A stretch of 64,000 nt of DNA from Malacoraja senta (GCA_038087875.1 CM075985.1:24862001-24926000); one strand, 5' to 3'; numbered from the stretch's first letter, positions 1 through 64,000 are shown. Numbers and translations are program-made. Notes: generated from the sequence alone by a model not told the origin.

Positions 1-667
1 CTTAAGAATTAGTCAATCCTACCACCCCAAAAATTAATTTAGCAGCATGTTGCTTCCTAAACCAATCAATATTTTCTTCAACTCCCAAAAGACACATTTA
101 CCACACAATAAATAATATAATAAATTCTCAGAAAAAAAGAAAACCAAGCCTCCTTAATTTAGAATAGCCTCCATTGCATTTTTGAGGCAACAGCAAGTTC
201 GTAATGCCTTATAACACTGTGAATTCTGGTTAATTAGTCCTTGAATCCAGGTTAAGGCAGCAAGATAGTTCTGGTCCTGAACAAGAGTTGTTACCTGCTG
301 TGTATGGCCAGAGTGTTGCCAATCTGACAAATATCCTGAACTTAAGTTATGATTTTTAAAATAAATGCCCAAATCATGCAGCACATTTCAGAAGTGGAAG
401 CATCTATTTTTGTATTCAGATCATACCTAAATCACCCTTTCACAATCCATGCCTGGTATTAAGTAAAAACACATCTTTCCTGGTGAATTCCTCACTGCAT
501 CCTAACTCCAGTCCTCCTCCTCCTCCTGCTGGGCTGACCTTGTGTGGCCCTCTCACATCCATGTGCTCCATACAGATTCAATGCCTACTCTCTCCGGCTG
601 GCTACTCGCCCAGGCATAGTGGCTACAAGGCTTAGAATTTGACAAGAAGTAGAAGCTACAACATTTC

Positions 668-858
668 ATAGAAACATAGAACATAGAATCATAGAAAATA
701 GGTCCAGGAGTAGGCCATTTGGCCCTTCAAGCCAGCACCAACATCCAATATGATTAAGGCTGATCATCCAAAATCAGCCCCCCTGTTCCTGCTTTCTCCC
801 CATATCCCTAGATTCTGTTATCCCTAAAAGCTTTCTCTAACTCTCTCTTGAATACATC
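668..858 (-). mobile_element. CR1 LINE 3' end fragment
   Basis: catagaaa tail repeats; homologous to 9196-9370. Confidence 0.7.
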
Positions 859-1170
859 AATAATGTAGGTGCTTTCAACGTGCTTTCAAAGCTGAGGGAA
901 GCTCAGAGGATGCAGCTTAAAAAACACACATGAAAATGAAAACAAAGTAGACCTGAAAACTACTTGCAAATGCATACACAAGTTTCAGGTTGAGAACAAA
1001 ACAGATTGGAATAGCATGTATTACAGGAGTGAAGGGGAGGGGGATCTGTATTTTACTATAAATTTTGTCACTGTATACTTTTAAAATATTAAACTATTTT
1101 TTTTAGGGTTATCTGTATTTGCACATCATTATGAACATGTTAAGAACTCATTGCGACTTCTTATCTTTAG

Positions 1171-1359
1171 GAGGTAGAATTCCTTCTAACTGATGGAAGA
1201 GTGGTAAGGACTGGTAAATCTCGTCAAACCCAGTGCCGAGATAATTCTTATTCATTTCACACGGTCGGACTTTATTTAATCCTCTCATTTTCAAATGGGA
1301 TTGTTGTGATATGGGATAGACACACAAAGTTTTCGATAACATTGGACCCAAGATGGAAA
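1171..1359 (+). CDS. Mucin exon, VWD3 (EVEFLLTDG...YSFHTVGLYLILSFSNGIVVIWDRHTKFSITLDPRWK)
   Basis: tttag|GAG ... AAA|gtaagt; 189 nt, phase 0-0; joins in frame to NKVCGLCG; not in the ORF track. Confidence 0.9.
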
Positions 1360-2208
1360 GTAAGTACTGTTTAGAGATTAGATATTAATGCTTGCATTTT
1401 TTAATGTGGTTAACAATAAATAAATATATCAAGAACTTAATCTCTTGCAGAAATAAATATACATTGCATGCTGCAATAGGTTTCATTCCAGCATTCAGCA
1501 TATTATTTACAATAATCTTAAGTAAATATGTACCATATAAATATATATCAGCATATCTTAATTAAGCATGTTCTCTGTATTATTGTACACTGTTGAAAAT
1601 TGCAGCGAAAATGCGTTTGACTCCATCATAGAAAAACAAAATTAAAAATATAGTTGCTGGAATGATGCTGATGAATGACTATTAGGTGAAATGTTCACTG
1701 TTTTGTCCTCCTCGAATGCTGCCTGACCTGCCGAGTATTTAGTGCATTTTTTATTTTTATTTTCAACTTTCTTGTCGGGCCAGCAGATTTTAAACTTCAA
1801 TGCCGATTTAATACAAAAAGTATTCTGGTAAATTGTTGTATTTTACTTTTGTTTAAAAGCCAAAGCTACAGAATTTAAGAAGCTAAGAAATAGAATTGGT
1901 TGGAGTATAAGAGGTTGTTTGCCAAGAGGCCAAGGAGTTGGGAAATGTGAAACTGTGTTGATTCAAGACCATCATAGCTGGGATAGGAATTTATTATAAG
2001 AAGATATGACAACATGAAATTATATTTTTTTACTCAACTGTTTAGGGCACTAAAATTCCACATCCCTAAGTTGGTCATTGGTGGAGAGTCCAGTCTCTAT
2101 CATTTGCGTTTAATTTTTGGTTTTGTCTCGGATTTACAACTGCAGATTGGGAATAGCCCAATGGAATTTCTCAGTCAAAACATTGTAATAATGTATTTTC
2201 ACTTACAG

Positions 2209-2448
2209 AACAAAGTATGTGGACTGTGTGGAAATTTCAATGACGATGTTGCAGATGATCTAAAAACAAAAGGAAATTCTTTGGTGACCAATACTGTAAA
2301 ATTTGGAAACACCTGGAAATCTTCATTGTCTTGTTCAGATATATTGAATCAAACATTTCCTTGCGATAGAAACCCATACTGTTTAGCATGGGCTCAGAGG
2401 AGATGCAACATAATGAAGGATGTTGTGTTTCAAAATTGCCATAAAAAG
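2209..2448 (+). CDS. Mucin exon, end of VWD3 with CGLCG (NKVCGLCGNFNDD...FQNCHKK)
   Basis: ttacag|AAC ... AAG|gtaagg; lies in ORF 2014..2457. Confidence 0.95.
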
Positions 2449-2541
2449 GTAAGGTAGTTTATTTTGAACAAAATAAATTAAATCAAAGTTGATCTGTATG
2501 CAAAACCTTCTTTCTAACATTATGATCATGCGCTGTATCAG

Positions 2542-2698
2542 GTAGACCCAGTCCCATATTATGATGCTTGTGTTGAAGAAGCTTGTGCCTGTGACATGGA
2601 AGGGAAATATCTGGGCTTCTGCACTGCTGTAGCTGTGTATGCAGAAGCTTGTAATAAAGCTGGAGTTTGTATTAATTGGAGAACACCGGACTTGTGTC
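2542..2698 (+). CDS. Mucin exon, C8-3 domain ([52 protein letters not shown])
   Basis: atcag|GTA ... C|gtaagt; typical C8 cysteine pattern and WRxxxLC. Confidence 0.93.
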
Positions 2699-4570
2699 GT
2701 AAGTATTAAGTTGTAGATATTATTAAACTTATTTGATCAATGCAAGCAATTCTCAAAGAAATTATGTTCTTGAATTTCTTTGAGAATGGTTAATAATGTG
2801 AAGAATAACAAAGATAATTTATTATGTATTATACATCATTTTACTTCAGTGACAGGCTCCCTTCTTTCCTATCATTGTTGTAGCTGGCCCTTTCTCCCCA
2901 AAAACGTGGTGCTAGGTGGATACTTTAGTATGTAAGTGGGAGTCTGAAGGGAAAATAAATACTCCTCCAGTTACCGCAAAAACACGGATCTCTGCTCCAC
3001 TGGGTTCCCCTGGGTACATCAGATAATGTAAACAATGCCTTTAGCTTTGTAGTTAGCAGATGCGAAGGAGCAGCATTACACTTGCATTTGCCCTGGGACA
3101 TTGCTCTGTGACTTGATAACATTACAGCTGTTCAAATGTACTCTGGGATCTGACTGAACAGGTGCAGGGGCATCGTGAGTCTTTAAGCAATCAGACTCAA
3201 ATCAGACTGAATTGCCTGAAGAAGGGTTTTGATCCGAAACGCCACCTATTCCTTTTATCCAGAGATGTTGCCTGATCCGTTGAGTTACTCCAGCATTTTG
3301 TTTCTGTCTTTAAAGAATGGCCACACATGAGCCTAAACTGAAAAGTAGAGGATAAAACAATGTAAAATCCTGGACAGATATCATAGACAAATGACGGAAC
3401 TATGAAATAAAAGAGTATGAACAAAAAGTTTAAAAGTTAGAGTAAATTTTAAATCTCCAACTGAAATTAAAACCTGGTGGAGTTGGATTCAAATAAAAGC
3501 TCATTTCCTGTACCCAACTTTCACTGCACAAGTGCAATTCCTGTTGACTTTGGTGACTATCGAATGGAAAACAACAACCATACCCTTAAGAAGATAAATA
3601 GTAAATGTTTCAGGTTAAAGACCTTTCGGCAAAACTGTTAAGGACACAATAGAAGCTTGTTTAGCTGCAGGGAGCATGGAGGAGGGGAGATGTCTATGAC
3701 TGTGTAAAACCAGGCTGACCATGGCAATAAACTATAAACAAGGTTACATGGAGATATGAGACTGTAGATACTGTAATCTTGAGCATAATACAAAGTACTG
3801 GAAGAACTCAGGGAATGGACAGATGACGTTTCGAGTTTGGACCCTTCCTTCTCTGAAGAAGGGGACCGATCCGAAATGCGGTCTGTCCATTCCTTCCACA
3901 AATGCTACTTGACTCGTTGAGTTCCACCAGCACTTTGTGTTTCATTGTGGACTAGGTTAACTGGTCAATGTGTAAATGGGAGCCGTTAGAGAGTGAAAAC
4001 AGACAAAAGAATGTGGGGGTGTGAAATGCGGATTCGTGAGACAAGCCCAGCGGGTCAAATTCCACATTCCACCACTCCCAGAGATTAAAAGGGCAGTAAA
4101 AAAACACCTGGAGCTAATGTCACAGATGGGTGACTAACATGGACAGAGAAATCACGTTACTTGCAGTTATAAAGTTCAATATTGAGTCCAGGAGCTGCAA
4201 TGGGCCCAGACATAAAATGAGGTACTGTTCCATAAGATTACATTGGACCTCATAACAATGTAGGAGGCAACAAACCAATAAAAAGTCTCCTCTACACTTG
4301 GGTCACCTTAATTCTCCATCCGAATCCCACTCTGACCTATGGATAGACGTGAATGTTGTTCATTGCTATCTGATTCGTTTTTAATAACAACAAGCTGTTA
4401 TTAATGCTCCTACCATTATTCTTGTTATGAAGTTCAGCTAATGAAGCATTTGTCTGATCATTAGTAACAGGAAAGGAATACCGCCAATCATGTGTAACAA
4501 ATCAGAGATTTATAAAACTGGAAACAAATTGCAGGTCATAATGGAGAACTATTTCTGTTTTACATTTCAG

Positions 4571-4696
4571 CTGTGTACTGTGACTATTATAACACTCCCG
4601 GTGAGTGCAGCTGGCACTATCAGCCTTGTGGAACAATAAAAACGCGAACATGCTCCGACCATCACATCGGGAAAAAATATTCTGCAGTTCTTGAAG
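4571..4696 (+). CDS. Mucin exon, TIL3 ([21 protein letters not shown]...AVLEG)
   Basis: tttcag|CT ... G|gttgtg; CDYYN..C.WHY.PCG is a D3 hallmark. Confidence 0.92.
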
Positions 4697-4988
4697 GTTG
4701 TGCTTGAAAACCTCACGTATTTTGATTCTTATTCACCCTGTGTATTATAAGATTGTTTTTGTAAATGGTAATATTCCTGACTAAGTATTTATATAGTTTT
4801 TTTACAAATGTTCTGTATACACAATGGCATTTTTATTTAATTGAATGGTGGGTATTTGTGATCCTTTAATAATTCAAGTTTTAAAACAAGTTTGGAACAA
4901 TATGAACCTGTTGAAGTGTTTATTAATCTAAGTCACTAAACCATGTTATCAATGCCCTGTCCTCATTATCACTTTCTATTTACTTCAG

Positions 4989-5130
4989 GTTGTTATGCAA
5001 GATGCCCTGAGAATACTCCGTATCTGGACGAAAATAAAATGAAATGTGTTAATCTACCTGATTGTACTTGTTATTATAATGGGAAAATATTGCTGCCAGG
5101 CAATAGAACCATGAATGATTGTGAAGAATG
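4989..5130 (+). CDS. Mucin exon, TIL3/E3 (GCYARCPENTPYLDENKMKCV...CTCYYNG)
   Basis: ttcag|GT ... TG|gtatct; lies in ORF 4943..5140. Confidence 0.92.
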
Positions 5131-5780
5131 GTATCTATAAATGCACCTTCCATTTTTAGTTCATATTAGCCATGAATTTTAAATATTTTCTTTTCTTTAA
5201 CAAAAATATTCACTTATGTGTAGCTATTTCATAATATTGTGTACATGTACAGTTATTGTCACTATAAAACTATTTTGGAAGATTGGACAGGCAGCATCTC
5301 TGCAGAGAAGGAATGGGTGACATTTCGGGTCGAGACCCTTCTTCAGACTGAGAGACAGAGAGATATGGAAGGGCAAGGTGTGAATACGAGACATCAAATA
5401 GGACGATGCTCAATGAAAATGTAGAATGAATCATTGTTAGCTGAGGGGAAGGTGACAATGAGGCATACAATCAGTAACATGTTTTTATTCCTTTCCTGTA
5501 AGAATAATGAGAGAAGTGAATTTTATGAGGCCACAGACCTCTTATGTTTTTGGTAACTCAATGAAATGGTTGGCACTGTCTGCCATTTCGAAAGGATGTT
5601 AAATGGTGATGGGAATATTGCAGGATTGACTTGGGAAAGTTTGTTGGTGGATGCATTTGTGAGGTTGCAGATGAGGTACATTTCTGCACATATAGCTTCC
5701 ATCTAAAGCTAATACGAAATGGAAGGTGATTATCTATTTTGTTTGAACTATCTCATTTATTTCTAGAGGTTAGAGACTTA

Positions 5781-6005
5781 AGGGCCTGTCCCACTGTACG
5801 AGGTAATTCAAGAGTTCTCCCGGGTTCTCCCCTGATTCGAGCTCGTGTAATGTATGTAGCGGGTACGTAGGAGCTTGTGGGGGGTGGGAGATTGCAACCT
5901 TCACGTGGTCCGCCCTGTTTCGACTAATGCAATCATTACACGAGCTCGAATCAGGGGAGAACTTGGGAGAACTCTTGAATTACCTCGTACAGTGGGACAG
6001 GCCCT
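5781..6005. mobile_element. PIF/Harbinger-like MITE
   Basis: TIR AGGGCCTGTCCCACT; ~70 bp inverted arms; TTA duplication. Confidence 0.85.
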
Positions 6006-6176
6006 TTAATTATTTCATGAAATTTCTAATGCAGCTGTATTAAAGTTAGCTTTCATGACAACAGATATTGCCAAGAAAGTAGCAAGCTGTCTAACCAAAA
6101 TAATTAATGTGTTAAAATAGCAAAAACCATATTAACCTAATCTCTCATTAACCTAAATTATTTAAATCTTTTGCAG

Positions 6177-6208
6177 TGTGTGCAAGAATGGGAAAGTGAT
6201 ATGCAGAG
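6177..6208 (+). CDS. Mucin micro-exon, end of E3 (CVCKNGKVICR)
   Basis: ttgcag|T ... G|gtgtgt; phase 2-1 fits both neighbours. Confidence 0.8.
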
Positions 6209-6584
6209 GTGTGTATTATTTTTTACTGTTTTATACCTGTCCTATCCATATACCTTTTTACCTATTTTAACTGGCCCAGAAACAAACAATATGAAAACCT
6301 CGAATCATTCTCGTTGAAATGATTAGAGTCACACCACCTATTTCACACCAGCTCATCCCTGCTTTGCTTTGCTGAGAGGAACTCAAAGACAGGATCCCAA
6401 TGATGCTTTATGAAGTGTTATGGGGACGTGCATCCAAAAGACCATGATTTTTTTACTTTTACATTTAAGATTTTTCAGTTGCCAATTAAGCTTAAAAACT
6501 GAAAATAATCTTCAAAATGCTATTAATTTTATATCATAATCATTGAAAGCTGTGTTATGACCTCTTTATCTTTTTCTTCACCAG

Positions 6585-6653
6585 CATTAGCTACAACCAC
6601 AGAAGTCATTAATTCAACATTAAGTACAACAACAGTTGCAGCAACCACCACAG
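6585..6653 (+). CDS. Thr-rich mini-exon (ALATTTEVINSTLSTTTVAATTT)
   Basis: Pyrimidine tract-cag ... G|gtaatg; 69 nt, phase 1-1; alternative in-frame acceptor at 6590. Confidence 0.78.
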
Positions 6654-9195
6654 GTAATGGTTTCCTCTTGTGCCTATTTAAAAAGATATGCAAAATATTT
6701 CAATGGGCTAGTCTCATATTTTACGATACTATGCTATCTTGCATCGAAGTATTCATACTGGCGACTTATATTGGATTTAAAAATATAATTTTTGAGTTTT
6801 TTCACCAATAGTGAAAGATTTATCCATTGTGTTTGCTTGTGTCTGCTGTTTGGAAATCATGTTGAGAAGATGTGGAGTAAACTTCTTTTATGACTTTTTT
6901 GTATAATAAAATTGGACTCGTGTAGATGTTTTGGAATAAGCTTTAATACATTCCTTGAATGAATAATTCTCAACATACAATTGAATATACAGCGTCATTG
7001 CTACAAGTGCAGGAGCAACTTGGAGCTAGTAGCTGAGCTATTATGGAATTAACTACTTAGAATTCAAAGATAATTAGACAGCTTCAAACATGAAAAGAAA
7101 CATGAATGATGTTACAAACTAATAAGGAAACACTTTAATTACAGCACAGAGCAGTCTCTGGGAGGAGCTGCACAATTGGGGATACTATCTTGCAGTAGAG
7201 ATTCTAAACCAACTCTCTCAGGGGGATGTAAAGGAGTCCAGATGCTTTGTTAAATGGGTGCAGGCTATATCGTATATGAAGTAAATTACAGTTTTAGTAT
7301 ATGAGGTAATATTGATTCTTAAACATTTTACTTTCTATGGAAACTTGGTGTGTGTCAATTGGCTTTTCATTTTTCTGCATTCATATAATGATCAGACTTA
7401 AAAAGTGTCTTATAGGATTAAAAAATGCTTTGCCATATTGTAAAAGATGCTAAACAAATGTAATGTTCAAAATTAGATAGCTAAAGAAAAGTGTTTTTTG
7501 AAAAGTGCTGGAAGAACTCAGCGGGTCGGGGAGCATCTTGTTAGCCAACTTCTATGGGGTAAACGTAAGGAATTCAACAACTTATGTCTCATGGACTAGG
7601 GAAGAAAAGCTGGGCGGAAAATTCAGTTTTTCAAGATTCAAGATTCAAGAGAGTTTATTGTCATGTGTCCCAGATAGGACAATGAAATTCTTACTTTGCT
7701 TCAGCACAATGGAATATAGTAGGCATGTATACAGAACAGATCAGTGTGTCAATATGCCATTATATAAATATATACATGAATAAATAAGCAGATAAAGTGC
7801 AAATAAACAAATAATGGTCTATTGATCTTAATTTGACAAATCCAATTACAAATAGCTGTCTGACTTCAGGATATTGCATGCAATGAGTCTCACTACTGAA
7901 GCTTACAAAATGTTCACAATTAATTTATTTGTATTGTCCACAATTTTAGTTTAGAGATAGTTTAATTTCAGAATGAATATGCTGGTACCTGTTCATTGGA
8001 GAAACTGTTTATGTTCAAAAGTGATTGGAGCAGAATTAGACCATTCAGCCCATCAAGTCTACCCTGTCATGGCTGATCTATCCCTCTCTCCTAACCCCAT
8101 TCTTCTGCCTTCTCCCCAGAACTTTAATTGCAAAGTGATCGCTATTGACTTATGCTAAAGTCTTATTAAAGTGAATGACTCGGAGCCAATATTCACTGAT
8201 CCATCCATACATTTGGATAAACTGCAGGGAATTTTTTCCCCCAAATTAAATGCATTGAGGGGATCAAGATCTCCTTGGAGTAATTTTGGTCTACTGTTTA
8301 TTGTGACAAAATCAAATTCCTTAATTAATTAACTGAGAATAATTTCATTCTCCATTGTTTAAACTCTGAAATTATGATCTGGTATGCAATAGTTTATTCT
8401 GCATTTTGTTATTCAGCTGAATGGTGATTGAAAATGAATAATCATAAACATTGGAACATCGTGAAGGAAATGTTTAAAGGTTGAGAATAGATCGTTGGTT
8501 ACTGACTATTCTCTCCGGTAAAGAGAGCTATTCTTGAGGCCCGCATCAGATCTGTTCTGAGAGTCCACAATTGGGGGTTTCTTTCTTCACCTCGGCCATT
8601 GATGTGGAGGGGGTGGGGTCGGGTACACCAAGATCCTGGTCATCTGCAACCCTTGTCCAGTCTCATGATTGGGCAGGACTACTTTGTACACAAAGCAAAA
8701 GGAATTGCCAATTTAAGGGAGGAGGTGGGGGTGGTGATTGTCAGACGAAGAAAATCAATTGTTTAGATTTTGCTTGTCTGGTAATCACCACACACCACCC
8801 CCCTCGCTGGTATCCCCCCTTGCGAAGCTTTGCCCTATGACCTCTCCTCTCCAGCTTTCTCCCTCCTACTTCATCAGTCCGAAGAAGGGTCCCAATCTAA
8901 AATAACAACTGTTCATTCCCTCCACAAATGCTGCTTGACCGACTAGGTTCATCTGGCACTTTGTGTTTAGCTGATTGACTTACTCCTTTCTGAATAGGAG
9001 TAGAGCAATTGAAAGATTAAAAATTTATGCCCAAGAATGTTTAATGCTACAGCCAACATGTTCTTTCACACCTCCCTGCGTTTGGTCCATATCTCTCTAA
9101 ACCTGTCCTATTCATGTGCCTGTCTAAATGTTTCTTATGGAAGGGTTAAGGTGTGAAAACAACAGATGTAGAGATATGGAAGAGGAAGGTGTGAA

Positions 9196-10546
9196 ACATA
9201 GAAATATAGGAAAATAGGTGCAGTAATAGGCCATTTGGCCATTTGAGCCAGCACCGCCATTCAATATGATCATGGCTGATCATTTAAAATCAGTACCCCG
9301 TTCCTGCTTTTTAACCATATCTCTTGATTCCTTTAGCCCTAAGAGCTAAGTCTAACTCTCTCCTGAAATCATCCAGTGAATTGACCTCCACTGCCTTCTG
9401 TGGCAGAGAATTCCACAGATTCACAACTCTGGGTGAAGAAGTTTTTCCTCATCTCAGTCCTAAATGGCCAACCCCTTAATCTTAAACTTTGACCCCTGGT
9501 TCTGGACTCCCCCAACATCGGGAACATTTTTCCTGCATCTAGCCTGTACAATCCTTTAAGAATTGTATATGTTTCTATAAGATCCCCTCTCATCATTCTC
9601 AATTCCAGTGAATTCAGGCCCAGACGACCCATTCTTTCATCATATGTCAGTCCAGCCATCCCGGGAATAACCAGGTGAACCTACGCTGCACTCCCTCAAT
9701 AGCAATAATATCCTTACTCAAATTAGGAGACCAAAATTGCACACAATACTCCAGGTGCGGTCTCACCAGGGCCCTGTACAACTGCAGTAGGACTTCTTTG
9801 CTCCTAAACTCAAATCCTCTCACAATGAAGGCCACAATTAGCTTTCTTCACTGCCTGCTGAACATGCATGCTTACTTTCAGTGACTGATGTACAAGCACA
9901 CCCAGGTCTCATTGCACCTCCCCTTTTCCTTATCTGACACCATTCAGATCATAATCTGCCTTCCTGTTCTTACCACCAAAGTGGATAACCTCACATTTAT
10001 CCTCAAGGGATATGGTTAAAAAGCAGGAACGGGGTACTGATTTTAAATCATCAGCCATGCATCTGCCCACTCACCCAATCTATCCAAATCACCCCGCAGC
10101 CTCATAGCATCCTCATCACAGCTCACACTGCCACCCAGCTTTGAGTCATCCGCAAATTGGAGATGTCACATTTAATTCCCTCGTCTAAATCGTGAATATA
10201 TATTGTAAATAACTGGGGTCCCAGCACCGAGCCTTGCTGCACCCCACTAGTCACTGTCTGCCATTCTGAAAAGGACCCGTTAATTCCTACTCTTTCATTC
10301 CTGTTTGCCAACCAGTTCTCTATCCATTTCAATACCCTACCACCAGTCATATGTGCTCTAATTTTGCACACTAATCTCTTGTGTGGGACCTTGTCAAAGG
10401 CTTTTTTGAAAGTCCAGATACACCACATCCACTGGCTCTCCCTTATCTATTCTACTTGTTACATCCTCAAAAAATTCCAGAAGATTAGTCAAGCATTATT
10501 TCCCCTTCATAAATGCTGACTTTGACTGATCCTGTCATTGCTTTCC
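9196..10546 (-). mobile_element. 5'-truncated CR1 LINE (RT C-terminus and 3' UTR)
   Basis: ORFs with [38 protein letters not shown] and RGDLIETY. Confidence 0.92.
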
Positions 10547-12103
10547 TGATGTAGAGATATGGAAGGGTTAGGTGTGAAAACAATAGATGTCTCTAGAAGT
10601 ACATTATCTCATGATCTGCATTATCACCTGACAAGTGACAAATCCATGTTTTGTGGGCCCGGGAGGCATAACTCTGGGAGAATTGTGGGGAATGTTGTCT
10701 GAATAATGTTGGACCCGCTATTTATTCAATATTGATCTTTCAAATGAAAAGAGTTTCCTCTTCCACATTGACACTAATAATCCCAGCAATGCCACCAAAG
10801 CACATCAAATCTGAGTGACAATTCCAACAACTCCTATCGTTGAGGAATTGAGGACCTGAATGCAAGGCAGGCCTATGAAAGCAGTATCTTTCTCTGTGGC
10901 AAAATAATGTTATTATATAGACCGAGCCAGATTTCAATAGGTTATGGGTGATGCATTATGTTTTCTTGTCTGTAGGAAAATAAGAGATAAATTAAAACAG
11001 AAAATATTGTAAATACTCAGCAGGTTGGGTAACATTTGGAGAGAAAAAATTTGAATTGGTGTTTGAAATCAATGAGATGAGTTTTTTTCTGCTCTTAGAA
11101 ACGATAGCATCAATACCCCAACAACGAGCGACACACGGGGTAAATGGGCTGTCACTCAATTTCTAATCACCTTAGCATTTCCTCGCTGGCAGTACGTACA
11201 GTCAGTGACATGTGGTCAGCAGTCTTGGACCACTACTGTCTATGATTGGGAGGGCCGTGATGCAGGATTCTGAAATCTGAATTGTGGGGCTGCGGAGAAT
11301 CGAGCAGTTGGACAGAGAGGCGTACAGGAAGCAGTCACAGTGACCTCTTGTAGAAGGACATTAAAAGTCATGTCGCTTTGCCATCATGCCAGGTTTTGAA
11401 TCCTGGCAGTGACATCCACAGAAATCTGTTCCCATTGCCCAATTGATGAGCTGTTTGAGGGTCTTCTGGTCCCCCTGCAGGACCAACATCAGCAATTCTT
11501 TGTATCTATTAGTCAATAAGGATGTCCTGCCCCAAAACCTCCTGCCCATTTTACTGCACCCCAGCTGTTTTTGACAAACATCCTTACAGACTATAACCCC
11601 CCCCCCCCCCCCAAAGTAAAGAAAGTAAAATTATCTAAACCTCATAAAAACAGATACAATTAATTAAAAGTATTCAGGTTAAACAAAAAGTTTAAAACCT
11701 GTTTTCCCTTTTGTCCTACTACCGCCCATTGCAACCAATGTGTCGAAGTGAATTCTGTGTTTGGAAACCCTAACAAGATAGGGTATTAAAATACCTGCAG
11801 TAAATATTTAACTGACAGAATCTCTCATCAACCCTCGATACTTCATTGCAGTTCAGCCCTCGAAGGCTGAGAAAAATGACACTTGTATAGTACGTCAGGA
11901 ATGCTACCAGGTTCCTTTTTCAATGGACCTGAAATTTTTCAAATGGCATGGTTTGTTTATCTGTCAAAGGGATCTTTCCGTTGGAAGCCTTGCAAATATT
12001 TTTGTGAACAGCACACGCATTTCCACCAGACAATACTAGCAAATGCTTTTCTGATGGAAATGATACCCAGCATACCAGCAGTGATATATTTTGTGTTTTA
12101 TAG

Positions 12104-12184
12104 AAACAACAACAACAACAACAACAACAACTACAACAACAAAAGTACCGCCTACAACTTCATCAACCCGCAACTCCACATCTG
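12104..12184 (+). CDS. Thr-rich mini-exon (ETTT...KVPPTTSSTRNSTS)
   Basis: tttatag|AA ... G|gtaagt; 81 nt, phase 1-1. Confidence 0.8.
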
Positions 12185-12649
12185 GTAAGTCATTGACTGC
12201 TGTATCTTCTTGCACCAGGTTTGATTGCACAACTGAAAGTACAACTTCCACTGATCTTTCTCTTATTTGCCATTTTCTATTGATTTGCTATAGAATTAAT
12301 TGTCTCTGTGGACTTTCTGTTGTAAATTATGTACAACTTACAGAGGATTGTATTTCTGTGAATTTTGAGATAAGACAGTGCAAATTATGAATTGAACCCC
12401 AGTTTAAATATTATTTGGTGATGTACATGATTGGTCAAAATAGGCTCATGATTATGTGCTCCTATAAAGTGAAATTTGGAATGAGTATTCTTGCTGTCAT
12501 TCAAGAGAAGGCGAGAAGTCTTAGGGCTTTAGGAGTAGGTGATGCACACCTTCACAACTATAAACCATGCCAGTACTGAGGAATATCATCAATTGCGAAA
12601 ACAATTGTTTTGCAATTTTATTCTGTAATTTTGGTTATTGAACATTTGA

Positions 12650-12700
12650 TGCCAATTTGCCCATTTCCCTGAGTGGCCAATGTGAATAACCAGACAATGA
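12650..12700 (+). pseudogene. Decayed CysD exon remnant (CQFAHFPEWP...)
   Basis: Matches the middle of the array CysD exon; upstream intron 12300-12649 is homologous to the array intron; acceptor and 5' half are deleted. Confidence 0.65.
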
Positions 12701-13351
12701 GAGTGGAACTAAAGGAAGACCCATGCTCAGGATTGAGTTGAGATGAAGTTTGTCCCATTGGGCCAGTGTCAGAATGGGAAGTTGTGAAGAACGACTATTA
12801 TAATCCTGAGAACATGTTGAATCGCAAGATAATCTTTGGCCCATTTATCTATTCCAATACTAATCTCCATCTCTGTATTATCATACAATTTCAACCCTCT
12901 AGCTCTGCTAATATCCTCATCAATGCTGCATCTGGACTTGTATCCAGCATCTACAATTTCCAGTGCAACAAAATATCTCTTCTCAATGAACGCTGATGCA
13001 TCAAGGCCCAGCACAACATCCTGGAGACCATTCATCCCCACTGATTTCCAGGAAAGCCTTCACCTGCAGAATCCCAGAGTTTATGCACTTGAATCAGTGC
13101 AATTTTTCTTTAAATGAAATGAGCTTCACTCAGCATTGGATCTTGACTGATCCAGGAGCCATTACTCCATGCAGTTTACACAGAATTAAAGTAAAACTGA
13201 GAAAAACTAGCAACCAGCACAAACCTGGTCTGCTACCCGCAGTTATAATGGACCTGGACTGATTGACTGTGTGGCCCTCTCCCTGTACCTTTTGGTGGTG
13301 GAGGGAGGGGTATCAGTTTTAGCCTCAAGGTCTTTAAACCCAACACGGGTT

Positions 13352-13646
13352 GGGATGGCAGCATGGTGGTAGAGTTGCTGCCGTACAGCACCAGAGCCCC
13401 AGGTTGGATCCCGACTACGGGGGCTGTATTTATGAAATTTGTACATTCTCCTCGTGACCTGCGTGATTTTTCTCCGGTTTCCTCCCACACTCCAAAGACG
13501 TACAGGTTTGTAGCTTAATTAGCTTCAGTAAAAATTGTAAATTGTCCATAATGTGTGTAGGATAGTGTTAGTGTGCGGGAACTGTTGGCCGGCGCGGAAA
13601 CAATGAGCCAAAGGGCCTGTTTCCGCGCTGTATCTCTAAACTAAAC
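13352..13646 (+). mobile_element. tRNA-derived V-SINE-like element
   Basis: tRNA-like head; core tccggtttcctcccacactccaaagacgtac; ctaaa tail. Confidence 0.8.
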
Positions 13647-13693
13647 GGGTGTGCAGTGTAGTAACTGACTGCAATTCCTTCCTTGATTTATAG

Positions 13694-13753
13694 AAACAAC
13701 CACAACAAAGCAGATACTGATGACAACTATTTCACCCAGTACTCACATAACTG
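13694..13753 (+). pseudogene. Thr-rich mini-exon with non-canonical donor (ETTTTKQILMTTISPSTHIT)
   Basis: tatag|AAACAACC like its paralogs, but followed by ggaagtg instead of gtaagtg. Confidence 0.5.
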
Positions 13754-13975
13754 GGAAGTGAGCGCAGTTATACTTTACATCATGCCTGTTTAGACAAGCA
13801 TTAAATTATTCTATAATTTCTAAATTATTGAGTGAGTCATTCAGAGAGCAACAGGCTACAACTTTCACTGACCTGTCATACATTCTTGTCTAATTAAATG
13901 CTTTAGAACTGATATTGAACTGGGTTTTCGGTTGTAAATGCTGAACAACCTTTAGAGAATTGTTCCTAATATTGA

Positions 13976-15330
13976 TTCAAGAGAGAGAGTCAAGAATGTT
14001 TTATTGTCATATGTCCCAGATAGAACAATGAAATTCTTACTTGCTGCAGCACAACAGAATATGTAAACATAGTACACTGTAAATAATATGATAAACGAGA
14101 GAGAGAAAAAAAAGTTCAGTGTGTGTATATACACACATACTCAAAAAGCAAACAATAATAGTGCAATATTAATAATAATAATAGTCTATTGTAGTTTAGA
14201 GCTTATATGAGGATGTAGTGTTTAATAGCCTGATGGCTGTAGGGAAGAAGCTGTTCCTGAATCTGGACGTTACAGTTTTCAGGCTCCTGTACCTTCTTCC
14301 CGACGGCAGTGGTGAAATGAGTGTGTGGCCAGAATGGTGAGGTCTCTGTTGATGCTGGCTCCATTTTTGAGGCAACAAATTTGATAAATCCCTTCAATGG
14401 TGGGGAGATCAGAGCCAGTAATGGACTGGGCAGTGTTTACAACTTTTTGCAGTCTTTTCCACTCCTGGATGATCAAGTTGCCCAACCAGGCCATGATGCA
14501 GCCAGTCAATATGCTCTCTACTGTGCACCTGTAGAAGTTGAAGAGAATCCTCTTTGACATACTGAATCTCCGTAACCTTCTCAAGAAGTAGAGGCTCTGA
14601 TGTGCTTTCTTTATTATTGCATCAGTGTGCTGGGTCCAGGAAAGATCTTCGGAAATATGCACGCCCAGGAATTTGAAGTTTTTGACTCTCTCCACCATCG
14701 TCCCATTGATATAAACAGGATTGTGGGTCCTAATCCTTCCTCTTCTAAAGTCCACAATCAGTTCTTTGGTTTTACCGATATTGTGAGCCAGGTTGTTGTG
14801 CTGGCACTATTTGGTTAATCGGTCAATCTCACTTCCATACTCTGATTCATCACCATCTGTAATTCATCTCACAATAGTGGTGTCATTGACGAACTTGAAG
14901 ATGGAGTTCGCACTGTGTCCAACTACACAGTCATGAGTATAGAGTGAGTAGAGCAGGGGGCTGAGCACGCAACCTTGAGGTGCTCTCGTTCTGATTGTTA
15001 CTGAGGATTAAGTATTTCAGTCAATTCAAGCAGATTATGGTCTGTGAATGAGGAAGTTGAGGATCCAATTGCAGAGGGATGCACAGAGACCCAATTCCGT
15101 GAGCTTGGTAACCAGCTTGCAGGGGATGATGGTATTGAACGCCAAGCTGTAGTCTATAAACAACAGCCTGACGTAAGTGTTATATTGTCCAAGTGGTCCA
15201 GTGTGGAGTGGAGAGCCAGTGAGATTGCATCCTCCGTGGACCTATTGTGATGGTAGGCAAACTGTAATGGGTCGAGGTTCTTGTTGAGGTAGGGGTTGAT
15301 ATGCCCCATAACCAACTTCTCAAAGAGTTG
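13976..15330 (-). mobile_element. Rex1/Babar-like LINE fragment
   Basis: ORFs with [40 protein letters not shown] and LPSGRRYRS..RFRNSFFP. Confidence 0.88.
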
Positions 15331-16411
15331 TGACCAATTGATGTACATGAGTTGCTGTGGAGATTCATTACTTATCCCTAGATTGTATATTTTGACTAAA
15401 CATCATCTGCTCAGTTTCAAAAGTACTGTACATTGAATGCATTGAGACAGCAGTGTGCCCCAATTAGTCAGCTAGAAGTTCTGCTCAATGGTGCATCTAG
15501 TAGTTCTGGTCAGTGGTGCATGGTGCATCTGGTCAGTGGTGGACTCACTGCTGAGATCTTCAGCCAAGGACGAGGCCAAAGTTGCCTGGAGTTCCAGAGC
15601 AGGTGGTGATAATTTTCACAGGAGCAGGTGCTGACACAGAGGCTGGTCTGGGTGGTCGGGATGCGTGTTGTTGTGAGTAGACCAGGTTTGTAAGCATAAT
15701 CAAGAATAGAAATAAGGAGACTGGGAGTGGGGCAGGGTTGATGACTAAGTTCTTATTAGATCTTGGTGCATCATGATGGCAGGGTCCTGAGATTATCAGT
15801 CCGGCTGAGGCATTGGTATCCGTCGGTGCCCTGTATGTGGCGACTCTTTGCATACCTTGTGTATGCAAAACAAAGAATCTCACGGTGACATGTCACGTGA
15901 TAATAAAGTATCATTCATTCATTCATACAGCAATACAAGTCTCTTATGATAACATGCTTGGAAGACTGATTAAATTTTGACCTCCTCATCTGAGAAAATA
16001 TATGCTTCCTGAGAGATCGTGCAGTGAAAGTTGACCGGATTGACTTCCGCTCCAGCAGAATTGTCATATCTGGAGAGATTAGGTCAAGTCCGTTTAACCA
16101 CCTGTAGTTAGTAGAATGGAAGAAAGCCTCACTGCAACTTCAAAAATCCAGAGAGGTCTGATAAGGATTCCCCTTGCTGTGGAGACTTAGACTATTGGGT
16201 CACAGTCTCAAGATATTGGCACGAAATTATGGACTGAAATGAGGAGAACATGAGGAGAGAGTGAGGCCCTGTGGAGTTTGCTAATCAAAACACTTGAGAG
16301 CCAACATCACTGAATATATTTTAGGAGGTAGAGAAATATAAAATATCAAAAGCCTCAAGGGGGTTGGATAGAAAGCGATCATCAGCCATAATCATATTGA
16401 ATGGCAGAGCT

Positions 16412-16492
16412 TGTCCTTCCATTTACTATACAATTAAAATAGTTGAGTGCCAATTGTCCATTTCCCTTATTGGCCAATAAATGAATCACCAG
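16412..16492 (+). pseudogene. Frameshifted CysD exon fragment (CPSIYYTIKIVECQ...)
   Basis: Nucleotide match to the central part of the array CysD exon, with a 1-nt deletion and no splice sites. Confidence 0.7.
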
Positions 16493-16627
16493 AGGAAATC
16501 GGTCTCGGACAGGCGGTAGAAAACTGGATTTTTATCCCGCCACCCCCCTCAAAGGCGCCAAAGTCACGCACATGGCCAGTGGCAGAACTGCAGCGCAGCT
16601 GAAGGTAAGTATTGTAACATTGCTACA

Positions 16628-16797
16628 ACATGCTGGAGTAACTCAGCGGGACCGGCAGCATCTCTGGAGAGAAGGAATGGATGATGTTTCGGGTCGAGAC
16701 CCTTCTTCAGTCTGAAAGAAGGGTCTTGACCTGAAACGTCACCCATTCCTTCTCTCCAGATATGCTGCCGGTCCCGCTGAGTCACTCCTACATTTTG
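16628..16797. repeat. ~170 bp palindromic interspersed repeat, Penelope-terminus-like; relatives near 3207-3310, 3780-3945, 5290-5350, 8870-8965, 44730-45200 and 58850-59020
   Basis: gctggagtaactcagcggg...gacccttcttcag is mirrored by ctgaaagaagggtc...cccgctgagtcactcc. Confidence 0.75.
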
Positions 16798-16951
16798 TAG
16801 GAGTCTATCTCAATTTTCTTGGCCCCGCTCTGGGAGCAGAAGAGGGGACGGATCGGATCCGCAATGGCCGTGAGCCCCAGGCCGAGTTCGACGATCGTTT
16901 GCCTGCTTCTACTGCTGTTGGAGGTGAGAGGTTGCGTCACGCCAGGGTCTT

Positions 16952-17175
16952 GGGCCTGTCCCACTTTGGCCGTCAGTTACGCAACGGGTCGGTTGCTCGC
17001 GAAGATTCCGTTTGGTACAAAATTCCGGAACGCCGCGCGATACCGCGCACAACTCCATACCCCTCCGCGCTTCTCAGTGGAAGCGGCCCCGCGCGGCCAC
17101 ACGATGCCCGTGCGCCTCAACGCGATGACGAGGTCACTTAATTTGCATGCCAAGGACACGCAAGTGGGACAGGCC
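16952..17175. mobile_element. PIF/Harbinger-like MITE at the array boundary
   Basis: gggcctgtcccactt ... aagtgggacaggcc; no clear TSD. Confidence 0.75.
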
Positions 17176-17655
17176 ACTTCACCAAAAGAGTTTCAGACCA
17201 CAACATCATCTACTACCAGCTACAAACTAAACAGGTAACAGTGGGATTACAGTACTTCTTGCCCACAATTGTTCTTGAAAGGAACCTGGTTTATTCTTCC
17301 GTCTTTGAACAAAATATCACTGATTGTATCTCACATTATTCTTCCTAATTGATTGCTTTGATAGGATGGCATCATTGGATTGATGTTGCAATTTAAAGGG
17401 CAACATGAAGAAGAAAATCTATTGTTAACATGACAATCTAACTGAATGTGATGAATGGAAACACAAAAGATGCTGATGGAAGGTTGTGCACTTGCCTCCT
17501 TAACATGGGGCAATTGTGAATTGACCAGCAATAAATGCCTGCATTGCTGGTGGTACCTACACCCTGAAATAAAAAATGAAAAGATGGACCTGATGCCAAG
17601 TCATCGAGCAACAGTGTGCATTATAACTTGCTGTGATATCTTTTATGTTTTACAG

Positions 17656-17712
17656 AAACAACAACAACAAAGGTACCACCCACAACTACATCGACCCGCA
17701 GCTACACAGCTG
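17656..17712 (+). CDS. Array Thr mini-exon copy 1 (ETTTTKVPPTTTSTRSYTA)
   Basis: ttttacag|AA ... G|gtaagt; 57 nt, phase 1-1. Confidence 0.82.
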
Positions 17713-18276
17713 GTAAGTGATTGACGGTTGTTTATCCTTGCACCAAGTTTGTCGGCACAGGTCTCTGGGTGAGCCATTGAGAAAGCAGCAACGTACAACT
17801 TTCACAGCTTTCTCAGATAATGCATTTTCTAAACATTTGCTTTTGAATTAATTGTAGCTGTGGACTTTGTGTTGTAAATTATGGATAATCTTCAGAGGAC
17901 TGTGTTTCGGTGAATTTTCCCATTAGACTGTGCTGATCAAGAAATCAACACCAGTTGATACAATATTCAGTGATGTGCATAATTGGCAGAAATAGGCTCA
18001 TGATTATGTGCCTCCAATATGTGAAATGCAAATGAGTATTCCACAGATTACTTTGATTTAATATATCTTGTCATCCAAAAATATTGTGATTCAAAAGAAG
18101 GCAAAATGTTTCAGGAATTTGGGAGTAGGTGCTGCACATCTTCACAACTATAAACCGGGCCAGTGCTGAGAAATACCATCAAATGAGGAAATATGTATCT
18201 TGCTATTTTATTTTGTACTTTTGGTTAATGAACACTTGAAGGAAGATGAACTGAACCTTTGCTTCTCCTTTTCCAG

Positions 18277-18618
18277 ACTGGAAATGTAATGGTGTCTGGT
18301 CTGCATGGTATAATAACCACAAACCAACTGAATATAGTCCAGGCGATACTGAATTACTGGAATCCATACGGCAAGATCTGTGTCCTTCCAGTTACTGTAC
18401 AATTAAAGAAGTTGAGTGTCAATTTGTCGATTTCCCTTATTGGCCACTAAATGAAACACCAGACAATGTGACCTGTGACCCAGACGTAGGACTGGTCTGC
18501 ACAGTCTCCAATGAGTCTTTGGAGGAAGTCAACATCTGTCTTGACTATCAAATTCGATTTTGCTATGAGCATGTAGCAACAATAACTCCAAGTACAACAT
18601 CAACAACAACAATTTCAG
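18277..18618 (+). CDS. CysD (Mucin2_WxxW) exon copy 1
   Basis: ttccag|AC ... G|gtaaat; 342 nt; DWKCNGVWSAWYN...GDTE...VTCDPDVGLVC...CLDYQIRFCY. Confidence 0.88.
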
Positions 18619-19502
18619 GTAAATATGCCAGTCATGTGCAAGGATACTGTCTTTTATTGAAGGGGCATTTGGAATTTTATTCTGTTTCAGTGAGAGTTCC
18701 AGATGCATTTCCATCTATCACGTTTCCCCTCTAATGAGCTCTGTACAAACTAGCCAGCCCATATTCTCTCCATTAATCCCCACTCTTCATGTGGCCATGC
18801 TACTTCTCATTTTCTTAAAATTCTATCCCTCACCGACGACTTCCTTCTGCTGCGGTCCATCCACTCTCCCTTCCTCCTTCCCTCTGTCTATTTCCAGCAG
18901 TAATTCTCAAGCCACCGATCTAAAGTACAGAGTATCCTTCAACTTTGATACCTTTCCCTATGAGGAACTCTTACTCTGCCCTTCTTTAACTCTCTATCAC
19001 TCCTTAACACCATTGAGAAACAACTTCACCAAAAGAGTTTCAGACCACAACATCATCTACTACCAGCTACAAACTAAACAGGTAACAGTGGGATTACAGT
19101 ACTTCTTGCCCACAATTGTTCTCGAAAGGAACCTGGTTTATTCTTCCGTCTTTGAACAAAATATCACTGATTGTATCTCACATTATTCTTCCTAATTGAT
19201 TGCTTTGATAGGATGGCATCATTGGATTGATGTTGCAATTTAAAGGGCAACATGAAGAAGAAAATCTATTGTTAACATGACAATCTAACTGAATGTGATG
19301 AATGGAAACACAAAAGATGCTGATGGAAGGTTGAGCACTTGCCTCCTTAACATGGGGCAATTGTGAATTGACCAGCAATAAATGCCTGCATTGCTGGTGG
19401 TACCTACACCCTGAAATAAAAAATGAAAAGATGGACCTGATGCCAAGTCATCGAGCAACAGTGTGCATTATAACTTGCTGTGATATCTTTTATGTTTTAC
19501 AG

Positions 19503-19559
19503 AAACAACAACAACAAAGTTACCACCCACAACTACATCGACCCGCAGCTACACAGCTG
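19503..19559 (+). CDS. Array Thr mini-exon copy 2
   Basis: Same splice sites as copy 1; KLPP variant. Confidence 0.82.
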
Positions 19560-20123
19560 GTAAGTGATTGACGGCTGTTTATCCTTGCACCAAGTTTGTC
19601 GGCACAGGTCTCTGGGTGAGCCATTGAGAAAGCAGCAACGTACAACTTTCACAGCTTTCTCAGATAATGCATTTTCTAAACATTTGCTTTTGAATTAATT
19701 GTAGCTGTGGACTTTGTGTTGTAAATTATGGATAATCTTCAGAGGACTGTGTTTCAGTGAATTTTCCCATTAGACTGTGCTGATCAAGAATTCAACACCA
19801 GTTGATACAATATTTAGTGATGTGCATAATTGGCAGAAATAGGCTCATGATTATGTGCCTCCAATATGTGAAATGTAAATGAGTATTCCACAGATTACTT
19901 TGATTTGATATATCTTGTCATCCAAAAATATTGTGATTCAAAAGAAGGCAAAATGTTTCAGGGATTTGGGAGTAGGTGCTGCACATCTTCACAACTATAA
20001 ACCGGGCCAGTGCTGAGAAATACCATCAAATGAGGAAATATGTATCTTGCTATTTTATTTTGTACTTTTGGTTAATGAACACTTGAAGGAAGATGAACTG
20101 AACCTTTGCTTCTCCTTTTCCAG

Positions 20124-20465
20124 ACTGGAAATGTAATGGTGTCTGGTCTGCATGGTATAATAACCACAAACCATCTGAATACAGTCCAGGCGATACTGAA
20201 TTACTGGAATCCATACGGCAAGATCTGTGTCCTTCCAGTTACTGTACAATTAAAGAAGTTGAGTGTCAATTTGTCGATTTCCCTTATTGGCCACTAAATG
20301 AAACATCAGACAATGTGACCTGTGACCCAGACGTAGGACTGGTCTGCACAGTCTCCAATGAGTCTTTGGAGGAAGTCAACATCTGTCTTGACTATCAAAT
20401 TCGATTTTGCTATGAGCATGTAGCAACAATAACTCCAAGTACAACATCAACAACAACAATTTCAG
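20124..20465 (+). CDS. CysD exon copy 2
   Basis: Intact AG/GT and open 342 nt frame. Confidence 0.88.
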
Positions 20466-21349
20466 GTAAATATGCCAGTCATGTGCAAGGATACTGTCTT
20501 TTATTGAAGGGGCATTTGGAATTTTATTCTGTTTCAGTGAGAGTTCCAGATGCATTTCCATCTATCACGTTTCCCCTCTAATGAGCTCTGTACAAACTAG
20601 CCAGCCCATATTCTCTCCATTAATCCCCACTCTTCATGTGGCCATGCTACTTCTCATTTTCTTAAAATTCTATCCCTCACCGACGACTTCCTTCTGCTGC
20701 GGTCCATCCACTCTCCCTTCCTCCTTCCCTCTGTCTATTTCCAGCAGTAATTCTCAAGCCACCGATCTAAAGTACAGAGTATCCTTCAACTTTGATACCT
20801 TTCCCTATGAGGAACTCTTACTCTGCCCTTCTTTAACTCTCTATCACTCCTTAACACCATTGAGAAACAACTTCACCAAAAGAGTTTCAGACCACAACAT
20901 CATCTACTACCAGCTACAAACTAAACAGGTAACAGTGGGATTACAGTACTTCTTGCCCACAATTGTTCTCGAAAGGAACCTGGTTTATTCTTCCGTCTTT
21001 GAACAAAATATCACTGATTGTATCTCACATTATTCTTCCTAATTGATTGCTTTGATAGGATGGCATCATTGGATTGATGTTGCAATTTAAAGGGCAACAT
21101 GAAGAAGAAAATCTATTGTTAACATGACAATCTAACTGAATGTGATGAATGGAAACACAAAAGATGCTGATGGAAGGTTGAGCACTTGCCTCCTTAACAT
21201 GGGGCAATTGTGAATTGACCAGCAATAAATGCCTGCATTGCTGGTGGTACCTACACCCTGAAATAAAAAATGAAAAGATGGACCTGATGCCAAGTCATCG
21301 AGCAACAGTGTGCATTATAACTTGCTGTGATATCTTTTATGTTTTACAG

Positions 21350-21406
21350 AAACAACAACAACAAAGTTACCACCCACAACTACATCGACCCGCAGCTACA
21401 CAGCTG
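21350..21406 (+). CDS. Array Thr mini-exon copy 3
   Basis: Same splice sites as copy 1. Confidence 0.82.
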
Positions 21407-21970
21407 GTAAGTGATTGACGGCTGTTTATCCTTGCACCAAGTTTGTCGGCACAGGTCTCTGGGTGAGCCATTGAGAAAGCAGCAACGTACAACTTTCACA
21501 GCTTTCTCAGATAATGCATTTTCTAAACATTTGCTTTTGAATTAATTGTAGCTGTGGACTTTGTGTTGTAAATTATGGATAATCTTCAGAGGACTGTGTT
21601 TCAGTGAATTTTCCCATTAGACTGTGCTGATCAAGAATTCAACACCAGTTGATACAATATTTAGTGATGTGCATAATTGGCAGAAATAGGCTCATGATTA
21701 TGTGCCTCCAATATGTGAAATGTAAATGAGTATTCCACAGATTACTTTGATTTGATATATCTTGTCATCCAAAAATATTGTGATTCAAAAGAAGGCAAAA
21801 TGTTTCAGGGATTTGGGAGTAGGTGCTGCACATCTTCACAACTATAAACCGGGCCAGTGCTGAGAAATACCATCAAATGAGGAAATATGTATCTTGCTAT
21901 TTTATTTTGTACTTTTGGTTAATGAACACTTGAAGGAAGATGAACTGAACCTTTGCTTCTCCTTTTCCAG

Positions 21971-22312
21971 ACTGGAAATGTAATGGTGTCTGGTCTGCAT
22001 GGTATAATAACCACAAACCATCTGAATACAGTCCAGGCGATACTGAATTACTGGAATCCATACGGCAAGATCTGTGTCCTTCCAGTTACTGTACAATTAA
22101 AGAAGTTGAGTGTCAATTTGTCGATTTCCCTTATTGGCCACTAAATGAAACACCAGACAATGTGACCTGTGACCCAGACGTAGGACTGGTCTGCACAGTC
22201 TCCAATGAGTCTTTGGAGGAAGTCAACATCTGTCTTGACTATCAAATTCGATTTTGCTATGAGCATGTAGCAACAATAACTCCAAGTACAACATCAACAA
22301 CAACAATTTCAG
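21971..22312 (+). CDS. CysD exon copy 3
   Basis: Intact AG/GT and open 342 nt frame. Confidence 0.88.
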
Positions 22313-23197
22313 GTAAATATGCCAGTCATGTGCAAGGATACTGTCTTTTATTGAAGGGGCATTTGGAATTTTATTCTGTTTCAGTGAGAGTTCCAGATGC
22401 ATTTCCATCTATCACGTTTCCCCTCTAATGAGCTCTGTACAAACTAGCCAGCCCATATTCTCTCCATTAATCCCCACTCTTCATGTGGCCATGCTACTTC
22501 TCATTTTCTTAAAATTCTATCCCTCACCGACGACTTCCTTCTGCTGTGGTCCATCCACTCTCCCTTCCTCCTTCCCTCTGTCTATTTCCAGCAGTAATTC
22601 TCAAGCCACCGATCTAAAGTACAGAGTATCCTTCAACTTTGATACCTTTCCCTATGAGGAACTCTTACTCTGCCCTTCTTTAACTCTCTATCACTCCTTA
22701 ACACCATTGAGAAACAACTTCACCAAAAGAGTTTCAGACCACAACATCATCTACTACCAGCTACAAACTAAACAGGTAACAGTGGGATTACAGTACTTCT
22801 TGCCCACAATTGTTCTCGAAAGGAACCTGGTTTATTCTTCCGTCTTTGAACAAAATATCACTGATTGTATCTCACATTATTCTTCCTAATTGATTGCTTT
22901 GATAGGATGGCATCATTGGATTGATGTTGCAATTTAAAGGGCAACATGAAGAAGAAAATCTATTGTTAACATGACAATCTAACTGAATGTATTGAATGGA
23001 AACACAAAAGGATGCTGATGGAAGGTTGAGCACTTGCCTCCTTAACATGGGGCAATTGTGAATTGACCAGCAATAAATGCCTGCATTGCTGGTGGTACCT
23101 ACACCCTGAAATAAAAAATGAAATGATGGACCTTATACAAAGTCATCGAGCAACAGTGTGCATTATAACTTGCTGTGACATCTTTTATGTTTTACAG

Positions 23198-23254
23198 AAA
23201 CAACAACATCAAAGGTACCACCCACAACTACATCGACCCGCAGCTACACAGCTG
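23198..23254 (+). CDS. Array Thr mini-exon copy 4
   Basis: Same splice sites as copy 1. Confidence 0.82.
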
Positions 23255-23818
23255 GTAAGTGATTGACAGTTGTTTATCCTTGCACCAAGTTTGTCGGCAC
23301 AGGTCTCTGGGTGAGCCATTGAGAAAGCAGCAACGTACAACTTTCACAGCTTTCTCAGATAATGCATTTTCTAAACATTTGCTTTTGAATTAATTGTAGC
23401 TGTGGACTTTGTGTTGTAAATTATGGATAATCTTCAGAGGACTGTGTTTCGGTGAATTTTCCCATTAGACTGTGCTGATCAAGAATTCAACACCAGTTGA
23501 TATAATATTTAGTGATGTGCATAATTGGCAGAAATAGGCTCATGATTATGTGCCTCCAATATGTGAAATGTAAATGAGTATTCCACAGATTATTTTGATT
23601 TGATATATCTTGTCATCCAAAAATATTGTGATTCAAAAGAAGGCAAAATGTTTCAGGGATTTGGGAGTAGGTGCTGCACATCTTCACAACTATAAACCGG
23701 GCCAGTGCTGAGAAATACCATCAAATGAGGAAATATGTATCTTGCTATTTTATTTTGTACTTTTGGTTAATGAACACTTGAAGGAAGATGAACTGAACCT
23801 TTGCTTCTCCTTTTCCAG

Positions 23819-24160
23819 ACTGGAAATGTAATGGTGTCTGGTCTGCATGGTATAATAACCACAAACCATCTGAATACAGTCCAGGCGATACTGAATTACT
23901 GGAATCCATACGGCAAGATCTGTGTCCTTCCAGTTACTGTACAATTAAAGAAGTTGAGTGTCAATTTGTCGATTTCCCTTATTGGCCACTAAATGAAACA
24001 TCAGACAATGTGACCTGTGACCCAGACGTAGGACTGGTCTGCACAGTCTCCAATGAGTCTTTGGAGGAAGTCAACATCTGTCTTGACTATCAAATTCGAT
24101 TTTGCTATGAGCATGTAGCAACAATAACTCCAAGTACAACATCAACAACAACAATTTCAG
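23819..24160 (+). CDS. CysD exon copy 4
   Basis: Intact AG/GT and open 342 nt frame. Confidence 0.88.
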
Positions 24161-25047
24161 GTAAATATGCCAGTCATGTGCAAGGATACTGTCTTTTATT
24201 GAAGGGGCATTTGGAATTTTATTCTGTTTCAGTGAGAGTTCCAGATGCATTTCCATCTATCACGTTTCCCCTCTAATGAGCTCTGTACAAACTAGCCAGC
24301 CCATATTCTCTCCATTAATCCCCACTCTTCATGTGGCCATGCTACTTCTCATTTTCTTAAAATTCTATCCCTCACCGACGACTTCCTTCTGCTGCGGTCC
24401 ATCCACTCTCCCTTCCTCCTTCCCTCTGTCTATTTCCAGCAGTAATTCTCAAGCCACCGATCTAAAGTACAGAGTATCCTTCAACTTTGATACCTTTCCC
24501 TATGAGGAACTCTTACTCTGCCCTTCTTTAACTCTCTATCACTCCTTAACACCATTGAGAAACAACTTCACCAAAAGAGTTTCAGACAACAACATCATCT
24601 ACTACCAGCTACAAACTAGACAGGTAACAGTGGGATTACTGTACTTCTTGCCCACAGTTGCTCTTCAAAGGAATCTCGTTTATTCTTCCGTCTTTGAACA
24701 AAATATCACTCTGATTCTATCTCACATTATTCTTCCTAATTGATTGCTTTGATAGGATGGCATAATTGGATTGATGTTGCAATTTAAAGGGCAACATGAA
24801 GAAGAAAATGTATTGTTAACATGACAATCTAACTGAATGTGATGAATGGTAACACAAAAGGATGCTGATGGAAGGTTGAGCACTTGCCTCCTTAACATGG
24901 GGCAATTGTGAATTGACCAGCAATAAATGCCTGCATTGCTGGTGGTACCTACACCCTGAAATAAAAAATGAAAAGATGGACCTGATACCAAGTCATCGAG
25001 CAACAGTGTGCATTATAACTTGCTGTGACATCTTTTATGTTTTACAG

Positions 25048-25104
25048 AAACAACAACAACAAAGGTACCACCCACAACTACATCGACCCACAGCTACACA
25101 GCTG
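25048..25104 (+). CDS. Array Thr mini-exon copy 5
   Basis: Same splice sites as copy 1. Confidence 0.82.
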
Positions 25105-25668
25105 GTAAGTGATTGACGGTTGTTTATCCTTGCACCAAGTTTGTCGGCACAGGTCTCTGGGTGAGCCATTGAGAAAGCAGCAACGTACAACTTTCACAGC
25201 TTTCTCAGATAATGCATTTTCTAAACATTTGCTTGTGAATTAATTGTAGCTGTGGACTTTGTGTTGTAAATTATGGATAATCTTCAGAGGACTGTGTTTC
25301 AGTGAATATTCCCATTAGACTGTGCTGATCAAGAATTCAACACCAGTTGATATAATATTCAGTGATGTGCATAATTGGCAGAAATAGGCTCATGATTATG
25401 TGCCTCCAATATGTGAAATACAAATGAGTATTCCACAGATTATTTTGATTTAATATATCTTGTCATCCAAAAATATTGTGATTCAAAAGAAGGCAAAATG
25501 TTTCAGGAATTTGGGAGTAGGTGCTGCACATCTTCACAACTATAAACCCGGCCAGTGCTGAGAAATACCATCAAATGAGGAAATATGTATCTTGCTATTT
25601 TATTTTGTACTTTTGGTTAATGAACACTTGAAGGAAGATGAACTGAACCTTTGCTTCTCCTTTTCCAG

Positions 25669-26010
25669 ACTGGAAATGTAATGGTGTCTGGTCTGCATGG
25701 TATAATGACCACATACCAACTGAATACAGTCCAGGCGATACTGAATTACTGGAATCCATACGGCAAGATCTGTGTCCTTCCAGTTACTGTACAATTAAAA
25801 AGGTTGAGTGCCAATTTGTCGATTTCCCTTATTGGCCACTAAATGATTCACCAGACAATGTGACCTGTGACCCAGACTTAGGACTGGTCTGCATAGTCTC
25901 CAATGAGCCTTTGGAGGAAGTCAACATCTGTTTTGACTATCAAATTCGATTTTGCTATGAGCATGTAGCAACAACAACTCCAAGTACAACATCAACAACA
26001 ACAATTTCAG
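25669..26010 (+). CDS. CysD exon copy 5
   Basis: Intact AG/GT and open 342 nt frame. Confidence 0.88.
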
Positions 26011-26890
26011 GTAAATATGCCAGTCATGTGCAAGGATACTGTCTTTTATTGAAGGGGCATTTGGAATTTTATCTGTTTCAGTGAGAGTTCCTGATGCATT
26101 TCCATCCATCACGTTTCCCCTCTAATGAGCTCTGTACAAACTAGCCAGCCCATATTCTCTCCATTAATCCCCACTCTTCATGTGGCCATGCTACTTCTCA
26201 TTTTCTTAAAATTCTATCCCTCACCGACGACTTCCTTCTGCTGCGGTCCATACACTCTCTCATCCTCCTTCCCTCTGTCTATTTCCAGCAGTAATTCTCA
26301 AGCCACCGATCTAAACTACAGAGTATCCTTCACCTTGGATACCTTTCCCTATGAGGAACTCTTACTCTGCCCTTCTTTAACTCTCTATCACTCCTTAACA
26401 CCATTGAGAAACAACTTCACCAAAAGAGTTTCAAACAACAACATCATCTACTACCAGCTACAAACTAGACGGGTAACAGTGGGATTACTGTACTTCTTGC
26501 CCACAGTTGCTCTTCAAAGGAACCTGGTTTATTCTTCCGTCTTTGAACAAAATATCACTGATTCTATCTCACATTATTCTTCCTAATTGATTGCTTTGAT
26601 TGGATGGCATAATTGGATTTATGTTGCAATTTAAAGGGCAACATGAAGAAGAAAATCTATTGTGAACATGACAATCTAACTGAATGTGATGAATGGAAAC
26701 ACAAAAGGATGCTGATGGAAGGTTGAGCACTTGCCTCCTTAACATGGGGCAATGGTGAATTGACAATAGATGCCTGCATTGCTGGTGGTACCTACACCTT
26801 GAAATAAAAAATGAAAAGATGGACCTGATACCAAGTCATCGAGGAACAGTGTGCATTATAACTTGCCGTGACATCTTTTATGTTTTACAG

Positions 26891-26947
26891 AAACAACAAC
26901 AACAAAGGTACCACCCACAACTACATCGACCCGCAGCTACACAGCTG
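26891..26947 (+). CDS. Array Thr mini-exon copy 6
   Basis: Same splice sites as copy 1. Confidence 0.82.
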
Positions 26948-27511
26948 GTAAGTGATTGACGGTTGTTTATCCTTGCACCAAGTTTGTCGGCACAGGTCTC
27001 TGGGTGAGCCATTGAGAAAGCAGCAACGTACAACTTTCACAGCTTTCTCAGATAATGCATTTTCTAAACATTTGCTTGTGAATTAATTGTAGCTGTGGAC
27101 TTTGTGTTGTAAATTATGGATAATCTTCAGAGGACTGTGTTTCAGTGAATATTCCCATTAGACTGTGCTGATCAAGAATTCAACACCAGTTGATATAATA
27201 TTCAGTGATGTGCATAATTGGCAGAAATAGGCTCATGATTATGTGCCTCCAATATGTGAAATGCAAATGAGTATTCCACAGATTATTTTGATTTAATATA
27301 TCTTGTCATCCAAAAATATTGTGATTCAAAAGAAGGCAAAATGTTTCAGGAATTTGGGAGTAGGTGCTGCACATCTTCACAACTATAAACCCGGCCAGTG
27401 CTGAGAAATACCATCAAATGAGGAAATATGTATCTTGCTATTTTATTTTGTACTTTTGGTTAATGAACACTTGAAGGAAGATGAACTGAACCTTTGCTTC
27501 TCCTTTTCCAG

Positions 27512-27853
27512 ACTGGAAATGTAATGGTGTCTGGTCTGCATGGTATAATGACCACATACCAACTGAATACAGTCCAGGCGATACTGAATTACTGGAATCC
27601 ATACGGCAAGATCTGTGTCCTTCCAGTTACTGTACAATTAAAAAGGTTGAGTGCCAATTTGTCGATTTCCCTTATTGGCCACTAAATGATTCACCAGACA
27701 ATGTGACCTGTGACCCAGACTTAGGACTGGTCTGCATAGTCTCCAATGAGCCTTTGGAGGAAGTCAACATCTGTTTTGACTATCAAATTCGATTTTGCTA
27801 TGAGCATGTAGCAACAACAACTCCAAGTACAACATCAACAACAACAATTTCAG
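27512..27853 (+). CDS. CysD exon copy 6
   Basis: Intact AG/GT and open 342 nt frame. Confidence 0.88.
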
Positions 27854-28733
27854 GTAAATATGCCAGTCATGTGCAAGGATACTGTCTTTTATTGATGGGG
27901 CATTTGGAATTTTATCTGTTTCAGTGAGAGTTCCTGATGCATTTCCATCCATCACGTTTCCCCTCTAATGAGCTCTGTACAAACTAGCCAGCCCATATTC
28001 TCTCCATTAATCCCCACTCTTCATGTGGCCATGCTACTTCTCATTTTCTTAAAATTCTATCCCTCACCGACGACTTCCTTCTGCTGCGGTCCATACACTC
28101 TCTCATCCTCCTTCCCTCTGTCTATTTCCAGCAGTAATTCTCAAGCCACCGATCTAAGCTACAGAGTATCCTTCAACTTGGATACCTTTCCCTATGAGGA
28201 ACTCTTACTCTGCCCTTCTTTAACTCTCTATCACTCCTTAACACCATTGAGAAACAACTTCACCAAAAGAGTTTCAAACAACAACATCATCTACTACCAG
28301 CTACAAACTAGACGGGTAACAGTGGGATTACTGTACTTCTTGCCCACAGTTGCTCTTCAAAGGAACCTGGTTTATTCTTCCGTCTTTGAACAAAATATCA
28401 CTGATTCTATCTCACATTATTCTTCCTAATTGATTGCTTTGATTGGATGGCATAATTGGATTTATGTTGCAATTTAAAGGGCAACATGAAGAAGAAAATC
28501 TATTGTGAACATGACAATCTAACTGAATGTGATGAATGGAAACACAAAAGGATGCTGATGGAAGGTTGAGCACTTGCCTCCTTAACATGGGGCAATGGTG
28601 AATTGACAATAGATGCCTGCATTGCTGGTGGTACCTACACCTTGAAATAAAAAATGAAAAGATGGACCTGATACCAAGTCATCGAGGAACAGTGTGCATT
28701 ATAACTTGCCGTGACATCTTTTATGTTTTACAG

Positions 28734-28790
28734 AAACAACAACAACAAAGGTACCACCCACAACTACATCGGCCCGCAGCTACACAGCTG
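28734..28790 (+). CDS. Array Thr mini-exon copy 7
   Basis: Same splice sites as copy 1. Confidence 0.82.
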
Positions 28791-29340
28791 GTAAGTGATT
28801 GACGGTTGTTTATCCTTGCACCAAGTTTGTCGGCACAGGTCTCTGGGTGAGCCATTGAGAAAGCAGCAACGTACAACTTTCACTGAGCTTTCTCAGATAA
28901 TGCATTTTCTAAACATTTGCTTTTGAATTAATTGTAGCTGTGGACTTTGTGTTGTAAATTATGGATAATCTTCAGAGGACTGTGTTTCAGTGAATATTCC
29001 CATTAGACTGTGCTGATCAAGAATTCAACACCAGTTGATACAATATTTAGTGATGTGCATAATTGGCAGAAATAGGCTCATGATTATGTGCCTCCAATAT
29101 GTGAAATGCAAATGAGTATTCCACAGATTATTTTGATTTAATATATCTTGTCATCCAAAAATATTGTGATTCAAAAGAAGGCAAAATGTTTCAGAGATTT
29201 GGGAGTAGGTGCTGCACATCTTCACAACTATAAACCGGGCCAGTGCTGAGAAATACCATCAAATGAGGAAATATGTATCTTGCTATTTTATTTTGTACTT
29301 TTGGTTAATGAACACTTGAAGGAAGCTTCTCCTTTTCCAG

Positions 29341-29665
29341 ACTGGAAATGTAATGGTGTCTGGTCTGCATGGTATAATGATCACACACCATCTGAATACA
29401 GTCCAGGCAATACTGAATTACTTGAATCCATACGGCAAGATCTGTGCCCTTCCATTTACCATACAATTAAAAAAGTCGAGTGCCAATTTGCCGATTTCCC
29501 TGAATGGCCAATAAATGAATCGCCAGACAATGTGACCTGTGACCCAGACGTAGGACTGGTCTGCAGTGTCTCCATAGAATCCTTGGAGGAAGTCAAGGTC
29601 TGTCTTGACTATCAAATTCGATTTTGCTGTGAGAATATAGCAACAACAATTCCAAGTACAACATC
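29341..29665 (+). CDS. CysD exon copy 7, divergent; normal donor deleted (frame stays open to stop at 29846)
   Basis: ORF 29280..29846; intact CysD ending IRFCC; the G|gtaaat donor is absent. Confidence 0.55.
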
Positions 29666-30997
29666 TGTTTTCAGCTGCAATTCTACATTCACCAATCTAC
29701 TCAAACATGGCCTATCATCCATCTTTGTTCCTTTTCCCAATGAGGAACCCTTACTCTTCCCTCCTTTAACCCTCTCTCACACCTTATCTGCTCTCTGCTA
29801 CAGATTCATCTTGATTATCTTATCGCTTTTTCATTCACCTCCATAAAATTCACATGGACCTTGTTGTCATTAAAACTGAGAGGCCTTGAATGTATGTGGT
29901 GTAGTAGACAGTTTGGAAGGCGTAGCGCAAAAGGAGAGCAAGGGGAGGTGGACAGGATAAGCTCTCGGAGTCACAATAGAAGACGGGAGAAAATCTGAAG
30001 GAAGTCCCATGTTCAGGATTATGTTGAGGTGAAATATGTCCCTTTCAGTGATTAACGGGAAGAGTAATGGTGCTGATTCTCTAATGTCCCACTCCAATTT
30101 CTCCTCTATATTTTTCCACTACATTTTCAGGTTGATTACCCAACATCCGGTACTCAATGACCAGAACTTTTCCTCCAAATAAATGCAAGAAAGAACAAAG
30201 CCTTTAGCCTCAGACCACATTTAAAAATTTGATTTGTCGTCATAGCTTCCATCTCCTGTCCAGTAACTGGCAAAGCACAATCTTGAATCACAGGCTTTGG
30301 CCCATTTATCTATTCCATTACTGAGGATGGATTACTGAGATTTCTATCTCTGTGGTATCGCACAATTCTAACCCTCTAGCCTTCACTCTTCAGTCTTCAG
30401 ATTATAAAAAGTTCTGCTGATTGTGTTCTATACCACTCAGCATTCATCAGTTAAGAAATCTGGGTCAGTCTAGTTTACATAAAGGATACAGCATTAATGC
30501 AATTACCTATCTTGAACCAATCGATAAAAGTGACCATTCCCACAAATGATCGAATATTCTGGAGTGATGGGAGTAAATCTAGGAAGCGCTGGATGATGTA
30601 CTGACAGAAACAACACTTGATAAGGCAAGATTTGCCTGGGAGATCATTTCGAATAGAGCGGGAGGTGGATTAGCACCTAGCAAATGAACAACAAAGCTCA
30701 TAGAAACTTTAAACATCCTGGCAGAACAGGACAGGGTTCCCACGCTGTGGAGACTAGACTAAGAGGGTCACCGTCTCCCATTATTGAGCAAGAGATTATG
30801 GACTGAGGAGCAATAATATTTGCACTCAAAGGGTGATGACCCGTATGGAGTTTGCCACTTAAGAAGGCTTAAGAATCCAAGTCACTGAATATATTTATGG
30901 AGGTGGAACAACTTCCAGGCTCAAAAGGTCTCAAGGGGGATGAGGAGAGATAGATGACCATCACCATTTTGGTTTAAATTTCCCCTCTTATTTTCCA

Positions 30998-31395
30998 CAA
31001 ACAAACAAAAATAGTGCAAAAAGACAAAACCAGTACCCCCAAGTCTTAGTTCAGAGCTTATTTGGAGGTTGTAGTAATTAATAGCCTGATGGCTGCATGG
31101 AAGAAGCTATTCGTGAACCTGGATGCTATAGTTTTCAGGCTCCTGTGCCTTCTTTCCGATAGCAAGGGTGAAATGAATGTGTGGCCTAGGTGGTGTGGTT
31201 CTCTGATTATGCTGGATGCCTTTTTGAGCCAGTGACTCCTGTAAATTCCTTCGTTGGTGGGGAGATCGGAACCCGTCATGGACTGGGCCATGCACACCAC
31301 TTTGTGCAGTCTTCTTCGCTCCTGGGCATTCAAGTTGCCGAACCAGTCCGTGATGCAACCAGTCAATATGATCTCTATTTTTTCATCTGTAGAAG
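30998..31395 (-). mobile_element. Rex1/Babar-like LINE 3' fragment
   Basis: ORF 31058..31366 is homologous to the 14196-14755 ORFs. Confidence 0.8.
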
Positions 31396-31624
31396 TTCAA
31401 AAAAAGTCCTCAAGGGGGATGGGGAGAGATAGATGACCAACCATAATCATGTTGGTTTAAAGTGCTAAATGGTCAATGCTCCCTCTTATTTTCCATGTGG
31501 TGTAGAAACATTAGCCAAAGTTTTTTTCTAATACTTGGAATCATGCAGCAGGAAGCAAGCATTTGAACGAAGCACATGCATAGAATCTCAGTGTGCAATT
31601 TAAATGTTTTTGTCTGCTCTCTAG

Positions 31625-31678
31625 AAACAACCTTACCAACAGCGATGCAGACCACAACCACTCCCAGCTACAAACCAG
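31625..31678 (+). CDS. Thr mini-exon (ETTLPTAMQTTTTPSYKP)
   Basis: ctctctag|AA ... G|gtaggt; 54 nt, phase 1-1. Confidence 0.72.
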
Positions 31679-32030
31679 GTAGGTAACAGTGGGTCTCCAA
31701 AGGAGCCTGATTTATTACTTGGAAGAAAATAACACCCTGATTCTGTCTCAGATGACTCGAATTGAGTCATTTGGATATTGTCATCATTGGAATAATGTTG
31801 CAACTTAAAGGGATATATTTTGCAAAATTATGTTCAATGTTTATTGTTAGGTGTGAAAAGTTTAGCCTTTGTCTCCTTAATATGGAATAAATTGGCGATT
31901 GACAATAAATGGCAGCATTGCTGGTGGCACCTACATCCTGAAATTGAAAAGTGAAAATTTTGACCTGATACCAAGTCATCGAGCCACAGTGTGTATTATA
32001 ACTTGTTGTGACATCTTTTGTATTTTATAG

Positions 32031-32096
32031 AAACAACAACAACAACAACAATAAAGGTACCGCCTACAACTACATCAACCAGCACCTACACAACTG
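32031..32096 (+). CDS. Thr mini-exon (ETTTTTTIKVPPTTTSTSTYTT)
   Basis: tttatag|AA ... G|gtaaga; 66 nt. Confidence 0.8.
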
Positions 32097-33249
32097 GTAA
32101 GAGATTGACAGCTGTTTCTCCTTGTACCAAATTTTTCCGCACAAGGACTCTGAGTGGGCTATTGAGAAAGCAGCAAATATTCCTCTTCGATCTCTTTTTC
32201 CAATGAGGAAACTCTACCTCTCTTTCACACCTTGTCAGTGCCCGGAACAGATTTATGTTAATTTCCTTATTGCTTTTTCATTGTCCTTCAAAATAAATTC
32301 TGATGGACCTTGTTGCTGTTAAATTGGAAGACTATGAAGGGATGTTGTGTGGCAGCCAGTTTGGGAAGAGTAGCGCAAAGAAAGGTGGAGGGGAGGGAGA
32401 CAGGATGAGCTTTAGTCTAAAGCTTTCGTGACTTCTAAAGTTTAGACGTCACGAAAGAGGACTGAAGAGAAACTAAAGGAAACACCTTGTACAGGATTAG
32501 GATGAGGTGAAATTACATGCCGTGGGCTAATGACAGGGAGGGAAGTGGTGGAGATTCTTAGGGAATTAGGGTTTTACAATATGGAAGATCACAGTACTGT
32601 AAACCCTCATTTTAACAGAGCACTTTATAACAAGTTTTGGTTTTAGCTGACCGACAGCCAATGCAACTCCTGGCACACACCATCTCCCCTCTGCTTCCGG
32701 CCCCAGCTTCTCACCCCACCCCCGGCTTTCAACGTGCATCATCGTGCCCTTCTTTATCTACTGCACAGTCTGGTTGAGGTGGCTGCAGTTGCGGCTCATG
32801 TTGTAGCCCCATGGGGACAGCGCTTTCTTAGGGCCGTTGCCAATGACAGGATGTGCTTGGTCATTGTGGCGCTCCCTCCACTCTCGCCAGCTGCTACTTC
32901 TAAATGCCGACCCTCACTTTGTCTGCTCAACTGCTGCCTCCTCCTCTTTCCCCCATCGCTCTGTGCACTTGGTCTCTTCCCTGCCCCCTCCACATCCATC
33001 TCCCCTGGAGTCGCCGACATACTCCACCTTGGAAGATGTCGGGGACTGCAGGGTGAAGGAGGAGGAGGCAGCAATGGAGCGGCGGAGTGGGCAAAGCCGC
33101 GGGAGAAGGAGTAGCCGGCTGTGGTGGAGCTGGTGAGAAGAGAGGGAGCCCCTCTGTGATTGAGCACATCTTGTTACTGGCAGTGGCCTGAAGAAAGTGC
33201 TGCCGGCCAGGGGCTGCAACATGAGCCACAACAACAGCCTTCATTGTTG

Positions 33250-33835
33250 GAGACATAGAAGTCATTGTGCAGCTCTATAGGACTTTGGTAAGGTCACATG
33301 TGAAATATTGCATGCAATTCTGGTCGCCCCTTTACAGGAATTATGAGGAGGCTTTGGAAAGGGTGCAGAGGAGGTTTACCAGAATGTCACCTAGATTAGA
33401 AGGTTTCAGCTAGAGGAAGAGTTTGGATAAACTTGCATTGTTTTCTCTGGAACATCGGAGGTTGAGAGGAGACTTGATAGAAGTATATAAAATTATGAGA
33501 GGCACAGATATGGCAGGGAGTCAAAACCTATTTCCCAGGGTGGAAATGTCTAACATTAGATGGTATAGTTATAAGGTGAGATGGGACAAGTTTAATGTAA
33601 ATGTTTGAGGCAATTCTTTTACACAGAAAGTGGTGGGGGCCTGGAATGCTCTGCCAGGGGTGGTGGTGGAAGCAGATATAGTAGTTGACTTTAAGAGGTT
33701 TTTGGATAAGCACGTGGAAGTGCAGAGAATAAAGGGATTTGGATCATGCAGATTAGATCAGATTATCAGGCATCATGTTCAGCACAAACATTGTGGGCCA
33801 AAGGGCCAATATCCGTGCTGTACTGTTCTATTTTC
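33250..33835 (+). mobile_element. CR1 LINE 3' fragment
   Basis: LFSLEHRRLRGDLIEVYKIM and VVGAWNALP. Confidence 0.85.
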
Positions 33836-33993
33836 AATGTCTGGGAAGAGGTGCTGCAGTCTTGTCAGCTATAAAGCTTGCCAGTACTGAGGAATACCAT
33901 CAAATGGGGAAAAGTTATTTTGCTATTTTATTCTGTACTTTTGATTAATTAACATTTGGAAGATAAACTGAACCTTGGCTTCTCCTTTTCCAG

Positions 33994-34335
33994 AGGGGAC
34001 TTGCATTGGTGGCTGGTCTGCATGGTTTAATGGCCATAGACCATCTCCAGACAGTCCAGGCGATATTGAATTACTGGAGTCCATACGACAAGATTTGTGT
34101 CCTTCCGTTTCCTATACAATTAATAAAATCGAGTGCAAATTTGCCGATTTCTCTCAGTGGTCATTAAGTGAATCACCAGACAATGTGACCTGTGACCCAG
34201 ACGTAGGACTGGTCTGCAGAGTCACCAAAGAGCCTTTGGAGGAAGTCAAGATATGTCTTGACTATAAAATTCGGTTTTGCTGTGAGCCTCTGCCAACACC
34301 AACTCCAAGTACAGCATCCACAACAACTATTTACA
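33994..34335 (+). CDS. CysD exon (GTCIGGWSAWFN...CLDYKIRFCC)
   Basis: ttccag|AG ... A|gtaaat; 342 nt; ORF 33975..34373. Confidence 0.88.
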
Positions 34336-35355
34336 GTAAATATGACAGCCTTGTGCAAGGAAACTGTCATTAATTGAGAGGGCATTTGGAATTTTATTCT
34401 GTTTCAGTGAGAATTCCACAGATATTTCAATCCATCATCTTTCCCCCCTCTGTACAAACTGTCCAGCCCATATTCTCTCCATTATCCCTGCCTCTTCATG
34501 TGGCCATGCTACTTCTCATTGTTTCTTCCAAATTCTAATCCTCTGCTGCCGTCCATACACTCTCCCATCCTCCTTCCCTCTTTCTCTGTCCCAGATGCAA
34601 TTCTACATCCACCGATCTACTCAAACACTCTAATATTCTCCTTTGATCCCTTTTCACAATGAAGAACCTTTAACTCTCTTAACTCACCTTAATTGTTCCC
34701 CACTTCAGATTTATTTTGATTTCCCTATCGTGCTCTCAGCCACATTCCAGTCATCCTTCACCATTCGGCATCCTGTAAGAAATCTGAGCCAGTCAGTTTT
34801 ATTCTGAGTGTACAGCATTAATGCAATTGTTTATTGTAAAATGTTTTTCTGCAATACAGAATCGACAACACCTGTAACGATTTATGGGATATAGGGTTTT
34901 GCATTACTGAAGAGGACTATACCATTAAAGCAGTGAAACTAGTCTATAATTTCTCAGGCCAGCTTGACTCATAGCACACCCTCCATCCACTCTCGCAGCT
35001 ACAATGCTACTTCCAGTTAAGGATGTAAGATATATCTAAGCAGAGCTGTTTAGCTCAGGCTGCAGCTGTCCAGTAGTGGCATTGGTTTCCATTGTACAAT
35101 CTGTACAAGAACAGGAGAATTCTTCATACCACAGTCATGGAAATTTAAAGATGGTATGTCAGTTATGTCTCTTGTTGGTCATGGAAAGTTTTGCCTTTGT
35201 CTCGTCAATATGGGGAAATTGGGGATTGACAATAAATGCCAGTATTGCTGGTGACATCTGTATCCTGAAAATGAAAAATAACAAGTTGAACCTGATACAG
35301 TCATAGAGCAACAGTATGCGTTATAACCGACTGTGACATCTTTTATGTTTTATAG

Positions 35356-35415
35356 AAACAACATCAACAGTAACGGTGCCGCGTATAACTTCAACAACCA
35401 ACAGCTCCACAACTA
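35356..35415 (+). CDS. Thr mini-exon (TTSTVTVPRITSTTNSSTT)
   Basis: tttatag|AA ... A|gtaagt; 60 nt. Confidence 0.75.
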
Positions 35416-36861
35416 GTAAGTGGTTGAATGCTGTTGAATCTTGCACCACATTTGCCATTTATTTATTTATTTCCATCACTGTATTATCACACAATTCTAA
35501 CCCTCTAGCCCTGCTGATATCCTCATCAATGTTTCAGCTGGATTTGCATATTCTATTGTACACTTGGTTGCCCACACTTGTTTTTCAATCTTGAGATTAT
35601 AAAAGATTCTGCTGGTTGTGTTCTTAACCAGATCCCAGTCACCTTCAGCTTCAGTTACCAAATCTGTTACCAAATTCAGTTAGCCCACATTATGCAAAGG
35701 ATACAATATTAATGGAATTATCTATCATGAACTAAAGGATAAGAAGGACCATTCCCACACGTGTCACAATATACTGCAGTGATGGGAGAAGCTAGGCATT
35801 CTATTGACAGAGTCAGCACAAGATTTGCCAAGGAGATCAGGGAGAGCAGATGGTGGATTTGCAGCCTGCAAAGGAAAAAATGGTGAGGAAGGCTGTTTGG
35901 AGGGAAAGAGAGAAAACTGAAGTAATGGTTTTGGGTTATGAGATCTGTGTAAACCAATCTTGTTGGTAGATATATCAACATATTTTTGAGATTAGCCAGA
36001 TGTAGCAGGACAATAAACTAAACTAAACTAAAATAGATAACAATCAACCTGTTGGTCTGCCTGCTCTGTAGCTGGGAGTAGATGTCATTGTGGTCAGTAG
36101 CTTTGCTGTCGATTCTGTATTGCAGAAAAACATTTTACCCTGTGACACCTCTAGTTGGAGGTTCCAAAGGTTTGACTTATTGCTTGCCAGTGAAAAGCTT
36201 TTTCTTGCGTGCTAATCAGTCAGCAGAAAGACTATATGATTACAATCGAACTGTCCACAGTATACAGATACATCTTCTGTCACTGCATCACTGCAGTATA
36301 TTGTGCACAGCCTACGGTTGCAGGACAACTTGTTCTATTTGATCTTTTTTGATTGTGCACGCTGGGTTGATTGCATTCGTCGAAACAGGGCGGACCACGT
36401 GAAGGTTGCAATCTTCCAACCCAACATACAGATACATGATAAACAGGATAAAATCTAATGCAAGATAAAGACCAGTAGAGTCTGATTAAAGATAGTCCAA
36501 GGGTCGCCAATGTAGGTAGTAGTTCAGGATTGCTCTCTAGTTGTTCTATCTTCTATGAAATAAATGCCAGCTAGTTTTGCCCTATCTCAAACTTTTCTTT
36601 CAAATTATTTCTTTAAAAATGTTTTCCTCTATTGACTGCTCTGCTATCTCATCCTCAATTTTAGTTTATGACAACAGGTTTAAACCTAGCAAATGGTCAG
36701 TCTGTACAGTTGTATCATTTTATAAAATTGTGCACTCTGTTATAAGCAGGTAACAAAAGTTAGCTTCAATGGTTTCACCTGAACAGTTTCTGTGTAATTA
36801 TTTGATTCGGAAATGCTTTTACTGTGGACGTTATGTTGTAAATCCTGAGGTAGGTTGCTTA

Positions 36862-37109
36862 AGGGCCTGTCCCACTTTCACGACCTAATTCACAACCTTT
36901 TTTACTCGTGGACATTTTTCATCAGGCTAGAAAAACGCCCCGACCTACTTGATGCCACGAGTACCTACGACTAGCATCACGACCTACCTATGACCTACCT
37001 ACGACCTCCTAAGGCCTCCTACGACCTCGTGATGACCATGCTACGAGTATGAGTCAGGGGCAAACTCGGCAGAGGTCGTAAATTAGGTAGTGAAAGTGGG
37101 ACAGGCCCT
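36862..37109. mobile_element. PIF/Harbinger-like MITE
   Basis: Same TIR; TTA duplication; internal acgacct repeats. Confidence 0.85.
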
Positions 37110-37636
37110 TTACTATGTGCATAATCTCAACACTTCAACACCTACATTTCTGACGATGGAGGTTCTCAGTAAGCAGTCCCATTACTGCATACTCTGTGTG
37201 GGTGCAGATTGTCAGATCTGAGTTTGCAACATTGCCAAATATGCCTGGGTGTGATGAAGCTGTTGATGAACGGTATCAATTCTGATTGACAAATTGTTGG
37301 GGTGTGTGATAGCTAATGTTAAATTGAGCAGTGGTTGGGTGGTTTGGTATAGCTGGTCGAGATGCTGCCTCATATCTCGAGCAAACTGGATTCAATTTGT
37401 CAATCAGAATAGTAAGATTAAACGAGAACTTACCAGTTTGAAGTTTGATCTTTATTTTATGAGGAGTTACGTTGGTGATTACGTGAAGAACCCCGTCAGG
37501 GCGCATGCGCGTCAATCTTCAAAGCAGCGGTATGAAATCACAGACAACACCATAATTGAAGTAACATATTAAGATGATCAACATGAGAACTACCATTATG
37601 ACCTTTTTTCTATGAGAGAGGGTTGGGCGTGGTGGG

Positions 37637-37748
37637 CACGTAATCACCAACGTAACTCCTCATAAAATAAAGATCAAACTTCAAACTGGTAAGTTCTCGT
37701 TTAACCTTACTATTTTACTTCGGAGTCACGTGAGTGACTACGTGAAGA
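37637..37748. repeat. DIRS internal complementary region (ICR)
   Basis: 37637-37714 is the reverse complement of 37408-37485; 37715-37748 is the reverse complement of 42199-42232. Confidence 0.92.
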
Positions 37749-40700
37749 TTTTAAAGCTCTGTGATTTTTATGCCGCAGATCAAAATCCCGGCTTCTCACT
37801 GCATTGATTGACTGAGTATCATCAATAATGCTGTAAACATGACATTGCATATCATGCAAAAACAAAACACTTTTATTTTTGGTCAATAAACAACCAATAA
37901 ACGCTCTTAATGTAGGGCAACAAACGAAACAGAATGAAACAGTATTGAAAACAGACTTTAAACAATAGCAACAGCACTCAATATTGAGTTGGCAAACAGC
38001 CCTCCATCGGCAATCGGCCAATGGTAGTATTGCTGAAACACAAGTTCATTTTTCCAACCTGCGGCTTTTAATATATGGTCGATGGGAACGTCCATCGCCC
38101 TGGCCAAGGATGTTGCTACTGCGCTAGTGGAATGAGATGTAAACACATAAATGTTAATTCCTGCCTGAACCAACTCTTGCTTTAACCACCTTGAGATAGT
38201 CTGAACTGCCACTCTTTTATGTTGGCTTCTTGTAACTGAGAAATAATCCTGTTTCTTCTTGTCTTAAAGCCCTTGCGGCTTCAATGTAATGTAACAAATG
38301 TGTCCTTACACATAAACATGGAGCTGTAGGATATGCTGAGATCACAATCTTAAGACCTATCACACCTGGCCTGCTTTGTTTGAGCAGGTCAGAAATATAA
38401 AACAGAACATTCTCTGTATTCACTTCCATTCTCTCGAACTGAAGTTTTTGGAAAGTCTGCACTCTCTGTACTGACACCAATGCCATTAGCATAGCCAATT
38501 TCATGGTTAATTTTAACAAAGTTATAGACGTGATAGGGACCCAATGACGAAGTATGTTACAAACAACATTTACCTCGCAGATTACCATATACCTAGGCTT
38601 AGGCGGTTTGGAATTAAAGATTCCTTTCATCAACCTAGATATGAGAGGGTGAGAACCTATACTTTGTGTCCATGTACCTATTACAAGATATGCTGACCAA
38701 GCACTTCTAGCTGTATTGATAGCAGTATAGCTAAGACCCTGATCATAATAAAGTGTAGATAAACTCTAACACATTTTCAATAACTACAGTATCATATTGA
38801 ATATTCTTTTGAACACAATATTGTTCCCATTTTTTTGTTGTTGTTTTTTTCCATAAGTCATATACTGTTTTTGAGTACTGTTTCTCCAGGCTGCAGTGAG
38901 TATATCCACCGTTGGCCGAGAAAGTCCTCGACCAATGTAAGGCATTCTTAAAACCTGCAAATTAAAAGATCCATACCATCACATAACGGATGAACTTAAT
39001 GCGTTACTGGATGCTCCAGCAAATTCCTACTGTTTGGAATCAGCAAAAAAAGAGGTTGGATCGCTATCTGTAACATCAAAGGAAACCATGGTTGAATCAG
39101 GCAATTTGGTACACCAAAACCCCTGAAGCGGCATCCTGCTTGATTTTCTCAAACACCAACCTATGAGGCAGAATGGTGGGAAAATGTACACAAACATATC
39201 ATCCCAATTTAGTGAAAAAGCATCAATTGTCACTGCCCCTGGATCTGGTGCCTATGAAACATATTTTGGCCTTCCATATAGAAGTACTATGTTCTTGAAC
39301 ACATCCTGGTTCCACATCCACTCTGTGTTATGATGGAATTTTCGTGAGCTGCCATCTGGTACTACATTAAGTTTCTCTGGCAGATAGATAGCTCCAATCC
39401 AAATCTCTCTATCTCTACTCCAGGTCCAATTGTATTTGCCAACCTGTCACATGATAACAATTTGATTCCACCCATGTGATTCATATCAGCAACTGCTGTA
39501 GTGTTGTCTATTTTGCACTGCACATGCAAACTAGTTTAGTTAGTGCCATAAGCCTCGAGTCCATAAAATACTCTTGGTTAATTCCCCATGTTTGCAGAAG
39601 CAATGTTCATCTGTCTCCACCGCTGGATCTTGTATCAGTAGCACCCTACCCAAGTGCTCTGACATCTGTCTGCAAATCATGGAAGCTTGGTCCAATAACA
39701 CTTTGGAACTACTAGTGGACTCATGCTGAATCCACCATTGTACATCAGCAACAGCCTCTATTGATAGAAGCATAGGTCTATTATAATGACCCCAATGTAT
39801 CCTCAATGCTTGTTCCTTTGACCTTTGTAATTGTAGATAATAAAGTGGCCATATTGAACTGCTGGAAATGCTGCCAGCCATTACCACAGCAGTCTTGTCA
39901 CCTGGCTAATTGAAGGCTGTGTGTTAGCAATTAACTTGATATAGCTCTTAATTAGCTCTACCCTTTTTTGCCTGGGCAAGGTCACAATGATGTTGATTAA
40001 GTCCATTGTGAACCCAACTAGTCAATTTGTGTCACAGGTATAAATTTAGATTTCTCAGAATAGCTTATAAAGCCCAATTAAAAATTGTTTTTTCCAACTG
40101 CCACTGATGCTTCAGCTGTTTCCTTTGATTGTCCTACAATCAAGATATTATCTAGTTAAACCATGAGCACATGACCTTGACTTCTCATCATGCCTAGAAT
40201 AGGTTTTAACAACTTTGTAATCCCTCTAGGAGCTGAAGACAAACCATTAGGCAGTGGATTGTATTGGCATAATTCCCATCCAGCTGAATTTAAAATCTTC
40301 TATCCTGCAAATGAATAGACACTGAATCCGCATCTTTAAGATCTCCTTCACAAACGTTTCCATCTTAAAATGTCTATACCGTACAAAAGGGTTAAGCCTA
40401 TTCAGGTCTGTATAATTCTGCTTCCCCCCATCCTTTTTTGGTCTGGGAAAGATATTGGACACAAACTGATGGCTTTGGTAAACTGCCTTAGCAATTACAC
40501 CTTTATTACATAAGGTTGCAAGTTCCAGCTGAACTTCCAATTGTTCAGTGATACTGAAGTCAAACTCCTTTTTTGGAACATGTTGCATGGGTAAATCAGA
40601 ATTTGCATTTAAGCTTTATTCGATGCCCTTGAATAACCTTCAGTATAAACATATCTGAGGTAAACATTTAATTGTATCACATTAGATCTGTCTACATGAG

Positions 40701-41479
40701 AACCAGACCCTCTTACCTCCTTACCACCTGGCATTCTTCCCGGCCTTGAGCTGGATATCTCACCTCCGTGGCGGTGCTACAGCCGAACGCCAACTGCGCT
40801 GCATCGTAGCTGGACTCGTCCCTTGCCCGGACCAGTCTGCTCCCTTATAGGGATACTCCCGCTTTGGTGAATATGTGGCTGCCTTCTTAGCCTCCTCCTC
40901 CAGCTCCTTCACCTGCTGTGCGAAATCCTCGCCAAACAGCTGTGCTGGTTGCACTGTGCCAGGCTGGCAGAGTGAAGCATATTTATCATTGATGGTTGGT
41001 CTAATCGCATCTTGCGGAGGCAGTTGATCTCAAAGTGGGCACTCCACAATAGCGCCTTTTGTTGTAATTTGTCATGGCCTCTCCATCCACCATCCTGGCA
41101 AAGCTCGTTATACCAGATGCCAGCAACTTTAAAAATATGCTGGAGCTTCACATGCTCCTGGGCTTTCATTAGTATGCCCATCTTGCCCCAATTCTTCCTG
41201 TTCCCAACAGGAACTTTTAACAGTCCACAGTTGATTGGGGCTTCATACTTCGTTACTGTCTCATCCATTGTCAGCTCCTGTAGCTGATGTGAGACTTGGT
41301 AATTTATGCTGGTGGCAAGTTCCTCACCCAGAGGCTCACCAGCATCCGACGACATGGCAAACCGTGCTGCACACGGTGTCAGCTCTGGCAGCTGCCTGCC
41401 CTCCCTTTGGATGTCGTTGGACTCAGGGTCAGAGCGTATCTGCCCTTCTGCACTCACCTCTTGCAAAGAGGGTGCTTTC

Positions 41480-41720
41480 AAGCAGGCCTCTACTAGGCAC
41501 TGCCAGCGGAGCCGTCCCCACGGCCTCCCGCCTGCACAACTCCTCCTGGAGTATGGCTTTATGAAGCAGGCCTCTCCTAGGCACTGCCAGCGGAGCCTTC
41601 CCTAAGGCTTCCCGCCTGCACTACTCCTCCTGGAGTGTGGCTTTATGAAGCAGAACCTCTCCTAGGCACTGCCAGCGGAGCCTTCCCTATGGCTTCCCGC
41701 CCACACAACTCCTCCTGGAG
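41480..41720. repeat. 84 bp tandem repeat (~2.8 copies) in the DIRS gag region
   Basis: ctaggcactgccagcggagcc occurs three times at ~84 bp spacing. Confidence 0.85.
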
Positions 41721-43099
41721 CGTCTCTGTGGAGCAGCCCCTGTATGAGCTGCTCCTTTTGGATAACCGCTGGGGAACGGTATCCTGTCCCCGACGGGACT
41801 CTCATGGCCCTACTCTGCGGAGTCTATAGCCCTTACAGACTTAGCTTATGCCGACCGCCCGACTGGCAGTGGCTGTGTACCCGGCTGGGCACTTTCCGAA
41901 GTCTGTCGCCGCACCGCTACCGGCTTGCGACTCCCCCGAGGTGACAGGCTGCCTTTCAGAGACTGCACTCCCGCAGCTCTCTCTCTCCTTGTCGGCAGCA
42001 GCCTGCACATTTTCCTTGTTCCTGTATGTGGGGGGAAAACACACAGAAACAATATCTTTTACTTTTCTCTAACTCCTCCAAAGTCTCCCTGACTTTGGTG
42101 GAGCTGTATTTACTCACATTGCAGCAGGAGGTCCGTGCTCCTGCTGCCGTTCGCACCAATGCGTCCGACGTAATGACGCGCATGCGCCCTGACGGGGTTC
42201 TTCACGTAGTCACTCACGTGACTCCGAAGTAAAATTTATATTGAACATGTCAGAGTGGAAGTTGCATGTTCTCCCTGTGACCACCTGGGATTCTTCTGGG
42301 TGCTCCGTTTCTTCCCACATGCCAAAGAAGTGTGGGTCAGTATGGAAATTGGCCTTTGTAAATTGCCTGAGTGTTTAAATGAATGGTAGAATCTGGAGGG
42401 GTGGGGGGGGGGGGGGGGAGTTGATAGTAGTACTGCATAAACAAAATGGGTTGGAGTACGATTATTGCAGAGGTGGCTACTTGATGGTTGGTGTGGACCA
42501 TATGTGCCAAAGAGCCTTTATCTGTGTTGTATGTTCTATTAAACAATTTGTTGGATTTCTTTGAATTTAAATGTTTTTTATATTTGAATTTAAACAAATT
42601 CAAGATTTTTTTGTAAAGTCTTTGACGATTTCCTAATTCTTGCCAATTTTCTGAATGCTGACGTTGAGTTGAATTCTGAATTCTGAAGGCTGAGTTGGCA
42701 GGGCAGGTTATTGCAGCTGCTCTGTGAATAGGACTGCTGTTGCTCTCCTCACAAGATGCCCGCTCAGCTGCAGAAAACTCTGATGCCGTGCAGAACCTGT
42801 GCTGAAGATTGGGTAGGATTCTTTAAGTAAATTAATGCTGGGGAACCGCGCAAGATAATAAATAGTAATCTATTCTGGTGGATCGCCAGCAAGAATTATG
42901 AACTAATGGAACTTCAATATTATCAATTGCAAACATACTCAAAGGTCCAGCAATTCTCCACTGAAGTGATTTTCCTACATAGGTGATAGGTTAGAGGCCT
43001 CAGTTTTGCATCATACAACAGTGTCCTAAAAACTGAAGGAGACAAATAAAACCTCACAACGCATCAGAAGTGGTTGAAATGTTTTTTCATGCTCTACAG

Positions 43100-43159
43100 A
43101 AACAACAGCAACCACAGAGAAATTGACCAAAACCACATCAACCACCAGCTATGTACCTG
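43100..43159 (+). CDS. Thr mini-exon (TTATTEKLTKTTSTTSYVP)
   Basis: ctacag|AA ... G|gtaagt; 60 nt. Confidence 0.75.
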
Positions 43160-44200
43160 GTAAGTGACGGTGACTTGTGATCATGTAAAGCCCCTTTCCA
43201 CTTGTGCAATGCTGTGATTGCTCTTTGAGTAGGTCATGAAGTAAGCCTTTCATTCTTCTATCGAAACATATTTTCTTTGTAATTTGCTTCCAGGATTTAT
43301 CTTGCTGATTACCCTTAGCAGGATGGAATCCCAAATCAGGAGTATTTATTATCACATTTCTGATTTGTGAAGCTCCGAGTGAGAATGGTGCATTGAGGTG
43401 TTATTCCTAATAAATAACACATCTTCAGTTAATGTTCTCCCCTCAATATTAACACTAAGAATGTAAAATAATATCGTGGAATCAATTGAACTATTTTCCT
43501 CAGGTCATCCTGGTTTGGTTATTTCATCTGATTGACCATCTTTCACTGCTCCAAATGCAAGTACAGCTGTTGTGTTTTTGTTTATAGGAGTTAGGTGGCC
43601 TTGGAACTGTATATTTCTTTTTCAAGCTTAATTTCTTCATCCCACTTTCCTAGGGAATGACATGAAATAGGTTGAGCAGGTTGCCTCTATGCTCATTGGA
43701 TGTACAATATTGAGGGTCTAACAAATAACATTCTGAGGGGCATTGACAGGGTGGGTGCAGAGAGTATGCTTCCCCTTGTAGGGTTAGCGGGGAGAAGTGG
43801 ATGTAATTTCAGAATTACGTGTTATCCATTTCAGATGAACGGAGGAGAAATTCCCTCTCAAAGTGTTGCACTCTTGGAATTCTCTATCTCAAGAGTGCTA
43901 TGGAGACAGAATTGTTGAATGTATTTAAGGTGAAGATTGACAGATACGTAATCTATTTAATCGAGTGTGGTAAATTAGGTTAAGGCCAAGATTGGATCAT
44001 CCATGATCGTATTGACTGGAGGAGCAGTCTGAAGAGGGTAACTGGACTATTCTGCTCCTGCTTTTTAATGTTTTTATCGACAGGAGGCTACATTACCGGA
44101 GATCTCACATTCAACCAGTGATAATGATACAATTATGAATGGTAAAACTTAGTCAATAACAATCAATGCAATTAGTTGCAATTATTTTCTTACTCTGTAG

Positions 44201-44683
44201 AAATAATATCAACAACAACGCCAACAATCACAACAACAACAACAACAACACCAACAACAACAACACCAACAACACCAACAACAACAACAACCATGACAAC
44301 AATGCCAACAACGCCAACAACAACAACAACAACAACAACAATGCCAACAACCATGACAACAATGCCAACAACAACAATGACGCCAACAACAATGCCAACA
44401 ACAACCACAACAACAACAACAACAACAACACCAACAACAACAACAAAAACAATGACGCCAACAACCATGACAACAATGCCAACAACGCCAACAACAACAA
44501 CAATGACGCCAACAACAATGCCAACAACGCCAACAACAACAACAACAATGACGCCAACAACCATGACAACAACAACAATGACGCCAACAACCATGACAAC
44601 AACAACAATGCCAACAATCACAACAACAACGACACCAACAATCACAACAACAACAATGCCAACAACCACCAGCTCTACATCTA
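44201..44683 (+). CDS. Thr/Pro/Met-rich PTS exon
   Basis: ctgtag|AA ... A|gtaagt; 483 nt, phase 1-1; frame of ORF 44176..44691. Confidence 0.88.
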
Positions 44684-44840
44684 GTAAGTAACAACCATTT
44701 GTATATTGCACCGTCTGTTTGCATATAAGGATACAAAGTGCTGGAGTAATTCAGCAGGTCGGGCAGCATCTCTGGAGAACTTGGATGGGTGATGTTTTGG
44801 ATCTTCTTCAGACTGATAGCCTGACCTGCTGAGTTACTTT

Positions 44841-45143
44841 AGGGGCGACACAGTGGCACAGCAGTAGAGCTGCTGCCTTACGTGCCAGAGACCCAGGTTC
44901 GATCTTGACCACAGGTGGTGTCTGTATGGAGTTTGTACATTCTCCCTGTGACCACGTGGATTTTCTTCGGGTGCTCCGGTTTCCTCCCACACTCCAAAGA
45001 CATATAGGTTTATAGGTTAATTGGATTCTATAAATTGTCCCTAGTGTGTAGGTCAGAGAATTAGGGCATGAGTGATCGCTGGTCGGTGTCGACTTGGTGG
45101 GCTGATGGGCCTGTTTCCACGCTGAATCTCTACACTAATCTAC
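44841..45143 (+). mobile_element. V-SINE-like element nested in a hairpin repeat
   Basis: gtggcacagcagtagagc and ggttcgatc box-like motifs; same core as 13352. Confidence 0.8.
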
Positions 45144-46684
45144 TCCAGCAATTTGCATCCTTTTGTGTAAACCAGTGTCTGCAGTTCCTTGTTTCTACCG
45201 TTTGCACGTAATTTTTAAAAAAACATTCAAAATGTCATCATCTTGGCTTTCTTTTCAGCATTGAGGTGTGATTGTGTTAGTTGACTGGGATAAGGTATCT
45301 CTCAAAGTTATTTGGAATTGGCATCAAGTTAAATATTCACCACATCCCGATTCTCAATCTCAATGGTGACCACTTAGCAAGAAGTGTAGCAATTCAGCTT
45401 CTGTTCACAATGAATAGAGACAGGACCCCCTTCCCTTAGATTCTCCTGCTATCCAAAAATCTAGTTACCTCAACCTTGGATGTACATAATGGATCTGAAA
45501 CACTGGATCCAGCCCACACTTCATGGTCATCGTCTGCACTAACTCTTCAGCTGCAATAAATCTTTGCAGCTGCATGTCTCTGCCATGGCCAGTCAATTAA
45601 ATAGAGGAGGCTGTGAGCTATAACTATGTCTCGGGCATTACGATGTAAGCCCTTGTTCCTAAGGGTGTCAAAGGTTATGGGGTGAAGGCAGAAGGATGGA
45701 GTTGAGAGGGAAAGATATATCAGCCATGATTGAATAGCGGAGTAGACTTAATGGGCCAAATGGCCTAATTCTGCGCCTATGACTTATGAACATTAACTTT
45801 TTCAGGGATATACTTAGTGTCCTTCTGACAGCTAATGCAGTAAAGTGACCTTTTCAAAAATTTAGAAGCCATGGAAAAACAAAATGAAAACAAATGAAGA
45901 TAAAGACATTGGAAAATAATAAATTCCATTAAAAGTAGACGTATGCATTACCTCATCAGTATTTATCTGCAGACCTGCTGGGAAGCCTCAGAAACCAACG
46001 AGATGTGAGAGCAATCACTGAAATACTGAAGTTGGGATAAGCCATGTTCTTTGTTTGATCAGCCATGATCATATTGAAGATGAAGCAGGCTCAGATTCAG
46101 TACCATGTTCTGTGTTTTCTCTCTATTTTCCTTGAGCTCTAGAGTTATTCATAATTGTTCTAACCTCCTTCTTGATTGTGTTAACTGCCTTCTGTGATAG
46201 AGAATTCCATACTGATTAAGAAATTTCTCTTTACTTCAGTCCCAATTGTCCGACATAGCCTCTAGCTGTGACTCCAGGTTGTGGACATTCCCTGCATTGG
46301 GGACACCTTTAATGCTCTGTAAAACAATGATTTTACACATTTCAGTTCCTGCTCAGTCTTCTAACCTCTAGTAAATTGAACCTGGGGTGGGATCGGGCTG
46401 GGATGGGACCTTCTCAACATCAAGCAATGAAGGGACCAGTCCAATTTGGTTTTGGGTTTTGATTCTAATGTAGTTTATAAGCAACCAGCATATAATGGTA
46501 ATTCAAAGGCAGGCAGCTGGGGAGGTTGCATTAGGCTTGAATGGATTAAAGTCAACTAGCATCTATAAAAAAACAATTTGTTTAATCAACTCAAGATGTA
46601 TCCATGAAGTTTTTAGTTGAAGTTTCATCAAAACTTTTGACTTTGCTTTCTTACCACTAATTGATTATTTTGTGTTTTATTTAG

Positions 46685-46741
46685 AAAGACATACAACAGT
46701 GACAACTGCTACAAGTTCTCCTATTCACAGCACCACCACTG
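46685..46741 (+). CDS. Thr mini-exon (RHTTVTTATSSPIHSTTT)
   Basis: tttag|AA ... G|gtaaca; 57 nt. Confidence 0.72.
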
Positions 46742-47608
46742 GTAACAACCAATATTTCATGTATCAGTAAGGCCTTTCACTGTAATTTGAGTACTTGGCC
46801 AATGAGACTCAGTCAGCTCCATTCAGGTTTCAATGATGCCCAAGAAAGTTGATGTTGAGTCTTTCTCCCATTTGGTATCTAATTACTAAGTGGCAATTTT
46901 CCTGGCATTGACATTGACCTTTCAACTTTCTAACTGACCCCTGCCCATTCCCCTGCCTACACCACTCTGCCAAGACTAAAGTTTCAGAAAATGATGCAAG
47001 TAACTATAAGATGGAGCTGCCTCCTGCAGTGTTAAGCCTAAGCAGATCATTCTGAGGGAAGGTCAGACTCTACCTTTGAACAAAGCATGTCAATGAGGTC
47101 AGGCATCTAAAATAATCTGGGCCTCATTTCTGCAGTAACAGTTGAATTTTCAAACTCGCCTCAATACTCAGCCATTTAAAACCAGTTAATATTGAAAGGA
47201 CAGCTTCAGATTCTTTGCACTTCACTTTGCCATGGTAGACTAGACTCTGTTCCAATCCAATACCATCCCATTTCTGCAGAAGAGGACAAACTTCAAAATC
47301 AATTTGAAATTTCTGCTGCTTGCAGCCATCATTCTCTTGACATGGCTGAGTGTAATTGGAATCATACTGCCTCTTCAATAGTGTACAATTTTGTTCAGTG
47401 AATTTAAACACTTTAACAATTCGGTTGAGACTGGCCATGTTAATTTGCATATCATCCTTGCAGCCAGGGGGAATAACCATCTCAGAACAGATTAACGTCA
47501 GAACAGGTTCTGGAGCAAGAGGCCAGGATTTCAAGTCACTATGACCCGCCAAACATCTGAGCTTGTATGCCTTTGACGATATTGATAGACTCATCTTTTA
47601 TTTCACAG

Positions 47609-48003
47609 AACTGTTTTGCAATGGAGAATGGTCATCCTGGTTTAATACCAATACGCCATCTATTCAGGATAAAGGCGACTATGAACTGTTGGAAGAATTA
47701 CCCCCAAAGCTGTGTCCCTATAAAATAAGTGACATTAATTGTGAAGCTGTCAAGTTCCCACAGCAACCAATAAATAAAACACAGGACATTGTTACTTGTG
47801 ATAGAACAAAAGGGCTGATCTGCAATTACACTGACCAGAGTCCCAAGGATCGCCTCATGTGTCTGGATTATAGAATTAGGGTGTGCTGTGAGCGAAAGCA
47901 GAGTACATCCACAATAATTCCCACAATCTATGAGCCCACACACAAGAAGGTCACATACAAACCACCGGAATCATGTTTTTGCAATTCAAGCCCACCAAGG
48001 AAG
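47609..48003 (+). CDS. Divergent CysD plus linker into the C-terminal region (LFCNGEWSSWFN...IRVCC...CFCNSSPPRK)
   Basis: tcacag|AA ... AAG|gtaagg; phase 1-0; ORF 47563..48075. Confidence 0.9.
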
Positions 48004-48234
48004 GTAAGGAAATCTGACTCAATTCTTAGAACATTGATTATATATGAGGCATTAAGCATAATTAAGGAAATCTAGTCATGTTGGTCATCAACTGCAACTG
48101 CAATTTAGTTGGGAGGTTTCCTAAATAATGTGAATTTTCTCAATTAAATTATTATTTTAATATTTATGAAGAGACCCTACACAAAACATAATATTGTTAT
48201 ACACATTCAATGTTAACACGTTGGTATTTTGAAA

Positions 48235-48945
48235 GGTTTTGGGGTTGGATAGGCTGGGACCTTTTTCTTTGGAGCGTAGGAGGGTGAGGGGTGACCTTAT
48301 TAAGGTGTATAAGATCATGAGGGGCATGGATAAAGTGCACAGTCACAGTCTTTTTCCCCAAAAAGTGATTCTAAAATTAGAGGGCTTAGGCTTGAAGTGA
48401 GAGGGGAGGTATTAAGAGGGACATCAGGGGTGACCTTTCCGTCAGAGGCTGGTCAGTATCTGGAATGAGCTGCCAGAGGAAGCTATAAAAGTAGACACAA
48501 TTAAAGACCCTGTCCCACTTTCCCGAGTTACTCACAAACTCTTCCGAGTTTTCCCTTTGATTCGAAATCAGGGAATGTCGGTAGTGAGCTCGTAGGAGTC
48601 CGTAAATGTTTTGTAGCGGCTCGTAATGCCAGCCGTAGGAACTCGGGGCATCAGGTAAGTCGGGACGTTTTTTCAACGTTGAAAAATGTCCACGAGTTAC
48701 AAAAATTGCCCCGAGTACCTACGAATGTCTATTACCGTAATTCTCCGTGTTCGAATCAAGGGGAAAACTTGTAACTCGGGAAAGTGGGACAGGGCCTTAC
48801 GACTTTTAAAATACATTTGGACACATAGGAAGGGTTATGAGGGCTATTGGCTAAATGCAGGCAAATGGGACTAGCCTAATATGCCAACGTTGACAGCATA
48901 AACAAGGCCTATCCTGTCCTGTACTCCTCTATGATTCCATGACTA
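48235..48945 (+). mobile_element. CR1 LINE 3' fragment interrupted by a MITE
   Basis: ggggtgaccttattaaggtgtataagatcatgagggg; 3' tail ctatgattccatgac. Confidence 0.75.
48505..48797. mobile_element. PIF/Harbinger-like MITE nested in a CR1 fragment
   Basis: ccctgtcccactttcccgagttac ... gtaactcgggaaagtgggacaggg. Confidence 0.8.
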
Positions 48946-50343
48946 CCTAGTAGAATTTAAACTGAGACCTGACAGCAGTACTTTGAGTGCTTGGCAGATT
49001 CTGCTCAATTCCATCTGGTCCTCCATCTCTGTGATTGTGTGGTTACCTCATTCTTAATATTAGAAACCAATATACACTCAACAACATTTCAGTTTCCTAT
49101 CAAAAGATATGTGTAATCATTGTAGCAAAACAAAGCCATTCATTGCCAATTCCACACCACTTATCTGGGATGTGCACTGTTGGCTAAGCTGACCCTGGCC
49201 AACAGTGTCCTATAATGGAGGTTGACCAAGGAAGTACTGAAGATACACCCAACTGCTAGAGAATAGGCTCTGAGGTTTTGGGTTACTGCGCTCGGTGGAA
49301 GAATTGGTAAGGAGATAAGTTGTTTTATTTCTGAGGTTGGATACTATGCCCCATCTGAGGCACACACCCAAAAGACAGTAGAAACTGGTAGTCATTGCTC
49401 AAAATCATGTCTGGGTAGCTTACAACCTAACGGTATAAACATTGAATTCACCCATAAGCTTACCCCCCTAACCTCCCTCTTCAGCACTTTGTTTTTTGCT
49501 CAAGATTCCAGCATCTGCATTTTCTTGTGTCTCCAGGTGCAAGAGGTTTGGTGACTTCAAATGAATCATCAGTACAATGATTGATTATGCGTCATATTCC
49601 ACCTTTTGACATCGTTTATCATTAACATGCTGCACGATTGTCCACAGATTGTTGCTTCATTTGTTGTCCTTTGTTTACTCATAGTGATTGCAATGTAAGC
49701 TGTACGGTGTGCCCTAAATGCTGGGAATTAACTTGTCAATCGTTACAGCATAGCTGGGCATTAAGGACATTTGATTGTATCTAGATATTACGAGGATGAG
49801 GGATACGGGGTGATTACAGGGAAATGCCACTAATGTAAAACCTCAGTCATATGCTGAGGTTGTTGTGTAGCCTCCACTTGCTTTATCATAGCACAGAATT
49901 GACAAGAACTGCTTGCAAAAGGGTGTGGTGCATTCTTAGGTACTCTGTACTACTGGGAAATTGTAGTGCATGCAAAGGTAAGTTTCTCCACCTGCTGGTC
50001 TCCGATTAAAGTAACATTTACAAAGCTGCCTTTAAATTAAAGGCTTTAGTAAGACTTGGTTTAGTAAGATCCATGTAATTGTTACTATGTTCTATTTTTG
50101 TCATGTTTTTCTGGCGTCATCTTGGTTCAACAAAAAATTGTTCCTGTGCTTTTGACAGAAATTTGGAAATGATCTTTAGTTTAAATGTGGTTGTCAATTC
50201 TGCAATTCTGAAAATGTTTAGTTGGCAGAATCAAGGAATTTAATTACTCAATAAATTATTTTTAAACTGCCAGAATTGCACAATGGTTGCTTTAGTAAAG
50301 TGTGTCAAGTTTTAATTATTTTTATTTATAATGTTCCTTCTAG

Positions 50344-50515
50344 TGTTTGGAATCATGGCAGGCCAACTGCACAATTGTTACCTGTCTGAAAGGAGATACG
50401 TTTAAAATTGAGCCCGTTGTCTGTCCAGAGTTTGGTAAACCAAAATGTAGTAATAATGTGGAGCCTGTGAAAGTTCGCACCGAAAACGGATGTTGTGAGC
50501 AGTGGGAATGTGACT
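50344..50515 (+). CDS. VWC-like pre-D4 exon (CLESWQANCTIVTC...GCCEQWECD)
   Basis: ttctag|TGT ... T|gttagt; open frame with mucin Cys pattern. Confidence 0.88.
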
Positions 50516-50784
50516 GTTAGTATCACTGATTTATTCAAATTACTGCTAAATTGAAGTTACTTTAAATCATGGGAAGAGTTTTCACCTTTGGTTGGAACAA
50601 AAAACAGATATAAATGGGTTGGTGACCTATGCTGTCCAGTTTCTATTTATTGGAATTTACAATGCACTGACTAATTAAAGTCCAGCTGATCCAATTTTGT
50701 CTGTTTTACATCCCCACCAAAAGATGGAAAAAACACCCTATTGACACTGAGACTGTTTTACATTTTATTCTTATTTATTTCTAG

Positions 50785-51017
50785 GTGAATGTGAAGTATG
50801 GGGAGATCCTCACTATAACTCATTTGGCGGTCTGTCATATGACTTCTTTGATAACTGCACATATACGCTAGTGGAAGAAAAAATCCCAAAGTACAATTTC
50901 TCAGTTCTGGTGGATAATTATTTTTGCATCCCCTTCATAAAGAACTCTTGCCCAAAAGGCCTAATTATCTCTTACAATGGAAACGTTGTGCATATTTCAA
51001 CTGGGGGAGAATATGTG
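50785..51017 (+). CDS. VWD4 exon 1 with GDPH (CECEVWGDPHYNSFGG...)
   Basis: ttctag|GT ... GTG|gtgagt. Confidence 0.92.
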
Positions 51018-51447
51018 GTGAGTTCCTTTACATTGTTGCCAATATTCTAAGTTAGAAACATGCAGTCCATTTGGCTTCTGAGGCTTGATCTGCATGTAAA
51101 ACACCAAGACTGATCTAACTCCATTCAACCTACAATTGTCCTACTTCACTCAATACTTCTAGTTAACAAACATCTATTAACTTTGTATTAAGAGTTGTTA
51201 ACTAGAAGTTTTCACATCAATTGCCAATTGCAAGAAATTTCAAACTATTACCACATTGTGTGTGCAGACGGGTTTGCTACATGCATCCTATAAAGTTTGG
51301 TTTGATTTCTCACCCAGCCAGACTTTCTGTAGAGTGTATATAATCTTGCCTCATAATTTAGTCCAAGTATCAATTTGATAAATTCACAATGTGCTGCCTC
51401 CAAAGCCAATATGTATTTCTAAATCTAAGGTGCATAGAATTGCTTAA

Positions 51448-51766
51448 AGGGCCTGTCCCACTTACGTGACTTTTTTGGCAACTGCCGGCACCCGTCGTAG
51501 GTAGGCAAAAATTTTAAACATGTTGAATATTCAGCGGCGACCGGCAAGACGCTACGACTCTTTAGGTGACTAGGAGACTACTCACCACTATACAGGCGAC
51601 ATGTCGCAGGGTGAAGCCTGTATGGTCGTCAGTAGTTCACCAAAGAGTCGTACCTTGTTCTGGTCTCTGCTGGATTTTCAACATGTTCAAAATTTTCGGC
51701 GACCTGTAACAACCTATGACGGGTGCCGGCAGTCGCCGAAAAAGTCGCGTAAATGGGACAGGCCCT
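51448..51766. mobile_element. PIF/Harbinger-like MITE
   Basis: Same TIR; long inverted arms; TAA duplication. Confidence 0.85.
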
Positions 51767-52667
51767 TAAGTGTTGCTGGGATTTGTGTCTAACCAAGGCT
51801 TTGTTCTCTTCTTCAATTCATTTCATAGGATGTGGGCAGCACATGGAGTGATCTTTAGTTTAAATGTGGCAAAACTGGCAAAGTTCACTCCAGTTCTTGC
51901 TCACTTATGATTAATCTGGTCCCCAGATGATTCAAATGATGAGGTGAAAGTGAGTAAGAATCTACTTGATTCTGACACCTTATAGGTTTTCCACCATTTG
52001 CAAGGTATAGGTCAGGACAGCGAAGGGCTACTCTGTTGCCCTGATTAATTTTGATACAATAATAATCAAAAACAACGGGACATAGTATCCCAATGCATTG
52101 CTCTAAATATTCATATCATCAAGCAATGTGTACCATTTGCAAATGTAAGGCAGCAACTTGCCAAACACTCTGTGAAAACCATCCCAAACCTGTGCCCAAC
52201 ATGTCCCCACGGAGCCTTCGACACATTAACTGCAGCAGCCCAATACGGTCATTGCCACCTTCTTGAAAGTAGTTAAGTCTGGACATTAAATGCTGGGATC
52301 ACCAACTGCACCCACATCCAATATAAGAACTTTAAAAATGAAGTAAAATTGTGTTGCCCCGATATCATCATGAGGGTCTTGATTTATTTTTTCATTTCAC
52401 TGTCTGATAATATGGCAAAGACCTTGTCTTACAAAATAATTCGTGACATGACATGTTAAATTATGTTCTGCACATATTCATTTTTGAACACATTAACTGT
52501 AGAGCTGTTTGACAAATTATTGGAACAATTTATTTTATTGCCAGAAACTACTTTATGACACATATTAATTCTATAATGTGCATCAAATATAGACATGATC
52601 AAAACACCGAACGACATGTTTTTTGTATCTTGTGTTAATTTTCACAATTATATTTTTCCTTTCACAG

Positions 52668-52851
52668 TTAACAGTCAATGGAATAAACGTGAAACTTCCC
52701 TATAATTCAAAAGGATTTAGCATTACAAAATTAGGCTCCAGCACACGTATTTTTATTCCTGACATTCGAACAGTAATTAATGCTTTCCGTAATGCCTTTA
52801 AGATCAGAGTACCTGAAAAATACTTCTTTAACAACACTCAAGGCCAATGCG
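52668..52851 (+). CDS. VWD4 exon 2 (LTVNG...FFNNTQGQC)
   Basis: tcacag|TTA ... G|gtatga; ORF 52623..52874. Confidence 0.9.
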
Positions 52852-52960
52852 GTATGAATTCTAAGACTCCATAAAGTTGTATAAATTCGTACATTCCAAA
52901 ATCTTACTGCTAATTTGTGCCTTAATTTAATTCATAACATAATATCTCTTCCTTTTTTAG

Positions 52961-53165
52961 GATCCTGCTCCGCAGACCAATGCATTAGAAAAAATGGCAA
53001 AGTTGAGCCTTCTGACTGTTGTCACAAAACTGCATTTGATTGGAAAGTTGATGATCTCAGTAAACCTTACTGCGATTCAGCTCCCACTAATGTTCCCTGT
53101 ATTCCCCCTCCTCCTCCACCAACATGCCCCAGTACGAAAACAATCTGTGATATCATTCAAGGAGA
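52961..53165 (+). CDS. VWD4 end and Pro-rich linker (GSCSADQC...CDIIQGE)
   Basis: ttttag|GA ... GA|gtaagt; ORF 52915..53169. Confidence 0.9.
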
Positions 53166-53924
53166 GTAAGTGACCTCATTCTTGCCATTTATTTTATTTC
53201 AGGATAACTGATTGTGATGATTTGCACATCCATCTGCATTTATTCCGTCTCCTCTCTCTAATTATCTAGGGCTCATTAAGTATAACTCTTGCCTCTAAAT
53301 CACAAACGTGAGCACAATATCCAGTTTGACAATCCAATCCTGAACTAAGGGAATGCTGCAGTTTCAGATAAGACATTTCTCGCACTGAAAATGGCAGCCA
53401 TGAATTCACATTTTAGGTCCTGAGCCCTCTGACTTCAATACCTAAAGCCCTGCTTCTTATGATCTCTCCCCCTTTTTAGAAACTCTTTAAAACTTATGAT
53501 TTTTATGCTTTTGGACACCTTTAGTACCTTTTCATGTGGTTCAGGACCATTTTAAATGTTAATATTCTTGCAAAATGTGTTTACTGTATTGGTGTCGTAA
53601 ATGCAGGGTGTTGCTGTTATAATTTGCTTCAAGCGGACATTATTCCTATTGCGTCCTTAATACCCTTGTCAAATTCGTTGTTGACTGAGATGACCTTTAA
53701 AAGATGCATACTTGACATATCTTCCACTACATTCAGCTACTTATGGCTTTGTGCTAAACTCCAGGCCACTAGCACATGCTCAGCCCCAGGGAAATTGCAA
53801 AACCACCTCTAACAATCTGCTTGCTGCCTCCAATCTTGCTTTATTTCCTGAGATCTCCTGAGAACAAATCACACTGTGCCACCCTAAATTAGTTCACTCC
53901 TGGGATTAGTGAACTAATCTCAGA

Positions 53925-54202
53925 GGTAGCAGTATAGCGCCAAAGAGCCGGGCTCGCTCCCGACTATGGGCGCTGTGTATACGTAGTCTGTATGTTCTCC
54001 CCGTGAGCTGCGTGGGTTTCCTCTGAGATCTTCCGTTTCCTCCCACACTCCAAAGACGTACAGGTATGTAGATAAATTGGTTTGGTAAATGTAAAAAATG
54101 TCCCTAGTGTGTGTAGGATAGTGTTAATATGCTGGGATTGCTGGTCGGCGCGCACCTGATAGGCCGAAGGGCCTGCTTCCGTGCTGTATCTCTAAATTAA
54201 AC
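53925..54202 (+). mobile_element. V-SINE-like element
   Basis: Same core as 13352. Confidence 0.78.
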
Positions 54203-54663
54203 TGTCACCATAGTTGCATTTGAGACCCTAAACTACCCCCCTCCCTCTTAGGATTCCACAGCCACATGAAGAAGTCAATGTATGCAAAACTCACATGTGG
54301 TCATATGCGATTCAAGTCTTCAAAAATATGCCAGAGAAAGCTGGAGAATTAAGTGAAACAAATTAGTAGGCAGATTGGTGAGAGTCATCAATAATTGTTT
54401 GCATTATACGTTGCATTTTAAATCTGAGACTAATCAAGAAACCTGTTTCAATTTACTTTGTAGGATGAGCAAACTCGGGATCAGTAAACTAAAACCAAAG
54501 TTGTATCAAGACAACTAAATACATAATTTTCTATTAGCTTCAATTTCAATTGTCTAGTTTTTCAGGTTTAGATAATACAGTTAGTGATAAATTATTAGAG
54601 ATAGTTTGTGACAAATTATTTTATTTTCATCAATGTTATCTCATGTAATTTTTCTTTATTTAG

Positions 54664-54839
54664 ACCATTTAGAGAATGCAGAAGCAAGATCGACCTTAAG
54701 CGGTTTGTCAAGAGTTGTGTCTTTGACCACTGTGTTCTCAATTCCACTGCTGACTGTAGTAGCTTGGAAGCTGCTGCCTTGGCCTGTGCAAGTGTGGGTG
54801 TGTGTGTGGACTGGAGGAAATCCACAAATGGAAAATGCA
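54664..54839 (+). CDS. C8-4 exon (PFRECR...CVFDHC...GVCVDWRKSTNGKC)
   Basis: tttag|A ... A|gtaagt; ORF 54608..54862. Confidence 0.92.
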
Positions 54840-54994
54840 GTAAGTATCCCAAATCTGGATGATAATCAGGTACTTATGAAAACAGATATATTTACTGTCA
54901 GGTACAGAGGAAACATGACAAGATACAAAAAAACAGTTTCTAACCAAAATAACAAAAATGAATACTCTTCTTGGATCAATGGTTTAAAGACCAT

Positions 54995-55490
54995 AAGATA
55001 GAATTAGGCCATTCGGTCATGATTGATCCAGCTTTTCCTCTCAACCCCATTCTCCTGCCTTCTCCCATAACTTTTGATAACCTTACTAATCCAGAACCTA
55101 TCATCTCCGCTTAAGTCCACTGATTCACCACTCTCTGGCTAAAGAAATTCCTCCTCCACTCCGTCCTATTATTCTGAAGCTGCGCCCTCTGTTTCTAGAC
55201 TCTCCCATTACTGGAAACATTCTTCCCATGTCCACTCTATCTAGGACTTTCATTATCTGGTATGTTTCAATGATATCCCCCATCATACTTATGAATTCCA
55301 ACAAGTACAGGCATTGAGCCATCAAACACTCTTCATATGTTAACCCAATCATCCCTGGGACCATTCTCGTAAACCACCTCTAGACCCTCTCTAATGCCAG
55401 CACATTCTTCCTTAGATATTGGGCCCAGAATTGCTCACAATATTCTCAATGTGAGTTCACCTGCGCTTTAAACCCTCAGCATTACATCTT
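54995..55490 (-). mobile_element. Degenerate CR1 fragment
   Basis: ORF 55125..55364 resembles the CR1 ORF 9369..9659. Confidence 0.75.
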
Positions 55491-55813
55491 TGAGTGGTTT
55501 ACACTTTCAGTGCTTTCTTCCTCACAGAGACTTAATATCTTCGGCCTACTTATCAATTCTTATTTGAGAGGATTCAGGATGTCTAAAATCTGTTTTGTAA
55601 CCTTGCGTCGGATGTATAAAACCTTCATTAGAGGTTTCATGAGTTATTTGGTGAAAGCGGGATTCCAGGTATGTGTAAGATGAAGATTTGGATATACTAG
55701 ACTTTTGCTAACATGACAGTAGTTTTTGATGATATATATTTAAATTGAATGCCTTTTTTACTTAGACATTTTGTCCATATCTGCACTGATGCACTTTTTT
55801 TTAAATTCCAAAG

Positions 55814-55883
55814 ATTATACCTGTGATGAAGGTTTAGTATACAAGCCATGTGCAAGGAATAACAGTGACTATTGTGAACACAA
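55814..55883 (+). CDS. TIL4 exon 1 (YTCDEGLVYKPCARNNSDYCEH)
   Basis: aag|AT ... AA|gtaagt; phase 1-2. Confidence 0.85.
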
Positions 55884-56019
55884 GTAAGTATAATGCTTGC
55901 ATGTTCCAACTAAAAATTCATATCCATGTCAGTTATCTGGTCATGAACTATAATGTTTTTAAATTAAACCCTTGTCTTTGATTGTAAAATTAAATCAAAG
56001 CCTCTGTCTCTTCCTGCAG

Positions 56020-56126
56020 TGTGGTGAAAGCTGGCGAGACGTTCAACCCAGCTGAGGAAGGCTGCTTTTGTCCAGATGGATTGGTCTTTTCTGAAGACAG
56101 ATCCAAATGTGTTCCTTTTTGTGAAA
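56020..56126 (+). CDS. TIL4 exon 2 (...EEGCFCPDGLVFSEDRSKCVPFCE)
   Basis: ctgcag|T ... A|gtaggt; EGCFCP motif. Confidence 0.9.
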
Positions 56127-56274
56127 GTAGGTTTATTGAAATTTTAGTTTCAATTTTGTTCGCATTGTTTGTTGTATACATTAGGAATATCTGCAGGCTC
56201 CAGTGGGATGTGATTGTGTACGTCCCATAATGCTTAATTGTTTAGAGGGACTCAGCTAATGGATAGGTATTTTT

Positions 56275-56582
56275 GGTTTAGAGAAACAACGTAGAAACAG
56301 GCCCTTCAGCAAACTGAGTCCAAGGCGACCTCGATCACCTGTTCACACTAGTTGTATGTTATCCCACTTTCACATCCACTCTCTGCACAGCTGGGGCAAT
56401 TTACAGAGGCCAATTAACCTAGAAAACCCACATATCTTTAGGATATGGGAGAAAACCAGAGAACCCGGAGGACACACACAGTCACAGGGAGAACAAGCAA
56501 ATACCATGCAGATAGCACCCGAGGTCAGGATCGAACGCAGGTCTCTGGCGCTGTGAGGCAGCGTCTCTACCAGCTGTGCCGC
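56275..56582 (-). mobile_element. V-SINE-like element
   Basis: Reverse complement of the same family. Confidence 0.72.
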
Positions 56583-57138
56583 TGGTGGAGGAGGAGAAGA
56601 CGAGGAGATATTGAGAAGGGCCAATGCCTCTAATTATCACCCACCTATTCCTTGAGATGACCCACTAATTTATGGTAATGTTTGCATTTTCTGTAGCTAT
56701 AAAAGATTATTCAAGAAATGATACAATAACCAAAATGGATAAGCATATGCGAAGCAGGAAAATATGCTGCCAACCACTTCCTGCCATTCTCATCTTCCAT
56801 AGTCTTGGTGCTGCTATTTGGTGAAGACATCTTGGGGAAATATTTCATGTGACTAATTCTCAAAATAGGGATACCTGCTGAAGCTACTGATATAAAACTC
56901 GTCAATAAATGTCCTAAATTTTGAAATCCCTTTGAAGCATGTAGCAGCAAAAAAACTCTTTCCTTTTCACATACTTACTCTCAATTCTAATTACAAAGGT
57001 CTCGAACATGGAATTGTGGCTAAGTCTGACACATTAGTAGATCTGATATATTTATCAAATGTCTTCAGTGGCAGAAAGAGAAATACAAGGGTGTCAATTA
57101 GATTATAAAGGAGTATTATCAATTATTGTTATTTATTA

Positions 57139-57433
57139 GGTGTCAGGTCGGGGGGAGTTCCCCCCGCCATAGGTACCATGTAATCCCGTGCTACCTGTTC
57201 CATGGTCGGATAGTCGGCGACTAAACCGTCTCCACCACCTGGTTTGCCAGGTGAGGGGGGCGGGGGGCTGTGGACCCCCAGCAGGACCAAAAACAAGACC
57301 TGTCAAAGGGCGGATGAGCTCCCCTAGTGAGGCAACGGCCATCCACACTTCAGTAAAAGTTGTGCTCACTGTCATACATTGCATTGTAAGGCACCGTGCC
57401 TGTTGATGTTTTCAACAATGATGATGATGGTGA
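57139..57433 (+). mobile_element. Short GC-rich retroposon with (TGA)n tail
   Basis: 10 bp direct repeat ttatttatta on both sides; tail aatgatgatgatggtga. Confidence 0.7.
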
Positions 57434-57696
57434 TTATTTATTAATTCTTCTGCTGTAAACATGGCAGGAGAGCTAATAATTAATAACAATTCAGTTCATA
57501 CTTGCTGGCTTTTACATGGCAAGCCAGTGACCCAGACAAATAAGTCCTCATCAACATTGTCATATAAAGGAAAATATATTATCTTTTGCAGCTGGTACAA
57601 AATTATTTAAATACACACATCTTCAATGAAATAGTGGGAGATTCCTTATTTGCTAACACTAAAGCTAGATGCAAGAAACAATAAATCAGAATAACT

Positions 57697-58560
57697 CAAC
57701 TTCCTTAAATTAAACAGTAGCAAAACAGAATTTCTCCTCATTGGCTCCAAATCAACACTCACTAAAATTAACAACCCCACTCTCACTATCGACGGCACCA
57801 CTGTCTCCCCATCTCCTCAGGCACGCAACCTTGGCGTGATCCTTGACTCAACCCTCTCCCTTGAGCCTCACATCCGCCATGTTGTCAAAACATCATTTTT
57901 TCACCTCCGCAACATTGCAAAAATCAGATCGTCTCTCACACCCCCCGTTGCTGAAAGACTCATCCATGCCTTCATCTCCTCCCGACTGGACTACTGTAAC
58001 TCTCTTCTTTTCGGAATCAATTCCAGCAGCATCAAACGACTCCAACTGGTCCAAAATGCAGCCGCTCGACTCATTACCCACACCAAATCCTGGCACCACA
58101 TCACCCCAGTTCTCAAAGAACTTCACTGGCTTCCCATTTCCCACCGGATCACCTACAAAATCCTGGTCCTCACCTACAAAGCCCTCAACAACCTGGCCCC
58201 CCCTTATCTCATTGACCTCCTCTCCCCCTACCAACCCTCACGGTCCCTCAGATCCACATCAGCTGGTCTCCTCTCCACTCCGAAATCTAACCTCTGCACT
58301 TTTGGAGGCAGAGCCTTCTCCAGGGCAGCTCCCAGGCTCTGGAATTCCCTCCCACAACTGGTCCGAAATTCTGAGTCCCTCACCATCTTCCAGTCCCGCC
58401 TCAAGACCCATCTCTTCACCTCTGCATACCCTTAGTCCCATGTTCCCATCCCCTCTGTCTTACTGCTCTATTTTGTTTTGTTTATTCCTGACTCTCAATT
58501 GTAAAGCGACTTTGAGTCCTGAAAAGCGCTATATAAATAAAATCTATTATTATTATTATT
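57697..58560 (+). mobile_element. 5'-truncated L2 LINE
   Basis: NFLKLNSSKTEFL..ARNLGVILD..HAFISSRLDYCNSL..LQLVQNAAARL..LHWLP; AATAAA followed by (ATT)n tail. Confidence 0.92.
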
Positions 58561-59065
58561 AGAAGGTGATTTTGACTAGTGTTCTTACTTGATCCAGATT
58601 AGGTATTTTTATTAGGTTAAAATCTCCATGAGAAATATATTAATCATCAGTAGCTCTTGATCCACTCCATTGTAATACCAGTACTTTATATTCTACCTCT
58701 GAAATTCAGTTCCATTAACTTTAACCAGGGATGAGGGAATTTAGGCAAGCAATTATTAATGGTTAATTGAAGAAAACCACATTGGGAGGTTATAATGAAA
58801 CAAATTTGCAGCAAAAATACTACGAAGAGAACAGATATGTTATATATGTAAACACAAGAAGCTGCAGATGCAGAAATCTAGCAAAAAACAAAAAGGTTGG
58901 AGGAACTCAAGAGGTCAGGCTGTTTCTGTCTGAAGGGTCCTGATCTGAAATGTTGACTGTCCTTTCTTTCCACAAATAATGCCTGACCCACTGAGCTCCT
59001 CCACCACTTTGTGTTTGCTTGTGTTATACATTTATTAATAAACAATTATTTGGGTTTTATTGCAG

Positions 59066-59097
59066 GTTGCCATGACTATTTAGGACGGCCAAGAAAG
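59066..59097 (+). CDS. Micro-exon (SCHDYLGRPRK)
   Basis: ttgcag|GT ... AAG|gtgagt; 32 nt, phase 1-0 fits both neighbours. Confidence 0.8.
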
Positions 59098-59692
59098 GTG
59101 AGTGTTCAAAAACGCTTAACGATAGAACATGAACACGTCTTTCAGCCCACAAAGTTCATGCCGAACATGATGCCAGGTTAAATACTCTCCTCTGCCTGCA
59201 CGTGATCAATATCCCTTCATTTACTGCCTATCTAAAAGCCTCTTAAATGCCACTATTGTGCTGCCAGGTGTGGTGATGGAAGTTGACATTTCCACCTTTG
59301 AGGAAAGACGGTTCTGACTATATCCTACTTTTGCCACTCTGAGTTACTCCAAAATTTCGAGTTTTTTTCCCCCTGAACCGATTAGAAATGGCATTGTTAC
59401 AGGAAAGAGATTAGGAATGCTGATGTACAAAAATAGTTTCTAATTCAAAATTGTTTAGAAACCATCAGTAGAAATATTTAAAAGACCAAATAATTATTAG
59501 ACACATTGACATATTAAAATCACTTAGAAACAATTAAGAACATTAAACATGAATTCATTCAGTAAAGCAATTACACAAGAGCATTTTGCTTTATAATTTG
59601 CAGGACAACAATCCCCATTGAAATCTTTATGTTTTGGGTGCTTTATTGCCCAGAATCCTGCATTGTAATTTTTCAAATGATAGTTTATTTTA

Positions 59693-59958
59693 AACATAGA
59701 GCATGGAAACAGGCCCACTGAGTCCACGCTGACTTTCAATCATCCATCGGCCCTAGTTCTATGTTATCCCGATGCCTCCACATTAGCAGCAATTTTACTC
59801 AAGGCTAATTAACAACAAACCCGCATGTCTCTGGGATCTGAGGGGAAACAGGAGCACCCAGTCATAGGGAAAACTTGAAAAACTCCACACAGATAGCACC
59901 CAAGGTCAGGATTGAACCCGGGTCTCTGTGGCTCTACCAGCTGCCCCTACCATGCAGC
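59693..59958 (-). mobile_element. Degenerate V-SINE-like element
   Basis: Homologous to 56275-56582. Confidence 0.65.
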
Positions 59959-60597
59959 CCTTGTAGCACTCCCAAGTTGCTTATTCAACTGTGGTTCCTA
60001 ATGTAATGACTTCACTACACCCTTGTGGGATGCATCTCCAACATGCAATACTGGATAAATTTCCCTGCAGATATACTTGATCCAAGTTTATCCAAGATTG
60101 TTTATAATCTTCGACCTGTTTTCCCACAATAATCGAGGGGCACTGACTTGGAAGTGAAATTCTAGGAACCTGATGACCAGTTGTCCAAAACCAACCTACT
60201 CTCCCACCTCCATTGAGATTAAAACTTATTTTTTTATGAACCAATAAACAAATCGCTCATGTATTGAAAGTTAGCACCCATATAGCTCTGCTGAAGATCG
60301 TCAAGGCACACAATAACCTGGAGAAGTGAAGAAGTAATTTGCTATCTTCTGCTCAGACCAGGGTGGGAGAAGAATATTAAGGCCTTAACATTTTTATTTT
60401 CCATCAAGCATAAAATAAATTTGCGCTGTAAGTTTGCTGGTGTAAAAAACAGGTAAATCGTTGCATTTTGGTTGTACTGTGAAATCTATTTTTTTTTTCA
60501 TTAATATTTACGTAGACACACACTCTGTTGGATGTTATGTACTCTTAATGGTAAAAGTGCCTGCCATGTAATTTTGCCCTCCTGGTTTTGTTCACAG

Positions 60598-60708
60598 AAT
60601 GGTGAGACATGGGAAGATCCTACAAATCCGTGCATTTCATATTCATGTACTCCGTATGGAGTTTTAATCAGAAATCAGTCTTGCATTCAGGATGAAACCT
60701 GCCCTGAG
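60598..60708 (+). CDS. VWC-like exon (NGETWEDPTNPCISYSC...TCPE)
   Basis: tcacag|AAT ... GAG|gtatgt. Confidence 0.88.
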
Positions 60709-61614
60709 GTATGTGAGAATCAGTATTGATTACAAGCATGTCAATCTCATCAAGGAAAATGAATAAATCATTCTATAAGACCTTCTGAAGTACAGAATCT
60801 TATAAAATACTTTTCAGATCTGATGGGATTGATTTTGTGTGTCTTTTATGGTCTTGTGATCAGAGTAGATTAAAATGAAATTTCATATTTCAATTACGGA
60901 AACTATTACTACTGTTCATTTATTCTTTTATTTCAATTGTTTATCCTCTGTGAAGCAATCATACTACCTTCTTTTATGTCCATTTAAACGTAAGCAAGCA
61001 AATGAAACATGCCTGGAATGGGATTTTTGTGCAGGTGCAGTTTATCTCAATCCCAAAATTGCATTCCTCGAGACTACACTATTTTGCAGCTTTCCTATTA
61101 TATTCAAGTATATTTAATGGAAATGTTAGGTGTTTATGAACACATCATGTATACAGTGCAGGAAGTGGTAAATTAATTATGAATGCTATCTTTTAACAAT
61201 TGCCTTAAAAAGTTGATTTTGTGTACCTGCATAGATTTTCGCTATACAAATATTTCAGAATAGAATGAAAATAATTGTAATTAAAAGTTGCTTATGATAT
61301 TTCAGCTCTATCTTAATCTTGGATATGTTTTAATTTTTATTCTGCACTCTGAAATACTTAAACCAATTGTTAAAAATTATCTTTTCTCCTTCCCGATTTA
61401 CTGTTTAAGAATTCATTAATCTTAATGGGTGCTTGACCTCTAATGATATCACTATTCTGGTAGCTAGGAATCCATCTGAACTGATGATTAACAACATGTA
61501 TGTTAGTCAAGGAGGTTTGATCTATAGAGATTACGGGGTCTTCAATTAATTGAAAGCTGTATATATAAAGATCAACATTTACCAAATTAACTGTTAATAT
61601 TTTGTTATTTTCAG

Positions 61615-61666
61615 TCTCAAAGAACCTATGCCAATCGTTGCTGTTTTACATGCAATCAAATACAAG
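61615..61666 (+). CDS. Small exon (SQRTYANRCCFTCNQIQ)
   Basis: tttcag|TCT ... G|gtaccc; CCxxC end of a VWC-like module. Confidence 0.8.
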
Positions 61667-62494
61667 GTACCCTTTTAATACCTGACATAAACATTGATTA
61701 TTTGTTGAAAATACTGTCTTGTAAAAATGACACTGTTAAATGACTACATAATCACTGACTAACTAGAGAAGGACCAACACTTCTATTGATTGGGAGGAAA
61801 TTCTCAGAAATAATTCAAATGTGCTTTGGTAAAAACTTAACAGGAATTACAAGAACCATTTGCAAAAACCCACGTGAAGCTCCTGATGTACATTTTTTAA
61901 CGTTTTTTTTTCTTATCAAATTCAAACCTGTTCTCAGCTTTTGTTAAAATTGTATATTTGTTCAGTTCCATTTTCACTGCTGATAAAATCTACTTTCTGG
62001 GCATGGGCTCATTAGATCTCTCTTCCCTTGCATGTTATTGAAGTGGAGGAATTTCATATCAGACATCCACACAACACATTTCATATGGTTATTGGACAGC
62101 AGTGAAATTGGCACCTGAAACCTACAGGGAACATTACACGAGTCTGCAATAATTTTCTGCCCTTCACTTCACATTTTGTACCAATGTATTTTTGCTACTG
62201 AATTGGTAATTTACTGATCGTAAAATTATGATTTCATCTTGGGCTTTTTGAGACATATATGCTTTTGATTTTGGTTATTTTGTGACATACTGTATTTCAG
62301 TGCCTCCTTATTGTATGAAATGCAATATCATACCTCTGGATATACTGTTAATTTACAGAATAAACTACTTTATAACAACACATGTAATGATGCTTGAAAA
62401 TTATGAATTCAAAGACAAATAAACGTATACACATTTGTCGAGATGCCCAAACCCACACTTCTAACATGGTCTGATTTACTTTTGCCTTCCTAAG

Positions 62495-62597
62495 GTCAAT
62501 GCACAATCAATAAATTCAATGAAACAATAACAAGAGGATTTTGCACAGCAACCTTTATGGCAAACCAATGTCAAGGATATTGTCCATCAGCAAGTCG
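62495..62597 (+). CDS. Cystine-knot (CTCK) exon 1 (QCTINKFNETITRGFC...NQCQGYCPSAS)
   Basis: cctaag|GT ... CG|gtaagt; CxGxC motif. Confidence 0.87.
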
Positions 62598-63955
62598 GTA
62601 AGTGAGATTTGTTCTGTTTTAATGTATGCAAACAAACAGTAGTATAGAGCATTAGAAAGCTCTACATGATGAGCATTCTGAGTTCAAATGTAACCTGGGG
62701 GTTCAATTTCTCTTAATGAAATTTAAAATGGATCCATCTATGATCATTGGCTTTATATCCTGCTAAATTGTCACATTTCCTTGTTGTTTTTGACTGCAAC
62801 CAGATCTAATGTGTTTCCAATTCTCATGGGCATTTGAATTTAAATGATAGTTTAACATTTTCAGAGTATAGACCAATAGTCTCTGGGTAGTTCTGTGCCC
62901 CATCTATTCTGTATGATCTCAAACTATCTTGGGGAGCACGTCCACCCTTCCTTCCTACCCTTAGCCCTGATACCAAATAATCCTGAAATTGTGATAGTTG
63001 AATGGATAAAAAGCAGTAGCAATTTGTTAGTCTGGTGTCATTGCCCTATATAACTGACACTTTTCTAGCTATGTTGAAGACAAGCCTGTTAATTAGTTTT
63101 TGGCATGTAGTAGTAGGTATTGCTTGGTCCCCAGTATATAATTCAGATGTTCAGAATTCCGCCCAGCTGGTTCTAATTTAGTTTTGTTTACTGAGGTACA
63201 GTGAAAAGCTTTTTTGTTGCATCCTATCCAATCATTGAGAAGACTATACTTGATTACAATTGAGCTGTCCACGGTGTACAGATACAGGATCAAGGGTATA
63301 TTATTTGGTGCAAGATGAAGTCCAATTAAAAATAGTTCAAAGGCTTCCAGAAATTCCCATTGGGAAGATTGTAATAAGTAAGTGTGAATTCAGTTTGGAG
63401 GATCGCAGTAGTGCAGGCAACCCCCACTGCTGACCACGGGAAACAGTCATGTTCCTATTTTCATTCCCACCCCTGCCATTCTACACTCTGACCGCAACTT
63501 CCTGCTGCTTTACACTTGCCAATTGGTTCAATCTCTGGACTGCTGCATTGACAGGAACATAGAGGTAGCAGCTGAAGGGATGGAAATAATTTGCATTTTA
63601 TTAAAGTAAGAAACAGGAATACTAAAATAGTGTATTTAAACCGTTCCATAATGGGTCTGCAACAGTAATGACTTGCATGGCTTCTTTTAGACTAAAAATG
63701 CTCAAGGCAAATCATGGCCTTTAAAGATCTAAAATTTGTAGGGCTGGAGAAGACTACACGTATACAGGGTGGAGAGTGAACATGCAGGGATCAGAAAACA
63801 AAGATGACAAAAATTAAGTCATAGTCAGACCAGAAGGCAATACTGGGTAATAATGTAGTATTCAGCCATAACAACTGTACAAGAATAGGCTAACGTAACA
63901 TTGTAATAATAAGTTAACAAACTTGTCCTACATCTTTATGCAAATATTTTTCAAG

Positions 63956-64000
63956 GTATGACTTCAAAAGAAATCGCATGGACAATTTTTGCCAGTGCTG
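63956..64000 (+). CDS. CTCK exon 2, cut by the window end (YDFKRNRMDNFCQCC)
   Basis: ttcaag|G; phase 2 fits; CxCC motif. Confidence 0.8.

What the first reader, a model, noticed from the sequence alone, without database searches (positions are those of the whole stretch)
1171..64000. A MUC19-signature mucin that keeps CysD domains and a full D4 assembly: possible ancestral MUC19 architecture
Seen: the C8-3 motif [23 protein letters not shown], followed by PVYCDYYNxPGECxWHYxPCG and CYAxCPxxxPYLDENxMKCV. The C-terminus reads DPTNPCISYSC...RTYxxxCCFTC...YDF...NFCQCC. Also seen are nine CysD exons and VWD4-C8-TIL4 with GDPH. From my recollection, these D3 and C-terminal motifs match MUC19/porcine submaxillary apomucin, whereas MUC2/MUC5 have GGDCECFC. 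Mammalian MUC19 is described as lacking CysD and D4. Inference: a MUC19-lineage gene that kept the MUC2/5 architecture. The two modules flanking D4 here (SWQANC...CCEQWEC and DPTNPCISYSC) resemble modules I recall as adjacent in mammalian MUC19, suggesting later loss of D4 as a block. The D4 block spans a phase-1 donor at 50515 to a phase-1 donor at 56126, so it could be removed in frame.
Basis: partly seen in the sequence, partly recalled or inferred. Interest (0 to 1): 0.75.

Follow-up and report, generated by a model that had tools for sequence, protein, structure and literature searches.

The report
Skate MUC19-family mucin with CysD, D4
This window holds the back two-thirds of an ordinary, expressed skate mucus-protein gene that belongs to the MUC19 family yet still carries the CysD and fourth D domains that mammalian MUC19 has lost; that fits an ancestral layout, but much of it is already known or annotated.

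Summary
All quoted motifs, nine intact CysD exons, a complete D4 assembly with GDPH, one VWC and the start of a cystine knot lie on the + strand with canonical splice sites. RNA contigs from related skates join the D4 exons exactly as modelled.

The MUC19 assignment is supported.
- The D3 piece sits in a clade with mammalian, frog, bichir, paddlefish and teleost MUC19 (support 100/99).
- Grouping it with MUC2/MUC5 is rejected (AU p 1.7e-8).
- It shares the MUC19-specific loss of the cysteines equivalent to MUC2 C1088 and C1090.
- D4 and CysD trees agree with vertical inheritance.

Novelty is modest.
- A fourth VWD in fish MUC19/spiggin is published (Lang 2016).
- RefSeq already models orthologues under misleading names such as "mucin-5AC-like" and "mucin-2-like".
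- This scan already noted CysD-bearing MUC19-type genes elsewhere in this genome.

The first VWC of mammalian MUC19 matches the VWC downstream of D4 in bony-fish MUC19, not the module upstream of D4. Mammals therefore lost the pre-D4 module together with D4. The skate itself lost most of that first VWC, leaving a hybrid made of a 32-nt micro-exon plus the body of the second VWC.

Synteny could not be tested.

The parts
1171..1359 (+). VWD3 exon. The gene starts upstream of the window.
   Evidence: AG/GT borders, phase 0-0. tblastn to Pristis P0013 gives 84% identity.
2209..2448 (+). Exon covering the end of VWD3 and the start of C8-3 (80 aa).
   Evidence: Matches D3 of solved MUC5AC, MUC5B and MUC2 at about 70 bits. 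Used as the query.
2542..2698 (+). C8-3 exon with the MUC19 signature [13 protein letters not shown], which lacks the cysteines equivalent to MUC2 C1088 and C1090.
   Evidence: Alignment. Javitt 2019 statement.
4571..4696 (+). TIL3 exon ([21 protein letters not shown]). It keeps the cysteine equivalent to MUC2 C1130.
   Evidence: Position counted from the MUC2 alignment.
4989..5130 (+). Exon covering the end of TIL3 and E3 (CYARCPENTPYLDENKMKCV...NDCEE).
6545..6649 (+). First PTS exon (CVMTSLSFSSPALATTTEV...). Borders are approximate.
   Evidence: tblastn to Rhinoraja P0212 gives 80% identity.
12106..12252 (+). Thr-rich PTS exon. Borders are approximate.
17658..29699 (+). Seven CysD exons, each preceded by a PTS micro-exon of about 20 aa. 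Copies 1-6 lie in a 1.85-kb tandem unit; for example, CysD exon 1 is 18277-18618, 114 codons, phase 1-1. CysD cores start at 18285, 20132, 21979, 23827, 25677, 27520 and 29349.
   Evidence: Pfam Mucin2_WxxW at 58 bits for copy 1.
31624..32095 (+). Two PTS micro-exons, at 31624-31677 and 32021-32095.
   Evidence: tblastn to P0212 gives 80-89% identity.
33993..34335 (+). CysD exon 8.
44203..44679 (+). Largest PTS exon (Thr/Pro/Met-rich, about 160 aa), encoded by a CAA/ACA-type repeat.
46684..46740 (+). Small PTS exon.
47609..48003 (+). Terminal CysD exon 9. It also encodes the start of the pre-D4 module (CFCNSSPPRK).
   Evidence: Pfam Mucin2_WxxW at 68 bits. AG/GT borders. Orthologous to the last CysD of other elasmobranch paralogues.
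50344..50515 (+). Pre-D4 VWC-like module (CLESWQANC...CCEQWECD), with a phase-1 donor.
   Evidence: Junction to 50785 seen in RNA contigs. Part of the MUC2 D4 assembly in 7QCU.
50785..53165 (+). VWD4 in three exons (50785-51017, 52668-52851, 52961-53165), including WGDPHY.
   Evidence: Pfam VWD. Splice junctions in RNA contigs.
54664..54839 (+). C8-4 exon.
   Evidence: Pfam C8 at 49.7 bits. Junction 53165>54664 seen in RNA.
55814..56126 (+). TIL4 in two exons (55814-55883, 56020-56126). The last donor is phase 1.
59066..59097 (+). 32-nt micro-exon (S)CHDYLGRPRK. It is the first exon of VWC1, of the same length and phase as in Fundulus MUC19.
   Evidence: Present in the Rhinoraja protein P0212.
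60598..61666 (+). Body of the VWC2-type domain in two exons: 60598-60708 (NGETWEDPTNPCISYSC...) and 61615-61666 (SQRTYANRCCFTCNQIQ).
62495..64000 (+). First half of the cystine knot in two exons: 62495-62597, and 63956-64000, which is cut by the window end.
   Evidence: The orthologue's CTCK matches VWF CTCK 4NT5.
16412..16500 (+). Decayed, frameshifted remnant of a tenth CysD exon. It is not part of the coding model.

Best explanation
The window holds the 3' two-thirds of an intact gel-forming mucin gene of a skate. It runs from the middle of VWD3 to the first half of the cystine knot. It is the orthologue of Rhinoraja longicauda 'mucin-5AC-like' (P0212) and one of at least five old elasmobranch paralogues that are co-orthologues of vertebrate MUC19.

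The architecture seen in the window is: D3 (partial), then PTS exons and nine CysD, then a pre-D4 VWC-like module, VWD4-C8-4-TIL4, one VWC and the CTCK.

Inferred from the solved MUC2, MUC5 and VWF homologues, it should work like any polymeric mucin:
- tail-to-tail dimers form through the cystine knot;
- head-to-head disulfide linking occurs through D3, here with only the C1130-type cysteine because the C1088/C1090 pair is missing, as in all MUC19;
- the Thr-rich exons are O-glycosylated;
- the CysD beads act as non-covalent cross-links;
- the D4 assembly carries a GDPH autocleavage motif.

Evolutionary reading: D4, and probably one CysD next to it, were present in MUC19 of the jawed-vertebrate ancestor. 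Mammals lost CysD, the pre-D4 module and D4. The skate lineage expanded CysD, and it lost the main exon of VWC1 and the micro-exon of VWC2, leaving a hybrid VWC.
For: - Exon model with canonical splice sites and an open frame. Spliced RNA contigs confirm the D4 junctions.
- The Rhinoraja locus is collinear at 86-88% nucleotide identity, introns included. P0212 is 95% identical in D3 and D4.
- D3 ML tree: MUC19 clade at 100/99, containing the window. AU test rejects a union with MUC2/5, p 1.7e-8.
- D3 identity is about 60% to mammalian MUC19 and 43-47% to MUC2/5.
- The shared MEGKYLGFC signature replaces GGDCECFC. Javitt 2019 note that MUC19 lacks C1088 and C1090.
- D4 tree: elasmobranch plus bichir and teleost MUC19 D4 at 99/95, with lamprey as sister at 100/99.
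- CysD tree: MUC19-type CysDs stand apart from the MUC2/5 CysDs, which group at 98/90; the array copies nest among the terminal copies.
- Bichir 'mucin-19-like' has 4 VWD and 1 CysD. Teleost MUC19 has D4.
- The orthologue's C-terminus aligns end to end with the solved MUC2 D4 assembly 7QCU, at 260 bits.
- VWC homologies and exon borders.
Against: - Synteny with LRRK2/CNTN1 was not tested; no neighbouring gene lies within 10 kb in four loci.
- The tail tree is weak: 83/81, and AU p 0.42 only fails to reject.
- Within the MUC19 clade, elasmobranchs sit as sister to ray-finned fishes at only 92/74, not as sister to all bony vertebrates.
- CysD monophyly for the MUC19 type is only 87/80, on 103 columns.
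- The RNA evidence comes from Logan contigs of related species (about 3-4% divergent), not from the window's own individual.
- The function of every domain is inferred from homologues.
Confidence: 0.85

Rival explanations
1. It is a MUC5AC or MUC2 orthologue, as the RefSeq names of its orthologues say. The CysD plus D4 architecture would then be simply that of those families.
For: RefSeq calls the orthologues 'mucin-5AC-like' and 'mucin-2-like'. The architecture matches MUC2/5, and the C-terminus aligns with the MUC2 structure 7QCU.
Against: - D3 identity is 43-47% to MUC2/5 against about 60% to MUC19.
- The D3 tree gives 100/99 for the MUC19 clade, and the AU test rejects the union with MUC2/5, p 1.7e-8.
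- D4 does not group with MUC2 or MUC5 D4.
- GGDCECFC is absent.
- N-terminal fragments of the same shark genes are named 'mucin-19-like', which suggests the names follow which part of the protein was modelled.
Confidence: 0.03
2. It is a chimera: a MUC19-type head (D1-D3) joined by recombination or exon shuffling to a MUC2/5-type middle and tail (CysD, D4).
For: Mammalian MUC19 lacks CysD and D4. In the literature CysD is credited to MUC2/5.
Against: - The D4 tree places this D4 with the D4 of bichir and teleost MUC19 at 99/95, matching the D3 tree.
- MUC19-type CysDs are separate from MUC2/5 CysDs.
- The bichir has a CysD in the same position, just before the pre-D4 module.
- The tail scores higher against mammalian MUC19 than against MUC2/5.
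Confidence: 0.05
3. The elasmobranch genes are a separate old family, for example an ohnologue that bony vertebrates lost. On this reading it is sister to MUC19 rather than co-orthologous, so the architecture says little about ancestral MUC19.
For: The branching order inside the MUC19 clade is only moderately supported, at 92/74. There are at least five paralogue lineages in sharks and rays. Synteny is untested.
Against: - The elasmobranch rows nest inside the clade, next to ray-finned MUC19, and do not lie outside tetrapod plus ray-finned MUC19.
- They share the derived cysteine loss.
- Lang 2016 classify chimaera genes as Muc19 paralogues, alongside separate Muc2, Muc5 and Muc6 genes.
- Bichir and teleost MUC19 themselves have D4, so the inference of an ancestral D4 does not depend on the elasmobranchs.
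Confidence: 0.07

Closest known systems
Mammalian MUC19 (includes porcine submaxillary mucin)
   Same: - Same D3 clade, at 100/99, with about 60% identity in D3.
- Same C8-3 signature lacking the MUC2 C1088/C1090 cysteines.
- VWC2-type DP(T/S)NPCISY(S/T)C module followed by a cystine knot.
   Different: - The mammalian protein has no CysD, no pre-D4 module and no VWD4-C8-4-TIL4.
- It has two complete VWCs before the knot, whereas the skate has one hybrid VWC.
Teleost MUC19/spiggin and bichir 'mucin-19-like'
   Same: - Same D3 and D4 clades.
- They keep the pre-D4 module and D4 with GDPH.
- The bichir also has one CysD just upstream.
- The 32-nt first exon of VWC1 is shared with Fundulus.
   Different: - The teleost models examined have no CysD.
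- Teleosts keep both VWC1 and VWC2, and the bichir keeps VWC1 only.
- None has a CysD array.
MUC2, MUC5AC and MUC5B
   Same: - Overall architecture: D3, then PTS with interspersed CysD, then a D4 assembly with GDPH, VWC and CTCK.
- The orthologue's C-terminus aligns along the solved MUC2 D4 assembly.
   Different: - Different family by the D3, D4 and CysD trees.
- GGDCECFC is replaced.
- Only one VWC follows D4.
Rhinoraja longicauda 'mucin-5AC-like' (P0212) and other elasmobranch RefSeq models
   Same: - Orthologous locus, collinear through the introns at 86-88% nucleotide identity.
- 95% protein identity in D3 and D4.
- Also has nine CysD and four VWD.
   Different: - The internal CysD copies are only 68-72% identical between the two species but nearly identical within each, indicating concerted evolution or independent amplification.
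- The PTS exon is shorter here.

Membership tests
MUC19 family (vertebrate gel-forming mucin) | The D3 assembly groups with bona fide MUC19 in a phylogeny, apart from MUC2, MUC5 and MUC6. | tested here: met
   MUC19 clade at 100/99, containing the window. The alternative with MUC2/5 is rejected, AU p 1.7e-8.
MUC19 family (vertebrate gel-forming mucin) | C8-3 lacks the cysteines equivalent to MUC2 C1088 and C1090 (Javitt 2019). | tested here: met
   [13 protein letters not shown] replaces C.CD.GGDCECFC, and is shared with mammalian, frog, teleost and bichir MUC19. Paper statement.
MUC19 family (vertebrate gel-forming mucin) | Location beside LRRK2/CNTN1, in conserved synteny with spiggin and Muc19. 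| not testable with these tools
   The window ends inside the gene. No neighbouring gene lies within 10 kb in the skate, sawfish or Fundulus loci. No scan notes mention LRRK2 or CNTN1.
MUC19 family (vertebrate gel-forming mucin) | Mammalian-type architecture: no fourth VWD and no CysD. | tested here: not met
   Nine CysD and a full D4 are present. This feature defines mammalian MUC19 only: teleost and bichir MUC19 have D4 (Lang 2016).
MUC19 family (vertebrate gel-forming mucin) | C-terminal VWC plus cystine knot of MUC19 type. | tested here: inconclusive
   The tail scores about 75 bits against mammalian MUC19 and about 50-59 bits against MUC2/5. The tree is weak, at 83/81 with AU p 0.42. The knot is cut by the window end.
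Gel-forming (polymeric) mucin | VWD-C8-TIL assemblies, PTS region and a C-terminal cystine knot. | tested here: met
   Pfam VWD, C8 and Mucin2_WxxW on window exons; 4 VWD, 4 C8 and TIL on the orthologue. Thr-rich exons are present. The CTCK matches VWF 4NT5.
MUC2/MUC5 families | D3 and D4 group with MUC2 or MUC5; GGDCECFC in C8-3. | tested here: not met

The most novel reading that the evidence does not exclude
CysD and the whole D4 assembly were already part of MUC19 in the last common ancestor of jawed vertebrates. On this reading all four gel-forming mucin families descend from one MUC2/5-like architecture. The short tails of mammalian MUC19 and of MUC6 would then be independent secondary losses. 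The MUC19 C-terminus would have been remodelled lineage by lineage through loss of whole, frame-compatible exons:
- skate: VWC1 main exon plus VWC2 micro-exon;
- bichir: VWC2;
- mammals: pre-D4 module plus D4.
Probability: 0.6. Interest if true: 0.4.

Novelty: new member of a known kind. Interest (0 to 1): 0.33.

Why it matters
- It tidies the history of the mucus-gel proteins. The simple mammalian MUC19 layout is derived, not primitive, and CysD is not a private feature of MUC2/MUC5.
- It shows that the automatic names of the elasmobranch genes ("mucin-2-like", "mucin-5AC-like", "mucin-6-like") are misleading for comparative work on fish skin and gut mucus.
- The shared loss of the C1088-type cysteine across 450 million years suggests that MUC19-type mucins link their heads through a single disulfide. 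That could be tested with a recombinant D3.
- None of this changes how gel-forming mucins are thought to work.

Tried and rejected
- I first took an open frame near 6170 (CSVCKNGKVICRG) for the exon after TIL3. The Rhinoraja orthologue shows that the next exon is the PTS exon at about 6545.
- I tried to join exon 56020-56126 directly to the frame holding ACHVILPSWFCSQNGETW. Only phase 0 and phase 2 acceptors exist there. The answer was the micro-exon at 59066-59097, with an acceptor at 60598.
- I searched the 56127-60597 introns for remnants of the VWC1 main exon with bichir, teleost, lamprey and mammalian queries. Only noise came back.
- Synteny: four locus look-ups gave no informative neighbour within 10 kb, and scan notes hold nothing on LRRK2 or CNTN1.
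- Two word-indexed protein searches with C-terminal regions reached only close relatives. So MUC19 C-termini of amphibians, reptiles, lungfish and coelacanth were not obtained, and the loss of D4 could not be dated.
- Ranking by whole-protein score was misleading, because many-VWD FCGBP and zonadhesin proteins dominate. I re-ranked by single-domain alignment.
- No supplement text was held for Lang 2016.

Full report
**What is in the window.**

The 64-kb window (GC 0.40, no N) carries on its + strand a long, exon-poor stretch of a vertebrate gel-forming mucin gene. I built an exon model using the nearest database proteins as guides.

The D3 part has five exons: 1171-1359, 2209-2448, 2542-2698, 4571-4696 and 4989-5130. 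Together they read 284 aa without a stop.

The C-terminal part has thirteen exons:
- 47609-48003
- 50344-50515
- 50785-51017
- 52668-52851
- 52961-53165
- 54664-54839
- 55814-55883
- 56020-56126
- 59066-59097
- 60598-60708
- 61615-61666
- 62495-62597
- 63956-64000

All thirteen have AG/GT borders and read 627 aa without a stop.

Between these two parts lie Thr-rich PTS exons and nine CysD exons. Six of the CysD exons sit in a 1.85-kb tandem unit made of a 114-codon CysD exon and a PTS micro-exon of about 20 aa.

Pfam confirms Mucin2_WxxW, VWD and C8 on single window exons.

The gene is cut at both ends of the window. It begins inside VWD3 and ends inside the cystine knot, at ...NFCQC.

**Checks on the model.**

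Logan contigs from RNA-type runs of related skates differ from the window by about 3-4%. They are spliced exactly at 50515>50785, 51016>52667, 52850>52960 and 53165>54664. With 2-3 divergent letters at the joint, they also join 54839>55816 and 55880>56020. One 2.4-kb contig carries all of these joints, at word depths of 116-830. The D4 exons are therefore part of a real, well-represented mRNA in close relatives.

The six exons between them add up to 975 nt.

Continuing the frame after 56126 needs a 32-nt micro-exon at 59066-59097, encoding (S)CHDYLGRPRK. I found it by pattern search. It is present in the Rhinoraja protein.

**Whose gene it is.**

A profile-free search with the 80-aa exon 2209-2448 returned 150 cluster representatives. 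Re-ranked by alignment to the 284-aa D3 piece, the identities are as follows:

| Protein | Identity to window D3 |
|---|---|
| Rhinoraja longicauda 'mucin-5AC-like' (P0212) | 95% |
| Pristis 'mucin-2-like' | 88% |
| sharks | 75-83% |

The Rhinoraja locus (L001) is collinear with the window through introns at 86-88% nucleotide identity. The window is therefore the orthologous locus of another skate.

**Family.**

Below the elasmobranchs there is a clear step in D3 identity:
- About 58-62% to bichir and paddlefish 'mucin-19-like' and to mammalian mucin-19 from rat, horse, pika, kangaroo rat, desman and marmot (names).
- Only 43-47% to tetrapod MUC2, MUC5AC and MUC5B (names).

A careful ML tree of 67 D3 pieces gives a MUC19 clade with support 100/99 and stem length 0.46. 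It contains frog and mammalian MUC19, ray-finned MUC19 including four teleosts, and 21 elasmobranch rows including the window. MUC2, MUC5 and MUC6 are separate, and lamprey mucins sit just outside the clade. Forcing the elasmobranch rows together with MUC2/5 costs 92.7 log-likelihood units (AU p 1.7e-8).

The whole MUC19 clade has [12 protein letters not shown] where MUC2, MUC5, MUC6, lamprey and amphioxus have GGDCECFC. This is the difference that Javitt et al. 2019 describe: MUC19 lacks the cysteines equivalent to MUC2 C1088 and C1090. The C1130-type cysteine (GECSWHY) is kept.

**Are D4 and CysD native to this lineage?**

Yes, on the evidence available.
- In a 42-row D4 tree, the elasmobranch D4s group with the D4s of bichir and teleost MUC19 (99/95). 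Lamprey is sister (100/99). They are apart from MUC2-D4 and MUC5-D4. D4 thus tells the same story as D3, which argues against a chimera.
- GDPH is conserved in nearly all of these D4s.
- In a CysD tree (103 columns, so weak), MUC19-type CysDs from elasmobranchs and bichir stand apart from the MUC2/5 CysDs, which group at 98/90. The amplified internal copies nest among the terminal copies.
- The terminal CysD, just upstream of the pre-D4 module, is found in most elasmobranch paralogues and in the bichir.
- Eleven mammalian MUC19 models have neither D4 nor CysD. Teleost MUC19 has D4 but no CysD.
- The orthologue's C-terminus aligns along the whole solved MUC2 D4 assembly (7QCU, 260 bits), and its knot aligns with the VWF CTCK.

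**The C-terminal tail.**

The 114-aa tail scores about 75 bits against mammalian MUC19 tails and about 50-59 bits against MUC2/5. In the tail tree it groups with the mammalian MUC19 tails at only 83/81. Monophyly of all MUC19-type tails is merely not rejected (AU p 0.42). This is consistent with MUC19 but not strong.

Mammalian MUC19 does end with VWC1-VWC2-knot. However, VWC1 (CHGPLGEKKSPGEEW...) matches best the VWC that follows D4:
- in bichir, 46% and 76 bits;
- in Fundulus MUC19, 43% and 62 bits;
- likewise in lamprey, MUC2 and MUC5.

It matches the pre-D4 module at only 33-36 bits.

Reading the sequences gives these C-terminal layouts:

| Lineage | C-terminal layout |
|---|---|
| Teleost MUC19 | pre-D4 module, D4, VWC1, VWC2, knot |
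| Bichir | CysD, pre-D4 module, D4, VWC1, knot |
| Mammals | VWC1, VWC2, knot |
| Skate (this window) | CysD, pre-D4 module, D4, one VWC, knot |

Mammals therefore lost the pre-D4 module together with D4, upstream of VWC1.

The skate's single VWC is a hybrid. In the Fundulus locus, both VWC1 and VWC2 are built from a micro-exon plus a main exon, with the border just before (P/L)G(E/D)xW. The VWC1 micro-exon there is 32 nt and encodes CKGPLGEPKF. The skate micro-exon is also 32 nt, has the same phases and is of VWC1 type (CHDYLGRPRK). The exon that follows it is of VWC2 type (NGETWEDPTNPCISYSC). The simplest reading is loss of the VWC1 main exon and the VWC2 micro-exon. No remnant is detectable in the intron. 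This step is inference.

**Novelty.**

- Lang et al. [quoted passage not shown] - I found no paper in the searchable library that describes CysD in MUC19-type mucins or treats elasmobranch mucin architecture.
- The proteins are already modelled in RefSeq for many sharks and rays. Their names follow whichever part of the protein was modelled.
- Notes of this same scan already report MUC19-type genes with CysD on other DNA of this genome (s1-175009). They also report a paralogue 316 kb downstream said to lack D4 (s1-175134). I did not check those.

The finding is therefore a sound classification with a modest new point (CysD and the exon-level history of the tail). It is not a new kind of gene.

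**Untested.**

- Synteny.
- The N-terminal third of the gene and the end of the knot, both outside the window.
- Expression in the window's own species.
- The date of the D4 loss within lobe-finned vertebrates.
- All biochemical properties.

Noticed in passing
window 16412-16500: A frameshifted remnant of a CysD exon (CPSIYYTIKIVECQLS in one frame, FPYWPINESPEEI in another) lies upstream of the array. It looks like a decayed tenth copy.
   Followed up: partly
window 18277-27853 (CysD copies 1-6): These copies read CPSSYCTIKEVEC...IRFCYEH, where copies 7-8 and the Rhinoraja copies read CPSIY(Y/H)TI.K.EC...IRFCCE. One cysteine seems to have moved between two positions. This is the subject of another note of this scan (s1-210400).
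   Followed up: partly
window 17473-29665 versus L001 72935-74427: Internal CysD units are nearly identical within each skate species but only 68-72% identical in protein (about 83% in DNA) between species, while the flanking domains are 95% identical. This points to concerted evolution or independent amplification of the array.
   Followed up: partly
window 57695-58432: An open frame of 246 aa inside the intron (LNFLKLNSSKTEFLLIGSK...) looks like the tail of a retroelement reverse transcriptase. It was not scanned against any library.
   Followed up: no
window 53846-54239 and 55028-55421: These intron stretches have very high summed word depth (up to about 150,000) in all four runs laid, with many contigs and loose ends. 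They are probably an abundant interspersed repeat that is transcribed or present in many copies.
   Followed up: no
window 41480-41720: An 84-bp tandem repeat, 2.9 copies at 91% identity, lies in the large intron before the main PTS exon.
   Followed up: no
Proteins P0011, P0014, P0017, P0021, P0190, P0212 and others: RefSeq names for members of one elasmobranch MUC19-type clade vary between mucin-2-like, mucin-5AC-like, mucin-6-like, mucin-19-like and uncharacterized. N-terminal fragments tend to be called mucin-19-like, and full models with CysD and D4 tend to be called mucin-2-like or mucin-5AC-like.
   Followed up: yes
D3 tree: At least five elasmobranch MUC19-type paralogue lineages each contain both sharks and rays, so the family expanded before the shark-ray split. 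Lamprey mucins named MUC5A or mucin-2-like sit next to the MUC19 clade, not with MUC2/5.
   Followed up: partly
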